UHGV virus genome: UHGV-1334481 | Strand: one strand, 5' to 3' | Source: a virus | DNA length: 57,107 nt | Shown: piece by piece, positions 1 to 57,107 of the stretch | Layout: each line of letters starts with the position of its first letter | Position numbering within the stretch: the stretch's first letter is position 1 | The notes under the pieces: model-generated | Database searches by the model: none | What the model saw: the letters and a program-made list of their open reading frames with translations, nothing else | What the model was told of the DNA's origin: nothing | Program-made: the position numbers and the translations under genes

Positions 1-540
1 GTTTGGGTCTGTTTTAAGTTTACGAGATTTAACTGCGGTTTGCCATTTATTAATCTGGAATCTAGCATCCGCAATTTCACTATCAGAGCTTTCAAATTTG
101 CTTGTTACTGCAGCATCAGAAAATAGACGAACCTTTAAAAGAACAATTGCAATCTGAAGAGCTAATTCTAAATCGCTTTCTTCAATATCAGCAAATGGTG
201 TATCTTCTAATACTTTATAAACGATATTATTATATTTGAATAAATCGCCTTTATTGAGAGTTAATTTAGACTCTTCTGTTAATTCTGTGATTTGTTCTCG
301 GTCTACATACCCAGCTTCGCCGGCGTAAGTAGCACCAGTTTTAAATGTAAATTCGTTATCCGGGTTAAGGTATTTGATACCATAAAAAGCAGCAACAGGT
401 TGATTAGTTCTTTGCGTTGCTACAATGTCAGAATATATTAATTTAGTGGTAGCGCGAGTCAAAGCAACGAGATTTGGGCGACCGATTGAGTTGCTATTCG
501 TTGTGGTTGATTCGCGCAGAAGTTCGTTGATTTTAGCCAT
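1..540 (-). CDS. 24: head vertex protein gp24 (partial; 3' end of gene lies beyond window start)
   Basis: Minus-strand ATG at 538-540; hand translation MAKINELLRESTTTNSNSIGRPN... matches T4 gp24 N-terminus from memory; open to window edge. Confidence 0.85.
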   Translation of the reverse strand, partial: MAKINELLRESTTTNSNSIGRPNLVALTRATTKLIYSDIVATQRTNQPVAAFYGIKYLNPDNEFTFKTGATYAGEAGYVDREQITELTEESKLTLNKGDLFKYNNIVYKVLEDTPFADIEESDLELALQIAIVLLKVRLFSDAAVTSKFESSDSEIADARFQINKWQTAVKSRKLKTDPN

Positions 541-567
541 TGCGCTTTCCTTTTGGTTTATATGATT

Positions 568-575
568 TATTTATA
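568..575 (-). promoter_or_regulatory. late promoter (TATAAATA) upstream of gene 24
   Basis: Forward tatttata = TATAAATA on minus strand, about 28 nt upstream of the gene 24 ATG. Confidence 0.55.
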
Positions 576-585
576 CCATAAAAAC

Positions 586-610
586 AACTAAAGGGACCCG
601 AAGGTCCCTT
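586..610 (-). terminator. stem-loop after gene 23 (putative terminator)
   Basis: Perfect hairpin aagggacc-cgaa-ggtccctt at 591-610, followed on the minus strand by a T-rich stretch. Confidence 0.4.
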
Positions 611-623
611 AAATCGTCAAAGA

Positions 624-2189
624 TTAGATACCTTTAACATATACACGGCGGAAGTAAGCGTTTTTACCAAGGCTATTCAGAATAGAAGGCATACCGCTCT
701 GGATGCGAGAAGCCGGAGCCTGAGCAGCGGATTCTGCAAATGGGTTGATACCGATACCGTAACGAGTTTTGAATCCCATTACCGGTTGGAAGTTCTTCGG
801 ATCGGAACCACGCAGCGGAGTCAGAGCTACATATGGAGCGTAGTAAATACCAGCATCCATTTCGTTCGGACCTTTATAACCTACAGTGAAATAATCCTGT
901 TTAGCATACTGGTCGATATATACACGGTATTTACCACCCAGAACACCAGCAAATACTGACTTGGTAGTATCAGTGTTAAAGCCGGTAGCCAGACCCTGTG
1001 CAGCATAAGAAATGCCAGTATCAACTGAAGCCAGAACGTTAACTACGTTACGGGAAGCGATAATGAAGTTACCTTCACCACGACCGGTCTGACGAGCAAT
1101 TTCAACAGCTTCTTTGTCAATCTGGAACAGCAGAGCTTTAAAGGATTCACCCGCCCAGCGAGCACCACGAATATCAATCGGATCCTGGAAGTCAAATACA
1201 CCAGCTTTAGAACCCGGAGTCAGGGTCATACCAGATTTACCAACCTGAGCTGAGTAGTTAATCCAATCAACAACTTCACGGTTGATTTCCAACATGATTT
1301 CGGTAGCCAGAATACCAGACAGTTCAGCATCAGCATCCATACCGTGAACAGCGCGGAGGTCTTGTGCTAATTCGATAGAGTAAGCAGCTTTCAGCTGACG
1401 AGATTTAGCTTCGATAACTTGTTTATCGATACGGAAGCCCATTTCATTCCATGGGTTATCGGTAGAACCGTTGAAACCTTCCTGAAGTTCAGCGATAGAA
1501 GTAGCCATACCTTCAGCGATTTCTACCAATGCGCCAGCTTCCATTTGTTTCTTAATTTCAGCATCTAATTTAGCTGCATCATCTGCAGTAGAACTAATTG
1601 TTACTTGAGCAGAAGCTTGCAGATATACAGTACCAGTTTCCTGGAAGAAGTGAGTATAGATATCACCTACTTTGGTTTGTGTGCTAGCAGCCAGAGCTGG
1701 GAATTTCTTAGCAGCACCCTGACCAGAGAACATTGCATCTGGACCATACATTGGGTGGAATGCTTCTTTAGCATCAGCAGCGATTGGGTCTTTACCATAT
1801 ACTGCGCGCAGTGCGAATACCTGACCAGTCGGGCTGTTCATCGGCTGAACACCACAAATATCGAAAGCAATCAGGTTAGGAATAGCACGACGTACCATAC
1901 CCATAACAGCTGGGCCAATCTGAGTTACCGCGCCAGAAGTCTGACCAGCAGCAATGTTAGTAGCGTTGTAACCGTGGTCACCACCGATTTCAGCTTCTGT
2001 TAAGAAAGAACCGAACGCCTGAGCGATTTTTTCGTCTTTGTACTCTGGAGCTGTCTGGAAATCTTTTTCCTGGTTTTCAAAGATTTTAGCGATAATCGCT
2101 TGTTTGCTATTAGCAATTTCCGGTAAACCTTCACCTTCCAGTAATGGCTTCCATTTGTTCAAAAGTTCAGCTTTAGTTTTGATAGTCAT
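624..2189 (-). CDS. 23: major capsid protein gp23
   Basis: 521-aa ORF, MTIKTKAELLNKWKPLLEGEGLPEIANSKQAII...; same length and N-terminus as T4 gp23 (memory). Confidence 0.97.
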   Translation of the reverse strand: MTIKTKAELLNKWKPLLEGEGLPEIANSKQAIIAKIFENQEKDFQTAPEYKDEKIAQAFGSFLTEAEIGGDHGYNATNIAAGQTSGAVTQIGPAVMGMVRRAIPNLIAFDICGVQPMNSPTGQVFALRAVYGKDPIAADAKEAFHPMYGPDAMFSGQGAAKKFPALAASTQTKVGDIYTHFFQETGTVYLQASAQVTISSTADDAAKLDAEIKKQMEAGALVEIAEGMATSIAELQEGFNGSTDNPWNEMGFRIDKQVIEAKSRQLKAAYSIELAQDLRAVHGMDADAELSGILATEIMLEINREVVDWINYSAQVGKSGMTLTPGSKAGVFDFQDPIDIRGARWAGESFKALLFQIDKEAVEIARQTGRGEGNFIIASRNVVNVLASVDTGISYAAQGLATGFNTDTTKSVFAGVLGGKYRVYIDQYAKQDYFTVGYKGPNEMDAGIYYAPYVALTPLRGSDPKNFQPVMGFKTRYGIGINPFAESAAQAPASRIQSGMPSILNSLGKNAYFRRVYVKGI

Positions 2190-2207
2190 TTGTGTTAACC
2201 TTTAAAA

Positions 2208-3017
2208 TTAGAAACGAGATGCGACTTTCGCATATACACTTACAATATCTTCTGCACCAGGTGCAGCTTTATCTTCTACAGCTTCAGTGACGAAATTCAG
2301 TCCGGCTGCTTCAGTATCAGGAGTATTTATACCCTCAGTAATAGTGCTTTCATCTTTATTAGACTTCTTCACCATTTCTACGATGGCACTCAATTTACTT
2401 GAGAATGCATCTGAATAATCCATACCTTCGACCAGAGCAGAGACTTTTTCTTTTTGAGACTCAGTCAGATCTTTAGTACTTTCGCTCAATGCCACTTCAC
2501 GCTGCACATAATTGATATATGCGTCACGCTTATTGAGTTCTTCGAACAGACGAGCTGATTCTTCTTTATGTTCTTGCAGCTCTTCTTCCATTTCAGCTAC
2601 AACATCAACTGATTCTTCTGGAACAACAACGTTGTGTTCAACAAAGAGCTCTTTTAATCCACCAAGCATGGATTCAAACAGTTCGGCTTTGATGCCTTTA
2701 TCAACTGCTAATTTATTTTCAGCGAGCCATTCTTTCGCAAGATGGTCGATGAATTTAGAAGCTTGCTCAGCGATTTTCTTCTCAGCTTTTTCTTCGGCTT
2801 CTTCTTTATTTTTTTCTACTTCTTCTTCTGCTTTTTCAGCAATTTTAGCGATATGAGATTCAGCTAATTTAACGGCGTGCTGCTTGACGGTAGCTTCGAA
2901 TACAGTGCCGAAAGTTTCTTTTGCTTCCGGAGAAATATTAACTGATTCGAAAATACTATCAAGAGCAACGGAAGCATCAATTTTTTGCGCTTCAGCAATC
3001 AGTTGTTCTTTAAGCAT
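2208..3017 (-). CDS. 22: prohead core scaffold protein gp22
   Basis: 269-aa acidic coiled-coil-like ORF directly upstream of gene 23; length and position match T4 gp22. Confidence 0.9.
   Translation of the reverse strand: MLKEQLIAEAQKIDASVALDSIFESVNISPEAKETFGTVFEATVKQHAVKLAESHIAKIAEKAEEEVEKNKEEAEEKAEKKIAEQASKFIDHLAKEWLAENKLAVDKGIKAELFESMLGGLKELFVEHNVVVPEESVDVVAEMEEELQEHKEESARLFEELNKRDAYINYVQREVALSESTKDLTESQKEKVSALVEGMDYSDAFSSKLSAIVEMVKKSNKDESTITEGINTPDTEAAGLNFVTEAVEDKAAPGAEDIVSVYAKVASRF
2324..2331 (-). promoter_or_regulatory. late promoter (TATAAATA) for gene 23, inside 3' end of gene 22
   Basis: Forward tatttata at 2324-2331; matches the known placement of the T4 gene 23 late promoter within gene 22. 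Confidence 0.6.
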
Positions 3018-3044
3018 TTTGTAGTCCTGTTGTTTAGATAATAA

Positions 3045-3052
3045 TATTTATA
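3045..3052 (-). promoter_or_regulatory. late promoter (TATAAATA) upstream of gene 22
   Basis: Forward tatttata 28 nt upstream of the gene 22 start. Confidence 0.55.
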
Positions 3053-3686
3053 ACGCTTTTTTCATGGCCTCTGCGAGAGCCATATAGGCGTCATCGGCAC
3101 TTGTATCGGCTTCCGCCGTCTGTGATTCGGTAATTTCCTTAGGAGTTACCCATGCATCTGGAGCACTTGGACCCCATACTGCATCAACACCTACAGTTAA
3201 TTTGAATCCTTCGTTTACGATACGATAACCTTTATTTGTGTCAGTCAATGAACCTAATCCACGAGAAGAAACTCCTGGAATCCATCCGGCACGAATATTA
3301 GCTGCTAATTTATCTCCAGGACCATGGTCACCTTCAATAACACGAGCTCGTCCGTATACGTCATTTCCTTTCCACCACATATCTTCTATAATGATAGCGG
3401 CTTGCATCGGGTCAACATTAGCGCGTGGAGGATGATTTAATTCTCCGAGAGCTTGTTTAGTTAAAACTTGCTCATTGATATAGTCTTTTACCGCTTTTTC
3501 TAATATGCGTTTTGGATAAAGACGTTTATTTCTATTGACGACTTCCGCTTGCATGAATATTCCTTCGATGTATAAACCGGGTTTTAAACCTAGGTCTTTT
3601 CCATCATGAGATTCAAGCATTGGCACGCCATCAATAATTTCGCCAGGTTGACCCCAAGTTTCAATTAGTAATTGGGGTTCATTCAT
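3048..3686 (-). CDS. 21: prohead core protease gp21
   Basis: 212-aa ORF; length and synteny (between 68 and 22) match T4 gp21. Confidence 0.92.
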   Translation of the reverse strand: MNEPQLLIETWGQPGEIIDGVPMLESHDGKDLGLKPGLYIEGIFMQAEVVNRNKRLYPKRILEKAVKDYINEQVLTKQALGELNHPPRANVDPMQAAIIIEDMWWKGNDVYGRARVIEGDHGPGDKLAANIRAGWIPGVSSRGLGSLTDTNKGYRIVNEGFKLTVGVDAVWGPSAPDAWVTPKEITESQTAEADTSADDAYMALAEAMKKAL

Positions 3687-4111
3687 TAGCTTAATCCTAA
3701 TGCTTTACGGCGTTTAAGAGCTTTTTTACGCTTACGCTGAGCACGAGATTGACCTGCTGGATTGGCAATCTTCGTTTTGGTAGCTTTGCGAGCAATTTGT
3801 CTACGTTTTGCTTTAGACAGCCCGGTGGTTTGAAATGCATTACGTTCACGCGTTTTGCGGTCTTTGGTACGTGTAATTTCACCACGAGCAGAAACATGTT
3901 TAACGATGAATTCATTTAGCGGCATATCTTCATTAATAGAAGCTAATGCAACCGCTAAATCAGTTTCATCATCAAGCATATTCTCGACAATTGTATTTAT
4001 ATCGTCTTTATTTAAAGCAGAAGACAATTCGTCAAAGCGACCCTGTGCTTCAGGAATAAGTGCTTCGACATTCTCGAGAACTAATTCATGAGTTTCAGGG
4101 ATCAGAAGCAT
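3686..4111 (-). CDS. 68: prohead core protein gp68
   Basis: 141-aa ORF with basic C-terminus; length and position match T4 gp68. Confidence 0.8.
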
Positions 4112-4349
4112 TATTCATCATCCTCGTCTTCGTCATCTTCATCAGAGTCTTTGTCTTTTTTGTCGTCTTTATCATCGCTATCTTCGTCATCTTCATCGTC
4201 AGGTTCTTCACCTTCGATTAAGAAATTACGAGCGATAGCGATTTTTTCTTCTTTAATTAAATCAATCGTTCTTGCAGCCATGGCTTCAGCAAATAATTTA
4301 CGAGCGGCTACGAGGTCGTTTGATTTAATAGCTTCAATTAAACCTTCCA

Positions 4350-4350
<1 letters not shown>
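4111..4350 (-). CDS. 67: prohead core protein gp67 (acidic C-terminal tail)
   Basis: 79-aa ORF with poly-D/E tail; position between 20 and 68 as in T4. Confidence 0.8.
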
Positions 4351-5974
<1,624 letters not shown>

Positions 5975-6006
5975 TTAAGCAGGATGGGGATTTCTCCCCA
6001 TTCATT

Positions 6007-6498
6007 TTATTCCCAATAATCGAGAGCAAGAGTTACTTCAAAGGTTTGGATTTCATTGTTTGAATCCCAATCTAATTGAAGTTCACCCACGTTAGTAGGC
6101 CACAGGCCTTTAATTTCGACTTCTTTTGTTACAGTTTTAGCATCACGAGCATATTGGCGAACAACAGCACTCTTTTTATACTCTGCTGGTTTTCCACCAG
6201 TAATTTCGTTCCCTTGCCCAGCAGCAATGCTTTGCCAATCAACAAACTTCTGGCGAGCATCATGTGCCTCATCGTTCATTACTGTAACAGTCCAGTCATC
6301 GAATGTACGATCGCCTGCTACGTTAATTTTACGGTTCATAAAACCGACTGGAATTTTTTCTACAATACCAGCTGGTAAAGCAGTGGCTTTACATTGAAAC
6401 GTAAAATTTTGTCCAAGATAAGAAATTTCTACTTGGAATAAGTTAGGTCGAGCAAAATCACCAGATTCAAACGCTCGTGTTACATCATCTACAAACAT
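6007..6498 (-). CDS. 19: tail tube protein gp19
   Basis: 163-aa ORF; length and synteny match T4 gp19. Confidence 0.92.
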   Translation of the reverse strand: MFVDDVTRAFESGDFARPNLFQVEISYLGQNFTFQCKATALPAGIVEKIPVGFMNRKINVAGDRTFDDWTVTVMNDEAHDARQKFVDWQSIAAGQGNEITGGKPAEYKKSAVVRQYARDAKTVTKEVEIKGLWPTNVGELQLDWDSNNEIQTFEVTLALDYWE

Positions 6499-6512
6499 AT
6501 TAGCCTCTGTAG

Positions 6513-6520
6513 TATTTATA
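6513..6520 (-). promoter_or_regulatory. late promoter (TATAAATA) upstream of gene 19
   Basis: Forward tatttata 15 nt upstream of the gene 19 start. Confidence 0.5.
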
Positions 6521-6614
6521 TCCCTATGTTTAACCTAGGGCATATAGAATTAAAGAATTAAGGATATAGTGTATTTATATGGCCTGCCGAAACAGGCCTT
6601 TAGAATGCACCGTA

Positions 6615-8594
6615 TTAACCTGCAAGACCAGTTAACTCATCGAAATCTGCACCAGTAGCAGTTGCTACGAAGTTCAAGGTAATGTAGTTAATGCTTCTAG
6701 CCGGTTGAATGTAGAATGTTGCAACAAACTCATTTCTATCAATTACTGACGGAGTGTTATTTGTTGTATCGCAAACTACACGATATTCATAAATTCCACC
6801 GAGAGCTTTAATTCCCTGTAAGTATTGGGCAGTTTCTGTGCGGAATGATGAACGAGTAAACGCGTTGTTTAATTCGAACAAACGATATTTTGAACTACGT
6901 CCGATATTCGTTTTCAACATATTAAACAGACGACGAACGTTAATACGATCAAATGGAGAAGGAACAGAAGTAGCTGTTTTATCACCATATAATACGTAAC
7001 CATCACCACCTGTACCAGTTACTGGGTTGATAGCTTCTTGATATAAACGGTCGCGCTGAGCTTGGCGAGTTTCAATAGCAAGTTTAATAACGTTAAGAAT
7101 CTGGCCACGATTATAACCAGCTGGAGACATCCAAGTCTGAGAAACGTTATCAGTTCTCGCGCATAAACCAGCAATGTCAGCTGCTAATGGAACCCAACGA
7201 TTTACATCATTATATTTGTCATACTGATACTTGTAGTTACCATCAATTGCTGCGTAGGTTGAACTGATATTAAAGTTATTATCAGTGTATGAACCTGATG
7301 CGGTTCTCCAATTGACTAAGTTATCAACAGCACGAGTTACAGGAATTCCAACAACAGTTTCACGCGGTGGTGAGCACAATACTAAGCAATCTTGGCGAGC
7401 ATCTCCAATTGAAACGACGTGTTTTTGGACAGTAGATGCTGTTTCTAAAGATTCACCGGCACAAGAACCCGCAATAAACAACTGAACGTCAACAGATTCG
7501 CGGTCAGCAAAGAAGTCCCAAGCTTCCATCAAATCTCCTGCTGTTACTTCAGCATTTGATGATAATCCACCAGACAGAGTTAAAATTCCAGAGAAGCCTT
7601 CTGGCCAGTTTTGTGCAGTTGCAAAAATATACTCTGAACCGCCTTTTGCGAAAAAGTCATCAATATAGATGTTACTATCGTAAATATCTTTTTCACCACG
7701 CTTTGTTGAAAGAACAACGCTTTGAACAATAGCATCATTGCGACGAACTATGATAGCGTATTGTGAATCAGTTTGCGGTCCATATCCAAACACCGCTTTA
7801 GCAGTAGATGCGCGTGTTCCGCCACCTGGATAAATTGGAAGTAATGCAGAAGCACCTTTTGCGTAGTCAGCTTTAGATACGATTTCAATTTCGATTTTAT
7901 CGCCCAACTCGCCTGGATAAAGAGCTACTACTCCAGGAATTCCATATTTTTCGAGATTTGCCTGAAAGTCAACGGCTGTCATAGCAGCTTCGGCATTTTC
8001 AATTTCAGCTAATAAAATACCAGAATCAGTAATAATTTTTCCAAGAGTTATTACTGCAGCTAAACCAGAGGAAGACGAAGAAATTTCCGCGGTCCAATTA
8101 GAACCTAATGCTGGATATTCGCCTACTTCTTTTGCTTTAGCGATAATTTTTGCGGTAGGAATATTAATTTTCTTAATTTTTCCATCAGCATCTACTTCGG
8201 TAACTTTACATTCTGTTTCAACATCTTCTGAAACATACTTAACCGTGATTTTATCTCCAACCGCGTAGTTACTACCTGGGGTAGAAATAGTGTATTCAAT
8301 ATTACCGGTAATCGGAGATGAGTTTTTAGCGGTATCTCTATCGACAGCACGCACGACTCGCAAATCATTTCCATATTGTAAGAAATTCATTGCAGACATA
8401 AAATAGTCAGCAGTTTCAGTTGTAGGTTGACCAAAAGTATTAACTAAATCTACTTCATTTGTAACCTGTTTAATTTGAAAAGCAGGACCCCACTGGAATT
8501 TACCGGCCAAAGCTGCTGTACCAGTAGAGTTATTAACCACGGTGCTTTGAACCGTAGTTTCTTTGAGCTCAATGCCCGGAGATAATAAAGTCAT
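6615..8594 (-). CDS. 18: contractile tail sheath protein gp18
   Basis: 659-aa ORF, same length as T4 gp18; conserved position. Confidence 0.95.
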   Translation of the reverse strand: MTLLSPGIELKETTVQSTVVNNSTGTAALAGKFQWGPAFQIKQVTNEVDLVNTFGQPTTETADYFMSAMNFLQYGNDLRVVRAVDRDTAKNSSPITGNIEYTISTPGSNYAVGDKITVKYVSEDVETECKVTEVDADGKIKKINIPTAKIIAKAKEVGEYPALGSNWTAEISSSSSGLAAVITLGKIITDSGILLAEIENAEAAMTAVDFQANLEKYGIPGVVALYPGELGDKIEIEIVSKADYAKGASALLPIYPGGGTRASTAKAVFGYGPQTDSQYAIIVRRNDAIVQSVVLSTKRGEKDIYDSNIYIDDFFAKGGSEYIFATAQNWPEGFSGILTLSGGLSSNAEVTAGDLMEAWDFFADRESVDVQLFIAGSCAGESLETASTVQKHVVSIGDARQDCLVLCSPPRETVVGIPVTRAVDNLVNWRTASGSYTDNNFNISSTYAAIDGNYKYQYDKYNDVNRWVPLAADIAGLCARTDNVSQTWMSPAGYNRGQILNVIKLAIETRQAQRDRLYQEAINPVTGTGGDGYVLYGDKTATSVPSPFDRINVRRLFNMLKTNIGRSSKYRLFELNNAFTRSSFRTETAQYLQGIKALGGIYEYRVVCDTTNNTPSVIDRNEFVATFYIQPARSINYITLNFVATATGADFDELTGLAG

Positions 8595-8622
8595 TTTTAA
8601 TCCTCTTTAATATGCTTTAATA

Positions 8623-11763
<3,141 letters not shown>

Positions 11764-11804
11764 GATTTCTCCTAATCTGGGCTTTAATTAGTTTATAATA
11801 TTTA

Positions 11805-13506
<1,702 letters not shown>

Positions 13507-13518
13507 TTAAAATCCTTT

Positions 13519-13534
13519 GGGGCCTTGCGGCCCC
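13519..13534 (-). other. GC-rich stem-loop between wac and gene 13
   Basis: Perfect hairpin ggggcc-ttgc-ggcccc in the 31-nt wac/13 intergenic space; no U-run, so function unclear. Confidence 0.35.
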
Positions 13535-13537
13535 ATG

Positions 13538-14995
13538 TTATGCTGGTGATAAAAAGGTAGAAAGTAATACCCATTCGCCGTCTTTACGAACGTAAGCTTG
13601 GCCATCTTTTGGAGCTTCAGGAATATAACCTGCTTCTTGTAGATCTTGAACGCTACTCTGTAAAGAGGATATATTTTCTTTAACTGTATTTACTTCCTGT
13701 GTGACTGCCGCAATGTTAGTTTCATTCGTTTTTACAGAATTAGTTAATCCTCGTTCTTCAACAGTTGATCCGTCAGGATTATTTCCATTTATAAGTGAAG
13801 TAAGTTCAATAACTTGACCTTTAATTCCTGTTCTATTATTTCCTATTTCAACTTGTATATTTTGAACATTATTGTTTAAAACTGAAACTTCTCCTTCAAT
13901 CACTGAAACTTTATTTAATAGAGATCCAGAAGGAGACGGTTGTCCTCCGCTGGAGTCAGTTCCAACAATTTGATTTAACCATGAAACATTTGCTCTTAAA
14001 CCAGACGAAGTGTTTTCACCGACAATTCCATTTAAAGACTCAATAGAAGTTGTGTGATTTTTAATTTTTCCTTTAATACTAGAAGGAATATCATCTGAAC
14101 CTATAGAAGTTTCAATAGCCGTTAAGCGCTGTTTAACACCTTCACTCTGATTTAATTCATTATTAATAGCTTCAATGCTACTTTTGTTATTATTAATTTC
14201 TGTTATTATAGAAACATTTTCTGGGTATCCAATAGAAGATTTAATTTCTGCTATATCAGAATTTATTAAAGTTTGTTTATCATCTATGGTGTTTAATCTA
14301 TTATAAATATTTGGCCCAAAATCTACCGGTTTATTACCAAGTTCATCGCGTAATTTACCAACTTCAACAGTTAATGATCCTACGTCAGATTCAGTAAATT
14401 TAGTTTCTAATTCGCTTAAACGAATGCCTTGTGAAGATAATAACGTACTATTTGTTATTATTCTGTGTTTCATTCCTGTGCTAGCATTACCAACAACAGG
14501 AAGACCGTTAATGTCTTGACCAGAATATTGTCCTAATTCCTGTTTAATCCACAATAAATCATTTCTAATTGTTCTGTAAACAGAGTTTTCTTCATCATTA
14601 AATGGACCTATATCAGCAATAATTTTGTCAACTGTATTATTAGTTCCAGTTAATATATCAGTGTGTTCATTAGTAAGTGTCTTTAAATTTGATATGTCAT
14701 TTTTATTAACACTGATCTGTGCTAGTGCTTCTATATCTCCTGATACATCTAAAACTCCTTGAATTGTTTTAATATCTTTCTGCGATGTTTCAATGGCAGT
14801 TTTAAGAATTCCCACATTTTCATCAAGAACTTCGACATTTTTAAACACGGAAACAATAGGTCTATTCATTGATCCATCATTTCCATACTTAGTACTAGCT
14901 CCTAATATTTCTTCACCATTTTTAATCCATGAAATACGCTCTTGACCTTCGTCAGGAGCGCTATCAACAAAAGGTAACTCTTTTAATTCAATCAT
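13538..14995 (-). CDS. wac: fibritin (whisker antigen control) wac
   Basis: 485-aa ORF, coiled-coil-like composition, between genes 12 and 13 as in T4 (T4 wac about 487 aa). Confidence 0.88.
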
Positions 14996-15004
14996 TTGTA
15001 ATCC

Positions 15005-16555
15005 TTAGTAATGAATTTTAATAATATAGTTTAATGATATATTCCATGGTCTAGTTTCATAACCAATTAATCCTTCACGATTAAGTGTACCATGAGCATC
15101 TCTCGGTCCACCTAATTCAAATCCATCATTAGTGAAGTATGAAGCATTATCCCAGTCGGAATATTTTCTAGTTCCAAGATATCCTTGATAAACTGACGCG
15201 CCAAATGGGCCTTCACTTCTGTTATATTCTCCCCAACCACCGGCGTGTTTATGGTATGACATTTGTTGTGCCTGGACACCACCAACATGCATTCCGTCAC
15301 ATCCTACACCAAGTCTATCCTTTCCATAACCATCTTGTCCTCGTTGATTTAAAATATGACCGCCAGTACCGGCTCCTCTGACGAAAAGACCTCGCATATC
15401 AGGAATACCAGGATTATTCCAATCACCACCAAATCTTGATCCAACTACGTTTCTATAATCAGGAAATTGGTCACCTGACACGGTTCCACCGTGACACATA
15501 ATCCAACCTGGAGGTGCTGAATCACCCGCAAACATCATAATAGTTCCAACTGGAACCCTTTCGGACGCATATCTTTCAGTGGCAACAGGTTGATCGCCAT
15601 TTTTCCACATTCCACCGCGTGACCAAATTCCATTTGCTGTAAGATGGTCTAAATTTAAAGAACCATTAATAGTTTGTCCACCACGAGTATTAATTACATC
15701 TGCGTTCCATGCTAATGCTCCAGAGCTATCACCTTCAGGGGCAATACCGGCTTGCGTCGTTAATTTAACTACTCCACGCATAGAACCGGTAGCTCCTCGA
15801 CCATTTAGTGTTTCACCTGTTACTGCAACACCGCCCAAATTATTATTAATTTCAGTCTGCGTTCCTAGGCGTATAACACCCTTATATTCATGTGTTGCAA
15901 CAGAATTCATAAAGGTATACGGGGAAATTGCATATCCTTCGCGGAGAGTTCCTTGACGAATTTGTGCAACAGTAGATAATTGAACTACTCCTCTCACCGA
16001 TTCTGTTGCAGTGTCTTCTGAAGGAGCTATTTGCGAAATTAATTTTATTGCAAGTTTTTGGGTTTTTAGCGGAGTCATCGCAGTAGTATCATCAACTCCA
16101 GCCAAAGCTGCAGGTGTAGATGATATTTTAATAACCCCGTTTGATGACTCAGACGAATATCTATTTTTGAACACATCGTCAGTGTGGTATTTCAGTTTTT
16201 GTGGTGTTATTGATGAATTATTATCTGAGCCTTTTAATGTTTCTTTATTTGTTGAATAACGCGTTAAACCATATTTAGTTTCAGTAGCATTTGGATACAA
16301 TAATCTTGTTGCTAATGTAGCTGGTGTAACGATTTTAGAATTATTAGTTCCATCTAAAACCTCTTGTTCTGACGCAATCATTGCTATTCCTTTAACTTCC
16401 ATAGTTGCATCAGGAATACCATTTACGCCGATATTACTTATTTTTGATAATGCAGACTGTACTGTCGTAACAGTGCCAGGAAAATTCGATCCTACTGGAT
16501 CGAATTTAACATATTTTGATTCATTTGATACGTGCTGATATGTATTGTTACTCAT
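15005..16555 (-). CDS. 12: short tail fiber protein gp12
   Basis: 516-aa ORF in gp12 position (T4 gp12 is 527 aa from memory; length differs). Confidence 0.88.
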
Positions 16556-17229
16556 GCTACTCTCTCAAAATAATAAAATACTGTAGGTTGTGTGTGACTA
16601 TCTAGCGTAACAGTTTGCGCACCTAATAATTGCCAAGTTCCATACCCAGGTTTAGAAGGAGAAATTATTTCCTGTTTGAAAGTAATTCCTTTATCAGAGT
16701 ATTGTTCTAAGATATGTTCTTGGTTATCTAAATACTTAACTTGTATTTTATTTCCTATGGTAGGATGGTCTTCAAATGAATCAATTGCAATAAATTTTAC
16801 AACCATTTCCTGTAGAGCTATTCTAACGGCACTAGTAAATTCAATTGAAGTCATTCCATTAGTAGCTTTAACTGGAATACCAAACATGTTAACAATAACT
16901 GGGTCACCTGATTTGACTGAAGTATCAGTAACAGTTCCTTCAAATGACCAATAGTCGGTTTGTTGCACGCCAGTAGGAGATACGCCGCTTATATTAACTA
17001 ATACAGCTCCAACCGGTTGCTCTGCCATATTTCTAACGTCATTGATAGCAGATTCTACATTTGAATCATAAAAACCTTTTGATATTTGTGAAATTGTTAC
17101 AGCGCCTACTGGCTGATTATTCATAATCGAAATATCATTTTTCTTAGTTCTAAAACCAAGAAAATCCGCTAAGCGGGAAATAACTCCCGCTTTATTATTA
17201 AGTAAACTCATTATGCAATCCTTATCCAA
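16552..17229 (-). CDS. 11: baseplate wedge protein gp11
   Basis: 225-aa ORF overlapping gene 12 start by 4 nt; synteny with T4 gp11. Confidence 0.88.
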
Positions 17230-19016
17230 CGGTATACAGTAATAGACGGTTGAATATTACTAATATTAGTAGGAGGAGTATGTGAAGAGTTTGTTGTTGC
17301 ATAGTCTTCACGATATTTTGTATATATAGGACCAGTTTCATCTGGGTCATATTGACAACCTCCAATAATAACTGATCCATTTTCATCTTCAATTAAAACT
17401 CTTTCATCAGTTTTAGTCGCAGGAAGATTTGCGTTTTCAAGCGTTACTGATGTTGTTCCAACTGTTCCACCGGCAGTGTGTGAAGGATTTCCACTAGAAT
17501 CTAAATCATTATTGTTTAAAGCAAAGTTTGGATCCGTAACATCATCATTCCATCCTACTAAAACTTGTCCTTTACCAAATAATTTCCATGAACCAAACCC
17601 CATATAAGTCACCGGATTATTTGGGTTTATAGCATTTTCATAAATTGAACCTACAGGATAAATGCTATCGAAAATAGATGATATTGAATTATACGTTCTA
17701 GTATAAGAATCAACTTTTTCAACATTTGGCCAACCGATTTTATCAAAATCCGTTAAGGCTACATCACCAGTAACTTCGGTAGATGATCCTTTACTAACAT
17801 AACGGTCATCCGTTAATTCAATGATGTCATCTTTTTCTAAAAGAGTTCCTAAATCATTATTGAACCACGTTATAACGATTATATCGCCTGATTCAAATTT
17901 TCTATCAAATAAAAGACTTGTAGGTTTTCCATCTTCATATTCTATAGAATAATCTGTATTTGATTCTTTCCATTCGCCACCAAGAGATATACATCCTTCT
18001 TGCGTATCTGAATTAGCGCCTTCGCACAAAAACAGAGGATACCCAGCTGTTCCAGCCTGTTGCTGTAAAATTCCATTAAAACGAACCTCAAGAGAATTAG
18101 GATTAATGGGTTCGCCAGGAATTAATCCAAACGCAGAGAATGGAATTGATTTCATCGCCGATAAATCAGTAACATAAATGCTTCCTTCTAAAGAAGTCTT
18201 TGATGTTAGTTTTGAATCTAGTACTTTTATTTGGCGTCTTGTATATGAACTTCTCCATTGTGATACACCATCCATAAATGTTTCAATTTGAACAGTGTCA
18301 CCAATATTACAAGGCTGTCTTAACCTAATATTAAATCCATCAAGAGGAATTAATTCTCCTTCATTTTCCCCTGGAGAGCCAAAGTCGCTGTTTTCACTAA
18401 ATACATCGCCGTAATATAATTCGTTACCGCGATGTTTTACTCTTATGTTATTAACATTATAACTAGTTCCACGGAAAATATCTAAAAAGTCAGTTTGTCC
18501 TTGAACTTCTACTAAAAATTCTTTGCGAGCTACATTACTAATATCTGAACTAATAATTTTATCAATTTGTTTGTTTTTGACATACTCCCAACGTCCTGGA
18601 GCGCAATAAACAAGCTCTAAATCACTAAATTGAATATTAATTTCAACTGACGATGACGACCCTTTAATTGTATCCCCAGAAGCAGCTACTAAAGTAACTG
18701 GATTAATGTTCCATGTTGCAAATACATCCCTAGCTCTAATTACTTTATTATAATCATTAACAGTTCCTTTAGGAAGTTGTAAAGTTACTCTTCCAGAAGA
18801 GGTATTAATAGCGTATGATTTTCCCCACTTAGCTTTTAATGTTTGACCGGATGAAGCATTATAAGTTTTCCAGGCACCGGCTGAATATGGAACATCTCCA
18901 TCGCCAAGTTCATAATAAAGTTCATCAAAGTTTTCATTTATTTTTATACCACCTTTACGCAGGTAGTCACCGGTACCATCATCAACAACATTACCGATAT
19001 TAATATTTTGTTTCAT
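17211..19016 (-). CDS. 10: baseplate wedge protein gp10
   Basis: 601-aa ORF; length and synteny match T4 gp10 (602 aa). Confidence 0.9.
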
Positions 19017-19882
19017 TATTGAGCCACCCCGATTTTCTGCGTAGCGATAACTTTAACTGCTGCTCTCATACCGACAGTTGAAGAACTTATAGTCGCTGTT
19101 ACATAATTTGTTTTAATACTAAATGCAATATTAGCGATTTCGTCTTCTTCAGTTTCATTCCCAACTCGCATGACAGCATATTCAGAAGAAATGACCTCTG
19201 AATTAACATTATCCACAAGAATATTTATTTCTGCTGTTTTAATTTTTCTTCCATCTATCGATTGGCACGTAACTAACAATTTAGCCATGTTATATTCAGT
19301 ACGGTGAAATAGTGGAATGTCAACTGATCCAGATGTAGAAATATTCCATGTACCTTCAGCTGGTGATTCCTTTTGTCCAAACATGCTTTCAATAGAATAA
19401 TTCCAAACAGATGTAGAATTATCAGATGAAATACATCGTAAAGTAACTTTACTATATGGGCTAGTTACTACCAAATTACCCGAAACACCTTTGATTGAAT
19501 CAATAGCCTGAATTGTTAAAGGATTAGTAACTGATATTGATCCATTTGAGTTAATAAATTCAACACAGTCGCCAAGTTCGCCTTTTTCAATGATAACTTT
19601 AACACCTACAGTAGAGGTATCAATATCATGTCTAGTGCCAACTTTTACTGGAGTTGCGTACTCTGCTATAGAGTGCTTTTGATAATATCCAGTAGCATGG
19701 ATAATTTGGCCATTTGCTCCAGTGCCATTTGCTACTGCCATTTTGCGCTGATCGCCAAACGCATTATAAATTGCGTTAAAATCACTATTAATTTTATTAC
19801 CACCGTCGAATAAGATATCACCAGTAGAAGCGTTACCAATTTCGCCGGTATCAATCAATTTCTTTGGTTCTTGAATGAACAT
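19016..19882 (-). CDS. 9: baseplate wedge / long-tail-fiber connector gp9
   Basis: 288-aa ORF, same length as T4 gp9. Confidence 0.9.
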   Translation of the reverse strand: MFIQEPKKLIDTGEIGNASTGDILFDGGNKINSDFNAIYNAFGDQRKMAVANGTGANGQIIHATGYYQKHSIAEYATPVKVGTRHDIDTSTVGVKVIIEKGELGDCVEFINSNGSISVTNPLTIQAIDSIKGVSGNLVVTSPYSKVTLRCISSDNSTSVWNYSIESMFGQKESPAEGTWNISTSGSVDIPLFHRTEYNMAKLLVTCQSIDGRKIKTAEINILVDNVNSEVISSEYAVMRVGNETEEDEIANIAFSIKTNYVTATISSSTVGMRAAVKVIATQKIGVAQ

Positions 19883-19906
19883 AGCGGTTTCCTTATGAGT
19901 TTATAG

Positions 19907-19914
19907 TATTTATA
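19907..19914 (-). promoter_or_regulatory. late promoter (TATAAATA) upstream of gene 9
   Basis: Forward tatttata 25 nt upstream of the gene 9 start, immediately after the gene 8 terminator hairpin. Confidence 0.55.
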
Positions 19915-19916
19915 AA

Positions 19917-19942
19917 GAAAAAAGGGAGCCTATGGGCTCCCT
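19917..19942 (-). terminator. rho-independent terminator after gene 8
   Basis: Hairpin gggagcc-tat-gggctccc flanked by an A6 run that is a U-run on the minus-strand transcript. Confidence 0.6.
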
Positions 19943-19946
19943 TAAT

Positions 19947-20951
19947 TTAAAATGTAAACAGAATATTGATTTCTTCTGTTTGATCCATTGCCATGATAAT
20001 AGGTGGCCTATTTTCCATATAAATCATTTCGCCCGAATGCCTCATTAAATCTTCCGGATCATAATAATCCTTTTCAGCTTTAACGTTTGGGTCATTTGGA
20101 TGAACTTTAGCTTCAAGAGGATTGGTGATTATTGATATTTGTCTAAATCCTTTATTTCCCGGTAATGCAGCATCAGGAAAATAAACTGAATCTAAATATG
20201 CTTTAAAACGGATAGTATTTGCCTTAACGCGATAAATTAATCCAAAATCATCTTGTTGCCAAGTGAGATTATCTTCATACCCCCATCTAGTTGGGTCTTC
20301 TTTTAATTCCTCAGGCCAAGGAACTACGATATATTCATTTGTGCATCTATTTATAGATACATCAGGCGGAATCTCAAAAAGATATTCCCAAACATATCCG
20401 TCTCCAGGTTCGATTGTTCCTTCCGCGTCTCCTCGACCTTCAGGAGGAGTCATTGACCTAACAGAAGGAGTCCATTTTCCACCTAACTTAATACATTCAT
20501 CCTTGTCAGTCAAAGATGTTATTGAGCATGTTCCTGTGTCAGGAACATCTAAACAACGATATACTAGCCAGCCTGCGCCTGATTCAGTAGCATTGTAAGG
20601 AGCTGAGTTACATACTACAATATCGTTAATTCTAAATGTGTATGGATCCGGATATCTAGTATCTCCCCAATCTCTACGAGGAATAACCGCATCAAGCATA
20701 GATGGAAGAACCTTTACGGTTCCCATCATATGAGTCCACATGTCAGTTACACCCAATACAGAATCAGTTGGATAAGGTGGAGCAAAGCCCACCTCATTTT
20801 CATTTGATGACCACGGTTCTGATCTTCCAAATGTGATAAAGATAGTGTTTTTATCCGGACCACTCCCAATTGAATTATAAAAATTCAACATTTTTTCTGT
20901 TCTAAATTTTGAAGTAACTATCGCACGATAGATAACACTTGAATCATTCAT
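19947..20951 (-). CDS. 8: baseplate wedge protein gp8
   Basis: 334-aa ORF, same length as T4 gp8. Confidence 0.9.
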   Translation of the reverse strand: MNDSSVIYRAIVTSKFRTEKMLNFYNSIGSGPDKNTIFITFGRSEPWSSNENEVGFAPPYPTDSVLGVTDMWTHMMGTVKVLPSMLDAVIPRRDWGDTRYPDPYTFRINDIVVCNSAPYNATESGAGWLVYRCLDVPDTGTCSITSLTDKDECIKLGGKWTPSVRSMTPPEGRGDAEGTIEPGDGYVWEYLFEIPPDVSINRCTNEYIVVPWPEELKEDPTRWGYEDNLTWQQDDFGLIYRVKANTIRFKAYLDSVYFPDAALPGNKGFRQISIITNPLEAKVHPNDPNVKAEKDYYDPEDLMRHSGEMIYMENRPPIIMAMDQTEEINILFTF

Positions 20952-23900
20952 CTATTTTAACCTGTGTTGGATTTTCAGGGTCTCTTGGATTTCCTATATT
21001 ATCTTTTAGACGTTTATTAACTAAATCCCTAAACTGTGCAAATGTTGTTCCAGATGCGTCAAATAGAGGACTCATTAACTTGCGTCGTTCAGAAGGCAAT
21101 TGACCTTGAAATATTGAATTATTATTTTCAGCATTATAGTCATCAGGAAGAGGATATTTTACACCAGCCATTGGGCCAGGTTCATAAATTGCTTCTCCTG
21201 TTACTGAATCATGTTCAATTTCACCAGTTGGAGTTAATTTAGCTACTCTATCAGCATATTCAGTAGGCAATCCAGAATCCCATTTGTAGTTTTTGTATTT
21301 ATTAATTATAGTCTCTGTGTGTTTAAGAGTTAAACCAACATTAATAAACATCGTTAAAAGGGTAATTGCTATAAATCCAAATCCTACTGGATGAACAAAA
21401 CGAATAACGTCAGATTTCCAGCGAGAAGAAGGTAAATTGGATTTAATTTTCATTACATAATATGATCGGCTTCTATTAATATAGTCTATATTATTTTGAA
21501 GCAAATCCTTTCCTTTAACACCACGAATAATTTCGCCTTCAAAACTCGGAAGTCTTTCTGCTTTAACTTCTTGACCAGCAATTAATCTTCCCAAAAGATT
21601 ATGAATAGTTACGGTCCATTGCAATTTACCATCAGAATAACTTCTTTCTATATAAGTAACATTACATCTTCCTGTAGCTGTATAAATCGTTTGTCCTACC
21701 AAATCTTCAGTTAAAGAATCAGATTGAACGATTATATCGTATTCAGTACCAGCACCAGATTCAATTTCAATTTCAACTTCTTCATTATAAAGAACTTTAA
21801 AAAGAAATTTATATGATGCTTCAATTCCTTTAGTAGAATAAAAATCATAGCTACGTGATTCAAAAAATCTTGCAACAGCATCACGTTTGTCAGCATTTAA
21901 ATAAATGTTTCTTTTATATATCTCTGACCACAAATATTCCCATGCATGCTCTTCTCGTGGATATTTGTTACGAATTAAATTTCGTAAATTGTTATACTGA
22001 GTTCCATATCCATCAGAAAGATATTGAATATATGCTTCGCAAAATGCCTCAAAATTCGAATCTTGTAGTAAATAAGAATCAGGCATCATTGTGCCAATCA
22101 ATGGTCTTAAATCAGGGTCAGCTAATCCATGCTCTTCTTCTGGTGACCAAGGAGTTTCATGCTCTTGGTTTTGTAAAAATGCTTTTAAAAATATTCCAGT
22201 TGGCTTCCAAATTATTTCAACCGTGTCTCTCACTCGATAGTTAAAATCATAATAAGAAATTATTTCACCAGAGGATTTATAAAAAAGCATCCCAGACGCA
22301 TATTTTTTAAATCCCGTGAATTTAACGTTTGGCATTACTATAGTGCAATCGCCGTCATCCCAGTATTCATGAACTAATCTATCTGGCGATGTTTCTGGAA
22401 AATTTTCAATAACTTTAGTATATTTTAAATCTGCATAAACTACCACAGCCCTATTAGAGTTGTTTATCCAGCACCGTGTATTAGACTTTTTAGACCAGTT
22501 AAAGAATGGTTCTGCATAGTATTTCATCGGCTGAGGCGTAAAAGTTTCCCAATCAGACTTTTCATCTGCTATAAATGCCATCATATGATAATGCTTATCA
22601 GCTAACCATTCACGAGGAAATTCATATTTAACGGCACCGATTAACTGATATTTTGCTACAGTTTCAGGGTCATTAACAATATTATCACTTAAAAATTTAA
22701 AATTACTCGAAGATAGAGAAACTAATTTACCATCAGTTGACATATTCGCATACCCAGGTTGAATACGTCTTCTTTCTTCTTCAGTGTTGCCAAAAACTCT
22801 TTTCCACGTTTTTGTGTCATGATTTAAAACATATATTCCTTTATCAGCAGAATCAATTATTTTTGACGTTCTAGGATTAGCATTTAATGTTTCAACTTCA
22901 CCGATAATAAGAGCAAAAACTTTATCACCAATAGAATCCATTTTATAGCATACTGCTTTAGGATTTCCAGTTATAGTCATTGTATCAGGTTCAAATAGCC
23001 TTTCTGAATATGTTGGAGATAATGGATCAGAATCTATAGGTGCATTGCTCGTTTTTATGTATCTAACTTTGTCTCTGGCGACAACGTAAATGTAATCATC
23101 GGTGCAAGTAATAGCTTCAGCTATACGATACACATTTGCAGGTAATGTAGCATAAGTACCAAAGATTTCAACATCAAATCCCAAATGAAGTTGATCACCA
23201 AGTTTAGCGAATGTTATGTACTGCGAACTAAATCTGACATCATCAGCTGACCATCTAACATCAGTAGATTTGCGGCCATAGAAAATCTTGTCGTATCCTA
23301 GAACGTATGTTGTGCTCGCAGATTGGTAATATACAGTCTTAGATAAAGGATATCCTACACGGTCATTGAAGAGCTTTACAGCTTTCCAGGTTTGTCCTTT
23401 ATCATTGGATACTTTAACTACAGGCTGATAGCGCTCAAAAAGATATAGAATTCCTTCTGATTCCATCAAATAAACTCGGTTAATATCCTTACATACTTGC
23501 TGAATAGAACCTTGTATTTCATGATACTCATTTTCACCAATAATAAAATTACTTATTGATGAAACATCAGCATATGATGGGCTGAATTGGAATGATTCAT
23601 TCATCAATGCAGCCATTATAGTGTCATTATTAAAATTAACATAGTCAGAATTATTAAGAGTAAATTTTTCCTGAATGAATTTATTAGCTAATTGCATTTC
23701 AATCATGTTTTGAAATGTATAAGCGTTTGTAGCAAAAGTTTCAAACTCTTCGGTATAAATCCAATCAGACTGCTCAAAATCCTGTGCAGCTGTAGCTACT
23801 CTAATAATGTACGATGTCAATGGATTAGCATTATCAAAAAAGAAGCTGTTATTTGCAGTATATCCTAAGTTAACCCATCTGTATTGATTACTCGGGAGAT

Positions 23901-24042
23901 TTTCCCCCGAGTCTGTTTTTGTCTCAGCGATTTCTACAAAATAGTAGAAATTAGCACCAACGTCATCCCAGCGTACTTGCACCTGATTTGCGGATAACTT
24001 GGAAATTCTGAGACTAGTGACTGAAGGTGCTTTTACTGTCAT
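20944..24042 (-). CDS. 7: baseplate wedge initiator gp7
   Basis: 1032-aa ORF, same length as T4 gp7. Confidence 0.92.
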   Translation of the reverse strand: MTVKAPSVTSLRISKLSANQVQVRWDDVGANFYYFVEIAETKTDSGENLPSNQYRWVNLGYTANNSFFFDNANPLTSYIIRVATAAQDFEQSDWIYTEEFETFATNAYTFQNMIEMQLANKFIQEKFTLNNSDYVNFNNDTIMAALMNESFQFSPSYADVSSISNFIIGENEYHEIQGSIQQVCKDINRVYLMESEGILYLFERYQPVVKVSNDKGQTWKAVKLFNDRVGYPLSKTVYYQSASTTYVLGYDKIFYGRKSTDVRWSADDVRFSSQYITFAKLGDQLHLGFDVEIFGTYATLPANVYRIAEAITCTDDYIYVVARDKVRYIKTSNAPIDSDPLSPTYSERLFEPDTMTITGNPKAVCYKMDSIGDKVFALIIGEVETLNANPRTSKIIDSADKGIYVLNHDTKTWKRVFGNTEEERRRIQPGYANMSTDGKLVSLSSSNFKFLSDNIVNDPETVAKYQLIGAVKYEFPREWLADKHYHMMAFIADEKSDWETFTPQPMKYYAEPFFNWSKKSNTRCWINNSNRAVVVYADLKYTKVIENFPETSPDRLVHEYWDDGDCTIVMPNVKFTGFKKYASGMLFYKSSGEIISYYDFNYRVRDTVEIIWKPTGIFLKAFLQNQEHETPWSPEEEHGLADPDLRPLIGTMMPDSYLLQDSNFEAFCEAYIQYLSDGYGTQYNNLRNLIRNKYPREEHAWEYLWSEIYKRNIYLNADKRDAVARFFESRSYDFYSTKGIEASYKFLFKVLYNEEVEIEIESGAGTEYDIIVQSDSLTEDLVGQTIYTATGRCNVTYIERSYSDGKLQWTVTIHNLLGRLIAGQEVKAERLPSFEGEIIRGVKGKDLLQNNIDYINRSRSYYVMKIKSNLPSSRWKSDVIRFVHPVGFGFIAITLLTMFINVGLTLKHTETIINKYKNYKWDSGLPTEYADRVAKLTPTGEIEHDSVTGEAIYEPGPMAGVKYPLPDDYNAENNNSIFQGQLPSERRKLMSPLFDASGTTFAQFRDLVNKRLKDNIGNPRDPENPTQVKIDE

Positions 24043-26021
24043 TGTGATATAGGCTCCAAATCGATAGTTAAGTATTGTGGACGTAAGTCATTTTCAAATA
24101 CAATCAGTGAACCATCGCGAGTAAAGATAACATCATCGGTTGGGTCAGAATATAATTCAATGGTCTGAACTTCAAATTTTTCAGATGTTAAATTAATTTT
24201 AGCGATATTCCAATAAATCACATCAGCTGGATAATTTATTTCACCGATAACATAGTATTTGTCGCGTCCATCAGAATTTGCTAATTTGTTAAAATCGTTT
24301 CCTGTATATGGACGAATGTTTTTATTTTCTGTAACATCGCCAGAAGCAAATGGACCAATAATAACTTTACCAATTCCTTTAGAATTTCGGTCTGTTGATA
24401 CTATGCGAACGTCATATAATACATCTTCTTCTAAACCAGTATCAGGATTTACAACCTTTCGTCCAGAATTAAATGAAAACGTATTAGATTCCATAGAACG
24501 ATCTTTTATTTGATTATTGTATTTAATACCTGCTTCAGGCGTTTTATAGAAGTTTTGTACTTCACGAACAATTTGAATTGTCGCTGATGAGCCAATGATA
24601 GAATGATCTGCATCATCTACATATGTCAACATCTTAGATTTAGCGAAAGATGAGTTAAAAATTTCTACATCTTCGGTATAATAACGATCAATTTTATCAA
24701 TTATTTGACCTTCGAGCCACTGTTCGGATTCTTGCAGCTTATTTAAAGCATATGTGACTTTTAAATTAGTCTTAATAAAAAGGTAATTAGGAGAAATAAT
24801 TGATGGCGTAATAGGAGCTAAATTATAGTCTTTGAGATAATTTTTAATATCTTCGCGCTGTACAGTAGTTAAATATAGTCCTGATTTAGGTTTAGCGGCA
24901 ATAAATGCATAACCAGGTTTAGTAGAATCAGTGAACGTCTGAACTGCTTGAATAATAGAACCAAATCTCTCTGAAACGAATGTATCATAGTCAGTCGCAG
25001 TTACGCAGCGTTGCTGGGTTTCGCGTTTAATAGTACCCAATTCGCGAATACGTTCAATATCTTCTGGATCGCCGCCGCCATCTGCCCCAACAAAATCTGG
25101 GTCATCGTTTGGATTTTCATTAATGTTGATGACAGTTATATTTGTTAATGTATCTGCATATGAAAATCCGACTGCGCCATTCGCATCTGCACCGTTAGTA
25201 CTGATGTACTCAATAACAATCGTAGAGTTCTGGGTAGGTTTAAGACCTCCAATATAATTAGCGGTCAATGCTCCTTCTGCCGCATTAACAGAAATCTCGC
25301 CTTCACCAAAATAAAACTCAGTATTTCCATCAATAGTTTCACGCATGTAGTAAATTGTTGATGTAGAACCAGCATGAACCATTGACTTTCTTGTCCAGTT
25401 AATCCATTCTGCTCCATCAACGTATAGTTTAACTTGGTTTCTATCTATATTTTTGTCATAAATGATAATAGGTGTTAATTTATCATAAATGATTTCAGTT
25501 CTTACTATACGTCCCTGGGCCAATTTTAAACGTGGAAAATATTGGTTATTTTTATCACGAATAGCAATAACATCTTCGGTAGATACAAAGTTGTAAGGAT
25601 TAACGGAAGTATCCTTTGCATATGCTAAAAAGCGAGTACCACGAGGAATAGTAATATAATTTCTATTCAATGCGTCTGTACAAGTTAGCATAATTTCAGT
25701 TTGAGCAGCTGATTTTGAAGTAGGTAAATATCCATTATCTTGTGCAGCTTGAACTACTGAACTACGTAAATTAGCAGTACGCATAAAGCTTTCATACAAG
25801 GCAGCATTACCAAACTGCTGAATGTACAATGTATTATAAGCCAAAAGGTCACACAGAACGTTTAATCTTGAGCCTTCAAAATCATAATCCAAAAATTCAT
25901 TTTGGCCATTAAGCCATTCAATGAGGTTTTGTTTTATTTCAGCAAATGTACCCCCGACGAATATCTCGGGAATAGCATTTGCTGTTCTTGTTAATTGATA
26001 ATTTACAGGGGTATTTGCCAT
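24039..26021 (-). CDS. 6: baseplate wedge protein gp6
   Basis: 660-aa ORF, same length as T4 gp6. Confidence 0.92.
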   Translation of the reverse strand: MANTPVNYQLTRTANAIPEIFVGGTFAEIKQNLIEWLNGQNEFLDYDFEGSRLNVLCDLLAYNTLYIQQFGNAALYESFMRTANLRSSVVQAAQDNGYLPTSKSAAQTEIMLTCTDALNRNYITIPRGTRFLAYAKDTSVNPYNFVSTEDVIAIRDKNNQYFPRLKLAQGRIVRTEIIYDKLTPIIIYDKNIDRNQVKLYVDGAEWINWTRKSMVHAGSTSTIYYMRETIDGNTEFYFGEGEISVNAAEGALTANYIGGLKPTQNSTIVIEYISTNGADANGAVGFSYADTLTNITVININENPNDDPDFVGADGGGDPEDIERIRELGTIKRETQQRCVTATDYDTFVSERFGSIIQAVQTFTDSTKPGYAFIAAKPKSGLYLTTVQREDIKNYLKDYNLAPITPSIISPNYLFIKTNLKVTYALNKLQESEQWLEGQIIDKIDRYYTEDVEIFNSSFAKSKMLTYVDDADHSIIGSSATIQIVREVQNFYKTPEAGIKYNNQIKDRSMESNTFSFNSGRKVVNPDTGLEEDVLYDVRIVSTDRNSKGIGKVIIGPFASGDVTENKNIRPYTGNDFNKLANSDGRDKYYVIGEINYPADVIYWNIAKINLTSEKFEVQTIELYSDPTDDVIFTRDGSLIVFENDLRPQYLTIDLEPISQ

Positions 26022-26029
26022 TTTAAATC

Positions 26030-26323
26030 CTATTTAATGAATACTTTAGATGATGCCTGAGCCACAGTATCACCGCATGATATTGGATCAGCCATTTGAA
26101 CAGCTTTCTTTCCAGTGACATATACCTTAGAAGTTCTAGGTTGTGTCACTCCGCCATGTGTTTCATATGGCTTTTTAATTTCTGTATGTTCTGTAATTGG
26201 ATCGCCTGCTACGAGAACAGCAATTCCTCCAGTGAATACTTTACTTTGTGTAGCATTCACAACTGTTGGAGGCCATGCTTCATGGCCAGCAGTAACACAC
26301 TTATCATAGCTTAATCCTGACAT
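26030..26323 (-). CDS. 5.4: PAAR-repeat tail spike tip protein gp5.4
   Basis: 97-aa [25 protein letters not shown]...; matches T4 gp5.4 in length and position. Confidence 0.85.
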
Positions 26324-26881
26324 TTATTGCCTCTCATACACGTAGCTTCTCAATTTATTAGCCCAACGACTCCAATTTCCAACTATAGTTTTTGTGTAAT
26401 TTTTAACAAGAGTTTTTCTTATTGGAGCTGGAGGATCAGTTGGTTCAGTGGTATCAGAAGATGACCTAGAATTACTACCAGAACCTCCAGATTCACTTTG
26501 TTCTTGGTAGTCATATATTAATGTTACTTCGTAAGTGAATGTCTTCTGGAGGTTCTGAGGAGCTTTCCATAAATACAATTGGGTATTAGAATCAGTTGGA
26601 AGGTCTTCCCATGAAGCAGCAGTTTTAAATTCATTATCTAAACGATATTTCAACGCATCATTTCCAAATCCAAATACAGATTCATACGTTCCATATAAAC
26701 GATTTTCTTCTACTAAAACTCCAGGAGTTTCTTCGTAACTAGTTATATTTATAGATACTAACGTTTCACCTGTTTCTAATTGAGCGGTAAAGGTGACGTC
26801 GATAGAAGAACCTTCCATGGATTCTCCTAAATCAGCGCTCATTGGAAGTATATTAGCCAATGTCAATCCTCGATCCATCAA
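26324..26881 (-). CDS. hypothetical protein (gene 5.1-like, between 5 and 5.4)
   Basis: 185-aa ORF overlapping gene 5 3' end by 29 nt; position of the T4 5.1/5.3 ORFs. Confidence 0.6.
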
Positions 26882-28580
26882 TTGTGTATTGACCAGATGA
26901 AATAGAGCTCATAGATGCCATTTTTTCCGTCCAATCACCACCAACGTCCCAATCAACTGTCCCAGCAACTTTCCAAGAAAGATTTCCATTTACTGTATTA
27001 GTCTGGTTTCCTTCAACTAAAGTGGTAGCATCTCCTTTAACTGTAATGTCAGCATTACCTTCAACTACAATAGTAACATTACCTTTGACTAAGATAGTTC
27101 CATTACCTTCAACCGTCTTAGTTTCATCGCCACGTACAAATATTGTATTGCTTCCATCTATTTGGTGGAGACGATTATCCATGTTGTAATAAATTTCTGA
27201 CCCACCGACGTTAGTCTTTTTATCACCGGCTACCAAAAAATTACCATCAGCATTTGTTATATCATACAAATTATCAACAGTTTTTCTTGTTCTTCTTCCT
27301 GAGGGTGATACTTCCTCATATGTTCCAGTCGGATGAACTAATCTGTATCGTTCTTGCCCAGGGGTATCATCAAATTCCTGAATATGACCGCTTTCAGTTT
27401 CCATTGTGTGAACATACGGATATTCACCTTTATATGAAGAAACAGGTTCTTTAAATAAAATTCTCGAATCATTCGGAATAGGAGGATCAGCTGGATCAGA
27501 AGACTTTGCTACAGTAGCAGCCATTGCTGACAAAGACCTAGACGGTGTTTTCACTTCAATACCGTATGATTCCAAATTACCTGTAAGAATAATCATGGTA
27601 ACACGAGATGCACGGCCTTTTGTTTGTTGATACCACAATGAATCACGACCAGCTTTATATGCCTTTTCCCAATCTCCGGCTAACATAGCAGTTAACATTG
27701 TGTTAAATTTAGCTACACCGCCAATGCCCATCTGAAATGCCATATTTTCTAATGCCATTTGACGAGAACGATTAACTGCTTGCCAAACTGGGCCAACTTT
27801 AGAATGTGATTTAATGTCACGTTGCATATCAGCCAAATCACGTTCAAATAAAGTTACCGCTTCTTCCATTGTAATAGAACCTGGATTTCCGGTAATTTCA
27901 CGACCAACTTGTTTTGATAAAACTTTATTAATTTGGGTCATATCACGAACTGGCTGCTTCATGATAAGATGACCAATACCAATTGTCGGATATCCTTCAG
28001 TATCCCAATAAACTTTTAGTCTTAATCCTTCATCGCGGCGAAGCATTTCAGCCATTGACATATTTGGATTATCATCAGTTGGAATCTCTGATAGTGGTCT
28101 ATCATCAGGATTTATCGCAGTGTCTAGATTGCTATCTTGGATAATATTAGAAGACGAATCATATCCTACTTCTCCGCCTTGGTTTAATACGTTAGTATCA
28201 TTTCCTAGACGTCTAGGATACTGTCCAGTCGGGTCAGAAAATCCTTCGAGTCTATTAGGCTTTTCGCGAACTATTCCACCATACGTGCCAAGGACAATTC
28301 CGTTAGTTTTCCATTTGTCTAAAAAATGACCATAGACTCTAGTTCCTTCTACCGGACCAGTAACGGAGCCTCCAATTCCAGACATTGCTGCAGAAGTTAT
28401 AGGTTGAATAACTGACATCCACGGTAATTTATCAGTTGGAATACCCATTACATCGCCTTGTGCTCTTTGAGTTGGATGCAGACCAACCACACGAACACGA
28501 ACACGACCTAATTTTAATGGGTCCATTCTATCTTCAACAACACCAACAAACCAATTAAGGTTATTACTTATCATTTCCAT
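26853..28580 (-). CDS. 5: baseplate hub and tail lysozyme gp5
   Basis: 575-aa ORF with internal lysozyme domain (LRRDEGLRLKVYWDTEGYPTIGIGHL) and C-terminal VxGxxxxx beta-helix repeats. Confidence 0.95.
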   Translation of the reverse strand: MEMISNNLNWFVGVVEDRMDPLKLGRVRVRVVGLHPTQRAQGDVMGIPTDKLPWMSVIQPITSAAMSGIGGSVTGPVEGTRVYGHFLDKWKTNGIVLGTYGGIVREKPNRLEGFSDPTGQYPRRLGNDTNVLNQGGEVGYDSSSNIIQDSNLDTAINPDDRPLSEIPTDDNPNMSMAEMLRRDEGLRLKVYWDTEGYPTIGIGHLIMKQPVRDMTQINKVLSKQVGREITGNPGSITMEEAVTLFERDLADMQRDIKSHSKVGPVWQAVNRSRQMALENMAFQMGIGGVAKFNTMLTAMLAGDWEKAYKAGRDSLWYQQTKGRASRVTMIILTGNLESYGIEVKTPSRSLSAMAATVAKSSDPADPPIPNDSRILFKEPVSSYKGEYPYVHTMETESGHIQEFDDTPGQERYRLVHPTGTYEEVSPSGRRTRKTVDNLYDITNADGNFLVAGDKKTNVGGSEIYYNMDNRLHQIDGSNTIFVRGDETKTVEGNGTILVKGNVTIVVEGNADITVKGDATTLVEGNQTNTVNGNLSWKVAGTVDWDVGGDWTEKMASMSSISSGQYTIDGSRIDIG

Positions 28581-29154
28581 AAGATTTCTCCATTATACGT
28601 ATAAGGTCGTTCATAAATGAATTGATGTCTGATTTTGCTATTATTTTTATTTGACGAAGTTTTTCATTTTCAAGAACAGCAGCTTCATACGTATCGACCG
28701 CAGCAAGTGCTCCTTCATATTGAGGATATTTTCTAGCTTTATCGCCTTTGTCATACCAAACATATGGATTATCATCGTATGATATTAAATTATAAAATTT
28801 TTCACCGTTCTCATTCACATGATATACTATTTGGTCTCCACCTACGTTTTTGTATTTTTGTATAGATGCTTGATAAGCAGCTTCTTGCGAAGTAATCCAT
28901 CCATAATACGGATCATAATTATCATTACACATCAATAAAACCCAATACAACTGCTGATTTCCATATATAGCATTTGCTAATTCTTCCGGGCGCGGTGAAC
29001 CTTTAATATAATAAGTACGTAAGCGGTATCCCGCAAGAGCACGTTTGAAATAGTCTTTATAGTTTCTAAAAATATCTGTCATAGGAATAGTCGGCGCGTT
29101 TTTATTCACCGTTTTGGCCGCATATTCAATCGGATCAAAAAATGTAAAGAGCAT
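28564..29154 (-). CDS. 53: baseplate wedge protein gp53
   Basis: 196-aa ORF, same length as T4 gp53; overlaps gene 5 start. Confidence 0.88.
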   Translation of the reverse strand: MLFTFFDPIEYAAKTVNKNAPTIPMTDIFRNYKDYFKRALAGYRLRTYYIKGSPRPEELANAIYGNQQLYWVLLMCNDNYDPYYGWITSQEAAYQASIQKYKNVGGDQIVYHVNENGEKFYNLISYDDNPYVWYDKGDKARKYPQYEGALAAVDTYEAAVLENEKLRQIKIIAKSDINSFMNDLIRIMEKSYGNDK

Positions 29155-29167
29155 GGGCCCTCCTGTT

Positions 29168-29175
29168 TATAAATA
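29168..29175 (+). promoter_or_regulatory. late promoter (TATAAATA) for genes 4-2-3
   Basis: Exact tataaata 27 nt upstream of the gene 4 ATG; AGGAG RBS follows. Confidence 0.55.
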
Positions 29176-29182
29176 TATTATC

Positions 29183-29190
29183 TATTTATA
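29183..29190 (-). promoter_or_regulatory. late promoter (TATAAATA) for gene 53, divergent from the gene 4 promoter
   Basis: Forward tatttata 29 nt upstream of the gene 53 start. Confidence 0.55.
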
Positions 29191-29201
29191 AGGAGAATCC
29201 A

Positions 29202-29654
29202 ATGGCATATTCTGGAAAATGGGTTCCTAAAAATATATCAAAATATAGAGGTGACCCTAAAAAAATTACGTATAGATCAAATTGGGAAAAATTCTTTTTT
29301 GAATGGTTAGATAAAAATCCAGAAATTATTGCATGGGGTAGTGAAACAGCAGTAATTCCTTATTTTTGTAATGCAGAAGGGAAAAAACGTAGATACTTCA
29401 TGGATATTTGGATGAAAGATTCTTCTGGACAAGAATTTTTTATTGAAATAAAACCTAAAAAAGAAACACAACCACCAGTTAAACCGGCACATCTAACAAC
29501 TGCAGCGAAGAAAAGATTTATGAATGAAATTTATACATATTCCGTTAATACTGACAAATGGAAAGCAGCGCAATCTTTAGCTGAAAAGCGTGGAATAAAA
29601 TTTAGAATTTTAACAGAAGATGGATTACGAGCTCTTGGCTTTAAGGGGGCATAA
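29202..29654 (+). CDS. 4: head completion protein gp4
   Basis: 150-aa ORF with AGGAG RBS; length and synteny match T4 gp4. Confidence 0.85.
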
Positions 29655-30478
29655 TGGCTATTTTTCAAATAATTAATGAAAGCACTCCCCAAGTTCCAAA
29701 GGTTAAGCAATCATTAAACGAAAAGAAATGGATTCAGATAGGTCTTGAATACAAAAAGGCCAAAGCAAAAGGAATGACAGGAAAGCAATTTGCTGAAGAA
29801 AGAGGAATCAAATACTCTACGTTTACTTCGGCAATGTCAAAATATGCTTCAGGAATTAAAACAGCTGAAAAGATTCAAAAGCTTGAATCAAAACCAATGA
29901 ATAAACTCAATAAGCAAGAAAGACAACTGCTTATGATAAATTCATTCAGGCAAACATTGCGTGATAAAATTCGTAATGAAGGCGCAGCAATTAATAATAA
30001 AACCAGAAAGTGGTTTGCTGAAACTATTAAGCAAGTAAAAGGACATAAAGTTGTTCGCCCGCAGCCGGGACGAATATATGCTTTTGCTTATGATGCTAAA
30101 CACAAGGAAACTCTTCCTTACTGGGATAAATTTCCTTTGATAATTTACCTTGGTTTAGGTAAACATAATTTAATGTATGGATTGAACTTGCACTATATTC
30201 CACCTAAAGCTCGTCAGCAATTTCTAGAAGAGCTTTTAAAGCAATATTCAAATACACCTACTATTACTAATAAAACGAAATTAAAAATTGATTGGAGTCA
30301 AGTGAAAGGATTTAGAGGTGCAGACCAAATGATTAAGGCATATATACCTGGTAATATTATGGGTAGCCTTGTTGAAATCGCCCCGAAAGACTGGGCGAAC
30401 GTTGTGTTAATGCCACTTCAGCAGTTCGTTTCAAAAGGAAAACGTTTCTCTGCAAACAAAGTCTGGTCAAATATCTAA
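29654..30478 (+). CDS. 2: DNA end protector protein gp2
   Basis: 274-aa ORF, same length as T4 gp2; start overlaps gene 4 stop. Confidence 0.88.
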
Positions 30479-30584
30479 TTCTATTATCTTCCATTCTTTT
30501 CTATTGTTTGTTCTAATTGGAATTGAATGGAAGGGACTTAGACCCATTATACCACCAACATTTATAAAGCATTATGAGGAATAT

Positions 30585-31115
30585 ATGTCGCAAGCACTGC
30601 AACAAATTTTTAACCAAGCAAATACAACTAACTTTGTAGTATCAATACCACATAGTAATACTACATCTGCTTTTACTTTAAATGCTCAGTCAGTTCCTAT
30701 TCCAGGAATTAGGATACCTGTTACTGATACCGTGACTGGGCCGTTTGGACTAGGCAGAGCACAACGTCCAGGAGTTACATTTGAGTACGATCCACTCATC
30801 GTGAGATTTATAGTTGACGAAGAGCTTAAGTCGTGGATAGGAATGTATGAATGGATGCTAGGAACTAGTAACTATCTTACAGGCGAAAATACTGCCCAAA
30901 AAACAGGTCCTGAATACATTACGCTTTACATTTTAGATAATAGTAAAACTGAAATCGTGATGTCAATAAATTTTTATAAGCCCTGGGTTTCTGACCTGTC
31001 TGAAGTAGAATTTAGCTACACGGAAGATTCAGACCCAGCTTTAGTATGCACAGCAACGATTCCTTATACGTATTTTCAAGTAGAAAAAGATGGTAAAATT
31101 ATAGCAGAAGTTTAA
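30585..31115 (+). CDS. 3: tail completion and sheath stabilizer protein gp3
   Basis: Start chosen at ATG 30585 (GAGGA RBS 5 nt upstream), giving 176 aa as in T4 gp3; the tool ORF from 30504 has no RBS. Confidence 0.85.
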   Translation: MSQALQQIFNQANTTNFVVSIPHSNTTSAFTLNAQSVPIPGIRIPVTDTVTGPFGLGRAQRPGVTFEYDPLIVRFIVDEELKSWIGMYEWMLGTSNYLTGENTAQKTGPEYITLYILDNSKTEIVMSINFYKPWVSDLSEVEFSYTEDSDPALVCTATIPYTYFQVEKDGKIIAEV

Positions 31116-31139
31116 TGCTTCAGTTTCATGTGTTATAAT
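31112..31139 (+). promoter_or_regulatory. putative middle (MotA-type) promoter for gene 1
   Basis: ttaaTGCTTca MotA-box-like element with tataat 13 nt downstream; spacing slightly short of consensus. Confidence 0.35.
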
Positions 31140-31164
31140 CTTAACTAAATTTGAGGAGAAACAT

Positions 31165-31890
31165 ATGAAACTAATCTTTTTAAGTGGTGTAAAGCGTAGT
31201 GGAAAAGATACTACTGCAGATTTTATCATGAATAATTATTCTGCAGTTAAATATCAACTTGCTGGTCCTATTAAGGATGCATTGGCTTATGCATGGGCTG
31301 TATTTGCAGCAAACACTGACTATCCTTGCTTAACTCGTAGAGAGTTTGAAGGAATTGACTATGATCGTGAGACTAATTTAAATCTGACTAAATTAGAAGT
31401 AATTACGATTATGGAACAAGCATTTTGCTATCTTAATAGTAAAAGCCCAATTAAAGGTGTGTTTGTTTTTGATGACGAAGGAAAAGAATCAGTTAATTTC
31501 GTAGCATTTAACAAGATTGCTGACGTTATAAATAATATTGAAGATCAATGGTCAATCCGTCGTCTGATGCAAGCCCTAGGTACGGATTTGATTGTTAATA
31601 ACTTCGACCGCATGTATTGGGTAAAATTATTTGCTTTAGATTATCTTGATAAATTTAACTCAGGTTATGATTATTATATCGTTCCTGATACTCGTCAAGA
31701 TCATGAAATGGATGCGGCTAGGGCGATGGGTGCTACAGTAATTCATGTAGTTCGTCCTGGTCAAAAATCCAATGATACTCATATTACAGAAGCTGGATTG
31801 CCAATTCGTGATGGCGATTTAGTAATTACAAACGATGGTTCTCTTGAAGAACTTTTTTCTAAAATTAAAAATACACTAAAGGTACTATAA
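31165..31890 (+). CDS. 1: deoxynucleoside monophosphate kinase gp1
   Basis: 241-aa ORF with P-loop GVKRSGKDT; same length as T4 gp1. Confidence 0.92.
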   Translation: MKLIFLSGVKRSGKDTTADFIMNNYSAVKYQLAGPIKDALAYAWAVFAANTDYPCLTRREFEGIDYDRETNLNLTKLEVITIMEQAFCYLNSKSPIKGVFVFDDEGKESVNFVAFNKIADVINNIEDQWSIRRLMQALGTDLIVNNFDRMYWVKLFALDYLDKFNSGYDYYIVPDTRQDHEMDAARAMGATVIHVVRPGQKSNDTHITEAGLPIRDGDLVITNDGSLEELFSKIKNTLKVL

Positions 31891-32119
31891 TGTCTGAACA
31901 AACTATTGAACAAAAACTGTCTGCTGAAATCGTAACTCTGAAGTCTCGTATTCTTGATACGCAGGACCAAGCGGCTCGTCTGATGGAAGAATCCAAAATT
32001 CTGCAAGGAACTTTGGCTGAAATTGCTTATGCAGTAGGTATCACTAGCGATACTATCAAAGTTGAAGAAATCGTTGAAGCCGTCAAGAATCTTACTGCTG
32101 AATCTGCTGATGAAGAATA

Positions 32120-32120
<1 letters not shown>
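31890..32120 (+). CDS. 57A: tail fiber assembly chaperone gp57A
   Basis: 76-aa ORF MSEQTIEQKLSAEIVTLKSRILDTQDQ...; matches T4 gp57A. Confidence 0.85.
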
Positions 32121-32576
<456 letters not shown>

Positions 32577-32588
32577 TTTCACAAAGTT

Positions 32589-32618
32589 GTTTACATGCTG
32601 ATGAGGTAGTGATACTAT
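32589..32618 (+). promoter_or_regulatory. T4-type early promoter
   Basis: -35 gtttac and -10 gatactat (tactat) with about 18 nt spacing; AT-rich upstream tttcacaaagttg element. Confidence 0.6.
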
Positions 32619-32648
32619 TACCTCATCAAAATTAATTAGGAAAATAAA

Positions 32649-32906
32649 ATGAAAACTTTCAAAGAGTTTGCTGCAAAAACTACTATCACTGAATCTTCCC
32701 ACGGTATGGAAGTAAAGCTTGGAATGGCTTTAGCTGAAGCTGAGCGTCTTTTCTCTCGTATTAAAGAACTTGCTGCTGCAGTCGATCCTTCATCTTTTAA
32801 AGGAGACCAAACTAAAGTTAAAGCACTTTTAGCATTATGCTCCGATGCAGGAGAAATTGCTAAAAATGGTTCTAAGATGAAGAAACGATTAGAAGATTTA
32901 AAATAA
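32649..32906 (+). CDS. internal-protein-like protein with capsid targeting sequence (ipI locus)
   Basis: 85 aa; N-terminus MKTFKEFAAKTTITE matches the MKTYQEFIAE-type CTS/gp21 cleavage motif (memory); AGGAAA RBS. Confidence 0.6.
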   Translation: MKTFKEFAAKTTITESSHGMEVKLGMALAEAERLFSRIKELAAAVDPSSFKGDQTKVKALLALCSDAGEIAKNGSKMKKRLEDLK

Positions 32907-32918
32907 TTTCACAAAGTT

Positions 32919-32948
32919 GCTTACATAGGGTTTTAGTTGTGATACTAT
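32919..32948 (+). promoter_or_regulatory. T4-type early promoter (near-identical copy of the 32589 cassette)
   Basis: -35 gcttac and -10 gatactat; flanking sequence almost identical to 32577-32630. Confidence 0.55.
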
Positions 32949-32985
32949 TACCCTATCAAAACAAAACAATCGAATGGAAACTAAA

Positions 32986-33282
32986 ATGAAAACTTTCAAA
33001 GAGTTTATCGCTGAATCTTCTGATGTAAAAGTTGAGTTTATTTACACCGGCAAGAAAGATAAAATGGGTGAAATGCCTCATGGAGTTCTTCGTGATGCAT
33101 TAGATAATTTCGGTCAACTCGCCGCAGAAGATTACGGTGATAAAATTGTTGTTACTGGTCCTGCTGCAGTTATTGAAAAATGGGCAGCAGAAAATAAATC
33201 AATTTTTCGTAAAAAAATAAGTTTACTTTTAGATGGGGTAGTGATACTATTACCCTATCAACTACTGAGGAGAATAAAATGA
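32986..33282 (+). CDS. internal-protein-like protein with CTS; 3' end reads through the downstream promoter
   Basis: MKTFKEFIAESS... from ATG 32986; frame passes an A7 run (33211-33217) and ends at TGA overlapping the next ATG; with A6 it would stop at ...SIFRKK. Confidence 0.5.
   Translation: MKTFKEFIAESSDVKVEFIYTGKKDKMGEMPHGVLRDALDNFGQLAAEDYGDKIVVTGPAAVIEKWAAENKSIFRKKISLLLDGVVILLPYQLLRRIK
33221..33250 (+). promoter_or_regulatory. T4-type early promoter
   Basis: -35 gtttac and -10 gatactat, followed by GAGGAG RBS and ATG 33279. Confidence 0.55.
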
Positions 33283-33464
33283 AATGTTGTGAATTAATTC
33301 GAAATGTTGCTATTGCAATTTCTGCTTCCGCTTTCAGTTTTTCAATGTTTGTTGGATTTATATGCGGATTATTGACTACGGCAGAAAATGTTTTTTCACT
33401 TGTAGTAGCATTTTTAATTGGTTTAATTGCTATTGTTATGGATAAAATTTCTAAAGGTGAATAA
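33279..33464 (+). CDS. small hydrophobic membrane protein
   Basis: 61-aa ORF with two hydrophobic segments; strong GAGGAG RBS. Confidence 0.55.
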   Translation: MKCCELIRNVAIAISASAFSFSMFVGFICGLLTTAENVFSLVVAFLIGLIAIVMDKISKGE

Positions 33465-33862
33465 TGAACGTTGAATATTATGTATATGCGGATTACGAAA
33501 ATAATCCGTCTAAAGATGAAGATAATCGTTTAGGTGTAGATGCTTTCGATTCCCCTGCGGCGGCATGGCAATGGGTTGAAAGAACCGATATTCCTTACCG
33601 TTATATTGAAGTGGTTGACCACGCAGGAAACAAGTATCCTAAGGAAGCATATGTTCCTTCCGGGAAGGTAAATTTCCTTTTGTTTGCAGGTGATAATTAT
33701 TATCCCCGTGGTGGGTATACCGATTTAATTGCTAAAGCATTCTCTGAAGATGAACTCCGTGACATTATCAAAGAAAATGAAAACAAACCGATGGATTCTA
33801 ATCGCTTTGATTGGTGGCAAATCGTAAATGCTAATACTCACACTATTGTTGATGAAGGCTGA
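33464..33862 (+). CDS. hypothetical protein
   Basis: 132-aa ORF; start overlaps the upstream stop (translational coupling). Confidence 0.6.
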   Translation: MNVEYYVYADYENNPSKDEDNRLGVDAFDSPAAAWQWVERTDIPYRYIEVVDHAGNKYPKEAYVPSGKVNFLLFAGDNYYPRGGYTDLIAKAFSEDELRDIIKENENKPMDSNRFDWWQIVNANTHTIVDEG

Positions 33863-33864
33863 TA

Positions 33865-34155
33865 ATGATTCTTTATGCGAAAGTATCATCCATTGAAAAT
33901 GGATATAAATATGATCAAGACGCGGCTAAAGCTTTGATTGATGATTATGGCATTTTAACATGTTTTGAAGTTGAAAAGGTTTACATTGACCGTTCATCTT
34001 CTCAAGTTAAATTAGTGAAGGAAGAACGTAAATTTAATACAGTAAATTTTGATTTCTTTATTGAAACAGAAAAAGGTCCTCTTGAATATGATATTTTCAA
34101 GAATCCTTTGGGTCTTGAATGTATTAAATATACTTACATTAACGCAGCGTGGTGA
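33865..34155 (+). CDS. hypothetical protein
   Basis: 96-aa ORF tightly packed after the previous gene. Confidence 0.55.
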   Translation: MILYAKVSSIENGYKYDQDAAKALIDDYGILTCFEVEKVYIDRSSSQVKLVKEERKFNTVNFDFFIETEKGPLEYDIFKNPLGLECIKYTYINAAW

Positions 34156-34158
34156 AAA

Positions 34159-34674
34159 ATGAATATTTGTTTAGGTACTACAATTCCGCAGGGCTACGTA
34201 ATTGATGTCACTACCTGGGAAAATGATGGTGACAACTATAAAACTAAAACACTGTTTGGCGTAGAAGAGCATGAAATCTTACAATTTCAGTATCTTTTAA
34301 AGAAATTTAAAAGCAGATATTCTAGTACTAAAATTGAGCGCTATTGCGGTAATGGTTTGTTCAGCGAGCAATCTCTTTTTATTTATGAATACTTGGTTGA
34401 AGGACTGTTCTCAGACCAGCTTTATCCAGAATTGATTAAAAAGGTCTTTCGCATAGAAGTTGATCTTGGTAATAAATCTGAAGAAGATGAAGAACGTGTA
34501 TTTGACTTATTCTTTGTGAATAGTAATAAGGTGCTTGAAGGACTTATTAATATTTTAGGTAATGCTTCTGAGTATTATGATTATGATTTTTTGCGTGTAG
34601 TTGAGAGTGTTAAATACTCTTATATAGAAGAAGAAATTGTTTTGCCGACCGTTAAAATGTTTAATTTGCTTTAA
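34159..34674 (+). CDS. hypothetical protein
   Basis: 171-aa ORF; compact arrangement. Confidence 0.55.
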   Translation: MNICLGTTIPQGYVIDVTTWENDGDNYKTKTLFGVEEHEILQFQYLLKKFKSRYSSTKIERYCGNGLFSEQSLFIYEYLVEGLFSDQLYPELIKKVFRIEVDLGNKSEEDEERVFDLFFVNSNKVLEGLINILGNASEYYDYDFLRVVESVKYSYIEEEIVLPTVKMFNLL

Positions 34675-34760
34675 GAATTATTTGTTATTATTAACTCATA
34701 TCGCACTGATTAATACCCTCTATCATCAAGGGTTCTTGCTTAAGAGCCTTTGTTAATAAT

Positions 34761-34833
34761 TGGGAATTAGCCAAGTTGGTAAGGCACTGGATTTTGATTC
34801 CAGGATGCAAAGGTTCGAGTCCTTTATTCCCAG
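34761..34833 (+). tRNA. tRNA-Gln (anticodon UUG)
   Basis: Hand-folded cloverleaf: acceptor tgggaat/attccca, anticodon loop ttTTGat, T-arm aaagg-ttcgagt-ccttt; no encoded CCA. Confidence 0.8.
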
Positions 34834-34834
34834 C

Positions 34835-34921
34835 GCGAGAATGGTCAAATTGGTAAAGGCACAGCACTTAAAATGCTGCGGAATGATTTCCTTGTGGGTT
34901 CGAGTCCCACTTCTCGCACCA
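34835..34921 (+). tRNA. tRNA-Leu (anticodon UAA), long variable arm
   Basis: Acceptor gcgagaa/ttctcgc, anticodon loop ctTAAaa, T-arm gtggg-ttcgagt-cccac, encoded CCA. Confidence 0.8.
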
Positions 34922-34926
34922 AATTT

Positions 34927-35000
<74 letters not shown>

Positions 35001-35010
35001 ATTTAATTTA

Positions 35011-35084
35011 CTCCGTGTAGCTCAGTTTGGTAGAGCGCCTGATTTGGGATCAGGAGGTCCAAGGTTCAAATCCTTGTATGGAGA
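35011..35084 (+). tRNA. tRNA-Pro (anticodon UGG)
   Basis: Anticodon stem cctga/tcagg with loop ttTGGga, T-arm caagg-ttcaaat-ccttg; acceptor has two G-U pairs. Confidence 0.75.
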
Positions 35085-35086
35085 CT

Positions 35087-35176
35087 GGAGGCGTGGCAGA
35101 GTGGTTTAATGCACCGGTCTTGAAAACCGGCAGTCGCTCCGGCGACTCATAGGTTCAAATCCTATCGCCTCCGCCA
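35087..35176 (+). tRNA. tRNA-Ser (anticodon UGA), long variable arm
   Basis: Acceptor ggaggcg/cgcctcc, anticodon stem ccggt/accgg with loop ctTGAaa, encoded CCA. Confidence 0.8.
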
Positions 35177-35181
35177 GTTTT

Positions 35182-35257
35182 GCTGATTTAGCTCAGTAGG
35201 TAGAGCAACTCACTTGTAATGAGAAGGTCGGCGGTTCGATTCCGTCAATCAGCACCA
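35182..35257 (+). tRNA. tRNA-Thr (anticodon UGU)
   Basis: Acceptor gctgatt/aatcagc, anticodon loop ctTGTaa, T-arm ggcgg-ttcgatt-ccgtc, encoded CCA. Confidence 0.8.
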
Positions 35258-35258
35258 A

Positions 35259-35333
35259 GGCCCTGTAGCTGGAAGGTTCAAGCAAGCGACTCATAATCGC
35301 CAGATGGTGGTTCAATTCCACCCAGGGCCACCA
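35259..35333 (+). tRNA. tRNA-Ile (anticodon CAU, presumed lysidine-modified) or tRNA-Met
   Basis: Acceptor ggccctg/cagggcc, anticodon loop ctCATaa, encoded CCA; T4 tRNA-Ile is known to carry CAU (memory). Confidence 0.75.
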
Positions 35334-35337
35334 ATCT

Positions 35338-35412
35338 GGATGTGTAGCTCAGTGGTAGAGCAGTTGACTGTTAATCAATTGGTCCATGGTTCGAATCCAT
35401 GCATGTCCGCCA
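35338..35412 (+). tRNA. tRNA-Asn (anticodon GUU), tentative
   Basis: Anticodon stem gttga/tcaat with loop ctGTTaa, T-arm catgg-ttcgaat-ccatg, encoded CCA; acceptor has two G-U pairs. Confidence 0.65.
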
Positions 35413-35416
35413 AATA

Positions 35417-35492
35417 CGAGGCATAGCTCAGAAGGAAGAGCAAGGACCTTCTAAGTCCTAGGTCGTAGGTTCGATCCCTACTGCCTCGACCA
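35417..35492 (+). tRNA. tRNA-Arg (anticodon UCU)
   Basis: Acceptor cgaggca/tgcctcg (C1-G72), anticodon stem aggac/gtcct with loop ctTCTaa, encoded CCA. Confidence 0.8.
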
Positions 35493-35508
35493 ATTAAGTG
35501 AGGAAAAT

Positions 35509-35859
35509 ATGAAAGGTAATGTTTATTTAGTAGTTCATGATTTAACATTCTATTTTAATCATAATGACACTGTTATTTCTGAACGTGTAATTAATTTGCT
35601 TTATCAGCATGCAGATTATGTTTATGTCGAAAACGAATATGGTCATTGGCAATTTCTCAAAAATCGTTCATTTGGTTTAGATGGTTACGAATATTTTGAA
35701 CGTAAAGACCTTTTAGATAAAATTCCGTTATCTACACAATATCAAAATCACAAGTCTTTATATAAATGCCGTCCAATTCGAAATGCTGAATCTGCGTATG
35801 AAGTAATTGATTTATGGCGTAAACGCCGTGAATATATTGATTCTTTAAAAGAATATTAA
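35509..35859 (+). CDS. hypothetical protein (tRNA-region ORF)
   Basis: 116-aa ORF with GAGGAAAA RBS immediately after tRNA-Arg. Confidence 0.6.
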   Translation: MKGNVYLVVHDLTFYFNHNDTVISERVINLLYQHADYVYVENEYGHWQFLKNRSFGLDGYEYFERKDLLDKIPLSTQYQNHKSLYKCRPIRNAESAYEVIDLWRKRREYIDSLKEY

Positions 35860-35864
35860 GAAAC

Positions 35865-36170
35865 CGGGTCGCTACCGGTAAGTCGTCGGACTGATGTTCC
35901 CTGAGTAAGGACTGGCATTAACAAATCTTTACGATCTGTTAACGTCCCCTTACATCACAGCAGAAACGGCGCACCGAATTATCGATTCGAGGAAATATCT
36001 TTGCCGTAAGCCGAGTAGCGTTTTTGACGGAACGTTCGGATATGGTCGAGATATGGCCTTTTAAAAATATTGAGTGGCGTCAACTACTTAATAACCGGGT
36101 TCGAATCCCGGCGTTTCGTACAAACACTTGCCTTAGCAGGTGGAACCCCGACAAGGTTGCCGCAAGGCTT
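35865..36170 (+). ncRNA. putative stable small RNA(s), tRNA-like (T4 species 1/2 rnaC/rnaD-like)
   Basis: About 300 nt with no ORF of 60 codons or more, GC-rich with tRNA-like T-arm cgggttcgaatcccg (about 36097-36111); bounded by a terminator at 36172-36198. Confidence 0.4.
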
Positions 36171-36171
36171 A

Positions 36172-36198
36172 GCCCCGACCGAAAGGTTGGGGCTTTTT
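36172..36198 (+). terminator. rho-independent terminator
   Basis: gccccgacc-gaaa-ggttggggc hairpin followed by TTTTT. Confidence 0.7.
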
Positions 36199-36200
36199 AG

Positions 36201-36208
36201 TATAAATA
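36201..36208 (+). promoter_or_regulatory. late promoter (TATAAATA) upstream of the internal-protein-like gene
   Basis: Exact tataaata 41 nt upstream of ATG 36249. Confidence 0.5.
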
Positions 36209-36248
36209 CAGTAGTATATTAAATCCACGAATTAAAACAGGAAATAAG

Positions 36249-36542
36249 ATGAAATCATATGCTCAATTTTTAAATGAAGCGGTGTTAAATGAAGCATCTA
36301 GCACCGAAATTCAAGCTGTCGCAAAAGCAGCCATTGCAGCGGGTAAATATTCCTATAAAGATGCTTCTGACGAATCACGATTCCAGTTTGCTCGCGACAT
36401 GAAAGCAGAAGGATTTACGGGAAATGCAGTTAGTATGGCCTGGAAAAGTTTAGTTGCTACTGGCGCTGCTTTTGCAAAGGCTTCGGGTAAACCTGCTCCT
36501 AAAGCAGATCCTAAAGCTGCACAAGAAAAAAAATATCGTTAA
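36249..36542 (+). CDS. internal-protein-like protein with CTS (ipII-like size); possible frameshift extension to 36723
   Basis: 97 aa, MKSYAQFLNEAVLNEA... CTS-like N-terminus; an A8 run at 36526-36533 precedes the stop and the +1 frame stays open to 36723. Confidence 0.6.
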   Translation: MKSYAQFLNEAVLNEASSTEIQAVAKAAIAAGKYSYKDASDESRFQFARDMKAEGFTGNAVSMAWKSLVATGAAFAKASGKPAPKADPKAAQEKKYR

Positions 36543-36732
36543 AGGAATTATCGCTAAATATGAAGCTATCCTTAAAGAGCTTTTAGTAATCAAAACCGAA
36601 GGCCAAAAGTTAGCCCGTGCTTATAGTTTCAAAGATAATCCACATGTTCACTCTCTTGAGTATGTTGAAGACATTCAAAAAATTATTAAAGACCGCATTT
36701 GGTCTGCTAAACAAATCAAATAACATTCTTAA

Positions 36733-36758
36733 CCCCGACCAAAAGGTTGGGGCTTTTT
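36733..36758 (+). terminator. rho-independent terminator (near-identical copy of the 36172 terminator)
   Basis: ccccgacc-aaaa-ggttgggg hairpin followed by cTTTTT. Confidence 0.7.
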
Positions 36759-36848
36759 AGTTTGAATCACTCGGATAACGCTGTTACGGATAATAACAAA
36801 GTAATAAATAATTAATAACCAACCGATAGATTATTTCAAGGATTTTAA

Positions 36849-37412
36849 ATGAAAACCTATGCCGAATTTTTAACCGAAGCAGCAAAATTACCATCTGAAG
36901 CAGATCTTACTAAAGTATTCTTCCACTTGGACCCAAAAGACCGCGGCGATTTTCTTAAGTGGAAAGCTAAAGCTATTGAAATGTACAACATCGATAATAG
37001 TTCTTTTACAATGAGTCAAGAAAATAAATTCAATAAAGCATTTTTCAAAATTTCTAAGAAATTGGCATCTGGCGCTCAGGTTCCTAAATCTGTATTAGCT
37101 ACTCCTGAACGCGCACCTGTTAAAATTTCTAAGAATATGTTCGACACTAAAAAATACGTTAATGCTTTGAATAAAGCTCTTGATGCATTGGATGATGCAA
37201 AGAAGGCAGCCCGCGATCTTCAAGACGTGTACACCGATTTTGACCGCAAAACTAAAGGTTCTATTTCAAATAGCGAACGCAATAGTGTAAGTGTTTATTC
37301 TGATAGCCTTGATGTTCTTGGCGATGCGTATACTGAAATTAAAAATCGTATTAACACTGCATCTAAGCTAAAAGCTGCTGCAGAAGCTATAATAACTAAA
37401 CTAGATAAATAA
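36849..37412 (+). CDS. internal-protein-like protein with CTS (ipIII-like size)
   Basis: 187 aa, N-terminus MKTYAEFLTEAAKL; T4 IPIII is 194 aa (memory). Confidence 0.6.
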   Translation: MKTYAEFLTEAAKLPSEADLTKVFFHLDPKDRGDFLKWKAKAIEMYNIDNSSFTMSQENKFNKAFFKISKKLASGAQVPKSVLATPERAPVKISKNMFDTKKYVNALNKALDALDDAKKAARDLQDVYTDFDRKTKGSISNSERNSVSVYSDSLDVLGDAYTEIKNRINTASKLKAAAEAIITKLDK

Positions 37413-37420
37413 TTTTAAAT

Positions 37421-37446
37421 CCCTATCTAAATGATAGGGCTTTTTG
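37421..37446 (+). terminator. rho-independent terminator
   Basis: ccctatc-taaat-gataggg hairpin followed by cTTTTT. Confidence 0.65.
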
Positions 37447-37568
37447 GTATCTAGGCCTTTCTGGGCCTCTCTAGGCATCATTTAGTTTATACCCTTTATA
37501 ATATATTATCCTACCTTTTAATTGCCCCTCCCTGCCCCAGAATTCCCTAAAAATTTTTTCACAAAACT

Positions 37569-37598
37569 GTTTACATCCATGTTCTTCCATGGTACTAT
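37569..37598 (+). promoter_or_regulatory. T4-type early promoter
   Basis: -35 gtttac and -10 ggtactat with an AT-rich upstream tttcacaaaactg element. Confidence 0.55.
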
Positions 37599-37642
37599 AC
37601 AACTATCAACTACTGATACAGAAAAACAACTTGGAGAATGAA

Positions 37643-37906
37643 ATGGATAATTACGGCGAACTGTTCAACTTCTTTATGAAATGCGTTTCAGAAGATTTCG
37701 GTCGTACAGTGAATGATATTAAAGTTATCGGTCCTGATCATCCGATGTTTGAAACTTACGCAGTAATGGGTAATGAAGACGGACAGTGGTATACTGTAAA
37801 GGTTGTGATTAATATGTTCACTGCTGAAGGTTATGTTAAACTGTCTTCTAAAGTTTACCACGATAACGACGAAATCGCAGAAGAATATTTCAATAATATG
37901 AAATAA
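37643..37906 (+). CDS. hypothetical protein
   Basis: Start moved to ATG 37643 (GGAGA RBS) from the tool's 37589; 87 aa. Confidence 0.55.
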   Translation: MDNYGELFNFFMKCVSEDFGRTVNDIKVIGPDHPMFETYAVMGNEDGQWYTVKVVINMFTAEGYVKLSSKVYHDNDEIAEEYFNNMK

Positions 37907-37935
37907 GTTTACATAGGCTCATGATTGAGATATTA
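37907..37935 (+). promoter_or_regulatory. T4-type early promoter with -10 inside an 8-bp inverted repeat
   Basis: -35 gtttac, -10 gatattat; perfect inverted repeat aggctcat/atgagcct (37915-37922 / 37935-37942). Confidence 0.5.
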
Positions 37936-37961
37936 TGAGCCTGTAACTTGAGGAAACCGTT

Positions 37962-38492
37962 ATGTCTCTTTATACAGAACTGAATGAAACTTCCGAAAAA
38001 TCTTTTGATGGTATCTTATCAATAATGCAAAAGCAGGTATTAGAACAGCTTAGTGAAGCCGCAAGCAATGGGCACAAGGCTTGTCGAGTCCGAAGCCCAC
38101 ATCGCCGCATGTATGAACGCCCTCTTATTAATTGGCTAGAAAGCGAAGGTCTTACGGTTAAGATTTGCCCTGCTAAATTTGATGTCCCACGTATTCTTAA
38201 TATTTACTGGGATAAACCGATTGATAAACCGGTTGAGAAAAGTGACCCTTGGGTTGTTAATGTAAAAACATGTGATAATGGATGCTCACTTGAGGTGTCT
38301 GCTGTAATTAAAGGCACTCACGGTGAAAAAACGTGGGGTTGGCCTGGTAAAGATAAAGAAATCGTGTTAAGTGTAAAAGCTACTAGTATTAGTACTCCTA
38401 TAGCTAAAAGCATTATCGCCGCCGCTGTTGAAGAAGCTGAACGAATTTGTAAAATTAAAAATAGTTTACACCTCTTAAATAGCATGATATAA
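37962..38492 (+). CDS. hypothetical protein
   Basis: 176-aa ORF with GAGGAAA RBS. Confidence 0.6.
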   Translation: MSLYTELNETSEKSFDGILSIMQKQVLEQLSEAASNGHKACRVRSPHRRMYERPLINWLESEGLTVKICPAKFDVPRILNIYWDKPIDKPVEKSDPWVVNVKTCDNGCSLEVSAVIKGTHGEKTWGWPGKDKEIVLSVKATSISTPIAKSIIAAAVEEAERICKIKNSLHLLNSMI

Positions 38493-38534
38493 TTCTTCCA
38501 CAGATTTTATTTTTAATCAACCTAAGGAAATACT

Positions 38535-39128
38535 ATGAACACACTAAAGAAAATTGTTGAGTTTATTCGCACTAAACTTGGTTCTGCTATGGCTAAAAAT
38601 CTATCTGTTGAAGAACAGTATACTGCTGCAGCAGCAAAACTGCTTGATAAAATTAAAGATCTAAAAACTGCTTCTGTTAAATCTATTAATGAAGAAAAAC
38701 GTATTCGTGAACTTATTGTCGAAAAGAATCGACAGGCTGAATCAAAAGAGCGTGAAATTCGTAAACTTCTTTCCGAAGGTCAAGATGTAACAATGCATGC
38801 TAAACTCGGTTTACTATATCGTCGAACAGCTGAGCAGTTGACTACTAAGGCTGACGGTTATGCTGAAATGCGAATTGAAATCGCCAAGAAAGTAGTTGAG
38901 TTAGATGATGCTCGTCAAGAGCTTGCAGTTAAATTGGAATATATCCGTGAAACTCGTGCGGCAAATGCCCTTGGAATTAGTACTGCCGATGATGTAGTTG
39001 AAATTGCAGCACTGACTAAGGTTGATATTGAAGATACCCTTGCTCGAGTTGAAACCTTTAATGGTAATATTTCTGGGGTTGAAACTACCTCTGCCGATGT
39101 TCAGGAATACATTAATTCTCTGAAATAA
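38535..39128 (+). CDS. hypothetical protein (coiled-coil-like)
   Basis: 197-aa ORF with AGGAAA RBS; heptad-like charged composition. Confidence 0.6.
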
Positions 39129-39132
39129 TGAT

Positions 39133-39156
39133 AAGGGGCTTCGGCCCCTTATACTT
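39133..39156 (+). terminator. stem-loop, weak terminator
   Basis: aaggggc-ttcg-gcccctt hairpin right after the stop at 39128; downstream U-run is poor. Confidence 0.4.
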
Positions 39157-39169
39157 GGAGTAAATAGGA

Positions 39170-39784
39170 ATGAAAATGAAAATGCAAAGTGATTTCAATT
39201 CAATGTTTGAAGAGTTCCAAAGACAGGTTGATGTTCCAGACCAATTACTAAATGCTCTTAAACGCATGGCAGAAGGACGTAATTACTATTGGGGGTCTTC
39301 ATATGAAACTGATGAAAGTCTTTCTGGAAGATTTTATAGAGGTAAAAAGTCTTTAATACGTCCTGGAATACTCATTAACAGTATTGAATCAATTCATTCA
39401 TTGACATGTGATTTTGATGTTGAATTTACTGATTTCATTTCTCCTGAATGGACGGTTTGTTATTTAAACGACGATTATGATTATCTTGGCGTTTATAGTT
39501 TAAGTGATGCATGGTTTAAACGTAATTTACAAAAATCAAATTTATTTTATATTGATACTACGGTAAAATTTCAGGGAAAGAAATATTTCTTTACTCTTAT
39601 AGTTGACTCTGAAACAAAATATGAAAATAAGCGTATTCTTAGTAAAAAGAATATCTTAACTATTGTTGATGATCTTTTTGATAAATTCGTAGAAAATCCC
39701 AATTTTGAAAGCGATTTATTATTAGAAAAATTTGTTAAGGAATGTAGAGAATATGTCAAAGCCATCACTATACCTTCCAAGTAA
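39170..39784 (+). CDS. hypothetical protein
   Basis: 204-aa ORF with GGAG RBS. Confidence 0.6.
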   Translation: MKMKMQSDFNSMFEEFQRQVDVPDQLLNALKRMAEGRNYYWGSSYETDESLSGRFYRGKKSLIRPGILINSIESIHSLTCDFDVEFTDFISPEWTVCYLNDDYDYLGVYSLSDAWFKRNLQKSNLFYIDTTVKFQGKKYFFTLIVDSETKYENKRILSKKNILTIVDDLFDKFVENPNFESDLLLEKFVKECREYVKAITIPSK

Positions 39785-40145
39785 ACCTGTGAAGTATGAA
39801 CCAAAGCGTCAGCTAATTTCTACTGATGTGTTAATAGGTCCTGTGGTAGCTGTATCATTTGTGATTTTGGTGATTGCTGGAATGGTTATAGACGTTATGA
39901 CTGATATTGAATCTGGTGTAATATTTGGAGCAACACTAATTCTTCCATTGGTAGTTCCGCTTTTATTAGTACCTGTAAATTGGGTAGGATACTGGTATCA
40001 AGGAAGACATTATCGTAAACGTGTACGTGATTGGAAAGCTCAGTGTAAAAAGATTAAAAAGGAACACCAGCTTAAGCTAGATATGTATGAATTTGATGAA
40101 ATTATGAAATTTGTTAAGGAATCACGATGCAAAAGCCAAAACTAA
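39753..40145 (+). CDS. small membrane protein (member of a tandem trio)
   Basis: Start at ATG 39753 (tool ORF began at TTG 39732); two hydrophobic helices then a basic tail; overlaps the upstream gene. Confidence 0.5.
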   Translation: MSKPSLYLPSKPVKYEPKRQLISTDVLIGPVVAVSFVILVIAGMVIDVMTDIESGVIFGATLILPLVVPLLLVPVNWVGYWYQGRHYRKRVRDWKAQCKKIKKEHQLKLDMYEFDEIMKFVKESRCKSQN

Positions 40146-40501
40146 ATAAAGTCAAATATTCTTTTTCTGAGTCATTTTTAATTTTTGCTGTGGCATTGGC
40201 TGCAGCTCTTGCGGGTAGTTTTATTGGATTGTTAATTGACTGTTTTATTTTAAACATCCGCAGTAACGTCAGCGGTATAGTAGATATAATAGAAGTTTGG
40301 AGTGAACTTCATTATACTATAGCAATTTCATTATTTTCATTCTTTGGTACCATGTTATATTTTCATTATGATAATTTTAAAATAAATTGGCAAAGAAAAA
40401 AGGATTACAAAATACAATTAAAGGAATATAATAGCTATATGTCTTATATTGAAAAAGAATCAATGGAAGAGTTTGTGAGTGATTGTAGGAAAATTAAATG
40501 A
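40127..40501 (+). CDS. small membrane protein (member of a tandem trio)
   Basis: 124 aa, two predicted TM helices; start embedded in the upstream gene end (AAGGA RBS). Confidence 0.6.
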   Translation: MQKPKLNKVKYSFSESFLIFAVALAAALAGSFIGLLIDCFILNIRSNVSGIVDIIEVWSELHYTIAISLFSFFGTMLYFHYDNFKINWQRKKDYKIQLKEYNSYMSYIEKESMEEFVSDCRKIK

Positions 40502-40986
40502 TTTTAAAAACTCGCTGGTATGATTTAGATGATGGGGACGATGGCATTTCAGTTGATAGAGTTGACTGGAGCGGCTGTTCTGAAGATACAAAGAAACGAT
40601 TAATTAGGGAGTTTAGAATGGGATATCAAGCAGTTAAGCCATCTACTGTAACAGATGATAAATTCGTGTGTATTCATAATGGTCGTGCTAAGTTAACGAA
40701 TGCTGAATGGTTCACAGATAAGATTATGATTCTGTGGTATATCATTAGTCTTCCTGTGTCATCATTCGTATTTTACTTTTTTATAAAAAATCCAATGGAC
40801 AGAATAGGAGATTGGATTCTTTTAACCATACTTGTTAATATTTTTACAGCATCAATATTATCAGGAATATGGTACATGTTCATTGAAATGCCATGGCGGA
40901 TGCGCAGACAACAAAAGATTTTTGATGAAAAGAAATATGCTCAAAATTTAAATAATTTTATCACTGAATGCAGGAAATTAAAATGA
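40498..40986 (+). CDS. small membrane protein (member of a tandem trio)
   Basis: 162 aa, hydrophobic segments; ATGA start/stop overlap with neighbours. Confidence 0.6.
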   Translation: MILKTRWYDLDDGDDGISVDRVDWSGCSEDTKKRLIREFRMGYQAVKPSTVTDDKFVCIHNGRAKLTNAEWFTDKIMILWYIISLPVSSFVFYFFIKNPMDRIGDWILLTILVNIFTASILSGIWYMFIEMPWRMRRQQKIFDEKKYAQNLNNFITECRKLK

Positions 40987-41423
40987 AAACACTATCAGCT
41001 GGTATTATCTTTATGACAGAAGATAAAGATTTATTTATGGGACGAGTTACTGGTTCTCGTAAACATGGAATGATGGCACATCGCTGGGATATTCCAAAGG
41101 GGCGTGTAGAAAGTTCTGATTTAAGCGCACTAGATGCAGCACGAAGAGAATGCTTAGAAGAGACTGGCTTTAGCAATTATAATCCAGACCTTCTAGAAGA
41201 CTTAGGTGTATTTAAATATTCTAGTAATAAAGACTTACAGTTATTTTATTATACGATTCCAGTAGAGCATGAGATGTTTAGAAATTGCCATTGCGAGTCT
41301 TATTTTGAAAATAAAGATGGCGTTATGATTCCAGAGATGGATGCTTTTGCTCTTATTCCTCGTACTCAGTGGCAATATGTGATGGGCCCTTCACTTTACC
41401 GAATAATGAACAGCCTCTTTTAA
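40983..41423 (+). CDS. nudE: Nudix hydrolase NudE (e.1)
   Basis: Nudix box GRVESSDLSALDAARRECLEETGF; start at ATG 40983 coupled to the upstream stop; about 147 aa (T4 e.1 is 151 aa). Confidence 0.8.
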   Translation: MKTLSAGIIFMTEDKDLFMGRVTGSRKHGMMAHRWDIPKGRVESSDLSALDAARRECLEETGFSNYNPDLLEDLGVFKYSSNKDLQLFYYTIPVEHEMFRNCHCESYFENKDGVMIPEMDAFALIPRTQWQYVMGPSLYRIMNSLF

Positions 41424-41954
<531 letters not shown>

Positions 41955-41958
41955 AGTT

Positions 41959-41988
41959 GTTTACTTTCTCCTAGAATTGTGATAGTAT
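41959..41988 (+). promoter_or_regulatory. T4-type early promoter with -10 inside an 8-bp inverted repeat
   Basis: -35 gtttac, -10 gatagtat; perfect inverted repeat aattgtga/tcacaatt (41975-41982 / 41991-41998). Confidence 0.5.
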
Positions 41989-42013
41989 ATTCACAATTAC
42001 TTGGAGGGATAAA

Positions 42014-42430
42014 ATGACTCGTATTAATTTGACTTTAGTATCTGAACTTGCTGATCAACATTTAATCGCAGAATACCGCGAATTGCCACGTGTTTTTGGT
42101 ATAGTTCGTAAACATGTAGAAAATGGTAAGCGGGTTAAAGATTTTAAAATATCTTCTGAGTTTATTTTAGGTTCTGGTCATGTTACGTTCTTTTATGATA
42201 AGTTAGAATTTTTGCGAAAGCGTCAATCAGACATTATAGCGGAATGCTTAAAACGTGGGTTTAGTATAAAAGATACTGAAGTTCCTGACATCAGCGATAT
42301 TCCAGCAGAATGGAAAAATGATTATAACCCATGCAAATCAGCTATTAAGTTGAGTCAACAACGACTCGATGAAAAAATTTTAATGAAGCCACACTGGTAT
42401 AAATACTACGGCAAAAATATTTACATTTAA
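42014..42430 (+). CDS. denV: endonuclease V (pyrimidine dimer DNA glycosylase) DenV
   Basis: 138 aa, [29 protein letters not shown]...; matches T4 endo V length and sequence (memory). Confidence 0.93.
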
Positions 42431-42439
42431 AGGAAACAC

Positions 42440-42913
42440 ATGAAAACATATCAAGAATTTATCACTGAAGCAGCTATTAATTCTCAAATTATCGCTGAAT
42501 CTTTTACTGATCTTTTGAAATTTAAAAAAGGTCAAAAAATCACTGCTGTATTGGATGATGGTACAGAAGTTGAGATGGATGTACAGGGATATAATTATGC
42601 AGTAGATGGAAAACTGTATAATAAATCTCACGCTAAATTTGATTCATTTGACGACTTTGTTAATACGGTTGAAGATGAAAAAACTCGTAGATCCATTGCA
42701 ACTGGCGACGCTAAGGTTCTTATGGCACACGGTCATGAACGTATCCGCGCCAAACAGAATAAAATGGGTGAAGATAATTTCGCATTAGTTGGTTATCAAT
42801 CTGGTAAACAAACTTATGGTTATCAGCGTACTGCTACCATGTATAACAAAAATGGTAAAATCGCTTTCGTGAATAGCAAAGGTTCTATTCAGTACGTCAA
42901 ATCATTCAAATAA
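42440..42913 (+). CDS. internal-protein-like protein with CTS
   Basis: 157 aa, N-terminus MKTYQEFITEAAI (CTS-like); adjacent to denV. Confidence 0.6.
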   Translation: MKTYQEFITEAAINSQIIAESFTDLLKFKKGQKITAVLDDGTEVEMDVQGYNYAVDGKLYNKSHAKFDSFDDFVNTVEDEKTRRSIATGDAKVLMAHGHERIRAKQNKMGEDNFALVGYQSGKQTYGYQRTATMYNKNGKIAFVNSKGSIQYVKSFK

Positions 42914-43066
42914 GCAAATAAGAAATATGGGAACAAGCTGGACCTCATGATTCTATGAGGGATTCCCGCCAACCTGTAATAAGGTCGAGCCCAAGTGCGG
43001 TAATGGGTAAATACAGAAATGGACAATTCATGTGCCATGGAATGGCCCAAATTTAGAGAGAATAAA

Positions 43067-43606
43067 ATGAGAACATTTTTAACTGGTCCTTATCTATCCC
43101 TGATGAATGCTTTTACACACCATTCTGATGCTAGAGTAGAAGAAATTTGTAAAAACGATTATATCCCACCATTTGAAGACTTGCTTAAACAATATTGTAC
43201 ACTTCGACTAGATGGTGGACGCCAATCTGGTAAATCAACTGCTGTGACTAACTTTGCTGCTAATTGGCTGTATGACGGTGGAACAGTTATTGTTCTTTCT
43301 AATACTTCAGCTTACGCTAAAATTTCTGCAGGCCACATTAAAAAAGAATTTTCTCGTTATTCTAGTGATGATATTCGATTCCGCTTATTTACTGATTCTG
43401 TCCGTAGTTTTATCGGTAATAAAGGAAGCAAGTTCAGAGGTTTATCTCTTTCGCGAATTTTGTATATAATCGATGAGCCTGTTAAATCTCCTGATATGGA
43501 TAAAATTTACGATATTCATATTGAAACTGTGCAACACTGCTGTAATAGTAAATGTTGCATTGGTGGTATTACTCGTCCGCAGTTTTTCGTAATCGGAATG
43601 CAATGA
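43067..43606 (+). CDS. P-loop NTPase-like hypothetical protein
   Basis: Start at ATG 43067 (AGAGAGAA RBS); Walker A-like GGRQSGKST and Walker B-like ILYIIDEP. Confidence 0.55.
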   Translation: MRTFLTGPYLSLMNAFTHHSDARVEEICKNDYIPPFEDLLKQYCTLRLDGGRQSGKSTAVTNFAANWLYDGGTVIVLSNTSAYAKISAGHIKKEFSRYSSDDIRFRLFTDSVRSFIGNKGSKFRGLSLSRILYIIDEPVKSPDMDKIYDIHIETVQHCCNSKCCIGGITRPQFFVIGMQ

Positions 43607-43911
43607 TGACAGACACACAGCTTTTCGAATATCTTTATTTTTCGCCAAAAACTATTAAAAATAAATTGGTGAATCATTTTGAAATTTTGGCAAATAACAA
43701 CGTCTTGAGCGAATTTTATCCTAAGCAATACAAATTGCAAAAAGGTGTATTCAAAGGATGCAGAGTTTTGTGTACTGCTCCTAATGCAAGATTAATGAAT
43801 AAAATTCCATATTTTACCATGGAATTTATTGATGGACCTTTTAAAGGACTAATCACCCAAAGTTTAATGGCATACGATTCTGAGCCATTTTTAATTAAAG
43901 AACAATCTTAG
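43603..43911 (+). CDS. hypothetical protein
   Basis: ATGA overlap with the upstream stop; 102 aa. Confidence 0.5.
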   Translation: MMTDTQLFEYLYFSPKTIKNKLVNHFEILANNNVLSEFYPKQYKLQKGVFKGCRVLCTAPNARLMNKIPYFTMEFIDGPFKGLITQSLMAYDSEPFLIKEQS

Positions 43912-43938
43912 ATAAATTTATTTTCTAATTGAGGTTAT

Positions 43939-44301
43939 ATGAAAGCATATCAAATTCTTGAAGGCACACATAAAGGTACTATTTATTTTGAAGATGGTAT
44001 TCAAGCACGAATTATTGTTTCTAAAACCTTTAAAGAGGATTCTTTTGTAGACCCAGAAATTTTCTACGGTTTGCACACCCGTGAAATTGAAATTGAACCA
44101 CAACCTACAGTTAAAATTGAAGGTGGTCAACACCTGAACGTTAACGTTCTGCGTCGTGAAACTCTGGAAGATGCAGTTAAGCATCCGGAAAAATATCCGC
44201 AGCTGACCATCCGTGTATCCGGTTATGCAGTTCGCTTTAACTCTCTGACTCCGGAACAGCAGCGCGACGTTATCGCTCGTACCTTTACTGAGAGCTTGTA
44301 A
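43939..44301 (+). CDS. grcA: autonomous glycyl radical cofactor GrcA/YfiD-like protein (T4 Y06I-type)
   Basis: C-terminal half matches E. coli GrcA from memory, including [29 protein letters not shown]; that half has host-like GC-rich codons. Confidence 0.85.
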
Positions 44302-44522
44302 TGGCAAAGATAATTATTGAAGGTTCTAAAGATGTGTTAAATGCTTTCGCAGAATGGTTTAGTAATTCAGGCGAACAGCAATTTAATGAAGCGTGGAATA
44401 TGGGTGATATTAGTGGAATTTATCCTACGACAGAAATTTCTGTTCAGGGATATGGCATTTATGAACCTATTCGTTTAGTTGAATATGATTTGGGAACGGG
44501 CGAGGAAGTCAAATATGATTGA
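44301..44522 (+). CDS. hypothetical protein
   Basis: 73-aa ORF coupled to the grcA-like stop. Confidence 0.5.
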   Translation: MAKIIIEGSKDVLNAFAEWFSNSGEQQFNEAWNMGDISGIYPTTEISVQGYGIYEPIRLVEYDLGTGEEVKYD

Positions 44523-44781
44523 AGATATTAAAGGTTATAAGCCGCACACTGAAGAGAAAATCGATAAAGTGAATGCTATCAAAGACGCTGAAGTTCGTTT
44601 AGGACTTATCTTTGACGCTTTATATGATGAATTCTGGGAAGCACTAGATAATTGTGAAGACTACGAATTCGCAAAGAATTATGCTGAAAGCCTCGATCAG
44701 TTAACTATTGCTAAAACGAAACTCAAAGAAGCTAGTATGTGGGCTTGTCGTGCTGTGTTCCAACCAGAGGAAAAATATTAA
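44515..44781 (+). CDS. hypothetical protein
   Basis: Start at ATG 44515 overlapping the upstream stop; 88 aa. Confidence 0.5.
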
Positions 44782-45059
44782 TGGCTCAATTAAGCGCAGG
44801 GTTTGGTTATGAGTATTATACTGCCCCTCGTCGTGTATCTGTTGCTCCTAAGAAAATTCAAAGTCTTGATGACTTCCAAGAAGTAGTCCGTAAAGCTTTC
44901 CAGGACTATGCACGTTATCTTAAAGAAGATTCACAGGACTGTCTCGAAGAAGATGAAATTGCTTACTATGAGCAGCGTCTTGAACAGCTTAAAAACCTAC
45001 ATGAGGTCCGTGCAGAAGTTTCAAAGTCTATGAATAAATTGATTAGATTTAAAGAATAA
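44781..45059 (+). CDS. hypothetical protein
   Basis: Start at ATG 44781 (GAGGAAAA RBS); 92 aa. Confidence 0.5.
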
Positions 45060-45062
45060 CTG

Positions 45063-45090
45063 TTTACTTTTCCTCTTGACTGTGGTATAA
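45063..45090 (+). promoter_or_regulatory. T4-type early promoter
   Basis: -35 gtttac and -10 tataat, followed by AAGAGGAG RBS. Confidence 0.55.
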
Positions 45091-45118
45091 TTTTTCTATC
45101 AGTTAAGAGGAGAATAAC

Positions 45119-45580
45119 ATGACTATCAACACAGAAGTTTTTATCCGTCGAAATAAGCTTCGTCGTCACTTTGAGTCGGAGTTTCGTCAAATTAACAATG
45201 AGATTCGTGAGGCATCAAAAGCAGCAGGAGTCTCATCGTTTCATCTAAAATATTCTCAGCATCTTCTTGATCGTGCAATTCAACGGGAGATTGATGAGAC
45301 ATATGTTTTTGAATTATTCCACAAAATAAAAGACCACGTTTTAGAAGTTAATGAATTCCTGAGTATGCCTCCACGTCCTGATATTGACGAGGATTTTATT
45401 GATGGGGTTGAATACCGTCCTGGACGTTTAGAAATCACAGATGGAAATCTTTGGCTTGGATTTACGGTTTGTAAACCTAATGCGAAGTTCAAAGACCCGT
45501 CGCTTCAATGCAGGATGGCAATTATCAACAGTCGTCGTTTACCAGGAAAGGCTTCTAAAGCAGTAATTAAAACTCAATGA
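45119..45580 (+). CDS. hypothetical protein
   Basis: 153-aa ORF with strong RBS. Confidence 0.6.
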   Translation: MTINTEVFIRRNKLRRHFESEFRQINNEIREASKAAGVSSFHLKYSQHLLDRAIQREIDETYVFELFHKIKDHVLEVNEFLSMPPRPDIDEDFIDGVEYRPGRLEITDGNLWLGFTVCKPNAKFKDPSLQCRMAIINSRRLPGKASKAVIKTQ

Positions 45581-45587
45581 GGTAAGC

Positions 45588-46133
45588 ATGAGAAAAGCAC
45601 TACTCGCTGGTCTATTGGCCATTTCAATGATGGCACATAGCTCCGAGCATACTTTCAGTAATGTCCAACTCGATAACATGCGTTACGCGTATCAATTCGG
45701 GGAACAATTTTCTAAGGATGGAAAATATAAAACACACAAAAATATCCACAAGAGCGGATTGGGTCATATAATGGCTGCTATTTTATGGCAAGAAAGCTCT
45801 GCCGGAGTTAATTTAAAATCTAAACCAAAGCATCATGCCTATGGAATGTTCCAAAATTATTTGCCTACTATGCGAGCAAGAGTTAAGGAACTTGGTTATA
45901 ATATGACCGATGCTGAAATAAAAAGAATGTTGAATAAACGGTCCAATTCAGCTTCCTGGGCGTACATTGAACTTTCTTATTGGTTAAATATACATAAGGG
46001 CGATATAAGAAAGGCGATATCCTCTTATAATTCGGGATGGAATGTTAAAGCAGGTTCTAAATATGCTTCTGAAGTCCTAGAAAAGGCTAATTACCTTAAA
46101 AATAATAAACTTTTGGAAATAGTAAATGACTAA
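45588..46133 (+). CDS. secreted lytic-transglycosylase-like (SLT domain) protein
   Basis: N-terminal signal peptide MRKALLAGLLAISMMAHS; SLT-like motifs WQESSAG, YGMFQN, SYNSGWN. Confidence 0.5.
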   Translation: MRKALLAGLLAISMMAHSSEHTFSNVQLDNMRYAYQFGEQFSKDGKYKTHKNIHKSGLGHIMAAILWQESSAGVNLKSKPKHHAYGMFQNYLPTMRARVKELGYNMTDAEIKRMLNKRSNSASWAYIELSYWLNIHKGDIRKAISSYNSGWNVKAGSKYASEVLEKANYLKNNKLLEIVND

Positions 46134-46473
46134 AATTTTGGTTTTATGTATAGGATTAATTTCATTTTCTGCTTCTGCGTTAGCAGATACATCATATACT
46201 GAAATTAGAGAGTATGTAAACCGTACTGCCGCGGATTATTGTGGGAAAAATAAAGCATGCCAAGCTGAATTTGCGCAGAAATTAATATATGCATATAAAG
46301 ACGGAGAAAGAGATAAATCAAGCAGATACAAAAATGATACATTGTTAAAACGATATGCTAAAAAGTGGAATACCTTAGAATGTTCAGTTGCGGAGGAGAA
46401 AGATAAAGCCGCTTGTCATTCAATGGTTGACCGTTTAGTAGATTCTTATAATCGAGGATTGAGTACTAGATGA
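46126..46473 (+). CDS. secreted Cys-containing protein
   Basis: Signal peptide MTKILVLCIGLISFSASALA; 4 Cys in the mature part. Confidence 0.55.
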   Translation: MTKILVLCIGLISFSASALADTSYTEIREYVNRTAADYCGKNKACQAEFAQKLIYAYKDGERDKSSRYKNDTLLKRYAKKWNTLECSVAEEKDKAACHSMVDRLVDSYNRGLSTR

Positions 46474-46949
46474 TTGTAAAATATATCAAGGGCGATATTG
46501 TCGCCCTATTTCTTCAAGGTAATATTATTGCGCACGGGTGCAATTGCTTCCACACAATGGGCTCTGGCGTAGCGGGTCAATTAGCAAGAGCCTATCCCAA
46601 AATTTTAGAAATAGATAAAACCACTACCGAGTACGGTTCTCGTGATAAATTAGGCGATATGTCTATTGTTTTTAAACATAGTCCTACGGGATTTGGTATA
46701 TGCTATAACCTGTATACACAATACGAACCGGGTCCTAATCTTGATTATGGTGCTTTAGTAAACTGCATGATAGAATTAAATCTACAGGCAGAAACCCTTT
46801 TGTTTAAACCAGTAATTTACATTCCACGTATAGGTTGCGGTATTGCTGGCGGCGATTGGGATAAGGTTTCTAAATTAATCGACATGTTTACTCCTGATAT
46901 TGATTTAATAGTGGTGGATTATGAAAGTACATTACCCGCATCCGTTTGA
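46470..46949 (+). CDS. macro-domain-like protein (putative ADP-ribose binding/hydrolase)
   Basis: Motifs GDIV..., HGCNCFHTMGSGVAGQL and IPRIGCGIAGGDW resemble macro-domain signatures; by eye only. Confidence 0.45.
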   Translation: MIVKYIKGDIVALFLQGNIIAHGCNCFHTMGSGVAGQLARAYPKILEIDKTTTEYGSRDKLGDMSIVFKHSPTGFGICYNLYTQYEPGPNLDYGALVNCMIELNLQAETLLFKPVIYIPRIGCGIAGGDWDKVSKLIDMFTPDIDLIVVDYESTLPASV

Positions 46950-47133
46950 TCCTAAAAACAAAGTGGAAATTATTCGTCAATGGGAACGCATTTGCCGTAC
47001 TAAATGCCCAATTAATAGTCCACATGGTGTAGATAAAGACTATATTGGAACATTCGTTGAATATACCTTTATTGATAAGAAAGGTCGTAAACAACACGTA
47101 GAAGAATATTGTTTAAAGGTTACATGGTTATGA
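46921..47133 (+). CDS. hypothetical protein
   Basis: 70-aa ORF overlapping the upstream 3' end. Confidence 0.45.
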   Translation: MKVHYPHPFDPKNKVEIIRQWERICRTKCPINSPHGVDKDYIGTFVEYTFIDKKGRKQHVEEYCLKVTWL

Positions 47134-47336
47134 GCCAAACAAGTATTCTTAAAAATGCCCACTGCGAAAAGTGTGAATGGCCAGTTGTTTTTGCTTTATG
47201 TAATGATGAAATGGCTTGTGATTTCGATTATTGGTGCTATTGTTCTAATAAAGGATGCATCAATCATAAAGGTGAAGGATTTTATTCAGGATTTTATCCT
47301 TATCCCGATTTCGTTAAAGAAGGTAAACCGAAATGA
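47130..47336 (+). CDS. Cys-rich small protein (putative zinc-binding)
   Basis: Start at ATG 47130 (ATGA overlap); CxxC pairs CEKC...CNDEMAC...CYCSNKGC. Confidence 0.45.
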   Translation: MSQTSILKNAHCEKCEWPVVFALCNDEMACDFDYWCYCSNKGCINHKGEGFYSGFYPYPDFVKEGKPK

Positions 47337-47506
47337 ATAGTTTTGAGTTACAATATGAAGTGTTACGTGAGCTTGATAATTTAATTGAACTCGCTGTCAA
47401 TAAAGGTTTTGCCATTGGAATCGGTCAAAAAGATACTGGTCATTTAACTATGGAAATATTTAAGCAAAAGCGAATTATTTTAAAACTCCTGGAAATTAAT
47501 ATATGA
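47333..47506 (+). CDS. small hypothetical protein (57 aa)
   Basis: Hand-found ORF below the tool cutoff; ATGA-coupled at both ends. Confidence 0.4.
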   Translation: MNSFELQYEVLRELDNLIELAVNKGFAIGIGQKDTGHLTMEIFKQKRIILKLLEINI

Positions 47507-47688
47507 GTCTGAGTAAAGAACAAAAAGATAAATTGTTTGAGCTTATCCATGAACTTCTAGATGAGCATACAGAAGCAAACACCTTTTATGATGAATACGG
47601 CCCGCTATCTCCCGATCAACAAGAAGAATTTGCTGATCGGTTTGATAAGAAAGAAAACGAATTAATAGCTTATGTGAATACGCTTTAA
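47503..47688 (+). CDS. hypothetical protein
   Basis: 61-aa acidic ORF, ATGA-coupled. Confidence 0.5.
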   Translation: MSLSKEQKDKLFELIHELLDEHTEANTFYDEYGPLSPDQQEEFADRFDKKENELIAYVNTL

Positions 47689-47697
47689 GAAGGTGAT

Positions 47698-48279
47698 ATG
47701 GCGAGTTTAATTTTTACTTACGCAGCAATGAATGCTGGAAAATCTGCTTCTCTTTTGACTGCTGCGCATAATTATAAAGAACGCGGAATGGGTGTATTAG
47801 TTCTTAAGCCTGCTATTGATACTCGTGATTCTGTCTGTGAAGTCGTTTCTCGCATTGGAATTAAGCAGGAAGCGAATATTATTACGGATGATATGGATAT
47901 TTTTGAGTTCTATAAATGGGCTGAAGCACAAAAGGATATTCATTGTGTATTTGTAGATGAAGCCCAGTTTTTAAAAACTGAACAGGTGCATCAATTAAGC
48001 CGAATTGTTGATACATATAATGTTCCTGTTATGGCTTATGGACTAAGGACTGATTTCGCTGGAAAATTATTTGAAGGTTCTAAAGAACTTTTGGCGATTG
48101 CAGATAAACTTATTGAACTAAAAGCAGTTTGTCATTGTGGTAAAAAAGCTATTATGACAGCTCGATTAATGGAAGATGGAACGCCAGTTAAAGAAGGTAA
48201 TCAAATCTGTATTGGTGATGAAATTTATGTTTCTTTGTGTAGAAAACATTGGAATGAATTAACTAAAAAGCTTGGTTAG
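47698..48279 (+). CDS. tk: thymidine kinase
   Basis: 193 aa; P-loop MNAGKSASLL, VDEAQF motif and C-terminal Cys cluster; same length as T4 Tk. Confidence 0.92.
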   Translation: MASLIFTYAAMNAGKSASLLTAAHNYKERGMGVLVLKPAIDTRDSVCEVVSRIGIKQEANIITDDMDIFEFYKWAEAQKDIHCVFVDEAQFLKTEQVHQLSRIVDTYNVPVMAYGLRTDFAGKLFEGSKELLAIADKLIELKAVCHCGKKAIMTARLMEDGTPVKEGNQICIGDEIYVSLCRKHWNELTKKLG

Positions 48280-48321
48280 TGCAAAAGTTATAAATAGGTT
48301 TATCTAACTAAAGGGGTATAT

Positions 48322-48534
48322 ATGCTACAATTAACTGAAAAGCAACTTCGCAATCTTACTGTTCTTCAATTAGATGAAATTCGTAGGGAAGTTGGAAATA
48401 TCATTTCAGCTTTGCGTCGAGAAGTATCACTCAACCAATCTCCGGCAGACTATACTAGATTGCGAAATTTTGAAAAATACCTTGATAAAGTTAAGGCCGT
48501 GCATCGGCATAAAGTAAATACAGGACAAAAATGA
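48322..48534 (+). CDS. hypothetical protein
   Basis: 70-aa ORF with RBS between tk and rI. Confidence 0.5.
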
Positions 48535-48546
48535 TAGGAGGCCTTT

Positions 48547-48840
48547 ATGGCCTTAAAAGCAACGGCACTATTTGCCATGCTAGGATTAGCATTTGCTTTG
48601 TCTCCACCGATTGAAGCGAATGTCGATCCTCATTTTGATAAATTTATGGAATCTGGTATTAGACACGTTTATATGCTTTTTGAAAATAAAAGCGTAGAAT
48701 CATCTGAACAGTTCTATAGTTTTATGCGAACGACCTATAAAAATGACCCGTGCTCTTCCGATTTTGAATGTATAGAACGAGGCGCGGAGATGGCACAATC
48801 ATACGCTAGAATTATGAACATTAAATTGGAGACTGAATGA
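48547..48840 (+). CDS. rI: lysis inhibition regulator RI (secreted antiholin)
   Basis: 97 aa with N-terminal signal-anchor MALKATALFAMLGLAFALSPPIEA; matches T4 RI in length, location next to tk and sequence (memory). Confidence 0.7.
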   Translation: MALKATALFAMLGLAFALSPPIEANVDPHFDKFMESGIRHVYMLFENKSVESSEQFYSFMRTTYKNDPCSSDFECIERGAEMAQSYARIMNIKLETE

Positions 48841-49223
48841 AATTCAGCGACTTTTCACAAAGTGGAAAACCTTCAAAGGCAGATGAATACTTAGGTTTAT
48901 TAATGGCTGCACAAGCTTATTTTCATTCTGCGCATTTTGAAACTAAAAGTTATGCTAGACACAAAGCATACGATTTTATTTTCTCTGAATTGCCAGATTT
49001 GATTGATAAATTTGGTGAGCAATATTTAGGGTATTCTGGTAGAAAATACACGCCTTCAATTCCAGATGCCAGTAAACTTCCTACCGACACAATTAAAATG
49101 ATTGATCGCATACTAGACCAATCTAACAGCATTTATAAAGAAATGCCTCCAGCCATTCAAAGCACGATAGATGATATTACTGGGATGTTTTACCAGAGCA
49201 AATATCTTCTTTCCCTCGAATAA
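48837..49223 (+). CDS. hypothetical protein (rI.1 position)
   Basis: 128-aa ORF coupled to the rI stop. Confidence 0.55.
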
Positions 49224-49227
49224 CATT

Positions 49228-49251
49228 AGTCTCCTTCGGGAGACTTTTTTC
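49228..49251 (+). terminator. rho-independent terminator
   Basis: agtctcc-ttcg-ggagact hairpin followed by TTTTTT. Confidence 0.7.
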
Positions 49252-49260
49252 ATTTTACCA

Positions 49261-49290
49261 GTTTACTTTCAATTTGAGCTGTGATACTAT
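49261..49290 (+). promoter_or_regulatory. T4-type early promoter
   Basis: -35 gtttac, -10 gatactat, 10 nt after the terminator hairpin. Confidence 0.55.
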
Positions 49291-49318
49291 ACAACCATCG
49301 GATAAAGAGGAGAACATC

Positions 49319-49507
49319 ATGAAAATTGAAGCACTCAATCAAGAAGGAAATATCTACGTCATCATTAATGGTGATTTTTTCGTCAACATGGATGAAGTTA
49401 CTAGTGAAGAACTTGTAGAACTTCTTAAGAAACGTTATGATATGTGTGATGAAGCTGCAACTCATATGGCGTGTGCAATATTCTCTCTTTCATATGTGGT
49501 GGAATAA
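49319..49507 (+). CDS. hypothetical protein
   Basis: Start at ATG 49319 (AAGAGGAGAA RBS); 62 aa. Confidence 0.5.
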
Positions 49508-49710
49508 TGACTAGAATTGAACAAGCAGATAAAATTAAAGAATTGGTAGCTTTAATTCGCAAAGCAGATGAGGAACTTAGTGACTTTGCTTGGTTTTCGG
49601 CAGGCATTGCAAATAAAGGTATTGAAAAATTTGAAGCTAAAGTTGATAATGCTGTAGAAGCTTTAGATATGTTTCTTGATGAAATTATCGATCATAATAC
49701 GAGAGTTTAA
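49507..49710 (+). CDS. hypothetical protein
   Basis: Start at ATG 49507 overlapping the upstream stop; 67 aa. Confidence 0.5.
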   Translation: MTRIEQADKIKELVALIRKADEELSDFAWFSAGIANKGIEKFEAKVDNAVEALDMFLDEIIDHNTRV

Positions 49711-49712
49711 GT

Positions 49713-49907
49713 ATGCTAACACGTGAACAGTTTGAAAAAATTATTAAATTAGCACGTGATGTTGAAATAGATTCATATCAATTAGCAGTTGAGCATTGTG
49801 AAGGATACTCATACGATGGTATAGAAGCAGCTAAAAAGGATTTGGATAAATCCAAAGCTAAGTTAGTTCAATATCTTGAAATGATTAGGTGGAATAATGA
49901 AAACTGA
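49713..49907 (+). CDS. hypothetical protein
   Basis: 64-aa ORF. Confidence 0.5.
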   Translation: MLTREQFEKIIKLARDVEIDSYQLAVEHCEGYSYDGIEAAKKDLDKSKAKLVQYLEMIRWNNEN

Positions 49908-50070
49908 AAAGCAGATGTTTTTAATGAAGCTAATTGAAGAATATGCTAATGCAGTTTCTGACTATGAGTATTCTGCTCGAGAAAGAGGTACAGCTTTCGC
50001 AAAGGAAGAAATGAAAATCATGGTTGATGCTCACACAAAGCTTCAGAATTTTATTGAAAACGTCATTTAA
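49897..50070 (+). CDS. small hypothetical protein (57 aa)
   Basis: Hand-found ORF below the tool cutoff; start overlaps the upstream gene end. Confidence 0.4.
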   Translation: MKTEKQMFLMKLIEEYANAVSDYEYSARERGTAFAKEEMKIMVDAHTKLQNFIENVI

Positions 50071-50072
50071 TG

Positions 50073-50102
50073 GTTTACAAGTTGGCAAGGTTATGATATA
50101 GT
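50073..50102 (+). promoter_or_regulatory. T4-type early promoter
   Basis: -35 gtttac and -10 gatatagt. Confidence 0.5.
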
Positions 50103-50237
50103 AATCTTGTCAACTGCCAAGGAGAAGAGAATGAAAGTTTTGTTTGTTGTGTATGTGATGATTCAATATAATTATCCAATGTTTACTTATAATCTGGTGA
50201 ACAATATTATTGATATTATTCAAAGGAGTATGTAATT

Positions 50238-50537
50238 GTGAGTGAGTCGAAGAGAATCAATATGAAACGATTAGTATTAGAAGTTAGTCCGCTTTTTGGT
50301 GAATTGGCTATAGAAAAAGTAAATAACATGTATCGTTTGACACAAGAAGACGATATGCTGTATTTTATGCCTAGTGAAATCATTCATTTAACCCAAATTG
50401 AATATCCTTATACTGATAAAATAGTAAGCATCAATGATGAGCACAAAATTCATTTTTATTCTTCATGCCCAGGATTTAATATTAAAAGTGAGTCAATGTG
50501 CTTATCAATTAATAATTTAATTGGGATAATTTTATAA
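50238..50537 (+). CDS. hypothetical protein (GTG start); possibly the 5' part of a gene continuing in another frame to 50809
   Basis: 99-aa ORF with AGGAG RBS 9 nt upstream of GTG; a second frame is open for 97 codons from 50516 to 50809 with no usable start. Confidence 0.45.
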   Translation: MSESKRINMKRLVLEVSPLFGELAIEKVNNMYRLTQEDDMLYFMPSEIIHLTQIEYPYTDKIVSINDEHKIHFYSSCPGFNIKSESMCLSINNLIGIIL

Positions 50538-50815
50538 CTTACATTAAATATTTTTATTATTCTAATGAAAGAAAACATAGTTTAAAATGGCTCAAAAATT
50601 GCAATGCTATTATTACTAACGCTTGCGATCAGTGCGATCAAAATGATGAAACTGTTTTAAATGTGTCAAAATGCTATGAAGATGGAGATGTCTTAACTAT
50701 TCGTCAAATTGATGATTTTCGTTCACATATTGTCACATTTACCAAAGACGAAGCTATTGCGCTAAAGACTTATCTCGATTCTGTCATTCCAACTATGATT
50801 TCAAAGTGAGGAAAT

Positions 50816-51337
50816 ATGTTTATTTCAAGTGAAAGCGGTTTAATTCGTGTTGAATTTAAAAATGACATCTTTCTTATTCAAGGAGATGATATTATTAAAA
50901 TGAGTTATGATGAAATCAAGAAAATTTGTCATGCTCTTGAAAGTCATGGAAAAGTGAACGCTGTTATTGATATTGGCGATTTATGGGTGACACTTTATGA
51001 AGTATCCGAAGGATTTAACATTGAAGATGAAAATAACATTTTAGCTATTGATAAAAGAAGTGATTTGTTTGATGTGTTAAAAGTTTATGAACAGTCAAAC
51101 GGTGGAAGAAAAGCTGTATTGATTTATCAAAAACCACATTCATGTGGAACTGCTTCAATCATTTCAGATATTGAAGATGAAACTGATACTTATATGTGTG
51201 TTTTAAAAGCTGGTGGTGACCGTCATCCGGATTTTATTTCTATTCGTCAAAACAATGGAGAAATTTCATTATCAAAATCAGAAGCTGAAGCTATGATTAA
51301 GTATTTAACAACTGTTACACCTTCAATGAAAGGATGA
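50816..51337 (+). CDS. hypothetical protein
   Basis: 173-aa ORF with GAGGAAA RBS. Confidence 0.55.
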   Translation: MFISSESGLIRVEFKNDIFLIQGDDIIKMSYDEIKKICHALESHGKVNAVIDIGDLWVTLYEVSEGFNIEDENNILAIDKRSDLFDVLKVYEQSNGGRKAVLIYQKPHSCGTASIISDIEDETDTYMCVLKAGGDRHPDFISIRQNNGEISLSKSEAEAMIKYLTTVTPSMKG

Positions 51338-51819
51338 TTATAATTATGATTATTAATGAAAACTCTTGGCACTTTAAAATTTACTCGGCATTTAACAGCA
51401 CATGGAATCGTCCAAAAACGTTATGTGCTTATTTTTGGAAAACGTTTCTCCCGGTATTAGCGGTTTCAATTGTTGGATTTGCAACTTTAACAGGTGCTGC
51501 AATAATTGGCCAAGAAATTTTAATTAAATTCTTTGTCTTTAGTAGTCTATGGACATTAATTCCAGCTTCAATTGGTATAGGCATTTTAGCATTATCGGTC
51601 ATGGTTCTTATTGCTGTCGGGGCGGTAATTGGTCCTTCCTGGTTGTTAGACAAATATAACGACCGAAAGCTCAATAAAGAAATTGAGCTCATTGTACAAA
51701 ACGAAGAACGAATCAAAAATGGACTTGAGCCTATTCAACCCAAGAAATCTATTATCGTCGAATTTTTAAAAGCGCGTAAAGCTAAAGTATGTCCTGTTAT
51801 TGAATATAAGGCTGAATGA
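51334..51819 (+). CDS. membrane protein
   Basis: 161 aa with several hydrophobic helices; the start may instead be ATG 51346. Confidence 0.55.
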   Translation: MIIIMIINENSWHFKIYSAFNSTWNRPKTLCAYFWKTFLPVLAVSIVGFATLTGAAIIGQEILIKFFVFSSLWTLIPASIGIGILALSVMVLIAVGAVIGPSWLLDKYNDRKLNKEIELIVQNEERIKNGLEPIQPKKSIIVEFLKARKAKVCPVIEYKAE

Positions 51820-52829
51820 TGAAAACAGTAATGAAAAGCTATTTTGGTAGTCATCTTTATGGAACTTCTACTCCAGAATCTGATGTAGATTTTAAAGAAA
51901 TCTTTGTTCCTCCTGCTCGTGATATTCTTATCGGAAATGTTAAAGAGCATATGAGTAAAAACACTAACAACACATCATCTAAAAACACTAAAGATGATAT
52001 TGACCATGAACTATACAGTCTTAAGTATTTCTTTAAATTAGCAGCAGATGGTGAAACTGTAGCATTGGATATGCTCCACACTCCACCTGAACTGGTAGTT
52101 AAATCTGATTTGCCTGATGTATGGAAGTTTATTCAAGACAATCGTTCTCGTTTTTATACGACTAACATGAAATCCTACTTAGGATATGTTCGCAAGCAAG
52201 CTTCTAAATACGGTGTTAAGGGTTCTCGTTTGGCCGCATTACGTGATGTATTGAAAGTAGTTAATCAAATCCCTGAGCAATGGGTTGATTACCAAGAAGA
52301 CGGTTCCATTAAGCAGCGTCGAACTAAAGTTGAAGATATTAAGCATCGTCTTCCAGAGAACGAATTCTGTGAATGGGTATTCCATAATCATGAGAAAACA
52401 GGCCCACAAACGTTCTACACTGTGTTGGGTCGTAAATATCAAACAACACTTTCTCTTATTGAGCTTAAGCAATCTTTGAATAAACTTGATGCTGAATACG
52501 GCGAACGTGCTCGTAAGGCTGAAGCGAATGAGGGCATTGACTGGAAAGCTCTGAGTCATGCTTGCCGTGGTGGACTCCAACTATTGGAAATTTACAAAAC
52601 TGGTGACTTAGTCTATCCACTTCAAGACGCTCCATTTATTCTCGACGTGAAGTTGGGTAAACATCCATTTAAAACTGTTCAAGAGTTTTTGGAAGATGTG
52701 GTCGATCAAGTAGAAGCAGCATCCATTGAAGCTTCTAAGAACGGTATACAGCAAAAAGTAGACATGTGTTTTTGGGATGACTTCCTTGAGAGGGTTTATC
52801 TTGAAAACCATCGAAGTTATTATAAATGA
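51816..52829 (+). CDS. nucleotidyltransferase-fold protein (Pol-beta-like NTase motif)
   Basis: 337 aa; N-terminal GS...(10 residues)...DVD motif (YFGSHLYGTSTPESDVDF) typical of minimal nucleotidyltransferases; by eye only. Confidence 0.55.
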   Translation: MMKTVMKSYFGSHLYGTSTPESDVDFKEIFVPPARDILIGNVKEHMSKNTNNTSSKNTKDDIDHELYSLKYFFKLAADGETVALDMLHTPPELVVKSDLPDVWKFIQDNRSRFYTTNMKSYLGYVRKQASKYGVKGSRLAALRDVLKVVNQIPEQWVDYQEDGSIKQRRTKVEDIKHRLPENEFCEWVFHNHEKTGPQTFYTVLGRKYQTTLSLIELKQSLNKLDAEYGERARKAEANEGIDWKALSHACRGGLQLLEIYKTGDLVYPLQDAPFILDVKLGKHPFKTVQEFLEDVVDQVEAASIEASKNGIQQKVDMCFWDDFLERVYLENHRSYYK

Positions 52830-52831
52830 TA

Positions 52832-52856
52832 GGGAGCCTTCGGGTTCCCTTTTTTA
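52832..52856 (+). terminator. rho-independent terminator
   Basis: gggagcc-ttcg-ggttccc hairpin followed by TTTTTT. Confidence 0.7.
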
Positions 52857-52944
52857 TTTCAAAATTTTTTCACAAAACGGTTTACAAGCATTAGTGTCCC
52901 GCTCGGTTTATTTGGATTTGGGTGTTCACACTAATGAAGAAATT

Positions 52945-53157
52945 ATGGTCAGGGTTGAAGATGTTATTCTTTCAACTGACATGATGCAAAAGCGTGGTCT
53001 TTCTGATGAAGAAACTTATAAAGCATTATCATGGATGAAAGTTAATGTTAATCGTTTACGCAATGTTTCACTGCGTACTGCTCTTTATCTTGCTGACTTT
53101 ATTATGACCGACAAAAACGGTTGGGAAGAAATCGCTGAGGTTACTCTTCTGAAATAA
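52945..53157 (+). CDS. hypothetical protein (start uncertain)
   Basis: Tool ORF 52777-53157 spans the terminator and promoter; first plausible ATG downstream of them is 52945; RBS weak. Confidence 0.35.
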   Translation: MVRVEDVILSTDMMQKRGLSDEETYKALSWMKVNVNRLRNVSLRTALYLADFIMTDKNGWEEIAEVTLLK

Positions 53158-53258
53158 TTCATAAGAGGACTTCTATGACAAAAAGGCAGTTCAGAAATAG
53201 ATTATATGGACTGCCATTAAAAAGATGACTAGAATTAAACTGGTGAATGGAGGTAGTG

Positions 53259-53561
53259 ATGTTATACTCAAAGGCTCGTGAAATTTACGAAACTAAAATT
53301 AAAGAAGCAGTATTTCAGTTCGCAACGACAATGCGATGGACAAATGACTGGGAGTATTCAAAAAATCATAAGAAGCCCATGGTGACAAGAAAGGCTCATA
53401 TGTTAGTGTTAATAGACCGTGAGCAGATTAAAGCCCGAGAAGCCCTCCAGAATCACAAAAAGGCTGCCTTTGAATGGTTTATGGATAACACTGCTCCTGA
53501 GACCAAGAAAGCGGTAAGTGCATGGTTCAGTGGAAAAAATTGTGAAAGAAGTTTCTTTTAG
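53259..53561 (+). CDS. hypothetical protein
   Basis: Start at ATG 53259 with GGAGG RBS (the tool's ATG 53247 lies inside the RBS); 100 aa. Confidence 0.5.
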   Translation: MLYSKAREIYETKIKEAVFQFATTMRWTNDWEYSKNHKKPMVTRKAHMLVLIDREQIKAREALQNHKKAAFEWFMDNTAPETKKAVSAWFSGKNCERSFF

Positions 53562-53563
53562 TG

Positions 53564-53593
53564 GTTTACAAGACTGTTCCTCTGTGGTATTAT
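53564..53593 (+). promoter_or_regulatory. T4-type early promoter
   Basis: -35 gtttac, -10 tattat; leader ttaccctatcaactac is identical to the one at 33250-33265. Confidence 0.5.
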
Positions 53594-53621
53594 TACCCTA
53601 TCAACTACGGAGGAACAGAAA

Positions 53622-54149
53622 ATGAACGCTAAAGATATTTTCAACTTAGTAAATTATAACGATGGTAAATTTAAATCTGAAGCACAAAGCAAGTTCTTTA
53701 ATGACATCTCAATCGGAGGTGAAATCACTGTTGATGGAGGACAAATTTACAAATCACGTTGGAATTGGATTGTTATTATTGATGAGATCGGTATTGTAGA
53801 AATTTACAAAAATACGAATAAAAATCGTACATTACACTGGTCTCGTGATACTAACAAACAGTACAAAAAGGATAAAGCATCTAAATTATCTCGTGTAACT
53901 CAAGAAGATATTGAGTTCATCAAGAAAGATATTTTAATGTATGATAACTTAATTGCTGAAGAGCAAGCTGTTATTGATAAATTTGACGAGATTAAAGCTT
54001 CTCGTGAAATTCCTGATTTTATGAAAGAATCGGTAAATGAACGATACACTCTCATTTCAGAGCGTATTGAAACTTACAAAAAGCAAAGAGCTGAACGCCA
54101 AAATACTCTTCGGAAGTTTGAAGAACGGTTAAAGACGGTACTCGCATAA
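53622..54149 (+). CDS. hypothetical protein
   Basis: 175-aa ORF with GGAGGA RBS. Confidence 0.55.
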   Translation: MNAKDIFNLVNYNDGKFKSEAQSKFFNDISIGGEITVDGGQIYKSRWNWIVIIDEIGIVEIYKNTNKNRTLHWSRDTNKQYKKDKASKLSRVTQEDIEFIKKDILMYDNLIAEEQAVIDKFDEIKASREIPDFMKESVNERYTLISERIETYKKQRAERQNTLRKFEERLKTVLA

Positions 54150-54204
54150 CCGCTTTATACCAAGGATGGTATAATGGTTCTAAGCCCTTTTAATTGAGAT
54201 TATT

Positions 54205-54612
54205 ATGAAACAGTTGATAATTAAAAGATTGAATTTATTGATATGTTGTTTATGTGTAGTAGTTGCATATGGTTATTACGCAATTAATGATTATATGCAT
54301 TATAAAGATTATGATGTTACTGTAGTTAATACCCTTACAGGAACTCAAGGAAAGGGGTCTAGTTTATCGTTTATTGCCGTATATGAACTCAAAGACGGTT
54401 ATAGATTTAGTGAATATATTTCCCCAGAGATGTATTCTTCAATAGAAAAAGGTGATAATATTACTGTAAGTTTACGTCCTTTCGACGTAAAACAGACATG
54501 GTTTGATAATATTGTTTGGTTCTTTGGAATGGTATTAGTTCAATCTGTGTGTGGTGCTTATATAGTCTTTTCCATCATATTCTGTGTATTTAGTAAAATT
54601 GAAATTGAGTGA
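54205..54612 (+). CDS. membrane protein
   Basis: 135 aa with N- and C-terminal hydrophobic segments. Confidence 0.55.
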   Translation: MKQLIIKRLNLLICCLCVVVAYGYYAINDYMHYKDYDVTVVNTLTGTQGKGSSLSFIAVYELKDGYRFSEYISPEMYSSIEKGDNITVSLRPFDVKQTWFDNIVWFFGMVLVQSVCGAYIVFSIIFCVFSKIEIE

Positions 54613-54619
54613 GGAAAAT

Positions 54620-55510
54620 ATGTCAGTAGTAATTAATAATGTCAATGCAGTAATTAAATCTTTAGTTAATAAAAAAATGATGAATGAATGGACTGTATTT
54701 CGCAGTGCAGAGCCAGATAAATTTTTTCATAGATTTAACTCAACTTTGGATTTGAATGTTATCGACAGAGATGTTCATGCAGAAATTTTAGATAAGTTTA
54801 AAGTTGATATTGGATTTGGATTAGAAAAACATTTGCAGCGAATAAACGGATCTGGAATGAGTTTATCTAATCGCATTATGAAAGCCCTTAATAAAATTGG
54901 AGCATTGTCTCGTATTAACGCGAATGAAATCCTTCGTAATTATAATAAAGGATATGACCTTTATGGTCGACTAATGCCAAAATTATCATTCGATCAAATG
55001 ATTGCGGATTTGTGGGAAAATCAAAGACGATTATTAGCATTAGGCGCTCGATTAGCTAAAGGTCTAGATAAACAAATGATTTTTAAGACCAATAATACAG
55101 AAGACCTTAAATGCTTTAAATTTAGTATTCGTGGCGATGATTATTATATCAGAGCTCGCTCTACAGATTATGTCAATATGGGGCATCATCTCTGTTTAGC
55201 TTTTGAAGTTTTAAAAGAAGCTGGAACATTAGAATATTCATCTGGTGCAAAATGCCCTATTGGTTCAAGTTGTATTTTAATTTATCGCCCGGATGAATCC
55301 AGTTCAACTACATTGCCTACGAAACCTGTACCAGTTCGTAGTAACGAAAAACATTCTGAACAAATTGATTATTTTAATAAGCAAATTGAAGAGCTGAATA
55401 TTTCTATTCAACAATATGATGATGAAATTTTCAGACTATCTGGACTGAGTAGTAAAGCTAAATCTGAGCGTGAAAAGTTAATTAAAATTGTCGATTTACT
55501 TAAATCTTAA
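54620..55510 (+). CDS. hypothetical protein
   Basis: Start at ATG 54620 (GAGGAAAA RBS); 296 aa. Confidence 0.55.
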   Translation: MSVVINNVNAVIKSLVNKKMMNEWTVFRSAEPDKFFHRFNSTLDLNVIDRDVHAEILDKFKVDIGFGLEKHLQRINGSGMSLSNRIMKALNKIGALSRINANEILRNYNKGYDLYGRLMPKLSFDQMIADLWENQRRLLALGARLAKGLDKQMIFKTNNTEDLKCFKFSIRGDDYYIRARSTDYVNMGHHLCLAFEVLKEAGTLEYSSGAKCPIGSSCILIYRPDESSSTTLPTKPVPVRSNEKHSEQIDYFNKQIEELNISIQQYDDEIFRLSGLSSKAKSEREKLIKIVDLLKS

Positions 55511-55518
55511 GGAACACC

Positions 55519-56541
55519 ATGAAAACTCGTTCTCAAATTGAAGATATGGTTCGTAATGCCAGCTATACTCGTGATGCTATGACGTTTTTGTGTGAAAATA
55601 ATTTAGACCTTGGTAAAGTTAATTGTTCCATTCATGCCTTTAAACATCTGAACAGCAGTGAATGGGTGCGCAATTTTAACCAAGCAGGATATATTACACA
55701 AATGACTGCTCGTGAGCAGCTCACTGATTTCTGTAAAACTATTGATTATAAAAATCCTCTATTTGTTCAAGGCGTTGGTCAAAGTAAGGTCGATTTATCA
55801 TCTGGATTTTTCAATCCAAATCATTATCGTATTGAATGGAGATTTATTGCTCTGTTCCGTAGACAATTAAAGCAAATTTTATCAACTGCGAGTCGATTAA
55901 AAGGTTCTGATATTAACTTAAAGAATCTGAAATTTGATGGTTATACTCTTCAGATGGAAGTAAGACCATTAAAAGAAAATAATAGAACTGCACGAATTAG
56001 CTTTAAACCTAATACAAAAAATTCTCTTTCAATTTGCGAATGCCTTAAATCGCAGTTGACAGAAGCATTTAAGTATATGGATGTTGTTGCCGCTGTTCAG
56101 TCTAAGATTTTACCTCATTTTGAGCGAAATTGGGAACATACAACAACGTATGAACTTGATATGATCGTTTCATTTAAATACGATTTTTTGAGAAAGGACG
56201 AAGTCCCACAAGAGAAAAAGCAGGAAGTGCAAGATAACTTAAATTTATCCAATTACTCATCAAACGATCCTAAATTTTGGATGTATAGTTCAAGTAATAA
56301 AGATGCATGGAAATTCAATAAAGCGAATTTTCTTCCTGTTGAAAATCCGAGTCTTAAACCTGTTGAAAAATGGCATGCGGATGCGATTGAGAAGTCTATC
56401 AAGGCAGTAGATGATGAACTCGTTAAAGCAACTAATGAAGTGTTAGAAGCTGAAAAGATGCTAGAAAAAGCTCAAGAAAAAGTCAAAAATCTTACGAAGC
56501 AACGTTCTAAACTGAACAATGCACTAAATGCACTAAACTAG
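55519..56541 (+). CDS. hypothetical protein (C-terminal coiled coil)
   Basis: 340-aa ORF with AGGAA RBS. Confidence 0.55.
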   Translation: MKTRSQIEDMVRNASYTRDAMTFLCENNLDLGKVNCSIHAFKHLNSSEWVRNFNQAGYITQMTAREQLTDFCKTIDYKNPLFVQGVGQSKVDLSSGFFNPNHYRIEWRFIALFRRQLKQILSTASRLKGSDINLKNLKFDGYTLQMEVRPLKENNRTARISFKPNTKNSLSICECLKSQLTEAFKYMDVVAAVQSKILPHFERNWEHTTTYELDMIVSFKYDFLRKDEVPQEKKQEVQDNLNLSNYSSNDPKFWMYSSSNKDAWKFNKANFLPVENPSLKPVEKWHADAIEKSIKAVDDELVKATNEVLEAEKMLEKAQEKVKNLTKQRSKLNNALNALN

Positions 56542-56570
56542 TTTACTTTGCCACAAGGATGTGGTATAAT
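56541..56570 (+). promoter_or_regulatory. T4-type early promoter
   Basis: -35 gtttac, -10 tataat, followed by GAGGAG RBS. Confidence 0.55.
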
Positions 56571-56598
56571 GTTCTTACTTTCTACTGAGGAGATTAAT

Positions 56599-57107
56599 AT
56601 GACTCGTAACGAATATATCAAATCATTCAATAGCGTTATTGATGATAAAGTTAAGACTGTGTCTAGTCAGAATAGTGTTATTTCCATTATCAATCAATGG
56701 CTCAATAATACTGATGCAAGTATTGTTTCTTCAAGCAAATTTATTCATGAAGTTCATAAAATTTCTAGTCGCGAATATAAAGATGATATTAAGGAAACCT
56801 TCAAAGGTTCTCGTCTTCTTTCATATTTAGTTAACCAAGATATTCTCGGTAAATTTGGGAAAGAAATTAAACGAACTAAAGATGTAGTAGGATATAATTG
56901 GTTCGGTGATGTTAATTCATATCATCTTAATAATAAAGAAGACCCTGAGAATATTTTTACTCGTCGTTGGATTAGTAATTTCAGACTTTTCAAAAAGCAA
57001 ATTCTAAAATCAGCTTCTAAATTATGCTATGGCGATTATCGTCAAATTCATCCTTGGGCTTCTGATATGATTATCATAAAAGAATATGAACTTGATAAAA
57101 ATAAAGC
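56599..57107 (+). CDS. hypothetical protein (partial; continues beyond window end)
   Basis: ATG 56599 after the RBS; frame open to the last base (MTRNEYIKSFNSVIDDK...). Confidence 0.5.
   Translation, partial: MTRNEYIKSFNSVIDDKVKTVSSQNSVISIINQWLNNTDASIVSSSKFIHEVHKISSREYKDDIKETFKGSRLLSYLVNQDILGKFGKEIKRTKDVVGYNWFGDVNSYHLNNKEDPENIFTRRWISNFRLFKKQILKSASKLCYGDYRQIHPWASDMIIIKEYELDKNK

What the first reader, a model, noticed from the sequence alone, without database searches (positions are those of the whole stretch)
32577..33282. Tandem internal-protein cassettes, each behind a near-identical early promoter; the second lacks an in-frame stop after an A7 run
Two adjacent small genes (32649-32906, 32986-33282) both begin with a capsid-targeting-like N-terminus (MKTFKEF.A..../E) and are preceded by near-duplicate promoter cassettes (taatttcacaaagttgYttacat...gtgatactattacc), and a third copy of the promoter follows at 33221-33250. 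This resembles the hypervariable ipI locus of T4-like phages, whose products are injected anti-restriction proteins. In the second gene the expected stop (…cgt aaa aaa taa) is out of frame because the A-run at 33211-33217 has 7 A's, so translation continues 20 codons through the downstream promoter.
Basis: partly seen in the sequence, partly recalled or inferred. Interest (0 to 1): 0.6.

Follow-up and report, generated by a model that had tools for sequence, protein, structure and literature searches.

The report
Known T4-type internal-protein cassettes, one frameshifted
This is the well-known variable "internal protein" locus of a T4-like phage, carrying the already named genes ip5 and ip6 behind repeated promoter/hairpin cassettes; the missing stop codon in ip6 comes from one extra A that no deposited relative has, and is most likely a sequence error or a recent slip mutation.

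Summary
Two small genes (32649-32906, 32986-33282) start with T4 capsid-targeting leaders. A promoter/hairpin cassette occurs three times, and the run at 33211-33217 has seven A's.

The window is a Tequatrovirus. The two genes sit between 57B and trna.4, exactly where T4 has ipI. They are the named families Ip5 (T2, RB70) and Ip6 (VR7, PST ipVI), annotated in about 200 deposited genomes. The cassettes fit the published PeSL promoter-early stem-loop elements, and T4 carries the same ones.

Ip6 is 77 aa everywhere else, ending RKK-stop with an A6 run. None of 181 deposited phage records matches an A7 60-mer. Two other assemblies, one ENA and one Logan, do have A7, each on a different local haplotype.

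The window also has unique one-base indels that break the essential portal gene and 57B. I therefore lean about 6:4 to an assembly error over a real slippage mutation. Nothing suggests a programmed feature.

The 21 added residues are translated promoter DNA, hydrophobic and predicted disordered.

Novelty: already known. Interest: low.

The parts
32181..32576 (+). 3' part of gene 57B (Acb1 family), the conserved left flank of the locus. Its last codons (DDLK-stop) belong to cassette 1. In this window the gene is split by a +C at 32201.
   Evidence: Pfam Acb1 2.3e-52. Intact at 151 aa in relatives. Indel listed; 0 of 556 records are identical over it.
32561..32631 (+). Cassette 1, a PeSL-type element. 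It contains the stop of 57B, an A/T-rich stretch, the -35 box TTTACA (32590-32595), a 17-nt spacer, the -10 box TACTAT (32613-32618), and a 13-bp hairpin (32599-32611 / 32616-32628) that encloses the -10 box.
   Evidence: Repeat D1. Promoter match. Hairpin -17.4 kcal/mol, z = -3.5. One base different from the T4 57B-ipI intergenic region. Annotated as a T4 early promoter in phage ASO78A.
32649..32906 (+). ip5, an 85-aa internal head protein. The predicted leader is residues 1-15 (MKTFKEFAAKTTITE), cut after I-T-E, leaving a 70-aa basic helical-hairpin protein.
   Evidence: phrog_3499 3.9e-49, full length. 98% identical to T2 Ip5 and 91% to RB70 Ip5. ITE-SSHG is invariant in the alignment. AF2 model is two long helices, pLDDT 69. 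pI 9.2.
32891..32961 (+). Cassette 2, a PeSL-type element. It contains the stop of ip5 (EDLK-stop), the -35 box CTTACA (32920-32925, one mismatch), a 17-nt spacer, the -10 box TACTAT (32943-32948), and a different, weaker hairpin.
   Evidence: Repeat D1, 83% to copy 1. Hairpin -13.8 kcal/mol, z = -2.7. Its 5' half equals the 5' half of the T4 ipI-trna.4 intergenic region.
32986..33282 (+). ip6 as it reads in this window: 98 aa. Residues 1-10 are the leader (MKTFKEFIAE) and residues 11-77 are the conserved Ip6 domain. Residues 78-98 (ISLLLDGVVILLPYQLLRRIK) are a translation of cassette 3. In relatives the gene ends after codon 77 (window 33216).
   Evidence: phrog_8111 has 77 positions and matches only residues 1-77, 7.2e-51. 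Homologues of 75-83 aa end in ...SIFRKK. AF2 core 11-78 has pLDDT 81-88, the extension about 40. The extension has GRAVY +1.17.
33211..33217 (+). A7 run. It has one A more than the A6 of relatives, which puts the TAA at 33218-33220 out of frame.
   Evidence: A6 in L001-L005 and A7 in the window, L006 and L007. 0 of 181 records match the three A7 60-mers at 100%. 30 records match the A6 59-mer at 100%. IMG/VR: A7 0, A6 2. JGI metagenomes: 5 of 5 are A6.
33193..33263 (+). Cassette 3, a PeSL-type element. It contains the A-rich stretch, the -35 box TTTACT (33222-33227), a 17-nt spacer, the -10 box TACTAT (33245-33250), and a 12-bp hairpin (33232-33243 / 33248-33259). It serves trna.4.
   Evidence: Repeat D1, 62%. 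Exact consensus match. Hairpin -17.4 kcal/mol, z = -3.0. Its 3' half equals the 3' half of the T4 ipI-trna.4 intergenic region.
33279..33464 (+). trna.4 homologue (61 aa), the conserved right flank of the locus. Its ATG overlaps the TGA of the extended ip6 ORF (ATGA).
   Evidence: phrog_1692 2.5e-33. Annotated Trna.4 in relatives and in T4. Pfam Phage_T4_Y07D on the homologue in L006.
3048..3686 (-). Gene 21 prohead protease, the enzyme expected to cut the Ip leaders after I-x-E.
   Evidence: Pfam Peptidase_S77 1.5e-111.

Best explanation
The region is the ipI hyperplastic locus of a Tequatrovirus (T4-like phage). In this lineage it holds two known cassettes, ip5 and ip6, instead of T4's ipI.

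How the locus is built: each gene is bracketed by a repeated regulatory module. The module runs from the stop codon through an A/T-rich stretch, a sigma-70 early promoter (TTTACW-N17-TAYWAT) and a hairpin over the -10 box, to the Shine-Dalgarno site and the first seven or so codons of the capsid-targeting leader. These repeats are the published PeSL elements. They give each gene its own early transcription. They also serve as homology arms, so whole ip genes can be swapped, inserted or deleted between related phages. T4 has the same left and right cassettes around ipI.

What the products probably do (inferred): the proteins are built into the prohead core through their N-terminal leader. The gene 21 protease trims them after I-T-E (Ip5) or I-A-E (Ip6). 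They are injected with the DNA. By analogy with T4 Ip1, Ip2 and Ip3, they most likely each block one variant of a host nuclease that attacks modified phage DNA (GmrSD-type type IV restriction).

The A7 run: it is a one-base insertion in an A6 run that is otherwise constant in deposited relatives. It is not part of the design. It replaces the stop with 21 residues of translated promoter DNA. I lean about 6:4 to a sequencing or assembly error in this window over a genuine recent slippage mutation.
For: Shown by tools:
- Synteny 3, 1, 57A, 57B, [ip genes], trna.4, trna.3, trna.2, tRNAs is identical to T4.
- Full-length matches to the Ip5 and Ip6 PHROG families and to named Ip5/Ip6 proteins.
- The leaders align with T4 IPI, IPII and IPIII and carry I-x-E. 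The gp21 protease is in the window.
- The cassettes are far above chance. They match the PST/T4 PeSL consensus, which hits 10 times, all on the + strand in the early region, against 0.24 expected. Their hairpins have z of -2.7 to -3.5.
- The T4 cassettes are the same or are chimeras of these.
- About 210 of 728 related records carry this arrangement; the others carry different inserts.
- A6 and a 77-aa product are found in all deposited relatives examined.
- The window has other one-base indels found in no relative: one splits the essential portal gene (0 of 432 records) and one splits 57B (0 of 556). A further indel, seen against the closest relative only, splits a 157-aa ORF.

From the literature:
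- PeSL definition and the IP-locus precedent (PMC2839356, PMC4122927).
- Leader and gp21 cleavage rules (PMC9026906).
- Ip1-3 each inhibit a distinct GmrSD (PMC12373910).
Against: - Packaging, cleavage and injection of Ip5 and Ip6 were not and cannot be tested here.
- The mature parts show no sequence or fold similarity to IPI* or to any characterised inhibitor. The anti-restriction role is therefore only an analogy.
- The hairpins have no U-tract, and the terminator scan found none. Terminator function is unproven for these copies.
- There is no late promoter (TATAAATA) directly upstream of ip5 or ip6; the nearest is at 31527. How enough protein is made at the time of head assembly is not explained here.
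- Against the error reading of A7: the same A7 occurs in two independent assemblies on two other local haplotypes, and the neighbouring genes there are intact.
Confidence: 0.85

Rival explanations
1. The A7 is a genuine spontaneous +1 slippage mutation in an A6 run (Streisinger-type, as at the classic T4 rII hot spots). The phage really makes a 98-aa Ip6 with a hydrophobic tail. The tail is tolerated because ip6 is dispensable on the propagation host.
For: - A7 is seen three times on three different local haplotypes, and each haplotype also exists as A6.
- In the ENA scaffold all ten neighbouring genes are intact, so that assembly is not generally error-ridden.
- The Logan contig recurs in 3 samples.
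- Other ip alleles with frameshifts exist, for example P0015, a truncated Ip5.
- From general knowledge: A6 runs are frameshift hot spots in T4.
Against: - 0 of 181 deposited isolate genomes and 0 of 7 IMG/VR and JGI contigs have A7.
- This window carries a unique frameshift in the essential portal gene. That shows one-base errors, or a non-viable template, in this very sequence.
- Homopolymer miscalls also recur independently.
Confidence: 0.38
2. The A-run is a functional switch. Slippage by DNA polymerase, RNA polymerase or the ribosome at the run would deliberately yield two Ip6 forms (77 and 98 aa), or would couple ip6 translation to trna.4 through the ATGA overlap. That would make it a contingency locus in an injected protein.
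For: - Recurrence of A7 on three haplotypes.
- The extended ORF ends exactly on the start codon of trna.4.
- Ribosomes reading through would melt the cassette-3 hairpin.
Against: - The extension is simply the translation of a conserved promoter. It is predicted disordered and hydrophobic.
- 13.5% of shuffles stay open that long.
- A6 is constant in all deposited genomes examined, which argues for selection to keep the stop.
- Runs of 6-7 A are short for efficient transcriptional slippage, and there is no X XXY YYZ heptamer in frame (inspection, general knowledge).
Confidence: 0.04
3. The two ORFs are ordinary early accessory genes that only share N-terminal codons because of the repeated cassette. 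They are not packaged in the head.
For: - The shared first seven codons lie inside a DNA repeat (D2), so the similarity could be kept by recombination rather than by protein function.
- There is no direct evidence of packaging for Ip5 or Ip6 in the papers I could read.
Against: - The I-x-E cleavage motif lies beyond the repeat and is conserved (ITE-SSHG is invariant; IAE/INE in Ip6).
- A divergent Ip5 (P0014) has a shortened leader, MQTYQTFITE, that still keeps the motif.
- The T4 proteins with this leader are packaged, and 10 residues suffice for targeting (PMC9026906).
Confidence: 0.05

Closest known systems
T4 ipI locus and IPI/IPI* (Ip1), inhibitor of GmrSD type IV restriction
   Same: - Same genomic slot, between 57B and trna.4.
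- Same upstream cassette, one base different over about 90 nt.
- Same kind of leader: T4 IPI is MKTFKEFTSTTTPVSTITE|A and window Ip5 is MKTFKEFAAKTTITE|S.
- Similar small size.
   Different: - The mature domains are unrelated. Pfam IPI_T4 scores 7e-54 on T4 IPI and gives nothing on Ip5 or Ip6.
- There are two genes here instead of one.
- The targets are unknown.
Ip5 (phages T2, RB70, RB14) and Ip6 / ipVI (phages VR7, VR20, PST, fFiEco06 and about 200 other Tequatrovirus records)
   Same: - Ip5 is 98% identical to the T2 protein and 91% to RB70 Ip5.
- Ip6 residues 1-77 are 73-95% identical to the named Ip6 proteins.
- The AF2 model superposes on VR7 Ip6 with TM 0.96.
- Gene order and cassettes are identical in relatives.
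   Different: - In this window Ip6 has 21 extra C-terminal residues because of A7.
- Its leader begins MKTFKEF (ip5/ipI type) where most Ip6 proteins have MKTYQEF. The closest relative, UGKSEcP2, is identical over those codons, and P0001 (L006) begins the same way.
PeSL (promoter-early stem-loop) cassettes of T4-type phages (Arbiol et al. 2010, PMC2839356; Comeau et al. 2014, PMC4122927)
   Same: - Intergenic, repeated, about 70-100 nt.
- A/T-rich upstream part, then TTTACW-N17-TAYWAT.
- A stem-loop overlapping the -10 box, which is one of the common positions described for RB49/phi1.
- Shine-Dalgarno site and start codon at the 3' end.
- Located in a hyperplastic region and flanking genes that differ between close relatives.
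   Different: - In the PST figure legend the stem-loops lie just upstream of the promoter; here they enclose the -10 box.
- There is no U-tract, so terminator activity is unproven.
- The homology here extends into coding sequence on both sides: the last 4-5 codons upstream and the leader codons downstream.
Streisinger slippage frameshifts at A-runs (T4 rII hot spots); own knowledge, not checked in a paper here
   Same: A single-base gain in an A6 run in a T4-type genome, seen recurrently on different backgrounds.
   Different: Here it cannot be told apart from a homopolymer sequencing error. It sits at a stop codon, so it lengthens rather than truncates the protein.

Membership tests
T4-type internal proteins (Ip), defined by the capsid-targeting leader | N-terminal leader of 10-19 residues resembling those of T4 IPI, IPII and IPIII | tested here: met
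   Ip5 MKTFKEFAAKTTITE against T4 IPI MKTFKEFTSTTTPVSTITE. Ip6 MKTFKEFIAE against T4 IPII/IPIII MKTYQEFIAE. Definition from PMC9026906.
T4-type internal proteins (Ip), defined by the capsid-targeting leader | gp21 cleavage motif L/I-x-E at the end of the leader, conserved in homologues | tested here: met
   I-T-E15 is invariant in 6 Ip5 sequences. I-A-E10 (I-N-E in one) is found in 10 Ip6 sequences. Motif from PMC9026906.
T4-type internal proteins (Ip), defined by the capsid-targeting leader | Encoded in one of the two Ip loci of T-even phages | tested here: met
   Lies between 57B and trna.4, the position of T4 ipI.
T4-type internal proteins (Ip), defined by the capsid-targeting leader | Prohead protease gp21 encoded by the same phage | tested here: met
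   Window 3048-3686 (-), Peptidase_S77 1.5e-111.
T4-type internal proteins (Ip), defined by the capsid-targeting leader | Physically present in the head, processed, and injected with the DNA | not testable with these tools
   Needs virion mass spectrometry or injection assays. No such data for Ip5 or Ip6 were found in the papers read.
IPI_T4 (Pfam PF11634), the IPI* GmrSD inhibitor fold | Sequence match of the mature domain to the IPI_T4 model | tested here: not met
   T4 IPI scores 7.3e-54 as a positive control. Ip5 and Ip6 give no hit at E <= 1.
IPI_T4 (Pfam PF11634), the IPI* GmrSD inhibitor fold | Structural similarity to IPI* | tested here: inconclusive
Inhibitors of GmrSD-type type IV restriction (function of T4 Ip1, Ip2, Ip3) | Relief of restriction by a specific GmrSD variant when the protein is supplied | not testable with these tools
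   Shown for Ip1-3 only (PMC12373910). For Ip5 and Ip6 it is an inference from shared locus and leader.
PeSL (promoter-early stem-loop) cassettes | Sigma-70-like early promoter with the PST/T4 consensus TTTACW-N17-TAYWAT, preceded by an A/T-rich stretch | tested here: met
   Cassettes 1 and 3 match exactly and cassette 2 has one mismatch in the -35 box. The consensus gives 10 hits in the window against 0.24 expected. Consensus from PMC4122927.
PeSL (promoter-early stem-loop) cassettes | Adjacent or overlapping stable stem-loop | tested here: met
   Free energies of -17.4, -13.8 and -17.4 kcal/mol, with z of -3.5, -2.7 and -3.0. Stem sequences differ between copies while pairing is kept (GAGGTA/TACCTC against GGGGTA/TACCCT). 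A position overlapping the -10 box is described in PMC2839356.
PeSL (promoter-early stem-loop) cassettes | Repeated, intergenic, and flanking genes that are swapped or missing in close relatives | tested here: met
   Three copies bracket ip5 and ip6. T4 has the outer two around ipI, and its right-hand copy is a chimera of window copies 2 and 3. Only about 210 of 728 related records share this arrangement.
PeSL (promoter-early stem-loop) cassettes | Stem-loop acts as a transcription terminator or attenuator | not testable with these tools
   The consensus scan found no canonical intrinsic terminator because there is no U-tract. Activity was shown only for one RB49 PeSL (PMC2839356).
Programmed frameshift or slippage site | In-frame slippery heptamer or a long homopolymer, with conservation of the extended frame | tested here: not met
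   The run is A6 in all deposited relatives, with the stop in frame. The extended frame is translated promoter DNA, with pLDDT about 40. No X XXY YYZ heptamer is in register.

The most novel reading that the evidence does not exclude
The A6 run that abuts the ip6 stop codon is a recurrent, heritable slippage switch. A6-to-A7 changes arise repeatedly (three haplotypes seen) and are sometimes selected. Possible reasons are that the hydrophobic 21-residue tail alters or inactivates an injected protein that some host defence senses, or that read-through melts the cassette-3 hairpin and couples translation into trna.4. That would be a contingency locus in a phage anti-defence gene.
Probability: 0.05. 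Interest if true: 0.45.

Novelty: already known. Interest (0 to 1): 0.15.

Why it matters
It matters little as a discovery. The locus, the two genes, the leader and the repeated promoter/hairpin cassettes have all been described, from 1994 onwards. The same arrangement is annotated in about 200 deposited phage genomes.

There are three practical points:
- The window sequence carries frame-breaking one-base indels, including one in the essential portal gene. Any unusual ORF in it should be checked against reads before being interpreted.
- Ip5 and Ip6 remain without a known target. Since Ip1-3 were each shown in 2025 to block a different GmrSD nuclease, they are obvious candidates for the same kind of test.
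- An A6 run at a known type of hot spot is constant across 181 genomes. This suggests (inference) that the native Ip6 C-terminus is under selection, which means the gene is in use.

Tried and rejected
- PDB sequence search with Ip5 and Ip6: nothing below E = 0.6.
- Pfam: no family for either protein.
- The Ip5 model is a plain helical hairpin, so I ran no further search on it.
- Rfam at E <= 0.1 over 31-37 kb: only the tRNA array and sub-threshold noise, nothing in the ip region.
- Terminator scan: none. I do not call the hairpins terminators.
- Exact look-up of the window's 98-aa protein: not on record, so the source of the window and its sequencing platform stay unknown.
- Repoila et al. 1994 and Rifat et al. 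2008 are not held in the library. I cite them only through papers that describe them.
- I first read the 57B change as a quasi-palindrome template switch. The search showed that the loop (AA or TT) is polymorphic among phages and that only the extra C is unique. I therefore treat it as a plain one-base insertion.
- Programmed frameshifting: considered and rejected, see the rival explanations.
- Minus-strand ORFs over the region (33-44 aa) have no support and were not pursued.
Full report
**1. What is in the sequence**

The window is a T4-like phage. Over 31900-34200 it is 99.7% identical to Escherichia phage UGKSEcP2 (genus Tequatrovirus), and 728 phage records match in part.

The gene order around the finding is 3, 1 (dNMP kinase), 57A, 57B, two small ORFs, trna.4, trna.3, trna.2, then a tRNA array. 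In T4 the single gene ipI occupies the slot between 57B and trna.4. So this is the ipI locus itself, not merely something that resembles it.

The two ORFs are at 32649-32906 (85 aa) and 32986-33282 (98 aa).

A 71-nt direct repeat occurs at 32561-32631, 32891-32961 (83%) and 33193-33263 (62%). A second repeat of 46 nt covers the ribosome-binding site and the first codons of both genes. The 14-mer GTGATACTATTACC occurs exactly three times in 57 kb, only at these three sites. Allowing two mismatches gives 5 matches against 0.33 expected. The run at 33211-33217 is A7.

**2. The two genes**

The first protein matches PHROG 3499 (internal head protein) over all 85 positions at 3.9e-49. It is 98% identical to a T2 protein that UniRef names Ip5 internal head protein, and 91% identical to Ip5 of RB70.

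The second matches PHROG 8111 (internal virion protein) at 7.2e-51. That family has 77 positions and covers only residues 1-77. Relatives annotate the pair as ip5 and ip6, or ipVI in phage PST.

I translated T4 IPI, IPII and IPIII from the T4 record to compare the leaders:
- T4 IPI: MKTFKEFTSTTTPVSTITE|A
- T4 IPII and IPIII: MKTYQEFIAE|A
- Window Ip5: MKTFKEFAAKTTITE|S
- Window Ip6: MKTFKEFIAE|S

The published rules are as follows. A 10-19 residue N-terminal propeptide targets the protein into the prohead core. Residues 4 and 7 matter for targeting. The gene 21 protease cuts after L/I-x-E (PMC9026906). Both proteins fit these rules. I-T-E is invariant among the Ip5 sequences, and I-A-E (I-N-E in one) is found among the Ip6 sequences. 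The gp21 protease is encoded in the window at 3048-3686 on the minus strand.

The mature parts are not related to IPI*. Pfam IPI_T4 scores 7e-54 on T4 IPI and gives nothing on either window protein. A PDB sequence search finds nothing.

AlphaFold models give a small beta-alpha-beta-beta-alpha-beta domain for Ip6, with pLDDT 81-88 for residues 11-78. Ip5 comes out as a two-helix hairpin with pLDDT 69. Fold searches with Ip6 return only Ip6 of phage VR7 (TM 0.96) and generic small domains.

**3. The repeated cassettes**

Each copy reads, in order:
- the stop codon of the upstream gene,
- an A/T-rich stretch,
- a -35 box (TTTACA, CTTACA or TTTACT),
- a 17-nt spacer,
- a -10 box TACTAT,
- a hairpin that encloses the -10 box,
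- then the Shine-Dalgarno site and ATG.

The published consensus for PeSL (promoter-early stem-loop) elements of the PST/T4 pair is TTTACW-N17-TAYWAT (PMC4122927). It hits the window 10 times, all on the + strand between 32.5 and 56.6 kb, against 0.24 expected. Cassettes 1 and 3 are among the hits. Cassette 2 misses by one base (C at 32920), and that base is a T in the closest relative.

As RNA the hairpins fold at -17.4, -13.8 and -17.4 kcal/mol, with z of -3.5, -2.7 and -3.0. Copies 1 and 3 keep the pairing with different stem sequences. For the RB49/phi1 PeSLs the authors state that the stem-loop most often lies between the -35 and -10 boxes or overlaps the -10 box (PMC2839356).

T4 carries the same elements. 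Its 57B-ipI intergenic region differs from cassette 1 by one base. Its ipI-trna.4 intergenic region equals the 5' half of cassette 2 joined to the 3' half of cassette 3. This is the pattern expected if ip genes are exchanged by recombination within the cassettes. The PeSL authors themselves note that such shuffling was first seen at the T4 IP locus by Repoila et al. 1994 (PMC4122927).

The homology also runs into coding sequence. 57B ends DDLK-stop and Ip5 ends EDLK-stop, both inside the repeat, and both ip genes share their first seven codons.

I found no canonical terminator, because the hairpins have no U-tract. Terminator function is therefore not shown for these copies. There is also no late promoter box directly upstream of either gene; the nearest TATAAATA on the + strand is at 31527, before 57A.

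**4. The A7 run**

In UGKSEcP2, fFiEco06 and ASO78A the ip6 gene is 234 nt (77 aa) and the run is A6. The window has exactly one extra A. Homologues of 75-83 aa end in ...SIFRKK.

Among deposited phage genomes, 30 records match the A6 59-mer perfectly. None of 181 records matches any of three A7 60-mers perfectly, one 60-mer for each local haplotype. IMG/VR has two A6 and no A7. JGI metagenomes have five A6 and no A7.

The large protein collection does hold two 98-aa forms. One is on a 167-kb ENA metagenome scaffold and one is on a 1.65-kb Logan contig seen in three samples. Both have A7 in their DNA. The three A7 sequences sit on three different local haplotypes, each of which also exists as A6. 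So A7 arose, or was miscalled, at least three times independently.

**5. Error or mutation?**

I compared 55 kb of the window with UGKSEcP2. This shows several uncompensated one-base indels:
- One near 5657 splits the portal gene into ORFs of 112 and 412 aa. All 432 matching records have the extra base.
- A +C at 32201 splits 57B (Acb1). None of 556 records is identical over it.
- An A8 against A7 at 36526 splits a 157-aa ORF.
- Further homopolymer length differences lie in intergenic DNA at 19917 and 37440.

A phage cannot grow without its portal. This sequence therefore contains at least one error of the same kind, or comes from a non-viable template. That raises the odds that the A7 is also an artefact.

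Against that, the ENA scaffold with A7 has ten intact neighbouring genes. A6 runs are also classic frameshift hot spots in T4 (own knowledge).

I put the window's A7 at about 60% artefact and 40% genuine recent mutation.

**6. Consequences if the A7 is real**

The added residues ISLLLDGVVILLPYQLLRRIK are the translation of cassette 3. They are hydrophobic (GRAVY +1.17) and are modelled with pLDDT about 40. The leader is untouched, so packaging should still occur (inference). The tail could disturb folding, ejection or target binding (inference).

The ORF ends in an ATGA overlap with trna.4. Ribosomes would pass through the cassette-3 hairpin. This could slightly change expression of trna.4 (inference).

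Staying open for 21 codons is not remarkable; 13.5% of shuffles do so. The fact that A6 is constant in 181 genomes at a slippage-prone site suggests selection for the native C-terminus (inference).

**7. Function**

T4 Ip1, Ip2 and Ip3 are each injected inhibitors of a different GmrSD-type type IV restriction nuclease, and they show no cross-protection. The authors expect the other proteins of the two Ip loci to target further variants of the same immune system (PMC12373910). IPIII is needed to infect ECOR17 (bioRxiv 10.1101/2022.04.14.488369).

For Ip5 and Ip6 this is the most likely role, but it rests only on analogy.

**8. Verdict**

What it found is textbook T-even biology, already annotated in about 200 genomes. 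The one unusual detail is most simply a one-base error or an incidental mutation.

Novelty: already known. Interest: 0.15.

Noticed in passing
window 4350-5935, minus strand (indel near 5657): The essential portal gene (gp20) is split into ORFs of 412 and 112 aa by a one-base deletion (GTGGATAATG in relatives, GTAGAAATG here). All 432 matching phage records carry the extra base. This points to sequence errors in this assembly, or to a defective template.
   Followed up: yes
window 32120-32576 (indel at 32201): Gene 57B (anti-CBASS Acb1 family) is split by an extra C, which creates a perfect palindrome CTGGAAG-TT-CTTCCAG. No deposited record has it (0 of 556). The two-base loop (AA or TT) is polymorphic among relatives, as if the hairpin loop flips.
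   Followed up: partly
window 36249-36723 (A-run at about 36526): An A8 run, against A7 in UGKSEcP2, splits a 157-aa hypothetical gene into two overlapping ORFs of 97 and 89 aa. Two further homopolymer length differences lie in intergenic DNA, at 19917 (A6 against A7) and 37440 (T5 against T6).
   Followed up: partly
window about 16487-16502: A four-base inversion of a hairpin loop inside the gene that UGKSEcP2 annotates as tail collar fiber protein: CGATCC-TACT-GGATCG here against CGATCC-AGTA-GGATCG in UGKSEcP2. It is in frame.
   Followed up: no
window 34761-35492: The tRNA array has nine genes (Gln, Leu, Gly, Pro, Ser, Thr, Met, Asn, Arg). The closest relative also has Tyr and His, and the two sequences diverge sharply after 35334.
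   Followed up: no
window 32590-56570, + strand: The PST/T4 PeSL promoter consensus TTTACW-N17-TAYWAT occurs 10 times, all on the + strand and all in the right-hand 25 kb, against 0.24 expected. The copy at 53565-53593 shares the 5' leader ACCCTATCAACTAC.GAGGA with cassette 3.
   Followed up: partly
window 32986-33006, compared with P0002-P0009: Ip6 starts MKTFKEF (the ip5/ipI version of the leader) in the window and in the ENA scaffold (P0001), and UGKSEcP2 is identical over these codons. Most Ip6 proteins start MKTYQEF. This suggests gene conversion between the leader codons of neighbouring ip genes.
   Followed up: partly
P0015 (ENA, 171-kb contig) and P0010 (ENA, 531-nt contig): P0015 is an Ip5 that goes out of frame after residue 41 and ends at 50 aa. 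P0010 fuses an N-terminus carrying Pfam PF00238 (ribosomal protein L14 family, my reading of the accession) to the Ip6 C-terminus, and is probably a chimeric assembly.
   Followed up: no

Follow-up and report, generated by a model that had tools for sequence, protein, structure and literature searches.

Do the promoter and terminator sequences that recur among the early genes of a T4-like phage mark the sites at which its relatives exchange small genes? The window, the whole 57,107-nt stretch of virus genome UHGV-1334481 that was analyzed, is a Tequatrovirus (T4-like) genome segment: the region is 98.5% identical to Tequatrovirus phages and keeps the T4 gene order (57B-ipI-tRNAs-e.8...e-denV...regB-vs-tk-rI-mobD region-nrdC.11...nrdC.6). 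Its + strand, on which all features given below lie, is the direction of early transcription. Gene content was compared between the window and 19 relatives. Judged by sequence and alignment, the repeats appear to be genuine regulatory punctuation of the early-gene region, and many of these modules appear to be the exact sites where relatives gained, lost or swapped small accessory genes. Features of this kind are already known (Repoila 1994, as cited in Arbiol 2010; Arbiol 2010; Comeau 2014).

Early promoters and terminators in the window

The pattern GTTTAC-N16-18-TAnnnT has 13 matches, all on the + strand and each placed ahead of a start codon, against 2.14 ± 1.37 expected from the shuffle control. 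The published consensus for T-even promoter-early stem-loops (PeSLs), TTTACW-N17-TAYWAT, has 10 matches against 0.24 expected, and terminator-like sites number 24 against 10.7 ± 3.6. In the promoters, a UP-like A/T tract precedes GTTTAC, 18 nt of spacer separate this from TAnnnT, and a short leader with a GGAG-type Shine-Dalgarno (SD) sequence follows. Most have a stem-loop with one arm in the spacer and the other in the leader, and in 9 of the 13 modules it lies inside the promoter, across the -10. The original prediction had taken the terminators upstream of the promoters as the PeSL-defining stem-loop, an assignment that is not borne out, as the stem is mostly within the promoter. Two of its hairpin-promoter pairs are intact, namely the hairpin at 37421-37439 followed by GTTTAC-N18-TACTAT at 37569, and the composite module at 49216..49320, in which a terminator (49228-49245) is directly followed by an early promoter (49261). 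In the third pair, the hairpin (52831-52850) and GTTTAC at 52879 are present but TAnnnT is missing at the proper spacing.

The e.8 module (37524..37628, -35 at 37569) shares its upstream 31 nt, at 90% identity, with 52861-52891 (family D7). Next to it, the module at 37862..37966 (-35 at 37907; -19.3 kcal/mol, z -3.7; 13-bp stem across the -10) bounds the e.7 slot on the left, as the e.6 module (38419..38523, -35 at 38464) does on the right. Junctions of seven distinct events fall at 37906-37964, and the relatives hold several alternative contents between the conserved modules. At the paired modules at 50028..50240 (-35 at 50073 and 50181), eight relatives have one or two extra genes inserted at 50236|50259. 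No gene-content event was seen among the 19 relatives at the regB module (45017..45121, -35 at 45062; -22.4 kcal/mol, z -4.9), nor was any event seen at the modules at 50073 and 53564.

Terminator-bounded cassettes

The twin terminator CCCCGACC(G/A)AAAGGTTGGGGCTTTTT, predicted at 36172 with a spacing of 561 nt, does occur twice, at 36173-36198 and 36733-36758 and thus 560 nt apart, with 0.00 matches expected from shuffles. Both copies (36171..36198, -20.3 kcal/mol, z -4.2; 36733..36758, -15.1 kcal/mol) fold into a G+C-rich hairpin followed by a U-run, and they are alike over ~40 nt (36 of 40 identical, family D6), beyond which the similarity ends. A weaker third member of the family, not recognized as such in the original prediction, lies at 37421..37445 (CCCTATC-loop-GATAGGGCTTTTT, -10.5 kcal/mol).

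These three terminators enclose two cassettes, of which relatives hold none, one or both. Copy 1, downstream of the tRNA/rnaD/rnaC block, is the left boundary of the x474 cassette (36199..36732; gene 36249-36723, phrog_2280 match), which has a late-promoter-like TATAAATA box at 36202-36209 and whose gene is frameshifted in the window by one extra A in an A-run (A8 versus A7 in four relatives). Copy 2 bounds x474 on the right and, on its other side, starts off the x564 cassette (36759..37420; gene 36849-37412, 187 aa) as left boundary, and the third terminator serves as right boundary for both. The N-terminus of x564 is similar to an internal-protein (IP) capsid-targeting sequence. The cassette occurs once in each of 165 phage records, and most Tequatrovirus records lack it. 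The junctions lie within the GGGCTTTTT half of the hairpins. Ten relatives have the junction 36758|37437 with a 9-nt GGGCTTTTT overlap, and in RB55 (T4-like), T2, RB7 and W143, which lack x474, the event 36203|37437 has its left junction in copy 1 and leaves one hybrid terminator in place of both cassettes, which joins the left flank of copy 1 to the right flank that follows the last cassette.

Promoter-bounded cassettes at the internal-protein loci

At its ipI locus the window has tandem ip5-like and ip7-like genes, and ip4 adjoins denV. IP gene cassettes are bordered by promoter repeats of 21, 27, 43 and 71 nt. The ip5-like module (32544..32648, -35 at 32589; -17.4 kcal/mol, z -4.4; family D2), in which the stem-loop spans the -10, provides the 71-nt repeat around a cassette absent from L004 and the 27-nt repeat around an extra IP gene in W143. 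The ip7-like module (32874..32978, GCTTAC at 32919) is 83% identical to it over 71 nt and contains the left junction of the ip7-like cassette (32959). This cassette is bordered by the 21-nt repeat TGATACTATTACCCTATCAA, shared with the trna.4 module (33176..33280, -35 at 33221), and is missing in seven relatives. At the denV module (41914..42018, -35 at 41959; -18.8 kcal/mol, z -4.0), where the SD lies within the 3' arm of the stem-loop, six events touch the boundary, and in UGKSEcP2 the module (~43 nt) is duplicated and flanks an ipII insertion on both sides.

A deletion scar and a conversion patch

The GTTTAC at 52879 had been predicted to be part of an exchange module. This is not borne out: the interval 52828..52891 holds the terminator and an amputated nrdC.10 promoter that keeps the UP-like element and the -35, and it is followed by a 3' remnant of nrdC.10 (52892..53157) left after a 745-bp deletion at the 11-nt match TTTACAAGCAT. 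By alignment to relatives, this deletion took the -10, the leader and the 5' three-quarters of the gene. Because its other end lies inside a gene, the scar is not a module-to-module exchange. All 17 relatives reaching the site align in two pieces, so none of them has the scar; the 12 listed best GenBank phage matches are likewise all two-piece alignments across it, and the junction is absent from IMG/VR. Sixteen relatives retain the nrdC.10 promoter, and among them the nrdC.11/nrdC.10 slot has at least four alternative contents. In phage Shinka, a 3.6-kb deletion has its left end in the composite module at 49216..49320 and is joined at the -10 region GTGGTACTA. Two independent deletions, both using 9-11-nt matches, each had a promoter element as one partner, the -35 in the window and the -10 in Shinka.

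The leader TTACCCTATCAACTAC is indeed repeated exactly, at 33250-33265 in the trna.4 module and at 53593-53608, one base before the predicted 53594. The exact match extends to the 18 nt TATTACCCTATCAACTAC (33248-33265 and 53591-53608), within 43 nt that are 86% identical (family D1). The second copy lies in the nrdC.8 module (53519..53623, -35 at 53564; -25.5 kcal/mol, z -6.4), whose promoter has four differences within 9 nt from all 15 GenBank relatives. All four go toward the trna.4-type promoter, the T2 version of trna.4 being an exact 21-nt match, and the converted allele is present in 9 of 476 matching records. From these alignments, the second leader copy appears to be a short gene-conversion patch of four substitutions; as a gene-content breakpoint the pair drops out, with no such event in the 19 relatives.

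Breakpoints among relatives

Comparison of the window with the relatives gave 61 distinct indel or replacement events, a count drawn from only 19 genomes and from phylogenetically non-independent events. Promoter and terminator modules, which make up 6.6% of the region, hold 23 of 68 breakpoints (binomial p=3e-11), and gene boundaries with a module have 3.2 events each versus 0.92 without (Mann-Whitney p=0.001). Against a gene-boundary null, the enrichment is modest: 12 of 15 boundaries with a module are hit versus 20 of 38 without (Fisher p=0.06), the latter via SD+ATG microhomology. Spacers average 78 nt at module-bearing boundaries versus 11 nt at module-less ones and so offer a larger neutral target for breakpoints. 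Many of the busiest slots hold IP genes, which are probably under diversifying selection, so that their high event counts may reflect selection and not recombination propensity. SNP-mosaic switch points fall at modules in 10 of 95 cases versus 6.2 expected (p=0.09), and gene boundaries are not enriched either.

The modules exist in excess of chance, and indel junctions lie in register inside them. Module repeats of 9-71 nt border the cassettes, and where a relative lacks a cassette it has one hybrid copy. In the insert-less genome, junction homology is 71, 43, 27, 21, 17, 14 and 9 nt at promoter and terminator modules; it is 36 nt in an SD plus capsid-targeting sequence and 22, 15 and 14 nt in SD+ATG. 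It is absent at the indels 34121|34655, 35492|35858, 42013|42425 and 42431|42927. The 9-14-nt homologies amount to microhomology, too short to separate homologous recombination from replication slippage or illegitimate joining.

The expectation that gene content would differ exactly between module copies in T-even relatives thus holds at many modules (terminators 36171, 36733 and 37421, the IP promoters, and the e.7 and nrdC.11/nrdC.10 slots) and fails at 45062, 50073 and 53564. The broader proposal of PeSL-type shuffling of small genes likewise stands for many module junctions and falls for the leader pair, the 52879 scar, the eventless modules and the upstream terminators as PeSL stem-loops.

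Origin of the junctions

We consider it likely that the modules are ordinary punctuation of an early, hyperplastic region, reused passively as homology patches. Since the modules are alike and the accessory genes between them unrelated, they are often the sole homology available. The recombination and replication machinery of the phage would use them as patches of 9-71 nt: deletion of a gene between two similar modules would leave one hybrid module, insertion of a gene would duplicate the module, a gene between modules could be replaced by another, and short-patch gene conversion could let one module overwrite part of another. What we infer is by which pathway recombination proceeded, which way each event went, and that the promoters and terminators are active in this phage. 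SNP-mosaic switch points show no enrichment at modules, which argues for passive over targeted use.

Selection could instead act as the only filter, with indels arising anywhere by illegitimate recombination and those ending between genes surviving; moron-like accessory genes that bring their own promoter would then make breakpoints meet modules without a role for the module. The near-equal hit rate of module-less boundaries, module-bearing spacers ~7 times longer, several indels without junction homology and mosaic switch points that disregard modules all fit this account. We nevertheless judge it unlikely, as at least 12 pure indels have 9-71-nt junction homology in register with repeated modules, and empty sites hold a single hybrid module, which random joining would almost never yield. 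The nrdC.8 conversion patch leaves gene content unchanged and so is beyond a gene-integrity filter, and the two deletions that pair a promoter element with a 9-11-mer in a gene survived with a non-intergenic end.

Less probable still is an active mobile cassette system, in which modules would be recognition sites of a dedicated protein and integron-like mini-circles would move between loci or phages, as Arbiol et al. speculated for RB49/phi1 (PMC2839356). Mini-circles were detected experimentally in RB49/phi1 (PMC2839356), the same IP-type promoter (TGATACTATTACCCTATCAAAAC) also occurs in the nrdC.10 slot of UGKSEcP2, a third locus, and the GGGC-motif terminator junctions are reminiscent of deletions described in T4 (Mosig 1998, as cited in PMC2839356). 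Against this, no cassette is found at two loci in the 19 relatives, which differ solely by presence, absence or replacement at fixed slots; the junctions use any repeated punctuation, including SD+ATG and a coding capsid-targeting sequence, in place of a single defined site; and T4-type phages have no known recombinase according to the discussion in PMC2839356. Passive homology patches are the most likely reading over a dedicated mobile system.

Exchange driven by homing endonucleases, with Seg, Mob or intron-like enzymes cutting nearby and flanking markers co-converted, is very improbable as the source of the gene-content differences. Several regional events are endonuclease insertions or swaps, involving segB-like and HNH genes in the tRNA block, mobD (swapped at 50831|51815) and, in RB7, W143 and L004, an intron-like endonuclease at 53138|53173 (insertion); yet in annotated relatives no such gene is in or adjoins the IP, x474/x564, e.7-slot or ipII events, and module-junction events end in repeats and not at endonuclease boundaries. 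Meaningless chance repeats in A+T-rich DNA, a reading helped by one exact 16-18-nt repeat in 57 kb being only moderately unlikely (an estimated ~0.02-0.4 expected pairs, depending on length and base composition), are refuted by the shuffle controls (0.00 for the terminator pair; 2.1 versus 13 promoters; 0.24 versus 10 consensus matches) and by promoters all on one strand ahead of start codons, which leaves them virtually no probability.

Comparison with known systems

Gene shuffling at PeSLs has been published for RB49/phi1, PST/T4 and the T-even IP loci (PMC2839356, PMC4122927); Arbiol et al. 2010 (PMC2839356) describe PeSLs in RB49/phi1 and Comeau et al. 2014 (PMC4122927) in PST/T4 and nt-1/KVP40. 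Like the modules of the window, PeSLs are composites of an A/T-rich tract, an early promoter, a stem-loop and SD/ATG, cluster in hyperplastic regions, 5' of small genes without a known function, and adjoin insertions, deletions and replacements between close relatives; the PST "half" modules (-35 and stem-loop without -10) resemble 52831-52891. T-even stem-loops in PMC4122927 lie just 5' of the promoter, whereas the stem across the -10 in 9 of 13 modules of the window is the RB49/phi1 arrangement (PMC2839356). The window junctions also use plain terminators, SD+ATG and a coding capsid-targeting sequence.

The T-even IP loci (Repoila et al. 1994, as cited in PMC2839356 and PMC4122927) are described there as polymorphic and, like the window, have variable gene bodies between conserved blocks of promoter and capsid-targeting sequence and whole-cassette differences between relatives. 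The x474/x564 pair, 3' of the tRNA block and outside the two IP loci named in PMC2839356, starts with a capsid-targeting-like sequence but is bounded by terminators instead of promoters.

Morons of lambdoid phages (Hendrix et al. 2000, as discussed in PMC2839356) resemble x474 in being lone accessory genes with their own promoter and terminator between resident genes, the moron-like form of x474 being TATAAATA box, gene and terminator. As discussed there, morons are thought to insert without conserved flanks, whereas the flanks in the window are repeats of resident regulatory modules and the cassette genes are co-oriented with their neighbors. In T4, too, small non-essential ORFs were lost by deletion between short direct repeats that frequently include a GGGC motif (Singer et al. 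1982 and Mosig et al. 1998, as cited in PMC2839356). Such short-homology deletions have counterparts in the GGGCTTTTT terminator junctions and in the 9-11-nt matches of the nrdC.10 and Shinka deletions; those T4 deletions, as cited, are laboratory mutants, whereas the events described here are inferred from natural isolates.

Genomic context and comparison set

Tequatrovirus phages, UGKSEcP2 among them, share 98.5% identity with the window between 32 and 55.5 kb, a segment with matches in about 1,100 phage records. Gene names were carried over from pSs-1, RB55 (recorded as species Tequatrovirus T4) and T2, giving the order 57B, the ipI locus, trna.4-.2, nine tRNAs, rnaD/rnaC, e.8 to e, denV and an internal protein (IP) gene, followed by vs.8 to regB, vs, tk.4 to tk, rI, the mobD region and nrdC.11 to nrdC.6. 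Every listed gene, from 57B through nrdC.6, is carried on the + strand, and this region is the early, non-essential "hyperplastic" part of the T4-type genome. As the loci around e and tk were represented in IMG/VR by only four or five Tequatrovirus contigs, too few for statistics, 15 annotated GenBank genomes were used as relatives, together with four IMG/VR Tequatrovirus contigs. Chaining of blastn alignments over 31.0–57.1 kb, with events counted if they spanned at least 100 nt, resulted in 61 distinct events and 68 distinct breakpoints across the 19 relatives. An Rfam scan of 32–55 kb returned the nine tRNAs only, with no family over the hairpins or the rnaC/rnaD region. Within the tRNA block (34761–35492), relatives vary in tRNA-Tyr, tRNA-His and tRNA-Thr/Pro/Gln, and homing-endonuclease genes sit between tRNAs in some of them; a 116-aa ORF (35509–35859) located flush between tRNA-Arg and rnaD is missing from 10 relatives.

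Early promoter modules and terminators

Early promoters of the T4 type are far more frequent in the window than expected by chance, and they occur on one strand only. The pattern GTTTAC-N16-18-TAnnnT was found 13 times (2.1 expected), and the published T-even consensus for promoter-early stem-loop (PeSL) modules, TTTACW-N17-TAYWAT, was matched exactly 10 times (0.24 expected); every match to either pattern is on the + strand. Twelve of the 13 pattern matches fall at 32.5–56.6 kb, the early accessory-gene region, and the one match within 1–31 kb is probably due to chance. The modules, named here by the position of the -35 element, resemble PeSLs in having a sigma-70-type early promoter with -35 and -10 elements at about 17-nt spacing and, in the aligned modules, an A/T-rich tract upstream of the -35 (with AAAAT(A/T)(A/T)TTTCACAAA common to four modules) and a Shine-Dalgarno (SD) sequence and start codon at the 3' end. 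They are found preferentially in the hyperplastic region upstream of small genes without known function, as judged from gene names taken from relatives, and are linked to insertion, deletion and replacement junctions between close relatives, with three promoter modules showing no gene-content event.

Predicted intrinsic terminators, recognized as a G+C-rich hairpin immediately followed by a U-run, after a stop codon and on the transcribed strand, are present at 36171, 36733, 37421, 49228 and 52831, with fold energies of -10.5 to -20.3 kcal/mol. The pairing of such hairpins with early promoters downstream that the original prediction described holds as it was described for 37421/37569 and 49228/49261; the pair 52831/52879 has a good terminator and GTTTAC but lacks a -10. 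Between terminator 37421 and the e.8 promoter lies a non-coding, unusually C-rich spacer of about 120 nt (37446–37568), which has no Rfam match and is kept at 90–95% in all relatives aligning there.

Terminator-bounded cassettes

The claimed duplication of a terminator is real: CCCCGACC(G/A)AAAGGTTGGGGCTTTTT is found at 36173 and 36733, two matches compared with none in 100 shuffles. Both copies fold stably, and their likeness covers about 40 nt and ends beyond. These terminators and the one at 37421 bound two cassettes, x474 (36199–36732) and x564 (36759–37420), whose presence differs among relatives. The x564 cassette is absent in 10 relatives, with the junction inside the GGGCTTTTT of terminators 36733 and 37421, and both cassettes are absent in RB55, T2, RB7 and W143, where the junction lies in the GGGCTTTTT of terminators 36171 and 37421. 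Relatives retaining the 474-nt gene have twin terminators identical at up to 30 of 30 positions, and the four genomes without it have a single hybrid terminator copy. Terminators are likewise annotated on both sides of the x474 homologue in phage NBG2. As the source of the twin terminator, a recent tandem duplication of a gene together with its terminator, yielding x474 and x564, was rejected: BLASTP similarity between the products is confined to the first 11 residues, and the two near-identical terminators lie on either side of x474 instead of one behind each gene.

The products of x474 (36249–36723) and x564 (36849–37412) both match phrog_2280, a family of unknown function, and share the N-terminus MK(S/T)YA(Q/E)FL(N/T)EA, which is like the T4 IP capsid-targeting sequence. 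This N-terminal motif is the one feature of an IP cassette found in the two genes, and among the 165 records holding x564, all those listed annotate it as "hypothetical" or "Phage protein". The two genes encode candidate internal proteins and may constitute a third IP locus. In the window, x474 reads as two ORFs because its A-run at 36526–36533 has eight residues instead of the seven present in four relatives, a difference that is either a true frameshift or a homopolymer sequencing error. A TATAAATA box, matching the T4 late-promoter consensus, is located at 36202–36209, immediately behind terminator 36171 and ahead of x474; as T4-type genomes read GGTATCTA at this position, the box belongs to the inserted cassette.

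Internal-protein cassettes and variable slots

The T-even IP capsid-targeting sequence is MKTYQEFIAE-like, and such sequences begin the genes at 32649 (MKTFKEFAAK), 32974 (MKTFKEFIAE) and 42440 (MKTYQEFITE), all of which match PHROG internal head/virion protein families. At the ipI locus, which holds tandem ip5-like and ip7-like genes, the ip5-like cassette is flanked by a 71-nt repeat in the window and is missing from one contig, and the ip7-like cassette, missing from seven relatives, has the 21-nt repeat TGATACTATTACCCTATCAA on both sides; this repeat includes a promoter leader (33250–33265) highlighted in the original prediction. Additional IP genes are flanked by 27 nt of promoter in W143 and by 36 nt of SD and capsid-targeting codons in teqsoen and REP1, and in UGKSEcP2 an inserted ipII has a copy of the denV promoter on either side. 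Across these cassettes, the block of promoter and targeting sequence is conserved ahead of a variable IP gene body. Other slots are similarly variable, with at least seven states of the e.7 slot, between promoters 37907 and 38464, and at least four of the nrdC.11/nrdC.10 slot.

Several further rearrangements were observed. Shigella phage CM8 (281–2403) carries an annotated tandem duplication of a 57B fragment, Ip5 and IpI at the ipI locus, one more rearrangement inside the promoter-rich IP region. The mobD.1-like gene (50238–50809), which is 534–546 nt in relatives, is interrupted in the window, where a 99-aa ORF ends at 50537 and the aligned sequences differ slightly in length at 50511–50520; it and x474 should be annotated as disrupted. 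RB7, W143 and L004 (IMG/VR contig 2974787500) carry an intron-like endonuclease gene of about 720 nt between nrdC.10 and nrdC.9, for which 53138–53173 of the window is the empty site.

A deletion scar in nrdC.10 and a shared promoter leader

An intact promoter at 52879 is ruled out by its missing -10, and comparison with relatives shows that the site is a deletion. All 17 relatives reaching the site align in two pieces, none carries the scar, and 16 of them have the complete nrdC.10 promoter and gene. In the window, the TTTACAAGCAT of the promoter is joined to an identical 11-mer inside nrdC.10, with the loss of 745 bp, so that this promoter and gene should be annotated as a deletion scar. The deletion does not serve as a shared lineage marker, as the 12 listed best GenBank phage matches align in two pieces, and the scar junction has no copy in IMG/VR. 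In phage Shinka, the 17th relative, an independent deletion of 3.6 kb has joined the -10 region of promoter 49261 (GTGGTACTA) to a matching 9-mer that lies just 22 nt upstream of the right junction in the window. Together, these two junctions indicate that promoter elements participate in deletions, although the other partner here is a chance match within a gene.

The leader reported to be identical at two promoters is real, although its second site is one base from the position first given. The exact match extends over 18 nt (33248–33265 and 53591–53608) inside a 43-nt stretch at 86% identity. At the nrdC.8 promoter, the 15 GenBank relatives all have TGTGGTACTATACAACTATCAACTACGGAGG and the window has TGTGGTATTATTACCCTATCAACTACGGAGG. 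Within nine bases the window thus carries four changes, each of which brings it closer to the trna.4-type promoter, and the trna.4 version of T2 matches the nrdC.8 allele of the window exactly over 21 nt. This allele is present at 100% identity in nine of 476 records, nearly all others being below 99%. Judged by these alleles, the leader pair looks like a short patch of ectopic gene conversion between promoters 20 kb apart.

Breakpoint distribution relative to modules

Modules make up 6.6% of the sequence and contain 23 of the 68 breakpoints compared with 4.5 expected under a uniform null (p = 3e-11), an extreme enrichment, but surviving indels should fall between genes in any case. Against a gene-boundary null, 12 of 15 module-bearing boundaries were affected compared with 20 of 38 module-less ones, a marginal difference (p = 0.06); events per boundary numbered 3.2 and 0.92, respectively (p = 0.001), and module-bearing spacers are longer than module-less ones. 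Repeats of 9–71 nt flank the junctions at modules, and module-less indels with junction homology have SD+ATG repeats of 14–22 nt. Ordinary homologous exchange was approximated by segmenting the SNP density against the 15 relatives with an HMM, which gave 95 switch points. These were not significantly enriched at modules (p = 0.09) or at gene boundaries, and the idea that modules are general hot spots of recombination was rejected. Taken together, the controls favor the passive use of any short repeats that flank non-homologous inserts and do not favor recombination targeted to special sites.

The observation that modules are reused was largely borne out, and its interpretation as shuffling was partly supported: gene content differs at many modules, but no gene-content breakpoint falls at the leader pair in any of the 19 relatives compared, and the partner of the 52879 scar is intragenic. 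At the level of individual junctions and with controls, the results confirm that a T4-like phage rebuilds its accessory-gene region at the regulatory punctuation of that region, which helps explain the swapping of host-range and anti-defense genes such as internal proteins. They also caution that any repeated punctuation can be a junction, including terminators, SD+ATG and targeting-sequence codons, and that modules are not to be equated with general hot spots.

A predicted stem-loop across the -10

Each module was folded from the -35 to the start codon, and a stem-loop was found within or beside the promoters. Nine of 13 modules (32589–56610) have a strong predicted hairpin spanning the -10 (z of -2.0 to -6.4), whose 5' arm comes from the spacer and 3' arm from the leader, leaving the -10 in or close to the loop; the SD lies within the 3' arm at denV (41959), regB (45062) and nrdC.8 (53564). 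Four modules (38464, 49261, 50181 and 56541) have no internal stem, and three modules additionally have an upstream terminator hairpin. As the stems occupy different registers, spacer and leader partners were permuted in place of column-wise covariation across paralogous modules. Pairing of a spacer with its own leader gave -13.0 kcal/mol compared with -8.2 kcal/mol with other leaders (permutation p ≤ 5e-5), and module-specific pairing recurs in RB55 and T2.

Formation of the hairpin is limited to read-through RNA or single-stranded DNA, and any function is inferred. Because only transcripts from upstream can form it, the hairpin could act on read-through RNA, attenuating it or hiding its SD (the case of denV, regB and nrdC.8), with the promoter's own transcript staying open. 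In that event each cassette would be self-insulated in its expression, and a further effect of the hairpin could be to favor template switching between modules. It is possible, though less likely than not, that the -10-spanning stem is a general, selected part of T-even early promoters and, separately, that x474/x564 form a third, terminator-bounded locus of injected IPs.

Comparison with known PeSLs

All main elements described here are already published, and the window adds a further T4-like genome to those showing a known phenomenon; features of its own are the scar in nrdC.10, the probable conversion patch and the two cassettes bounded by terminators. For RB49/phi1, PeSLs were described together with their role at indels (PMC2839356), and PeSLs at indels, including degraded half modules, for PST/T4 (PMC4122927). 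The elements of the T-even IP loci (Repoila 1994) and deletions at a GGGC motif (Mosig 1998) are both given as cited in PMC2839356, and an extended consensus of T4 early promoters has been reported (PMC2988021). Promoter and terminator/attenuator activity of PeSLs was demonstrated by reporter assays in RB49/phi1 only, where excised mini-circles with one hybrid module were also found (PMC2839356). The -10-spanning stem is the arrangement described for RB49/phi1 PeSLs, unlike the T-even stem-loops of the 2014 paper (PMC4122927), which are drawn upstream of the promoter.

What the first reader, a model, noticed from the sequence alone, without database searches (positions are those of the whole stretch)
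36249..36723. A8 run at the end of an internal-protein-like gene joins a 60-codon start-less open frame
The CTS-bearing ORF 36249-36542 stops just after an A8 run (36526-36533). The +1 frame is open from 36454 to 36723 (...KKKNIVKGIIAKYEAILKELL...IWSAKQIK) but contains no ATG after the A-run, so it is unlikely to be an independent gene. Long A-runs are classic sites of indel error and also of transcriptional slippage or ribosomal frameshifting, so two C-terminal isoforms from one gene are plausible. The fused product would be about 157 aa.
Basis: inference. Interest (0 to 1): 0.55.

Follow-up and report, generated by a model that had tools for sequence, protein, structure and literature searches.

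The report
Frameshifted internal-protein gene at A-run hotspot
The two reading frames are one 157-codon T4-type phage gene split by a single extra A in a run of A's, a spot where related phages repeatedly gain or lose an A; it is an ordinary DNA-level frameshift, not a programmed way of making two proteins.

Summary
ORF 36249-36542 (97 aa) ends just after the only A8 run in the window. The +1 frame stays open to 36723 and has no start codon after the run.

The window is a Tequatrovirus (T4-like) genome. Most relatives carry A7 at this site and one uninterrupted 157-aa gene, and divergent orthologues (70-83% identity) also read straight through. The window therefore has a +1 A frameshift allele of a single gene: a late-transcribed protein of unknown function (phrog_2280) with a capsid-targeting-like N-terminus.

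The run is a real indel hotspot. A6, A8 and A9 alleles recur on at least 10 haplotypes, several identical to A7 alleles outside the run. They made up 7 of 60 evenly sampled genomes, against 0 of 60 at an A7 run in essential gene 4.

Programmed recoding is unlikely:
- Orthologues are in frame.
- Synonymous changes break the run in some alleles.
- No RNA structure follows the run.
- Published reporter work saw no deletion-type slippage by E. coli RNA polymerase on the poly(A) runs tested.

Whether A8 is real in this phage cannot be decided without reads. The window also carries private one-base indels, including a lethal one in the portal gene.

Interest is low to moderate.

The parts
36171..36194 (+). 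Intrinsic-terminator-like stem-loop plus T-run that ends the upstream tRNA/small-RNA unit. It is the first copy of a 40-nt direct repeat (36168-36207).
   Evidence: Terminator scan; repeat family D1; annotated as a terminator in fPS-90, fPS-65 and G28.
36201..36208 (+). TATAAATA, the T4 late-promoter consensus, 41 nt upstream of the ATG.
   Evidence: Exact match: 21 matches in the window against 8.6 expected, most of them upstream of late structural genes. Annotated as a 'predicted late promoter' at the same place in fPS-90 and fPS-65.
36239..36244 (+). Shine-Dalgarno-like AGGAAA, 5-10 nt before the ATG.
   Evidence: Read from the sequence; repeated in front of the paralogue (family D2).
36249..36281 (+). 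Capsid-targeting-sequence-like N-terminus MKSYAQFLNE|A. A second LNE|A motif follows directly.
   Evidence: similar N-termini on the annotated internal head proteins of this window; role of the capsid targeting sequence from PMC3012670.
36249..36542 (+). Frame-0 ORF as it stands: 97 aa, made of the targeting motif, a three-helix N-terminal domain, a Lys/Pro/Ala-rich linker and 3 out-of-frame residues (K-Y-R).
   Evidence: domain layout from the AlphaFold model of orthologue P0001.
36526..36533 (+). A8 run. It is A7 in most relatives and A6, A8 or A9 in a minority, and it is the frameshift site. In the in-frame allele it encodes E93-K94-N95.
36532..36723 (+). The +1-frame continuation: 63 sense codons (NIVKGIIAKYEAILKELL...IWSAKQIK) plus the stop codon.
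36733..36752 (+). Intrinsic-terminator-like stem-loop plus T-run that ends the transcription unit. It is the second copy of the 40-nt repeat (36728-36767, 90% identical to the first).
   Evidence: RB51 annotates its orthologue as 'flanked by 34 bp imperfect direct repeat'.
36849..37412 (+). Tandem paralogue (187 aa, N-terminus MKTYAEFLTEA) of the same family, followed by a third, weaker copy of the repeat with its own terminator-like stem-loop (37421-37439).
   Evidence: phrog_2280 at E = 9.7e-54.

Best explanation
Positions 36249-36723 are one late-transcribed Tequatrovirus gene. It encodes a 157-aa protein of unknown function (PHROG family phrog_2280; orthologue of RB32ORF132c/RB51ORF140) with an N-terminus like the capsid targeting sequence of T4 internal head proteins. 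In this window the gene carries a DNA-level +1 frameshift: the A7 run that encodes Glu-Lys-Asn has become A8. Normal decoding then gives a 97-aa protein that keeps the targeting motif, the N-terminal three-helix domain and the linker, and loses the C-terminal helical hairpin. The run is a replication-slippage hotspot of the classical Streisinger type in a gene that phage isolates can do without, so A6, A8 and A9 alleles arise repeatedly. The change is not programmed; any full-length protein made from the A8 allele would be trace-level leakage. Shown here: the single-gene architecture, the in-frame state of orthologues, and recurrent independent changes in run length. Inferred: the replication-slippage mechanism, dispensability of the gene, packaging into the head, and stability of the truncated product. 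Not resolved: whether A8 is really present in this phage's DNA or is a consensus error in this assembly. The confidence given here (0.54) is for the real-allele version; the consensus-error version is listed as the first rival (0.33). Together, the reading 'one gene with a non-programmed DNA-level frameshift' has about 0.87.
For: (1) SsoM_113, fPS-90, ESh26, JB75 and UGKSEcP2 all annotate one 474-nt CDS at this place, and the alignment differs from the window only by A7 versus A8.
(2) The frame-corrected protein matches phrog_2280 from end to end (residues 1-157 on profile positions 1-172 of 178, E = 1.7e-60).
(3) Orthologues at 70-83% identity (P0002-P0005) read through ...AAQEKNI(A/V)KGII..., and the C-terminal 60 residues are the best-conserved part of the protein.
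(4) Run length varies among deposited genomes: A8 in ph0021, PsgM02F, SF2-1, AUBRB02, PYps55T and G28; A9 in fPS-65 and ECO4; A6 in SfPhi01 and 235Ecol030PP. The exact 97-aa product is encoded on at least 11 further contigs from independent samples. All 10 contigs fetched carry A8, and none is identical to the window. A8 and A6 also occur in more divergent allele backgrounds (P0008 and P0009).
(5) The events are independent and recent. L032 (A8) has 0 differences in 467 nt from JB75 (A7). fPS-65 (A9) has 0 differences from an A7 allele. ECO4 (A9) has 0 differences from SfPhi01 (A6). The window differs at 3 positions from ESh26 (A7). The downstream frame has no stop codon in any of 21 frameshifted alleles.
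(6) Control for sequencing error: 7 of 60 evenly spaced records are not A7 at this site, against 0 of 60 at the A7 run in essential gene 4. Fisher p = 0.013.
(7) One transcription unit: terminator, TATAAATA, Shine-Dalgarno sequence, ATG, gene, terminator. Nothing that could start translation lies after the run.
Against: Nothing contradicts the single-gene, DNA-level frameshift reading. The weak point is whether A8 is real in this phage. The window carries three private one-base indels shared by none of 196-560 relatives:
- a deletion that breaks the essential portal gene 20;
- an insertion in 57B/Acb1;
- A6 to A7 at 33211, which removes a stop codon.
The consensus is therefore demonstrably not free of indel errors.

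Dispensability of the gene is inferred only from the existence of frameshifted isolates. Packaging and protease processing of the product were not tested. The frequency of about 12% comes from a sample of 60 of 336 records, read from alignment spans. Only 11 of the deposited records had the run length checked in their fetched sequence.
Confidence: 0.54

Rival explanations
1. Consensus error. The phage really has A7 and an intact 157-aa gene, and the extra A was introduced by sequencing or assembly of this particular genome.
For: The window has a private 1-nt deletion in the essential portal gene 20 near position 5658. It splits the 524-aa gene into ORFs of 112 and 412 aa, and none of 501 relatives shares it. 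It also has a private 1-nt insertion in 57B/Acb1 at 32201 (0 of 560 records). A private A6-to-A7 change at 33211 removes the stop codon of a 77-aa internal-protein gene. A viable phage cannot have a broken portal gene, so the consensus contains indel errors.
Against: A8 at this exact site is a common genuine allele, found in 3 of 60 evenly sampled genomes and on many short-read metagenome contigs. Two of the three private indels are not in long homopolymers, so the error process does not look strongly homopolymer-driven. The other three A7/T7 runs in the window show no indel against the nearest relative UGKSEcP2 where they were aligned (2809 and 29259); the gene 4 run at 29259 also matches relatives exactly (100% identity hits). 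The run at 54671 lay in an aligned block with no indel there.
Confidence: 0.33
2. Adaptive contingency switch. The A-tract is kept because reversible slippage between A7 and A6/A8/A9 gives phage populations a mix of full-length and truncated injected protein, which is useful against variable host defences.
For: Run-length changes are recurrent, independent and apparently reversible on identical haplotypes. About 12% of sampled genomes are out of frame, and none shows secondary decay of the downstream frame. T4 internal proteins are known anti-defence effectors; IPI* blocks GmrSD (PMC3012670). The truncated product keeps the targeting motif and a complete N-terminal domain, and that domain occurs elsewhere with a different C-terminal domain (P0010, P0011).
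Against: The tract is not maintained. RB51 has GAG AAA AAT and the P0005 allele has GAA AAG AAT, both with the same protein sequence; the wider low-identity allele group that RB51 represents was not checked. GAA-AAA-AAT is simply the preferred codon choice in this AT-rich genome (my own knowledge of T4 codon usage). A7 is short for a phase-variation tract. No phenotype is known. Mutation pressure on a nearly neutral gene explains the same data.
Confidence: 0.08
3. Programmed recoding. RNA polymerase slippage or +1 ribosomal frameshifting on the A-run makes both a 97-aa and a 157-aa isoform from the A8 gene in a set ratio.
For: The stop codon follows the run by two codons and the +1 frame is fully open. 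This layout resembles Citrobacter rodentium tssM1, where an A11 run gives about 20-25% frameshifting (PMC4256274). A +1 re-pairing of tRNA-Lys from AAA to AAA within the run is sterically possible (inference).
Against: The out-of-frame layout is not conserved: most orthologues are in frame. The run is broken by synonymous changes in some alleles. No RNA structure beyond chance follows the run. No Shine-Dalgarno-like or pause element precedes it (read). In reporter assays, E. coli RNA polymerase showed nothing detectable below A8, and no deletion-type rescue on the poly(A) runs tested; rescue here needs -1 A or +2 A (PMC6260861). Proven cases use 9-11 A or T.
Confidence: 0.04
4. Two independent genes: a 97-aa gene and a separately initiated downstream gene of about 60 aa.
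For: One gene caller placed an 83-aa CDS over the downstream frame on one metagenome contig (L031, 3224-3475).
Against: After the run the frame contains no ATG, GTG or TTG. The only nearby AGGA directly abuts an ATT codon, with no spacer. The PHROG profile and all orthologues span both parts as one polypeptide.
Confidence: 0.01

Closest known systems
T4 internal head proteins IPI, IPII and IPIII, and the variable 'IP palette' of T-even phages (Repoila et al. 1994, as cited in PMC4122927; review PMC3012670)
   Same: An N-terminal MK(S/T)(Y/F)x(E/Q)F(L/I)xE|A motif like the capsid targeting sequence. A late promoter. Small size. A position in a hyperplastic region next to other annotated internal-protein genes. 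Cassettes bounded by repeated terminator motifs.
   Different: No sequence or fold similarity beyond the N-terminal motif. The only family match is phrog_2280, of unknown function, and the fold searches found nothing outside this protein's own family. Packaging, cleavage by the prohead protease and any anti-defence role are untested.
Streisinger-type replication-slippage frameshift hotspots at A-runs, as classically mapped in T4 rII and lysozyme genes (my own knowledge)
   Same: Changes of one base or more in a run of A's in a T4-type genome, recurring independently at the same site. Alleles whose run is interrupted were intact in the two cases checked (RB51 and P0005).
   Different: Here the pattern is seen as natural polymorphism across isolates and metagenomes rather than in a laboratory mutant screen. 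The mutation rate was not measured.
Transcriptional-slippage rescue of interrupted genes, for example Citrobacter rodentium tssM1 (A11; PMC4256274)
   Same: An A-run a few codons before a premature stop, with the rest of the protein open in another frame. Both a truncated and a full-length form are conceivable.
   Different: A8 rather than A11. Restoring the frame needs loss of one A rather than gain. Orthologues are in frame. No evidence for a set ratio of products or a requirement for both.
Homopolymeric-tract phase variation (bacterial contingency loci, PMC2831843 and PMC6625227; hypermutable poly-G tracts in Campylobacter phage genes, my own knowledge)
   Same: Reversible frame switching at a homopolymer in an accessory gene. 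Several run lengths are seen on one haplotype.
   Different: The tract is short and is not conserved against synonymous change. No phenotype or selective benefit has been shown.
Promoter/stem-loop (PeSL) cassette shuffling in T4-like hyperplastic regions (Comeau, Arbiol and Krisch 2014, PMC4122927)
   Same: The gene and its paralogue are each bracketed by copies of a 40-nt terminator-containing direct repeat. Some relatives carry one cassette and others carry two.
   Different: The promoter joined to the stem-loop here is a late one (TATAAATA), not the early sigma-70-like promoter that defines PeSLs. Recombination at these repeats was not tested.

Membership tests
T4-type internal head proteins (carrying a capsid targeting sequence) | N-terminal targeting motif ending in a (L/I)-x-E|A prohead-protease site | tested here: met
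   MKSYAQFLNE|A compared with MKTFKEFIAE|S on the phrog_8111 'internal virion protein' of the same window. The T4 consensus MKTYQEFIAEA is from my own knowledge.
T4-type internal head proteins (carrying a capsid targeting sequence) | Late transcription | tested here: met
   An exact TATAAATA at 36201-36208, 41 nt upstream of the ATG. This is a sequence match only; expression was not measured.
T4-type internal head proteins (carrying a capsid targeting sequence) | Presence in the head, cleavage by gp21 and injection with the DNA | not testable with these tools
   Needs virion proteomics.
T4-type internal head proteins (carrying a capsid targeting sequence) | Homology to IPI, IPII or IPIII beyond the targeting motif | tested here: not met
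   Only phrog_2280 (unknown function) matches. There is no Pfam hit and no structural match outside the protein's own family.
Programmed frameshifting or transcriptional slippage site | The out-of-frame arrangement is conserved among orthologues | tested here: not met
   Most relatives (53 of 60 sampled) and all divergent full-length orthologues are in frame.
Programmed frameshifting or transcriptional slippage site | The slippery run is protected from synonymous change | tested here: not met
   RB51 has GAG AAA AAT (run of 5 A) and the P0005 allele has GAA AAG AAT (run of 4 A), both with an identical E-K-N.
Programmed frameshifting or transcriptional slippage site | A stimulatory element (downstream RNA structure, or an upstream Shine-Dalgarno-like or pause signal) | tested here: not met
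   Folding of 36515-36625 gives -13.3 kcal/mol, z = +0.70 against shuffles. No such motif is visible in the sequence.
Programmed frameshifting or transcriptional slippage site | The run is long enough for efficient slippage by the host RNA polymerase in the needed direction | tested here: not met
   The run is A8. Published reporters gave nothing detectable below A8 and no deletion-type rescue on poly(A) (PMC6260861). Proven cases use A9-A11 (PMC4256274). This rests on a literature comparison, not a measurement on this site.
Programmed frameshifting or transcriptional slippage site | Two protein products are observed | not testable with these tools
   Needs proteomics or Western blotting.
Homopolymer contingency locus (phase variation) | Recurrent, independent length changes at the tract | tested here: met
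   A6, A7, A8 and A9 occur on at least 10 haplotypes; 7 of 60 sampled genomes are not A7, against 0 of 60 at a control A7 run.
Homopolymer contingency locus (phase variation) | Reversibility: different lengths on otherwise identical alleles | tested here: met
   Pairs with 0 differences in 467 nt outside the run: A7/A8, A7/A9 and A6/A9. The direction of change is not known.
Homopolymer contingency locus (phase variation) | The tract is maintained by selection | tested here: not met
   The run is interrupted in RB51 and in the P0005 allele.
Homopolymer contingency locus (phase variation) | Switching has a phenotypic, adaptive consequence | not testable with these tools
   Needs isogenic phages tested on a host panel.

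The most novel reading that the evidence does not exclude
The A-tract at the boundary between the N-terminal domain with its linker and the C-terminal hairpin works as a phage contingency switch. Replication slippage reversibly toggles a packaged, injected protein between a full-length and a truncated form, and low-level transcript or ribosome slippage blurs the two states. T4-like phage populations would then be pre-adapted to hosts whose defences either need the full protein to be countered or are triggered by it.
Probability: 0.08. Interest if true: 0.6.

Novelty: new member of a known kind. Interest (0 to 1): 0.27.

Why it matters
For annotation, 36249-36723 should be recorded as one frameshifted gene (a pseudogene or truncated allele), not as a 97-aa gene followed by empty space, and not as a recoding site.

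For genome quality, the window carries private one-base indels, one of them lethal, so its consensus should be checked against the reads.

For biology, the finding is modest but real. An accessory gene with an N-terminus like that of internal head proteins is out of frame in roughly one in eight sampled Tequatrovirus genomes, through repeated slippage at one A7 run. This marks the gene as dispensable in culture and gives a natural series of truncation alleles that could be used to find out what the protein does.

Tried and rejected
1. Run-length-specific megablast queries of 41-42 nt centred on A8 or A9 found nothing, because the low-complexity filter masks the run. I read run lengths from alignment spans and from fetched loci instead.

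2. An exact A8 pattern scan of IMG/VR found 0 contigs. A pattern tolerant of run length found only 3 contigs, all A7, which was too few to estimate a frequency.

3. Pfam gave no hit for the 157-aa protein.

4. Foldseek against the PDB gave nothing below E = 0.46. Against BFVD it returned only members of the protein's own family, including a 97-aa truncated entry. There is no functional lead.

5. I looked for a frameshift-stimulating RNA structure after the run and found none.

6. Literature searches found no paper describing this gene or this hotspot.

7. I considered an independent start for the downstream frame. An ATT at 36547 directly abuts AAGGA, and the ATG at 36560 is in the wrong frame and opens 8 codons. 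I rejected this.

8. I considered a -1 shift on the A AAA AAT heptamer of A7 alleles as a way to make the 97-aa form. There is no stimulator and no evidence, so it remains speculation.

Full report
**What is in the sequence**

The window is a T4-like (Tequatrovirus) genome segment. The 1.6 kb around the finding is 97-99% identical to many Escherichia, Shigella and Yersinia Tequatrovirus genomes, and 24 kb of the window is 98.8% identical to phage UGKSEcP2.

The local order of features is:
- nine tRNA genes at 34761-35492;
- a 116-aa ORF;
- about 390 nt without a convincing ORF;
- a terminator-like hairpin at 36171-36194;
- an exact T4 late-promoter consensus TATAAATA at 36201-36208;
- a Shine-Dalgarno-like AGGAAA and the ATG at 36249.

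ORF 36249-36542 encodes 97 aa. The A8 run is at 36526-36533 and is the only A/T run of 8 or more in the 57 kb. The +1 frame is open to 36723. After the run that frame has no ATG, GTG or TTG codon (read). A second terminator-like hairpin at 36733-36752 closes the unit. Nothing between the frame-0 stop and that terminator looks like a translation start.

**One gene, not two**

Five close relatives (SsoM_113, fPS-90, ESh26, JB75, UGKSEcP2) annotate a single 474-nt CDS at this place. Around the run the alignment is identical except that they have A7 where the window has A8.

The frame-corrected protein matches PHROG family phrog_2280 (unknown function) from end to end at E = 1.7e-60. The next gene downstream (36849-37412, 187 aa) belongs to the same family, so the two are tandem paralogues.

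A search of about 5.8 billion proteins found orthologues at 70-83% identity that are 154-157 aa long. They read straight through ...AAQEKNI(A/V)KGII.... The 60 C-terminal residues are the most conserved part of the protein.

An AlphaFold model of orthologue P0001 (mean pLDDT 74) shows four parts:
- a short N-terminal helix, the targeting motif;
- a three-helix domain (residues 18-71);
- a disordered Lys/Pro/Ala-rich linker (76-88);
- a C-terminal helical hairpin (88-155).

The run encodes E93-K94-N95, at the start of the hairpin. The A8 allele therefore removes exactly the C-terminal domain. More distant relatives in Yersinia phage fHe-Yen9-01 and Klebsiella phage KP01 share the N-terminal domain but carry a different C-terminal domain, so the break falls at a natural module boundary.

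**What kind of gene it is**

The N-terminus MKSYAQFLNE|A resembles those of the annotated internal head proteins in this window, MKTFKEFIAES and MKTFKEFAAKT. It also resembles the capsid targeting sequence that directs T4 internal proteins into the prohead (PMC3012670).

With the late promoter, this supports the working description 'internal-protein-like'. Beyond the motif there is no Pfam hit and no structural match outside the protein's own family. Packaging and function remain inferred.

The gene and its paralogue are each bracketed by copies of a 40-nt direct repeat that contains the terminator. RB51's annotators noted the same thing: 'flanked by 34 bp imperfect direct repeat'. This recalls the cassette shuffling described for T4-like hyperplastic regions and for the internal-protein locus (PMC4122927).

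**The run is a genuine indel hotspot**

Run lengths in deposited genomes and other assemblies:

| Run | Frame-0 product | Where seen |
|---|---|---|
| A7 | 157 aa | most relatives |
| A8 | 97 aa | ph0021, PsgM02F, SF2-1, AUBRB02, PYps55T, G28 |
| A9 | 112 aa | fPS-65, ECO4 |
| A6 | 111 aa | SfPhi01, 235Ecol030PP |

In an evenly spaced sample of 60 of the 336 matching records, 7 are not A7. The exact 97-aa product is also encoded on at least 11 further contigs from independent metagenomes and genomes. All 10 contigs fetched carry A8, and none is identical to the window. A8 and A6 occur in more divergent allele backgrounds too (P0008; P0009 in two samples).

The events are independent and recent. 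Outside the run, over 467 nt:
- L032 (A8) has 0 differences from JB75 (A7);
- fPS-65 (A9) has 0 differences from an A7 allele;
- ECO4 (A9) has 0 differences from SfPhi01 (A6);
- the window has 3 differences from ESh26 (A7).

None of 21 frameshifted alleles has a stop codon in the downstream frame. I count at least ten separate haplotypes carrying a shifted run.

Sequencing noise is an unlikely explanation for most of this. At an A7 run in essential gene 4 (29259-29265), 60 of 60 evenly spaced records keep the length, including fPS-65. The contrast of 7/60 with 0/60 gives Fisher p = 0.013.

The simplest reading is replication slippage at the run in a gene that isolates can lose without dying.

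**Why programmed recoding is unlikely**
- The out-of-frame layout is the minority state, not the conserved one.
- The run is not protected. RB51 has GAG AAA AAT and the P0005 allele has GAA AAG AAT, both encoding the same E-K-N.
- The 111 nt around and after the run fold no better than shuffled sequence (z = +0.70).
- Restoring the frame from A8 needs loss of one A or gain of two. T4 late genes are transcribed by the host RNA polymerase core (my own knowledge). In reporter assays E. coli RNA polymerase gave nothing detectable below A8 and no deletion-type rescue on the poly(A) runs tested (PMC6260861).
- The best-known look-alike, Citrobacter rodentium tssM1, uses A11 and adds bases (PMC4256274).

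Trace leakage to full-length protein cannot be excluded, but nothing suggests a set ratio of isoforms.

**Is A8 real in this phage?**

This cannot be decided without reads. Comparison with the nearest relative shows other one-base indels in the window. Three of them are private:
- A deletion near 5658 splits the essential portal gene 20 into ORFs of 112 and 412 aa. None of 501 relatives has it.
- An insertion at 32201 breaks 57B, which one record annotates as the anti-CBASS protein Acb1. None of 560 relatives has it.
- A6 to A7 at 33211 removes the stop codon of a 77-aa internal-protein gene. No full-coverage relative has it.

A broken portal gene is not compatible with a viable phage, so the consensus contains at least one error.

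Against that, A8 at this particular site is a common true allele, and two of the three private indels are not in long homopolymers. I put the odds at roughly 60:35 in favour of a real allele.

**Verdict**

The isoform and recoding idea is not supported.

The site is a new example of a known kind: a homopolymer frameshift hotspot in a dispensable accessory gene. The most novel reading still open is that the tract serves as a contingency switch for an injected protein. I rate that at about 8%, because the tract is not maintained across alleles.

Noticed in passing
window 4350-5935 (- strand), indel near 5658: The portal gene 20 (524 aa in relatives) is split into ORFs of 112 and 412 aa by a 1-nt deletion: TGCATT-TCTAC here against TGCATTATCCAC in UGKSEcP2. 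None of 501 matching phage records shares the deletion. It would be lethal, so it is almost certainly a consensus error.
   Followed up: yes
window 32120-32576, insertion at 32201: Gene 57B (annotated in various records as 'RNA ligase', and as the anti-CBASS protein Acb1 in one) carries a private 1-nt insertion. It breaks the frame and creates a perfect 16-nt palindrome, CTGGAAGTTCTTCCAG. None of 560 records shares it.
   Followed up: partly
window 32986-33282, run at 33211-33217: A second A-run difference affects an internal-protein gene. Relatives have CGT AAA AAA TAA (A6) and a 77-aa protein (phrog_8111). The window has A7, which removes the stop codon and adds 21 residues. No full-coverage record among 196 shares it.
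   Followed up: yes
window 36168-36207, 36728-36767, 37415-37454: Three copies of a 40-nt direct repeat containing a terminator hairpin bracket the two tandem phrog_2280 paralogues. Some relatives (AUBRB02, PYps55T, G28, ECO4, RB51) have only the first cassette, followed directly by e.8. This suggests gain or loss of cassettes by recombination at the repeats.
   Followed up: partly
L016 (ECO4) and L017 (SfPhi01): These two deposited genomes are identical over 467 nt of the gene outside the run but carry A9 and A6. The two lengths differ by 3 nt, so both alleles read the same wrong frame.
   Followed up: no
L005 (ph0021) and L006 (PsgM02F): 'Pseudomonas phage PsgM02F', recorded with host Pseudomonas coronafaciens, is identical to Escherichia phage ph0021 over the 1,291 nt compared and is plainly a Tequatrovirus. 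The host label looks doubtful.
   Followed up: no
window 35860-36248: About 390 nt between the 116-aa ORF and the late promoter has no convincing ORF and no Rfam match. Some annotators place small hypothetical CDSs here. By position it may correspond to the small stable RNAs that follow the T4 tRNA cluster.
   Followed up: no
window 35769 compared with L011 (UGKSEcP2): A CC-versus-CCC difference makes the UGKSEcP2 CDS 93 aa where the window, SsoM_113 and ESh26 have 116 aa (phrog_3355). Here the relative, not the window, looks like the odd one out.
   Followed up: no

Follow-up and report, generated by a model that had tools for sequence, protein, structure and literature searches.

The window (the whole stretch of viral DNA analysed, 57,107 nucleotides) is a Tequatrovirus (T4-like) genome, and the region described here is 99.7% identical to known Tequatroviruses. 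It contains a gapless block of five genes, e.5-e.4-e.3-e.2-nudE, with the following genes and flanking features:

38465..38493, plus strand: best-matching candidate sigma-70-like promoter 5' of e.6 (TTTACA-17-TATAAT, TG-extended, 11/12; consensus scan only)
39131..39152, plus strand: GC-rich hairpin ATAAGGGGC-TTCG-GCCCCTTAT between e.6 and e.5
39170..39784, plus strand: e.5, 204 residues, soluble, first cistron, ending in ...LLLEKFVKECREYVKAITIPSK
39753..40145, plus strand: e.4, 130 residues, predicted helical hairpin of the inner membrane, followed by a long basic cytoplasmic tail
40127..40501, plus strand: e.3, 124 residues, predicted membrane protein, ending in ...MEEFVSDCRKIK
40498..40986, plus strand: e.2, 162 residues, with a tail ending in ...LNNFITECRKLK
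40983..41423, plus strand: nudE (e.1), Nudix hydrolase (Pfam NUDIX, E 1e-13), last cistron, whose start overlaps the e.2 stop

Consecutive genes overlap by 32, 19, 4, and 4 nt, respectively. The 19-nt e.4/e.3 and 4-nt e.3/e.2 overlaps bear out the first-pass annotation, which had placed three ORFs here, each overlapping its neighbour. The annotation comparison gave the same synteny as in RB51 and T4 (e.6-e.5-e.4-e.3-e.2-nudE-e-denV), with the e.4/e.3/e.2 trio between e.5 and nudE and 5' of the lysozyme gene e and denV. The hairpin is the upstream boundary of the gapless block and is not followed by a T-run on the plus strand, while the promoter match 5' of e.6 is a candidate early promoter of an e.6-to-nudE transcript.

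The three ORFs are e.4, e.3, and e.2, early genes for membrane proteins that are already catalogued in T4-type phages. Indeed, they cover the whole profiles of PHROG 2604, 2330, and 2203 (E 5.5e-70, 7e-62, and 3.2e-77, respectively), their homologs are 66-99% identical, and individual window genes reach up to 100% identity to one IMG/VR contig. They are the same genes as T4 e.4, e.3, and e.2 (UniProt P39222, P32274, and P32273; "conserved hypothetical, predicted membrane protein"), which they match at 78-87% amino-acid identity. Nothing of substance separates them from T4; the e.2 of the window is intact, and that of the T4 reference is frameshifted to 102 residues. The e.5 gene, annotated in both RB51 and T4, matches PHROG 2607 (E 6e-110). 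In the supplements of PMC9697503, the T4 RNA of e.2 to e.6 is classed as early, and the e.5, e.4, e.3, and e.2 proteins are all detected by mass spectrometry (supplements 4 and 6).

Hydropathy was computed with the Kyte-Doolittle scale (19-residue window, threshold 1.6). No hydrophobic segment was found in e.5, while e.4 carries two strong ones (~26-46 and 55-78) and e.3 carries one (16-42). The second e.3 segment (63-80) reaches only ~1.1 by hand calculation, below the threshold, and nonetheless aligns with the second transmembrane helix of e.4 in hhalign. The e.2 protein begins with a 75-residue acidic soluble domain, followed by hydrophobic segments at 76-96 and 103-129 and by a basic tail. 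The first-pass description of two hydrophobic helices plus a basic tail in each protein therefore suits e.4 and e.2, falls short for the second segment of e.3, and left the N-terminal domain of e.2 unmentioned. In the last 45 residues, K+R versus D+E counts are 14/7 in e.4, 10/8 in e.3, and 9/4 in e.2. Hydropathy and the positive-inside rule would tentatively point to hairpins in the inner membrane whose two ends both lie in the cytoplasm.

Structure prediction and domain searches gave little functional information. The AlphaFold2 model of e.4 is weak (mean pLDDT 67; helices 24-49, 54-108, and 111-126) and retrieved only orthologs when compared with viral structures using Foldseek, while that of e.2 is unusable (mean pLDDT 52). 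Precomputed Pfam assignments place e.4 homologs in PF26873 and e.2 in PF26896. Searches of e.5, e.4, e.3, and e.2 against Pfam and NCBIfam gave no match at the curated cut-off, only sub-threshold chance matches; the PADLOC defence/anti-defence models gave no match even with an E cut-off of 1, and the PDB sequence search returned nothing. With the e.3 profile, a whole-library HMMER search (E cut-off 0.001) retrieved seven proteins, most of them clear e.3 relatives and the weakest apparently spurious; hence it gave neither distant relatives nor a functional lead. A functional study of e.2 to e.5 was not found in the literature search, and the genes named in a toxicity screen of Mosigvirus AV110 are different ones, its text making no mention of e.2, e.3, or e.4. 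Several GenBank records label e.3 and e.4 as "Sulfurtransferase", which looks like annotation drift: no rhodanese or other sulfurtransferase domain was found in either protein with Pfam and NCBIfam.

Junction repeats and the shared C-terminal motif

Two types of repeat lie at the gene junctions, and a stretch resembling the terminal motif lies inside e.4:

39728..39743, plus strand: junction repeat type 1 copy 1, AAATTTGTTAAGGAAT, encoding K-F-V-K-E in the e.5 tail
40032..40058, plus strand: internal W-K-A-Q-C-K-K-I-K of the e.4 tail, resembling the terminal motif
40107..40122, plus strand: junction repeat type 1 copy 2, AAATTTGTTAAGGAAT, encoding K-F-V-K-E in the e.4 tail
40484..40501, plus strand: junction repeat type 2 copy 1, TGTAGGAAAATTAAATGA, encoding CRKIK*, with SD AGGA and the e.2 start in ATGA (40498)
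40969..40986, plus strand: junction repeat type 2 copy 2, TGCAGGAAATTAAAATGA, encoding CRKLK*, with SD AGGA and the nudE start in ATGA (40983)

The near-identical endings that the first-pass annotation had reported, supplying both AGGA and an overlapping ATGA start, are present as described. The e.3 end reads tgt agg aaa att aaa tga and the e.2 end tgc agg aaa tta aaa tga, identical at 15/18 nt without gaps, and at both junctions AGGA stands 7 nt 5' of the ATG. Sizeable frames meet in an ATGA stop/start overlap at 10 sites on the plus strand of the window, and only these two sites have this sequence in common. The e.5/e.4 and e.4/e.3 junctions share instead the exact 16-mer AAATTTGTTAAGGAAT, with an alignment score reached by 0/500 dinucleotide shuffles; its AAGGA lies 11 nt 5' of the e.4 ATG (39753) and 6 nt 5' of the e.3 ATG (40127). 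For identical peptides and an assumed codon bias, the chance of such a 16-nt identity is roughly estimated at ~6%, and gene conversion involving the tails of e.5 and e.4 might explain it.

Each of the four internal starts thus has its SD inside the upstream ORF, at 6-7 nt from three of the ATGs and at 11 nt from that of e.4, and the four junction RNAs are unstructured relative to shuffles (z +1.5, +1.2, −0.4, and +0.4). On this anatomy, the block appears built for translational coupling. The T4 proteomics in the PMC9697503 supplements assigns e.4 and e.5 to the early class, e.2 to the middle, and e.3 to the late one, which argues against a tight stoichiometric coupling. The SD-ATGA core, AGGAAA(A)TTAAA(A)TGA, is invariant across the Tequatrovirus genomes compared (the e.2-containing ones at the e.3/e.2 junction), and since it is invariant as DNA, RNA-level constraint certainly contributes to the last ~5 codons. 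A similarity between the e.3/e.2 and e.2/nudE junctions running ~35 nt into the downstream genes (2/500 shuffles) was not taken as meaningful, because the reading frame differs between the two copies and because the e.2 N-terminus (MI.K..W.nlDDgdeGI) is conserved in genera without an adjacent nudE.

At the protein level, e.5 (positions 39731-39751), e.3, and e.2 all end in the motif L-x-x-F-[IV]-x-[ED]-C-[RK], and e.4 has a variant with Ser in place of Cys. The shared ending is therefore wider than first described, extending over four consecutive genes and including the soluble e.5. The pattern C[RK]K[ILV]K has three matches in the six frames of the window, all within the e.4/e.3/e.2 trio. In a T4-type scan, composed of the window and the ~111 kb rest of T4 (with ~2 kb around T4 50-51.4 kb left out), a C-terminal F[IV]x[ED]C[RK] was found in e.5, e.3, and e.2 only, and a looser pattern added e.4 and two hits outside any assigned gene. 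The e.4 tail contains WKAQCKKIK at residues 94-102 in addition to the terminal KFVKESRCKSQN; e.4 orthologs keep the internal W-[KE]-x-[QK]-C, and no start codon follows the window copy.

We compared 19 distinct motif-bearing tails across six Tevenvirinae genera. The codons vary, with Arg as AGG, AGA, CGT, CGA, or CGC and Cys as TGT or TGC, and the register of the SD shifts, lying in K-E as AAGGAA, in E-E as GAGGAA, and in R-K as AGGAAA. The distance from the motif to the next ATG differs by ~11 nt between the e.5-position genes of Tequatrovirus and KP179. The tails have dN/dS values of 0.11-0.15 with ordinary synonymous divergence (pS 0.14-0.20), against 0.43-0.71 in the transmembrane hairpins and 0.11 in nudE, and the spacing of the hydrophobic residues in the motif fits one helix face. 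These substitution patterns demonstrate that selection keeps the motif as protein. The comparison across related phages, which the first-pass annotation had proposed for the junctions, thus gave a divided answer: within the Tequatroviruses the core is invariant, while across genera both codons and register differ.

Paralogy and the loss of e.2

Tequatrovirus-only alignments were too shallow for profile comparison (Neff ~1.2, with only the last 13-15 residues aligned), and orthologs from other genera were required. With cross-genus family alignments, hhalign joined e.4 and e.3 over 115 columns (probability 94.7%, E 6.4e-8), a score to be read with the caution that the alignments are shallow and that the composition of membrane proteins can raise such scores. 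Unmixed family HMMs were also run against a database of 290 ORFs: that of e.3 found the window e.4 over its full length (E 4.7e-4) and that of e.2 found the VR26 e.3 over the second helix and tail (E 2.6e-5), while the reversed database gave zero hits with these HMMs. These profile matches establish e.4 and e.3 as tandem full-length paralogs, and the pairwise check suggested by the first-pass annotation thus finds similarity well beyond the junction for this pair. The remaining relationships are shorter. The e.3 and e.2 profiles align over the last 19 residues (probability 91.6%, E 8e-7), and e.5 aligns with e.3 or e.2 over 12-15 residues (E ~1e-3). The profiles show e.2 to be related to e.3/e.4 at least over the second hydrophobic helix and the tail; for e.2 and e.5, homology to e.3/e.4 appears limited to the tail or to the second helix and tail, and the motif may have arisen there by convergence.

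A tandem-duplication model, in which the last 28 residues of e.4 are a copy of the e.5 tail and the original end is the internal CKKIK, was considered and rejected. The e.5-tail/e.4-head DNA does align with the e.4-tail/e.3-head DNA. Nevertheless, hhalign pairs the terminal FVKESR of e.4 with the FVSDCR of e.3 in the full-length alignment, and the internal W-x-x-Q-C together with the terminal motif is already present in the e.4 orthologs examined (Mosigvirus, Gaprivervirus, and Jiaodavirus), which makes ordinary paralogy the simpler account.

T2-type phages have lost e.2 with exact boundaries, the crossover falling within the shared TGCAGGAAA (9-nt homology). The gene is absent from ~10% of Tequatrovirus records, and e.3 is joined to an e.2/nudE-type junction in T2, CE1, GRNsp7, Manna, and one IMG/VR contig. 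These phages retain type 2 copy 2 at the e.3/nudE junction, keeping the e.3 tail and the nudE coupling anatomy. Coherently, 499 records match the interior of e.3, 498 that of e.4, and 448 that of e.2. The e.2 gene is dispensable, since T2-type phages lack it and the T4 reference carries a frameshifted copy. The e.3 alleles of the e.2-less genomes are 96-99% identical, so that the excision may be a single event. Natural deletions of e.4 between the two 16-mers are not evident, since e.4 records are about as many as e.3 records.

The gain and loss of genes in T4-type phages has a known counterpart in the promoter-early stem-loops (PeSLs), which are located in intergenic DNA. PeSL mobile regulatory cassettes, as described in PMC2839356 and PMC4122927, carry composite motifs of an early promoter and a stem-loop terminator that flank the ORF; like the e-block junctions, they are short conserved boundary sequences in variable regions of T4-type genomes, and in both cases whole genes are gained or lost when copies recombine, with expression signals left intact, as in the e.2 excision of T2. 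Unlike PeSLs, the e-block junctions have neither intergenic DNA nor a stem-loop, and their repeat codes for a conserved peptide, an SD, and a start codon. No strong promoter match was found at the junctions themselves, a permissive scan giving weak matches inside the block (e.g., 40404-40432, 10/12).

A protein motif with a probable embedded initiation site

Taken as a whole, the evidence makes it probable that this is a gapless early block in which e.4 and e.3 are paralogs and the tail is a conserved protein motif with an embedded translation-initiation site. As the end of each gene runs into the start of its successor, the codons for the polar residues of the motif (K-E, E-E, or R-K), which are rich in purines, would double as the SD of the next gene, and the stop codon overlaps the next ATG. 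With the SD in motif codons and stop and start overlapping, the junction would be a protein motif with an initiation site inside it, not an independently copied DNA cassette. The nearly identical junctions around e.2 provided the 9-nt homology for its clean excision in one lineage, that of T2, which left e.3 intact and coupled to nudE.

ATGA stop/start coupled cistrons are common in T4 and in other compact phage genomes. The e-block junctions resemble them in the stop/start overlap, the SD within the upstream frame, and the unstructured initiation region; they differ in that the SD codons belong to a peptide motif common to four consecutive genes, a sharing not seen at the other eight ATGA junctions of the window.

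The first-pass annotation had read the shared ending as a reused coupling module rather than protein homology. The module part stands, given the SD, the start, the invariant core, the unstructured RNA, and the T2 boundary. The stronger form, in which a DNA-level cassette (SD plus ATGA) is reused at boundaries and the similarity of the peptides is a by-product, with neither homology nor function at the protein level, is in our judgement unlikely. It would account for the invariance of the core across Tequatrovirus genomes, for the exact 16-nt and near-identical 18-nt repeats, and for the exact loss of e.2 between two junction copies; in every instance across six genera, moreover, the motif adjoins the next start and supplies its SD. 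The e.5-position proteins of VR26, KP179, and Entb_45 match e.5 only in the 15-residue tail and look like bodies swapped upstream of a fixed junction. However, the F, I/V, C, and R residues are not part of the SD and persist despite changes of codon (from AGG to CGT takes at least 2 substitutions), the SD moves between K-E and R-K with the peptide unchanged, and the motif-to-ATG distance varies. The low dN/dS of the tails at normal pS and the full-length e.4/e.3 paralogy also count against a by-product, as do the e.3 and e.2 tails, which differ by conservative replacements (V/I, S/T, D/E, and I/L). The denial of protein homology is therefore not supported.

A second alternative concerns function and is compatible with small, early, membrane-anchored proteins: the array would encode inner-membrane superinfection-exclusion or immunity proteins like T4 Imm, with the variable membrane and periplasmic parts as specificity determinants. 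In its favour, evolution is 3-6 times faster in the transmembrane hairpins and loops than in the tails, the first helix and loop of e.4 occur in a distinct allelic form (~69% identity), and natural isolates can do without e.2 and e.3. Imm too is small, early, and located in the inner membrane (83 residues, two hydrophobic transmembrane helices), but it lies at a different genomic location and lacks both a basic amphipathic tail and the F-I-x-E-C-R motif. No sequence similarity to it was detectable with the e.2, e.3, e.4, and e.5 HMMs (at most 3.4 bits, filters off). The PADLOC, Pfam, and NCBIfam searches described above gave no support, an experimental report was not found in the literature search, and a dN/dS below 1 equally fits relaxed constraint; we regard this role as doubtful.

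Finally, convergence or chance, by which AT-rich codons and the need for a purine-rich SD in overlapping ends would yield similar K/R/E-rich C-termini without common ancestry, is very improbable and largely refuted: ATGA overlaps are indeed common on the plus strand of the window and their geometry forces a terminal ...AAA TGA and GGA-containing codons, but the other eight ATGA junctions lack such a peptide, the motif includes F, I/V, and C, which are not purine-coded, it is confined to the cluster in the T4-type genome scanned, and the profile comparisons are significant with an empty reversed-sequence control.

Returning to the reading of a protein motif with an embedded initiation site, the strongly constrained cytoplasmic tails might interact with one another or with a shared partner, the rapidly evolving transmembrane and periplasmic parts might face a variable environment, and e.2 and e.3, at least, may be non-essential accessory proteins; all three suggestions are tentative. 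Several T4 proteins bind the gp45 clamp via C-terminal peptides, an analogue for a docking tag. By extension, and speculatively, the motif could be a portable docking tag that would assemble the soluble e.5, or the proteins of dissimilar sequence that replace it in other genera, and several membrane hairpins (e.4, e.3, e.2, and extra paralogs) on one cytoplasmic hub or in one inner-membrane hetero-oligomer, with the fast-evolving membrane and periplasmic parts acting as specificity determinants in conflict with hosts or competing phages; we consider this improbable.

These findings leave the current view of T4 biology unchanged. The shared tail is a small refinement of already known genes, in that their C-terminal motif doubles as the ribosome-binding site of the next gene. 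Nevertheless, e.2 to e.5 are part of the large set of T4 early genes without assigned function, and the e.3/e.4 paralogy and a constrained tail on four neighbouring proteins, one of them soluble, offer experimental handles; as the tail is confined to the cluster, it can be mutated or serve as bait. More generally, the block is a clear case of dual coding, in which a protein motif and the next ribosome-binding site occupy the same codons while the SD slides between genera, and the DNA repeats that result from it can excise a gene cleanly.

Organization of the gene block

The window genome is a Tequatrovirus: by nucleotide comparison, its region 39100–41500 shares 99.7% identity with Escherichia phages PBM-1 and UGKSEcP2 and has matches in more than 500 T4-like records. 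The ORFs were named by reference to the annotated RB51 and T4 genomes. The three overlapping ORFs of the first-pass annotation were confirmed as e.4, e.3, and e.2, overlapping by 19 and 4 nt; all three are already known from T4, and as an object the finding is therefore nothing new.

Genes of the block (window coordinates)
39170–39784: e.5, upstream of e.4
39753–40145: e.4, covered in full length by the PHROG 2604 profile
40127–40501: e.3, covered in full length by the PHROG 2330 profile
40498–40986: e.2, covered in full length by the PHROG 2203 profile
40983–41423: nudE, downstream of e.2

The three genes are flanked by e.6 and e.5 upstream and by nudE, lysozyme e, and denV downstream. From e.5 to nudE there are zero intergenic bases, with overlaps of 32, 19, 4, and 4 nt. 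Proteins of the e.2–e.5 region had no match in the local Pfam copy, NCBIfam, or PADLOC. In T4, the e.2 to e.6 RNAs are classed as early and all four proteins were seen by mass spectrometry, e.4 and e.5 as early, e.2 as middle, and e.3 as late (PMC9697503 supplements 4 and 6).

Gene content differs just upstream of e.6, where T4 has e.7 and the window has a 176-residue ORF (37962–38492) matching an RB51 gene labelled RB32ORF130c, there noted as similar to RB69ORF146c. The stretch from the e.6 stop to the e.5 start holds a GC-rich hairpin of 9 bp closed by a UUCG loop (39131–39152; ATAAGGGGC-TTCG-GCCCCTTAT), with no T-run after it on the + strand, which may be an RNA-stabilising or processing element. 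Some GenBank product names lack domain support: “sulfurtransferase” for e.3 and e.4, “DNA primase” for one e.3, “major capsid protein” for T2 e.4, and “host specificity protein” for e.6.

A shared tail motif with an embedded ribosome-binding site

The near-identical ends reported for e.3 and e.2 were exact: e.3 ends with tgt agg aaa att aaa tga and e.2 with tgc agg aaa tta aaa tga, and at both ends (the e.3/e.2 and e.2/nudE junctions) AGGA in the upstream gene lies 7 nt ahead of the overlapping ATGA. The two tails differ by conservative or synonymous changes (V/I, S/T, D/E, TGT/TGC, I/L).

This pattern is not chance. When the 57 kb window was translated in all six frames, C[RK]K[ILV]K was found three times, always within e.4/e.3/e.2, and, among 10 + strand ATGA overlaps, mutual resemblance is limited to the e.3/e.2 and e.2/nudE pair. 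Over the window and ~111 kb of remaining T4, e.5, e.3, and e.2 alone carry a C-terminal F[IV]x[ED]C[RK]; relaxing the pattern brings in e.4 and two matches unassigned to genes. The feature is thus wider than first reported, involving the ends of four consecutive genes: ...KFVKECRE.. (e.5), ..KFVKESRC.. (e.4), ..EFVSDCRKIK (e.3), and ..NFITECRKLK (e.2). Furthermore, the e.5/e.4 and e.4/e.3 junctions have an exact 16-mer in common (AAATTTGTTAAGGAAT).

Two frame details were also observed. In the e.5/e.4 overlap (39770–39790), CCTTCCAAGTAAACC reads P-S-K in both frames (...IPSK-stop for e.5, ...LPSKP... for e.4). The motif E-C codons of e.2 (GAATGC; 40968–40985) include an ATG in the nudE frame, lying 15 nt ahead of the ATGA start. 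In T4 RefSeq, nudE begins at this earlier ATG (151 residues), in RB51 at the ATGA (146 residues); proper Shine-Dalgarno (SD) spacing is seen for the ATGA alone.

The DNA preceding nudE was also examined in five other Tevenvirinae genera (Mosigvirus PHB12, Gaprivervirus VR26, Dhakavirus WG01, Kanagawavirus Entb_45, and Jiaodavirus KP179). There, too, e.5-, e.4-, e.3-, and e.2-like genes carry the motif at their C-termini, as do additional two-helix paralogs, for a total of 19 distinct motif-bearing tails. Its amino acids are kept with differing codons (Arg as AGG, AGA, CGT, CGA, or CGC; Cys as TGT or TGC, at times replaced by V, I, or S). An SD is present in every case, supplied by different residues: K-E (AAGGAA) in ...FIKECRK-stop, E-E (GAGGAA) in ...FIEECRK-stop, and R-K (AGGAAA) in the Tequatrovirus ...CRK[IL]K-stop. 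Spacing between the motif and the following ATG varies, differing by ~11 nt between the Tequatrovirus and KP179 e.5-position genes. Among 5–11 Tequatrovirus genomes, the cytoplasmic tails have a dN/dS of 0.11–0.15, like the enzyme NudE (0.11) and against 0.43–0.71 for the transmembrane hairpins, with ordinary synonymous divergence (pS 0.14–0.20).

The first-pass annotation suggested that the shared end may reflect a reused translational-coupling module, a reading that the data support in part. Coherently with this, the last ~15 nt, from SD through ATGA, are the only part invariant as DNA; the amino acids, however, are kept across genera with differing codons and SD register. The anatomy of a putative coupling is plain: each stop overlaps a start, the upstream reading frame contains the SD, and junction RNAs fold no better than shuffles. 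The differing timing classes of the T4 proteins argue against tight coupling.

Paralogy and protein features

The same annotation set the module against protein homology. By pairwise BLAST and Tequatrovirus-only profiles, the last 13–15 residues alone align. In a sharper comparison, with orthologs from other genera added to the family alignments, hhalign aligned e.4 and e.3 end to end (probability 94.7%, E 6.4e-8, 115 columns), e.3 and e.2 over the last 19 residues (91.6%, E 8e-7), and e.5 with e.3 or e.2 over 12–15 residues (E ~1e-3). Unmixed family HMMs were cross-checked against 290 local ORFs: the e.3 HMM matched window e.4 in full length (4.7e-4) and the e.2 HMM matched VR26 e.3 over the second helix and tail (2.6e-5), while reversed sequences gave zero matches. 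Judging from these alignments, we conclude that the tandem genes e.4 and e.3 are paralogs of each other; e.2 is probably related more distantly, with an extra domain at its N-terminus, and for e.5 relatedness can be claimed for the tail only. The contrast with protein homology is not supported for e.4/e.3, which are similar beyond the junction.

The e.5-position proteins of three phages showed no BLAST-detectable similarity to e.5 beyond the 15-residue C-terminal tail; their bodies either diverged very fast or were exchanged while the tail and junction downstream of them stayed in place.

Genes just upstream of e.4 (coordinates within fetched segments)
L007 1030–1584: VR26_139
L006 3206–3796: KP179 gene
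L009 449–1153: Entb_45 gene

Two hydrophobic helices and a basic tail had been proposed for each protein. All tails are basic, and by hydropathy e.4 and e.2 (the latter with a 75-residue acidic N-terminal domain) have two clear helices, but e.3 has one clear helix and a weaker second. As N-termini and tails are basic and loops acidic, the best-supported picture places both termini in the cytoplasm. In the AlphaFold2 model of e.4 (mean pLDDT 67) the motif lies within the terminal helix (residues 111–126), and its spacing, L(-3), F(0), I/V(+1), C/V(+4), is compatible with residues aligned along one side of an amphipathic helix. Variation is faster in the membrane and periplasmic portion than in the tail; the tail, cytoplasmic and under constraint, presumably serves as an interaction surface. 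Two allelic forms of e.4 are distinguished almost solely by the first transmembrane helix and loop (form P0183-P0186: ~69% identity overall, N-terminus and tail almost invariant), and the e.3 loop has a 4-residue indel polymorphism.

No similarity to T4 Imm was found. A profile search of 1.84 billion representative proteins gave just 7 matches at E <= 0.001, mostly clear e.3 relatives, the weakest looking spurious. The structure search returned orthologs alone, and no functional literature on these genes was found.

In Mosigvirus, Gaprivervirus, Dhakavirus, and Kanagawavirus, 3–5 tandem genes for small soluble proteins (65–105 residues) lie between the e.3-like and e.2-like genes. Every one ends W-[VIF]-x-S-S-x-x-C-stop, with TAAGGAA usually coming next; they form a second family of paralogs whose C-terminal motif is conserved, and neither the window nor T4 has this family.

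Tandem small soluble genes (coordinates within fetched segments)
L002 1132–1926
L003 271–1539
L004 302–1341
L005 445–1524 and 1871–2068

Two start codons seem mis-annotated. The e.4-like VR26_138 (L007 696–962) probably starts upstream, inside the preceding gene's tail, with an N-terminus ...TLYLPSKPE as in e.4; Entb_45 nudE (L005 5052–5462) probably starts at the ATG at 4986, overlapping the e.2-like gene.

Loss of e.2 and other natural variants

The e.2 gene is exactly missing in phage T2, three other isolates, and one IMG/VR contig. There, e.3 runs ...gagtgat TGCAGGAAA ttaaaATGAaaaca, in which the e.3 tail continues into a junction of the e.2/nudE type; the crossover falls within a 9-mer common to both junctions. 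After this 485 bp deletion, e.3 ends CRKLK, and a putative coupling to nudE is kept. In the phage collection, gene interiors matched 499 records for e.3, 498 for e.4, and 448 for e.2; comparing e.2 with e.3, about a tenth are without e.2. The e.3 alleles of e.2-less phages are closely related, thus the excision may be a single event.

The window e.2 (40498–40986) is intact. In the T4 reference (NC_000866; L015 2037–2522) it is frameshifted in an A-run (ttataaaaaatcc in the window, ttataaaaatcc in T4) and stops after 102 residues, thereby losing the second helix and tail. Phage vB_EcoM-UFV11 (L016 1415–1735) carries an in-frame e.4(1–31)::e.2(88–162) fusion across TCCTGTG microhomology; e.3 and half of each neighbour are deleted, and a two-helix protein with the tail motif is kept. 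The frameshift and the fusion show that these genes are dispensable.

For this known T4 gene block, the shared tail motif, in which a sliding ribosome-binding site is embedded, and the clean excision of e.2 are modest new details.

Follow-up and report, generated by a model that had tools for sequence, protein, structure and literature searches.

The DNA analysed here, referred to as the window, is a 57,107-nucleotide stretch of viral sequence that forms part of a Tequatrovirus (T4-type) genome. It carries on its plus strand an orthologue of the T4 gene vs.6, the product of which is known as Y06I. The features of this locus are as follows.

43931..43934, plus strand: Shine-Dalgarno-like GAGG, 4 nt 5' of the ATG, read from the sequence.
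43939..44301, plus strand: vs.6/Y06I orthologue, a GrcA-like phage autonomous glycyl radical cofactor; ORF of 120 aa with an ATG start.
43939..44116, plus strand: phage-type 5' half of the gene; 178 nt, ~44% nucleotide identity to bacterial grcA, GC3 of 0.17.
44117..44291, plus strand: host-derived tract; 175 nt corresponding to E. coli grcA nt 200-374 (codons 67-124) at 100% identity.
44221..44223, plus strand: predicted glycyl radical site Gly95, codon GGT in the motif RVSGYAV; aligns with E. coli GrcA Gly102 (7-residue offset).
44292..44301, plus strand: last 10 nt of the gene; GAA>GAG at 44292 and CTG>TTG at 44296 relative to E. coli, followed by the stop TAA.
44301..44522, plus strand: downstream ORF at the vs.5 position; its ATG overlaps the vs.6 stop (TAATG), and it lies outside the host tract.

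Over the 1.3 kb around the gene, identity is 99.9% to Escherichia phage vB_Eco_ZCEC15 and 96-99% to hundreds of T4-like phages; in this region many Tequatrovirus genomes reach 96-99.9%. In T4, vs.6 occupies positions 63557-63919 and carries the annotation 'autonomous glycyl radical cofactor GrcA'. The window protein is identical to T4 Y06I at 118 of 120 residues (98%). The order of genes is also as in T4, with a vs.7-like gene upstream, a vs.5-like gene downstream, and a vs.1-like gene farther on (a 181-aa ORF at 45588-46133). Both the high identity and the neighbourhood (vs.7-vs.6-vs.5 ... regB, vs.1) place the gene in the T4 vs.6 orthologous group. The gene and its protein are already known, as Y06I of T4 in a close relative and under the annotation GrcA in many records; phage homologues of vs.6 number about 1,500. 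The ORF at the vs.5 position had no match in E. coli genomes. A GAGAG is situated 6 nt 5' of its ATG, within the end of vs.6, and may function as its ribosome-binding site. A scan for promoters and terminators around the gene gave counts no higher than the shuffle level, and an Rfam scan of the window returned nine tRNAs and nothing else.

The product is a small stand-alone protein (about 14 kDa) with a C-terminal glycyl radical domain. Pfam PF01228 (Gly_radical) matched aa 61-101 at 66.9 bits against a cut-off of 22.2, and the E. coli GrcA structure (PDB 6owr) was matched at E=8e-42 over aa 22-120, so the first-pass annotation was right to call the gene GrcA/YfiD-like. The segment carrying the radical motif (aa 91-100) is identical to that of E. 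coli GrcA. The domain aligns to residues 697-759 of pyruvate formate-lyase (PFL) and is 77% like the C-terminus of PflB. The protein missed the equivalog cut-off of NCBIfam TIGR04365 (170 bits), scoring 153.4 bits with aa 20-120 aligned to profile positions 25-126; E. coli GrcA scored 233.9 bits on the same profile. The score lies below the cut-off because the N-terminal half is divergent. Judged by its sequence, the phage protein thus appears to represent a divergent, phage-specific GrcA subfamily and not a strict equivalog.

E. coli GrcA/YfiD (6owr; TIGR04365, spare_glycyl) shares with the phage protein the RVSGYAV radical loop and 175 nt of identical coding DNA. It also shares the same two-part layout, in which an N-terminal half (disordered in YfiD) accompanies a structured radical domain. 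Compared to E. coli GrcA, however, the phage N-terminal half is 7 residues shorter, only distantly similar, and AT-rich with phage codon usage, and it does not contain the NSFWLLD segment conserved in bacterial GrcA. T4 Y06I has the same length as the window protein (120 aa) and the same E. coli-identical tract, T4 being 98.4% identical to E. coli over the 3' part. It differs from the window protein by T47A and R73H in T4, and the T4 gene differs by a few synonymous changes that include the last codons (GAGAGCTTG in the window, GAAAGTTTG in T4). Y06I had been put forward as a described precedent, which holds and can be made more precise: the window gene is its orthologue, and T4 carries the same host tract.

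The nucleotide composition changes in the middle of the gene. In 100-nt windows, the GC content was 0.26-0.29 at 43900-44049 and rose to 0.48-0.52 at 44150-44299. GC3 was 0.17 in codons 1-59 compared to 0.44 in the remaining codons, and CTG (five times), CGT (four), CCG (three), and CAG (three) were confined to the 3' part of the gene. These values agree with the initial reading of an AT-rich, phage-like N-terminal half followed by codons (ctg, ccg, cgt, cag) that are GC-rich for an AT-rich phage; the sliding-window GC plot that had been proposed as a check displays the expected rise. The window as a whole has a GC content of 0.358; the 175-nt tract, at 0.491, ranks in the top 1.1% of 175-nt windows (z 2.75). 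About nine other islands of the window, including the tRNA cluster, are equally GC-rich, and composition by itself was therefore rejected as proof of a host origin. It is a pointer to such an origin and is supportive only.

Direct evidence for a host origin came from nucleotide comparison with bacterial genomes. A blastn search of 5,426 complete E. coli genomes aligned no part of the gene other than positions 179-363 (44117-44301), which matched the chromosomal grcA in every genome at 98.9% identity. The segment 44117-44291 was 100% identical to many E. coli genomes and at least 99% identical in 5,156 of 5,432 matching records. In a direct alignment, identity was unbroken from 44117 to 44291 and was followed by two synonymous differences and the stop. 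Residues 61-120 of the phage protein are 100% identical to E. coli GrcA 68-127, and the end of the protein reads as the first-pass annotation had given it for GrcA. Upstream of 44117, nucleotide identity to any bacterial grcA was about 44%, the chance level for aligned coding DNA. The synonymous sites of the tract that differ from E. coli number 0 of 44.2. The gene therefore joins a sharply bounded segment of near-zero synonymous divergence to one of saturated divergence. Given the ~83% identity of phage lineages without the tract, a run of 175 consecutive identities has a chance probability of ~7e-15. The host-like part had been placed at roughly 44100-44301 and about 65 codons; its host identity holds at the nucleotide level, while the breakpoint lies at 44117 and the part comprises 61 codons. 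A lack of nucleotide similarity to host grcA together with a uniform composition would have spoken against the idea of a host-like 3' half, and the opposite was observed on both counts.

The tract is the sole host-like DNA in the 57 kb, the rest of the window (1-43938 and 44302-57107) having no megablast match in any of the 5,426 E. coli genomes. Its 5' start coincides with the first nucleotides that can be aligned between phage and host (GAAGGTGG, codon 60/61), and it ends ~10 nt before the stop. The ending GAGAGTCTATAA is common to Mosigvirus ST0, Slopekvirus, and Pseudotevenvirus, and the window gene keeps the GAG. Because this phage-type ending is found in other genera, the 3' junction lies inside the gene. 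About 646 phage records (Tequatrovirus and Mosigvirus) carry the E. coli tract, the T4 reference among them. This number of independent records indicates that the tract is not an assembly artefact.

Which organism donated the DNA, and in which direction did it move? Over the same codons, dS between E. coli and another Escherichia species is 0.047, and it reaches 0.41 for Citrobacter, 0.81 for a Klebsiella, and 1.07 for Salmonella. As the tract has a dS of zero to E. coli and the nearest sister species stands at 0.047, the donor resolves to E. coli (or Shigella). The identities among bacterial grcA genes track bacterial relatedness. This, together with the presence of host composition in an AT-rich phage gene, shows that the transfer went from host to phage, and it was recent on the timescale of enterobacterial speciation. 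Could the identity have arisen with no DNA transfer at all, by extreme purifying selection and codon-usage convergence on a constrained domain? The protein sequence of the domain is indeed highly conserved in all bacteria and phages. However, in phage lineages that encode nearly the same protein segment and have no host tract, 58-64% of synonymous sites are different from E. coli, and constraint on the protein therefore does not account for the identity. With the same protein, other phage lineages and enterobacteria differ at 30-60% of these sites, whereas the tract differs at none, and the phages of Klebsiella follow Klebsiella synonymous choices. An origin without DNA transfer thus retains practically no probability and is already refuted by the synonymous-site counts.

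A different question is what the host DNA was joined to. Illegitimate recombination could have attached a host 3' fragment to a phage ORF unrelated to it, which would make the gene a true chimera. The N-terminal 59 aa alone gave no Pfam or NCBIfam match, and the nucleotide identity of the 5' half to grcA is at chance level, as such a fusion would have it. More sensitive comparisons argue against it. An hhalign comparison of phage and bacterial GrcA N-terminal profiles aligned aa 19-59 to 25-66 in register with 89% probability (E=2e-6; 41 columns, 34% identity), the first ~18 residues remaining outside the alignment. Likewise, the phmmer alignment to E. coli GrcA reaches into the N-terminal half (aa 22-120 to GrcA 28-127). 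The 5' half shows 54-98% amino acid identity among Tequatrovirus, Mosigvirus, Jiaodavirus, Karamvirus, Slopekvirus, and Pseudotevenvirus. It thus does not appear to be foreign, and is best read as a distant relative of the GrcA N-terminus that is orthologous across the T4-like genera examined. Furthermore, Karamvirus, Slopekvirus, Pseudotevenvirus, Krischvirus, and T5-like phages carry full-length vs.6 homologues whose 3' halves are 70-83% identical to host genes with dS above 1, and in lineages that lack the tract the gene is already complete, its 5' half being the same. The existence of these diverged full-length homologues and the retention of phage-type end codons indicate that a complete phage gene was present before the event and that its 3' half was overwritten by host sequence, as expected of a replacement and not of an insertion. 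A fusion to an unrelated ORF is consequently very improbable. It is, by contrast, very probable that host DNA overwrote the glycyl-radical-domain half of what is otherwise an old phage gene. The first-pass annotation had described a chimera from host capture. The host origin of the 3' half stands, and the event is better described as a 3'-half replacement in a pre-existing full-length phage homologue.

A second host-type version of the gene is found in the Klebsiella phages of the genus Jiaodavirus. The vs.6 genes of Merci, KpV477, and RCIP0102 resemble the window gene in being the same gene with the same length and the same 5' boundary of the host-like part, and KpV477 displays a similar jump in GC3 (0.24 to 0.59). 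They differ in having a Klebsiella donor, with the residues LLDAVEH in place of LEDAVKH of the E. coli type. The end of the Jiaodavirus tract also comes earlier, at about gene position 344, and the tract shows more erosion or mosaicism (93-97.6%). The radical domains of E. coli and Klebsiella differ at two residues. Merci matches K. pneumoniae grcA exactly for 132 nt (gene positions 181-312), a stretch in which K. pneumoniae and E. coli are 12% different; at 87.6% E. coli-Klebsiella identity, the probability of such a run is about 3e-8. Over gene positions 179-351, identity to K. pneumoniae was 95.4% for Merci, 93.1% for KpV477, and 93.7% for RCIP0102, compared to 84.5-88.5% for the three of them to E. 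coli. The mismatches to K. pneumoniae are at different positions in the three genes, which hints at several donors or at partial re-conversions.

Searches of a phage collection gave the same picture from the side of the host. With K. pneumoniae grcA as the query, 106 records matched at 95-99% and E. coli phages at 85-88%; among the matches listed, the top ones were Klebsiella phages, the best at 97.6%. With E. coli grcA as the query, 639 records matched at 95% or more, and Klebsiella phages at 85-89%. Phages labelled Yersinia, Hafnia, or Salmonella are also among the carriers of the E. coli tract. Host-type replacement has thus occurred at least twice, and clearly independently, with E. coli DNA in Tequatrovirus/Mosigvirus and Klebsiella DNA in Jiaodavirus. 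A Citrobacter-type tract was not found in phages: the C. amalonaticus grcA query gave a best match of 92.3%, which was rejected as a Citrobacter tract for that allele, being the E. coli tract cross-matching. Phages of Enterobacter and Cronobacter and T5-like phages showed no host-matched tract, their best identities being 73-83% whichever host gene was compared. The Krischvirus phages that infect E. coli were without a host tract, and no host-identical tract was present in Karamvirus, Slopekvirus, or Pseudotevenvirus. In other words, host matching is frequent and not a general rule.

How old is the replacement in the E. coli phages, and how many times did it happen? The gene itself is old, as indicated by its being among the few ORFs conserved in 6/6 of the T4-like genomes then compared (Nolan et al. 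2006). The tract is far younger than the split between Tequatrovirus and Mosigvirus. When the window phage is compared with two Mosigvirus phages, nucleotide identity is 67-68% for vs.7 and 70-71% for vs.5, the downstream ORF. The 5' part of vs.6 is 88% identical (dS 0.40-0.45), and the tract is 98.9-99.4% identical (dS 0.02-0.05). The tract differs from the 5' part at synonymous sites with a Fisher p of about 0.0005-0.001, and the comparison of the tract with vs.5 gives 4e-16. The block of low divergence between the genera starts exactly at the host-phage boundary, and differences reappear 8-21 nt upstream of it. The 27-nt intergenic stretch at 43912-43938 is also 100% identical between the window phage and the two Mosigvirus phages, whose flanking genes are 67-71% identical. 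In every phage of the E. coli type, the tract is one and the same common E. coli allele and starts at the same 5' boundary (grcA nt 200), and such variants as occur are private. Telling events apart by donor allele was attempted and abandoned: three E. coli alleles, each one base away from the phage tract, vary at CAA/CAG, CGT/CGC, and GTT/GTA, and no phage variant falls at these positions.

Three scenarios remain for the Tequatrovirus and Mosigvirus tracts, namely separate conversion, occasional re-conversion, and movement of the patch between genera with coincident breakpoints. They compete with a single ancient conversion in the common ancestor of the two genera, followed by vertical descent and slow evolution of the tract. 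The shared boundary and shared allele are what such an ancestor would leave behind, and the private differences from E. coli resemble drift after acquisition. However, slow evolution of the tract would have to account for a dS of 0.02-0.05 next to a 5' half at 0.40-0.45 and flanks at 67-71% identity (p about 0.001). The tract-less lineages have a dS above 1 here, so the region is under no intrinsic synonymous constraint. The tract moreover shows zero synonymous differences from living E. coli, compared to 0.047 to the nearest sister species. A single ancient conversion is thus improbable. Another possibility is that one conversion from E. coli took place in one genus and that phage-phage recombination during co-infection then carried the tract to the other. 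T-even phages recombine readily. The single donor allele suits this scenario, as does the observation that vs.6 and the 27 nt upstream of it are better conserved between the genera than the flanks. Against it stands the start of the block at the exact host-phage boundary, which would need identical breakpoints in both events, and spread between phages is rather unlikely, less so than the ancient conversion.

What does the protein do? Active PFL is cleaved by O2 at its radical glycine (Andorfer et al. 2021, PMC8683613). YfiD and T4 Y06I are described as 'spare parts' of about 14 kDa that are activated by PFL-AE and restore O2-cleaved PFL (Wagner et al. 2001, as cited in PMC8683613). YfiD 61-127 has the fold of PFL 693-759, and YfiD 1-60 is disordered; the latter is dispensable for catalysis, is needed for measurable binding, and gives ~fourfold better radical installation (PMC8683613). 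The tract (E. coli 67-124) matches the structured domain of YfiD, and the phage-specific half matches the disordered binding region. By analogy with T4 Y06I, to which it is 98% identical, the window protein probably repairs PFL. A competing view is that it performs no PFL repair in vivo and acts as a PflA decoy or works for a different glycyl radical enzyme, such as TdcE or NrdD of the phage. Involvement in nucleotide metabolism was proposed on the grounds that NrdD also has a Gly_radical domain (Nolan et al. 2006), and the searchable literature yielded no phage phenotype in vivo. The domain, however, is identical to that of host GrcA and close to the C-terminus of PflB, and is not NrdD-like. 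T4 Y06I, once activated by PFL-AE, is furthermore reported to restore cleaved PFL (PMC8683613). A function other than PFL repair is therefore improbable, slightly more so than the single ancient conversion.

These observations are consistent with a model in which a spare-part GrcA function is combined with host-templated replacement of half of the gene, and taken as a whole this model is highly probable. The phage shuts off host expression and would therefore make its own small glycyl-radical-domain protein. The host activase PflA would install the radical on Gly95, and the domain would dock into host pyruvate formate-lyase that has been cut by O2 at its radical glycine. Production of acetyl-CoA and formate would be restored, and fermentative energy metabolism would be kept up during infection in low-oxygen or microaerobic habitats. 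As for the origin of the tract, the radical-domain segment of the old AT-rich phage gene would have been overwritten through homologous (homeologous) recombination or gene conversion with the chromosomal grcA as the template. The endpoints of the patch point to this mechanism: the patch spans nearly all of the stretch open to heteroduplex, as would result from extension to the limits of homology. Such recombination may have been enabled by a residual similarity of about 75-83% and by enormous numbers of infections. The replaced alleles may have spread since a domain that exactly matches the host would at least equal a diverged one, and selection may thus have favoured host matching. A further step, which is put forward tentatively, is that the radical half is kept in step with the current host by repeated host-templated conversion and is fixed for its fit to the host activase and lyase. 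This would amount to concerted evolution between a lytic T-even phage and a chromosomal gene. It is possible, though somewhat less likely than not, and it falls well short of the confidence placed in the half-gene replacement itself.

A comparable case is known from cyanophages, in which intragenic recombination between host and phage psbA, giving mosaic auxiliary metabolic genes, is said to have been described by Zeidner and colleagues in 2005 and by Sullivan and colleagues in 2006. The likeness lies in a lytic phage carrying a host-type metabolic gene, with segments that bear host nucleotide signatures and a shift in composition. Unlike psbA, the vs.6 patch is exactly identical to the allele of a living host and is confined to one structural domain. 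Its boundary is also shared by two phage genera that each match their own host genus, and T-even phages degrade host DNA. The earlier genome comparison noted for vs.6 only the Gly_radical domain and the 6/6 conservation (Nolan et al. 2006). No description of a nucleotide-level, host-matched mosaic in vs.6 was found in the searchable literature, and it may have been noticed earlier. What is added here is a precise account of how the mosaic is built, together with the reciprocal way in which phages of E. coli and Klebsiella match their hosts.

The vs.6 tract is a clean case of DNA flow from host to phage in a family of virulent phages with modified cytosine that break down the DNA of their host. 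The extent of the patch coincides almost exactly with that of the structured domain, which has to dock into host enzymes. The divergent N-terminal half, the counterpart of which in YfiD binds PFL, is an obvious place to look for the way in which the phage protein recognises its client. Should the replacement prove recurrent and selected, the locus would be a natural system in which to measure homeologous recombination between a lytic phage and its host. The tract would then also be a record of which hosts T-even phages, those labelled Yersinia, Hafnia, and Salmonella among them, have recently had, and an argument that spare-part proteins have to match their client enzyme closely. If concerted evolution of the radical half with host grcA is true, it would be evidence from nature that T-even phages, although they degrade host DNA, still recombine with it.

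The E. coli-type tract of the window (44117-44291), a stretch of 175 nt identical to E. coli grcA, lies in the 3' half of the phage GrcA-like gene vs.6, the orthologue of T4 Y06I. Several other parts of the window reach the same GC content as this tract over 175 nt (0.47-0.52). These GC-rich islands are:

585-2083: GC-rich island
3050-3240: GC-rich island
4747-4941: GC-rich island
15197-15871: GC-rich island
35856-36212: GC-rich island

None of the islands gave a megablast match among 5,426 E. coli genomes, and they are therefore ruled out as recent E. coli-derived patches.

Two further features adjoin or overlap vs.6:

about 43830-43938: conserved block made up of the last part of the vs.7-like ORF plus a 27-nt spacer before vs.6
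43918-44307, minus strand: antisense ORF of 129 aa with a TTG start, spanning the entire vs.6 gene

The spacer is 100% identical between the window Tequatrovirus and two Mosigvirus phages. Across the same comparison vs.7 is 67-68% identical overall, and its last ~100 nt are much more conserved than the remainder. The block formed by the vs.7 end and the spacer could possibly hold translation or transcription signals for vs.6. The antisense ORF is a mechanical one and shows no sign of being a gene.

Elsewhere in the window, ARAGORN and Rfam both identified a group of tRNA genes:

34761-35492, plus strand: nine clustered tRNA genes (Gln, Leu, Gly, Pro, Ser, Thr, one with the anticodon CAT, Asn-GTT, and Arg-TCT)

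The T4 reference has eight tRNA genes and is not known to carry tRNA-Asn, so the window phage may carry one tRNA gene more than T4.

In Jiaodavirus, a genus of Klebsiella phages, the 3' half of vs.6 carries a K. pneumoniae-type tract. The homologues compared, with coordinates within each fetched locus, were:

L004:401-763: vs.6 homologue of KpV477
L091:223-585: vs.6 homologue of RCIP0102
L092:224-586: vs.6 homologue of Merci

The K. pneumoniae and K. aerogenes grcA sequences used for comparison were taken from PLSDB entries that are chromosomes labelled as plasmids; several PLSDB "plasmids" are whole chromosomes or chromosome-sized pieces, for example CP125156.1 (5.37 Mb) and NZ_OL790696.1 (4.80 Mb). 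The annotated CDS of the K. aerogenes copy (LR134122.1) is truncated by a 1-nt insertion, probably a sequencing error. The positions that mismatch K. pneumoniae grcA are largely non-overlapping among the three phage genes, and the RCIP0102 gene contains exact runs to the grcA of other species, namely K. aerogenes (gene positions 181-218) and E. coli (307-344). This sequence pattern suggests that Jiaodavirus drew on more than one donor or underwent patchwise re-conversion.

The E. coli-type tract was also found, at 96-99%, in phages labelled Hafnia, Yersinia pseudotuberculosis, Salmonella, or Shigella. It may track the usual host of a phage lineage, not the host of isolation.

GrcA homologues also occur in other phage groups:

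L099:17-433: GrcA homologue of Krischvirus W115
L100:14-427: GrcA homologue of Krischvirus pEJ01
L009:320-688: GrcA-like gene of the T5-like phage AKFV33

In the two Krischvirus (RB49-type E. coli) phages the homologue is longer (about 138 aa), its 3' half shows only 70-76% identity to the E. coli-type tract, and it sits in a different neighbourhood, adjoining nrdC.11 or an HNH gene. The Krischvirus gene is either relocated or separately acquired. E. coli and Salmonella phages of the genus Tequintavirus (T5-like) likewise carry GrcA-like genes, as does Escherichia phage A4, a jumbo phage of 355 kb; in every case the 3' half is about 70-75% identical to host-type sequence. Thus, this spare-part gene, which encodes a GrcA-like glycyl radical cofactor, is widespread among virulent enterobacterial phages outside the T4 family.
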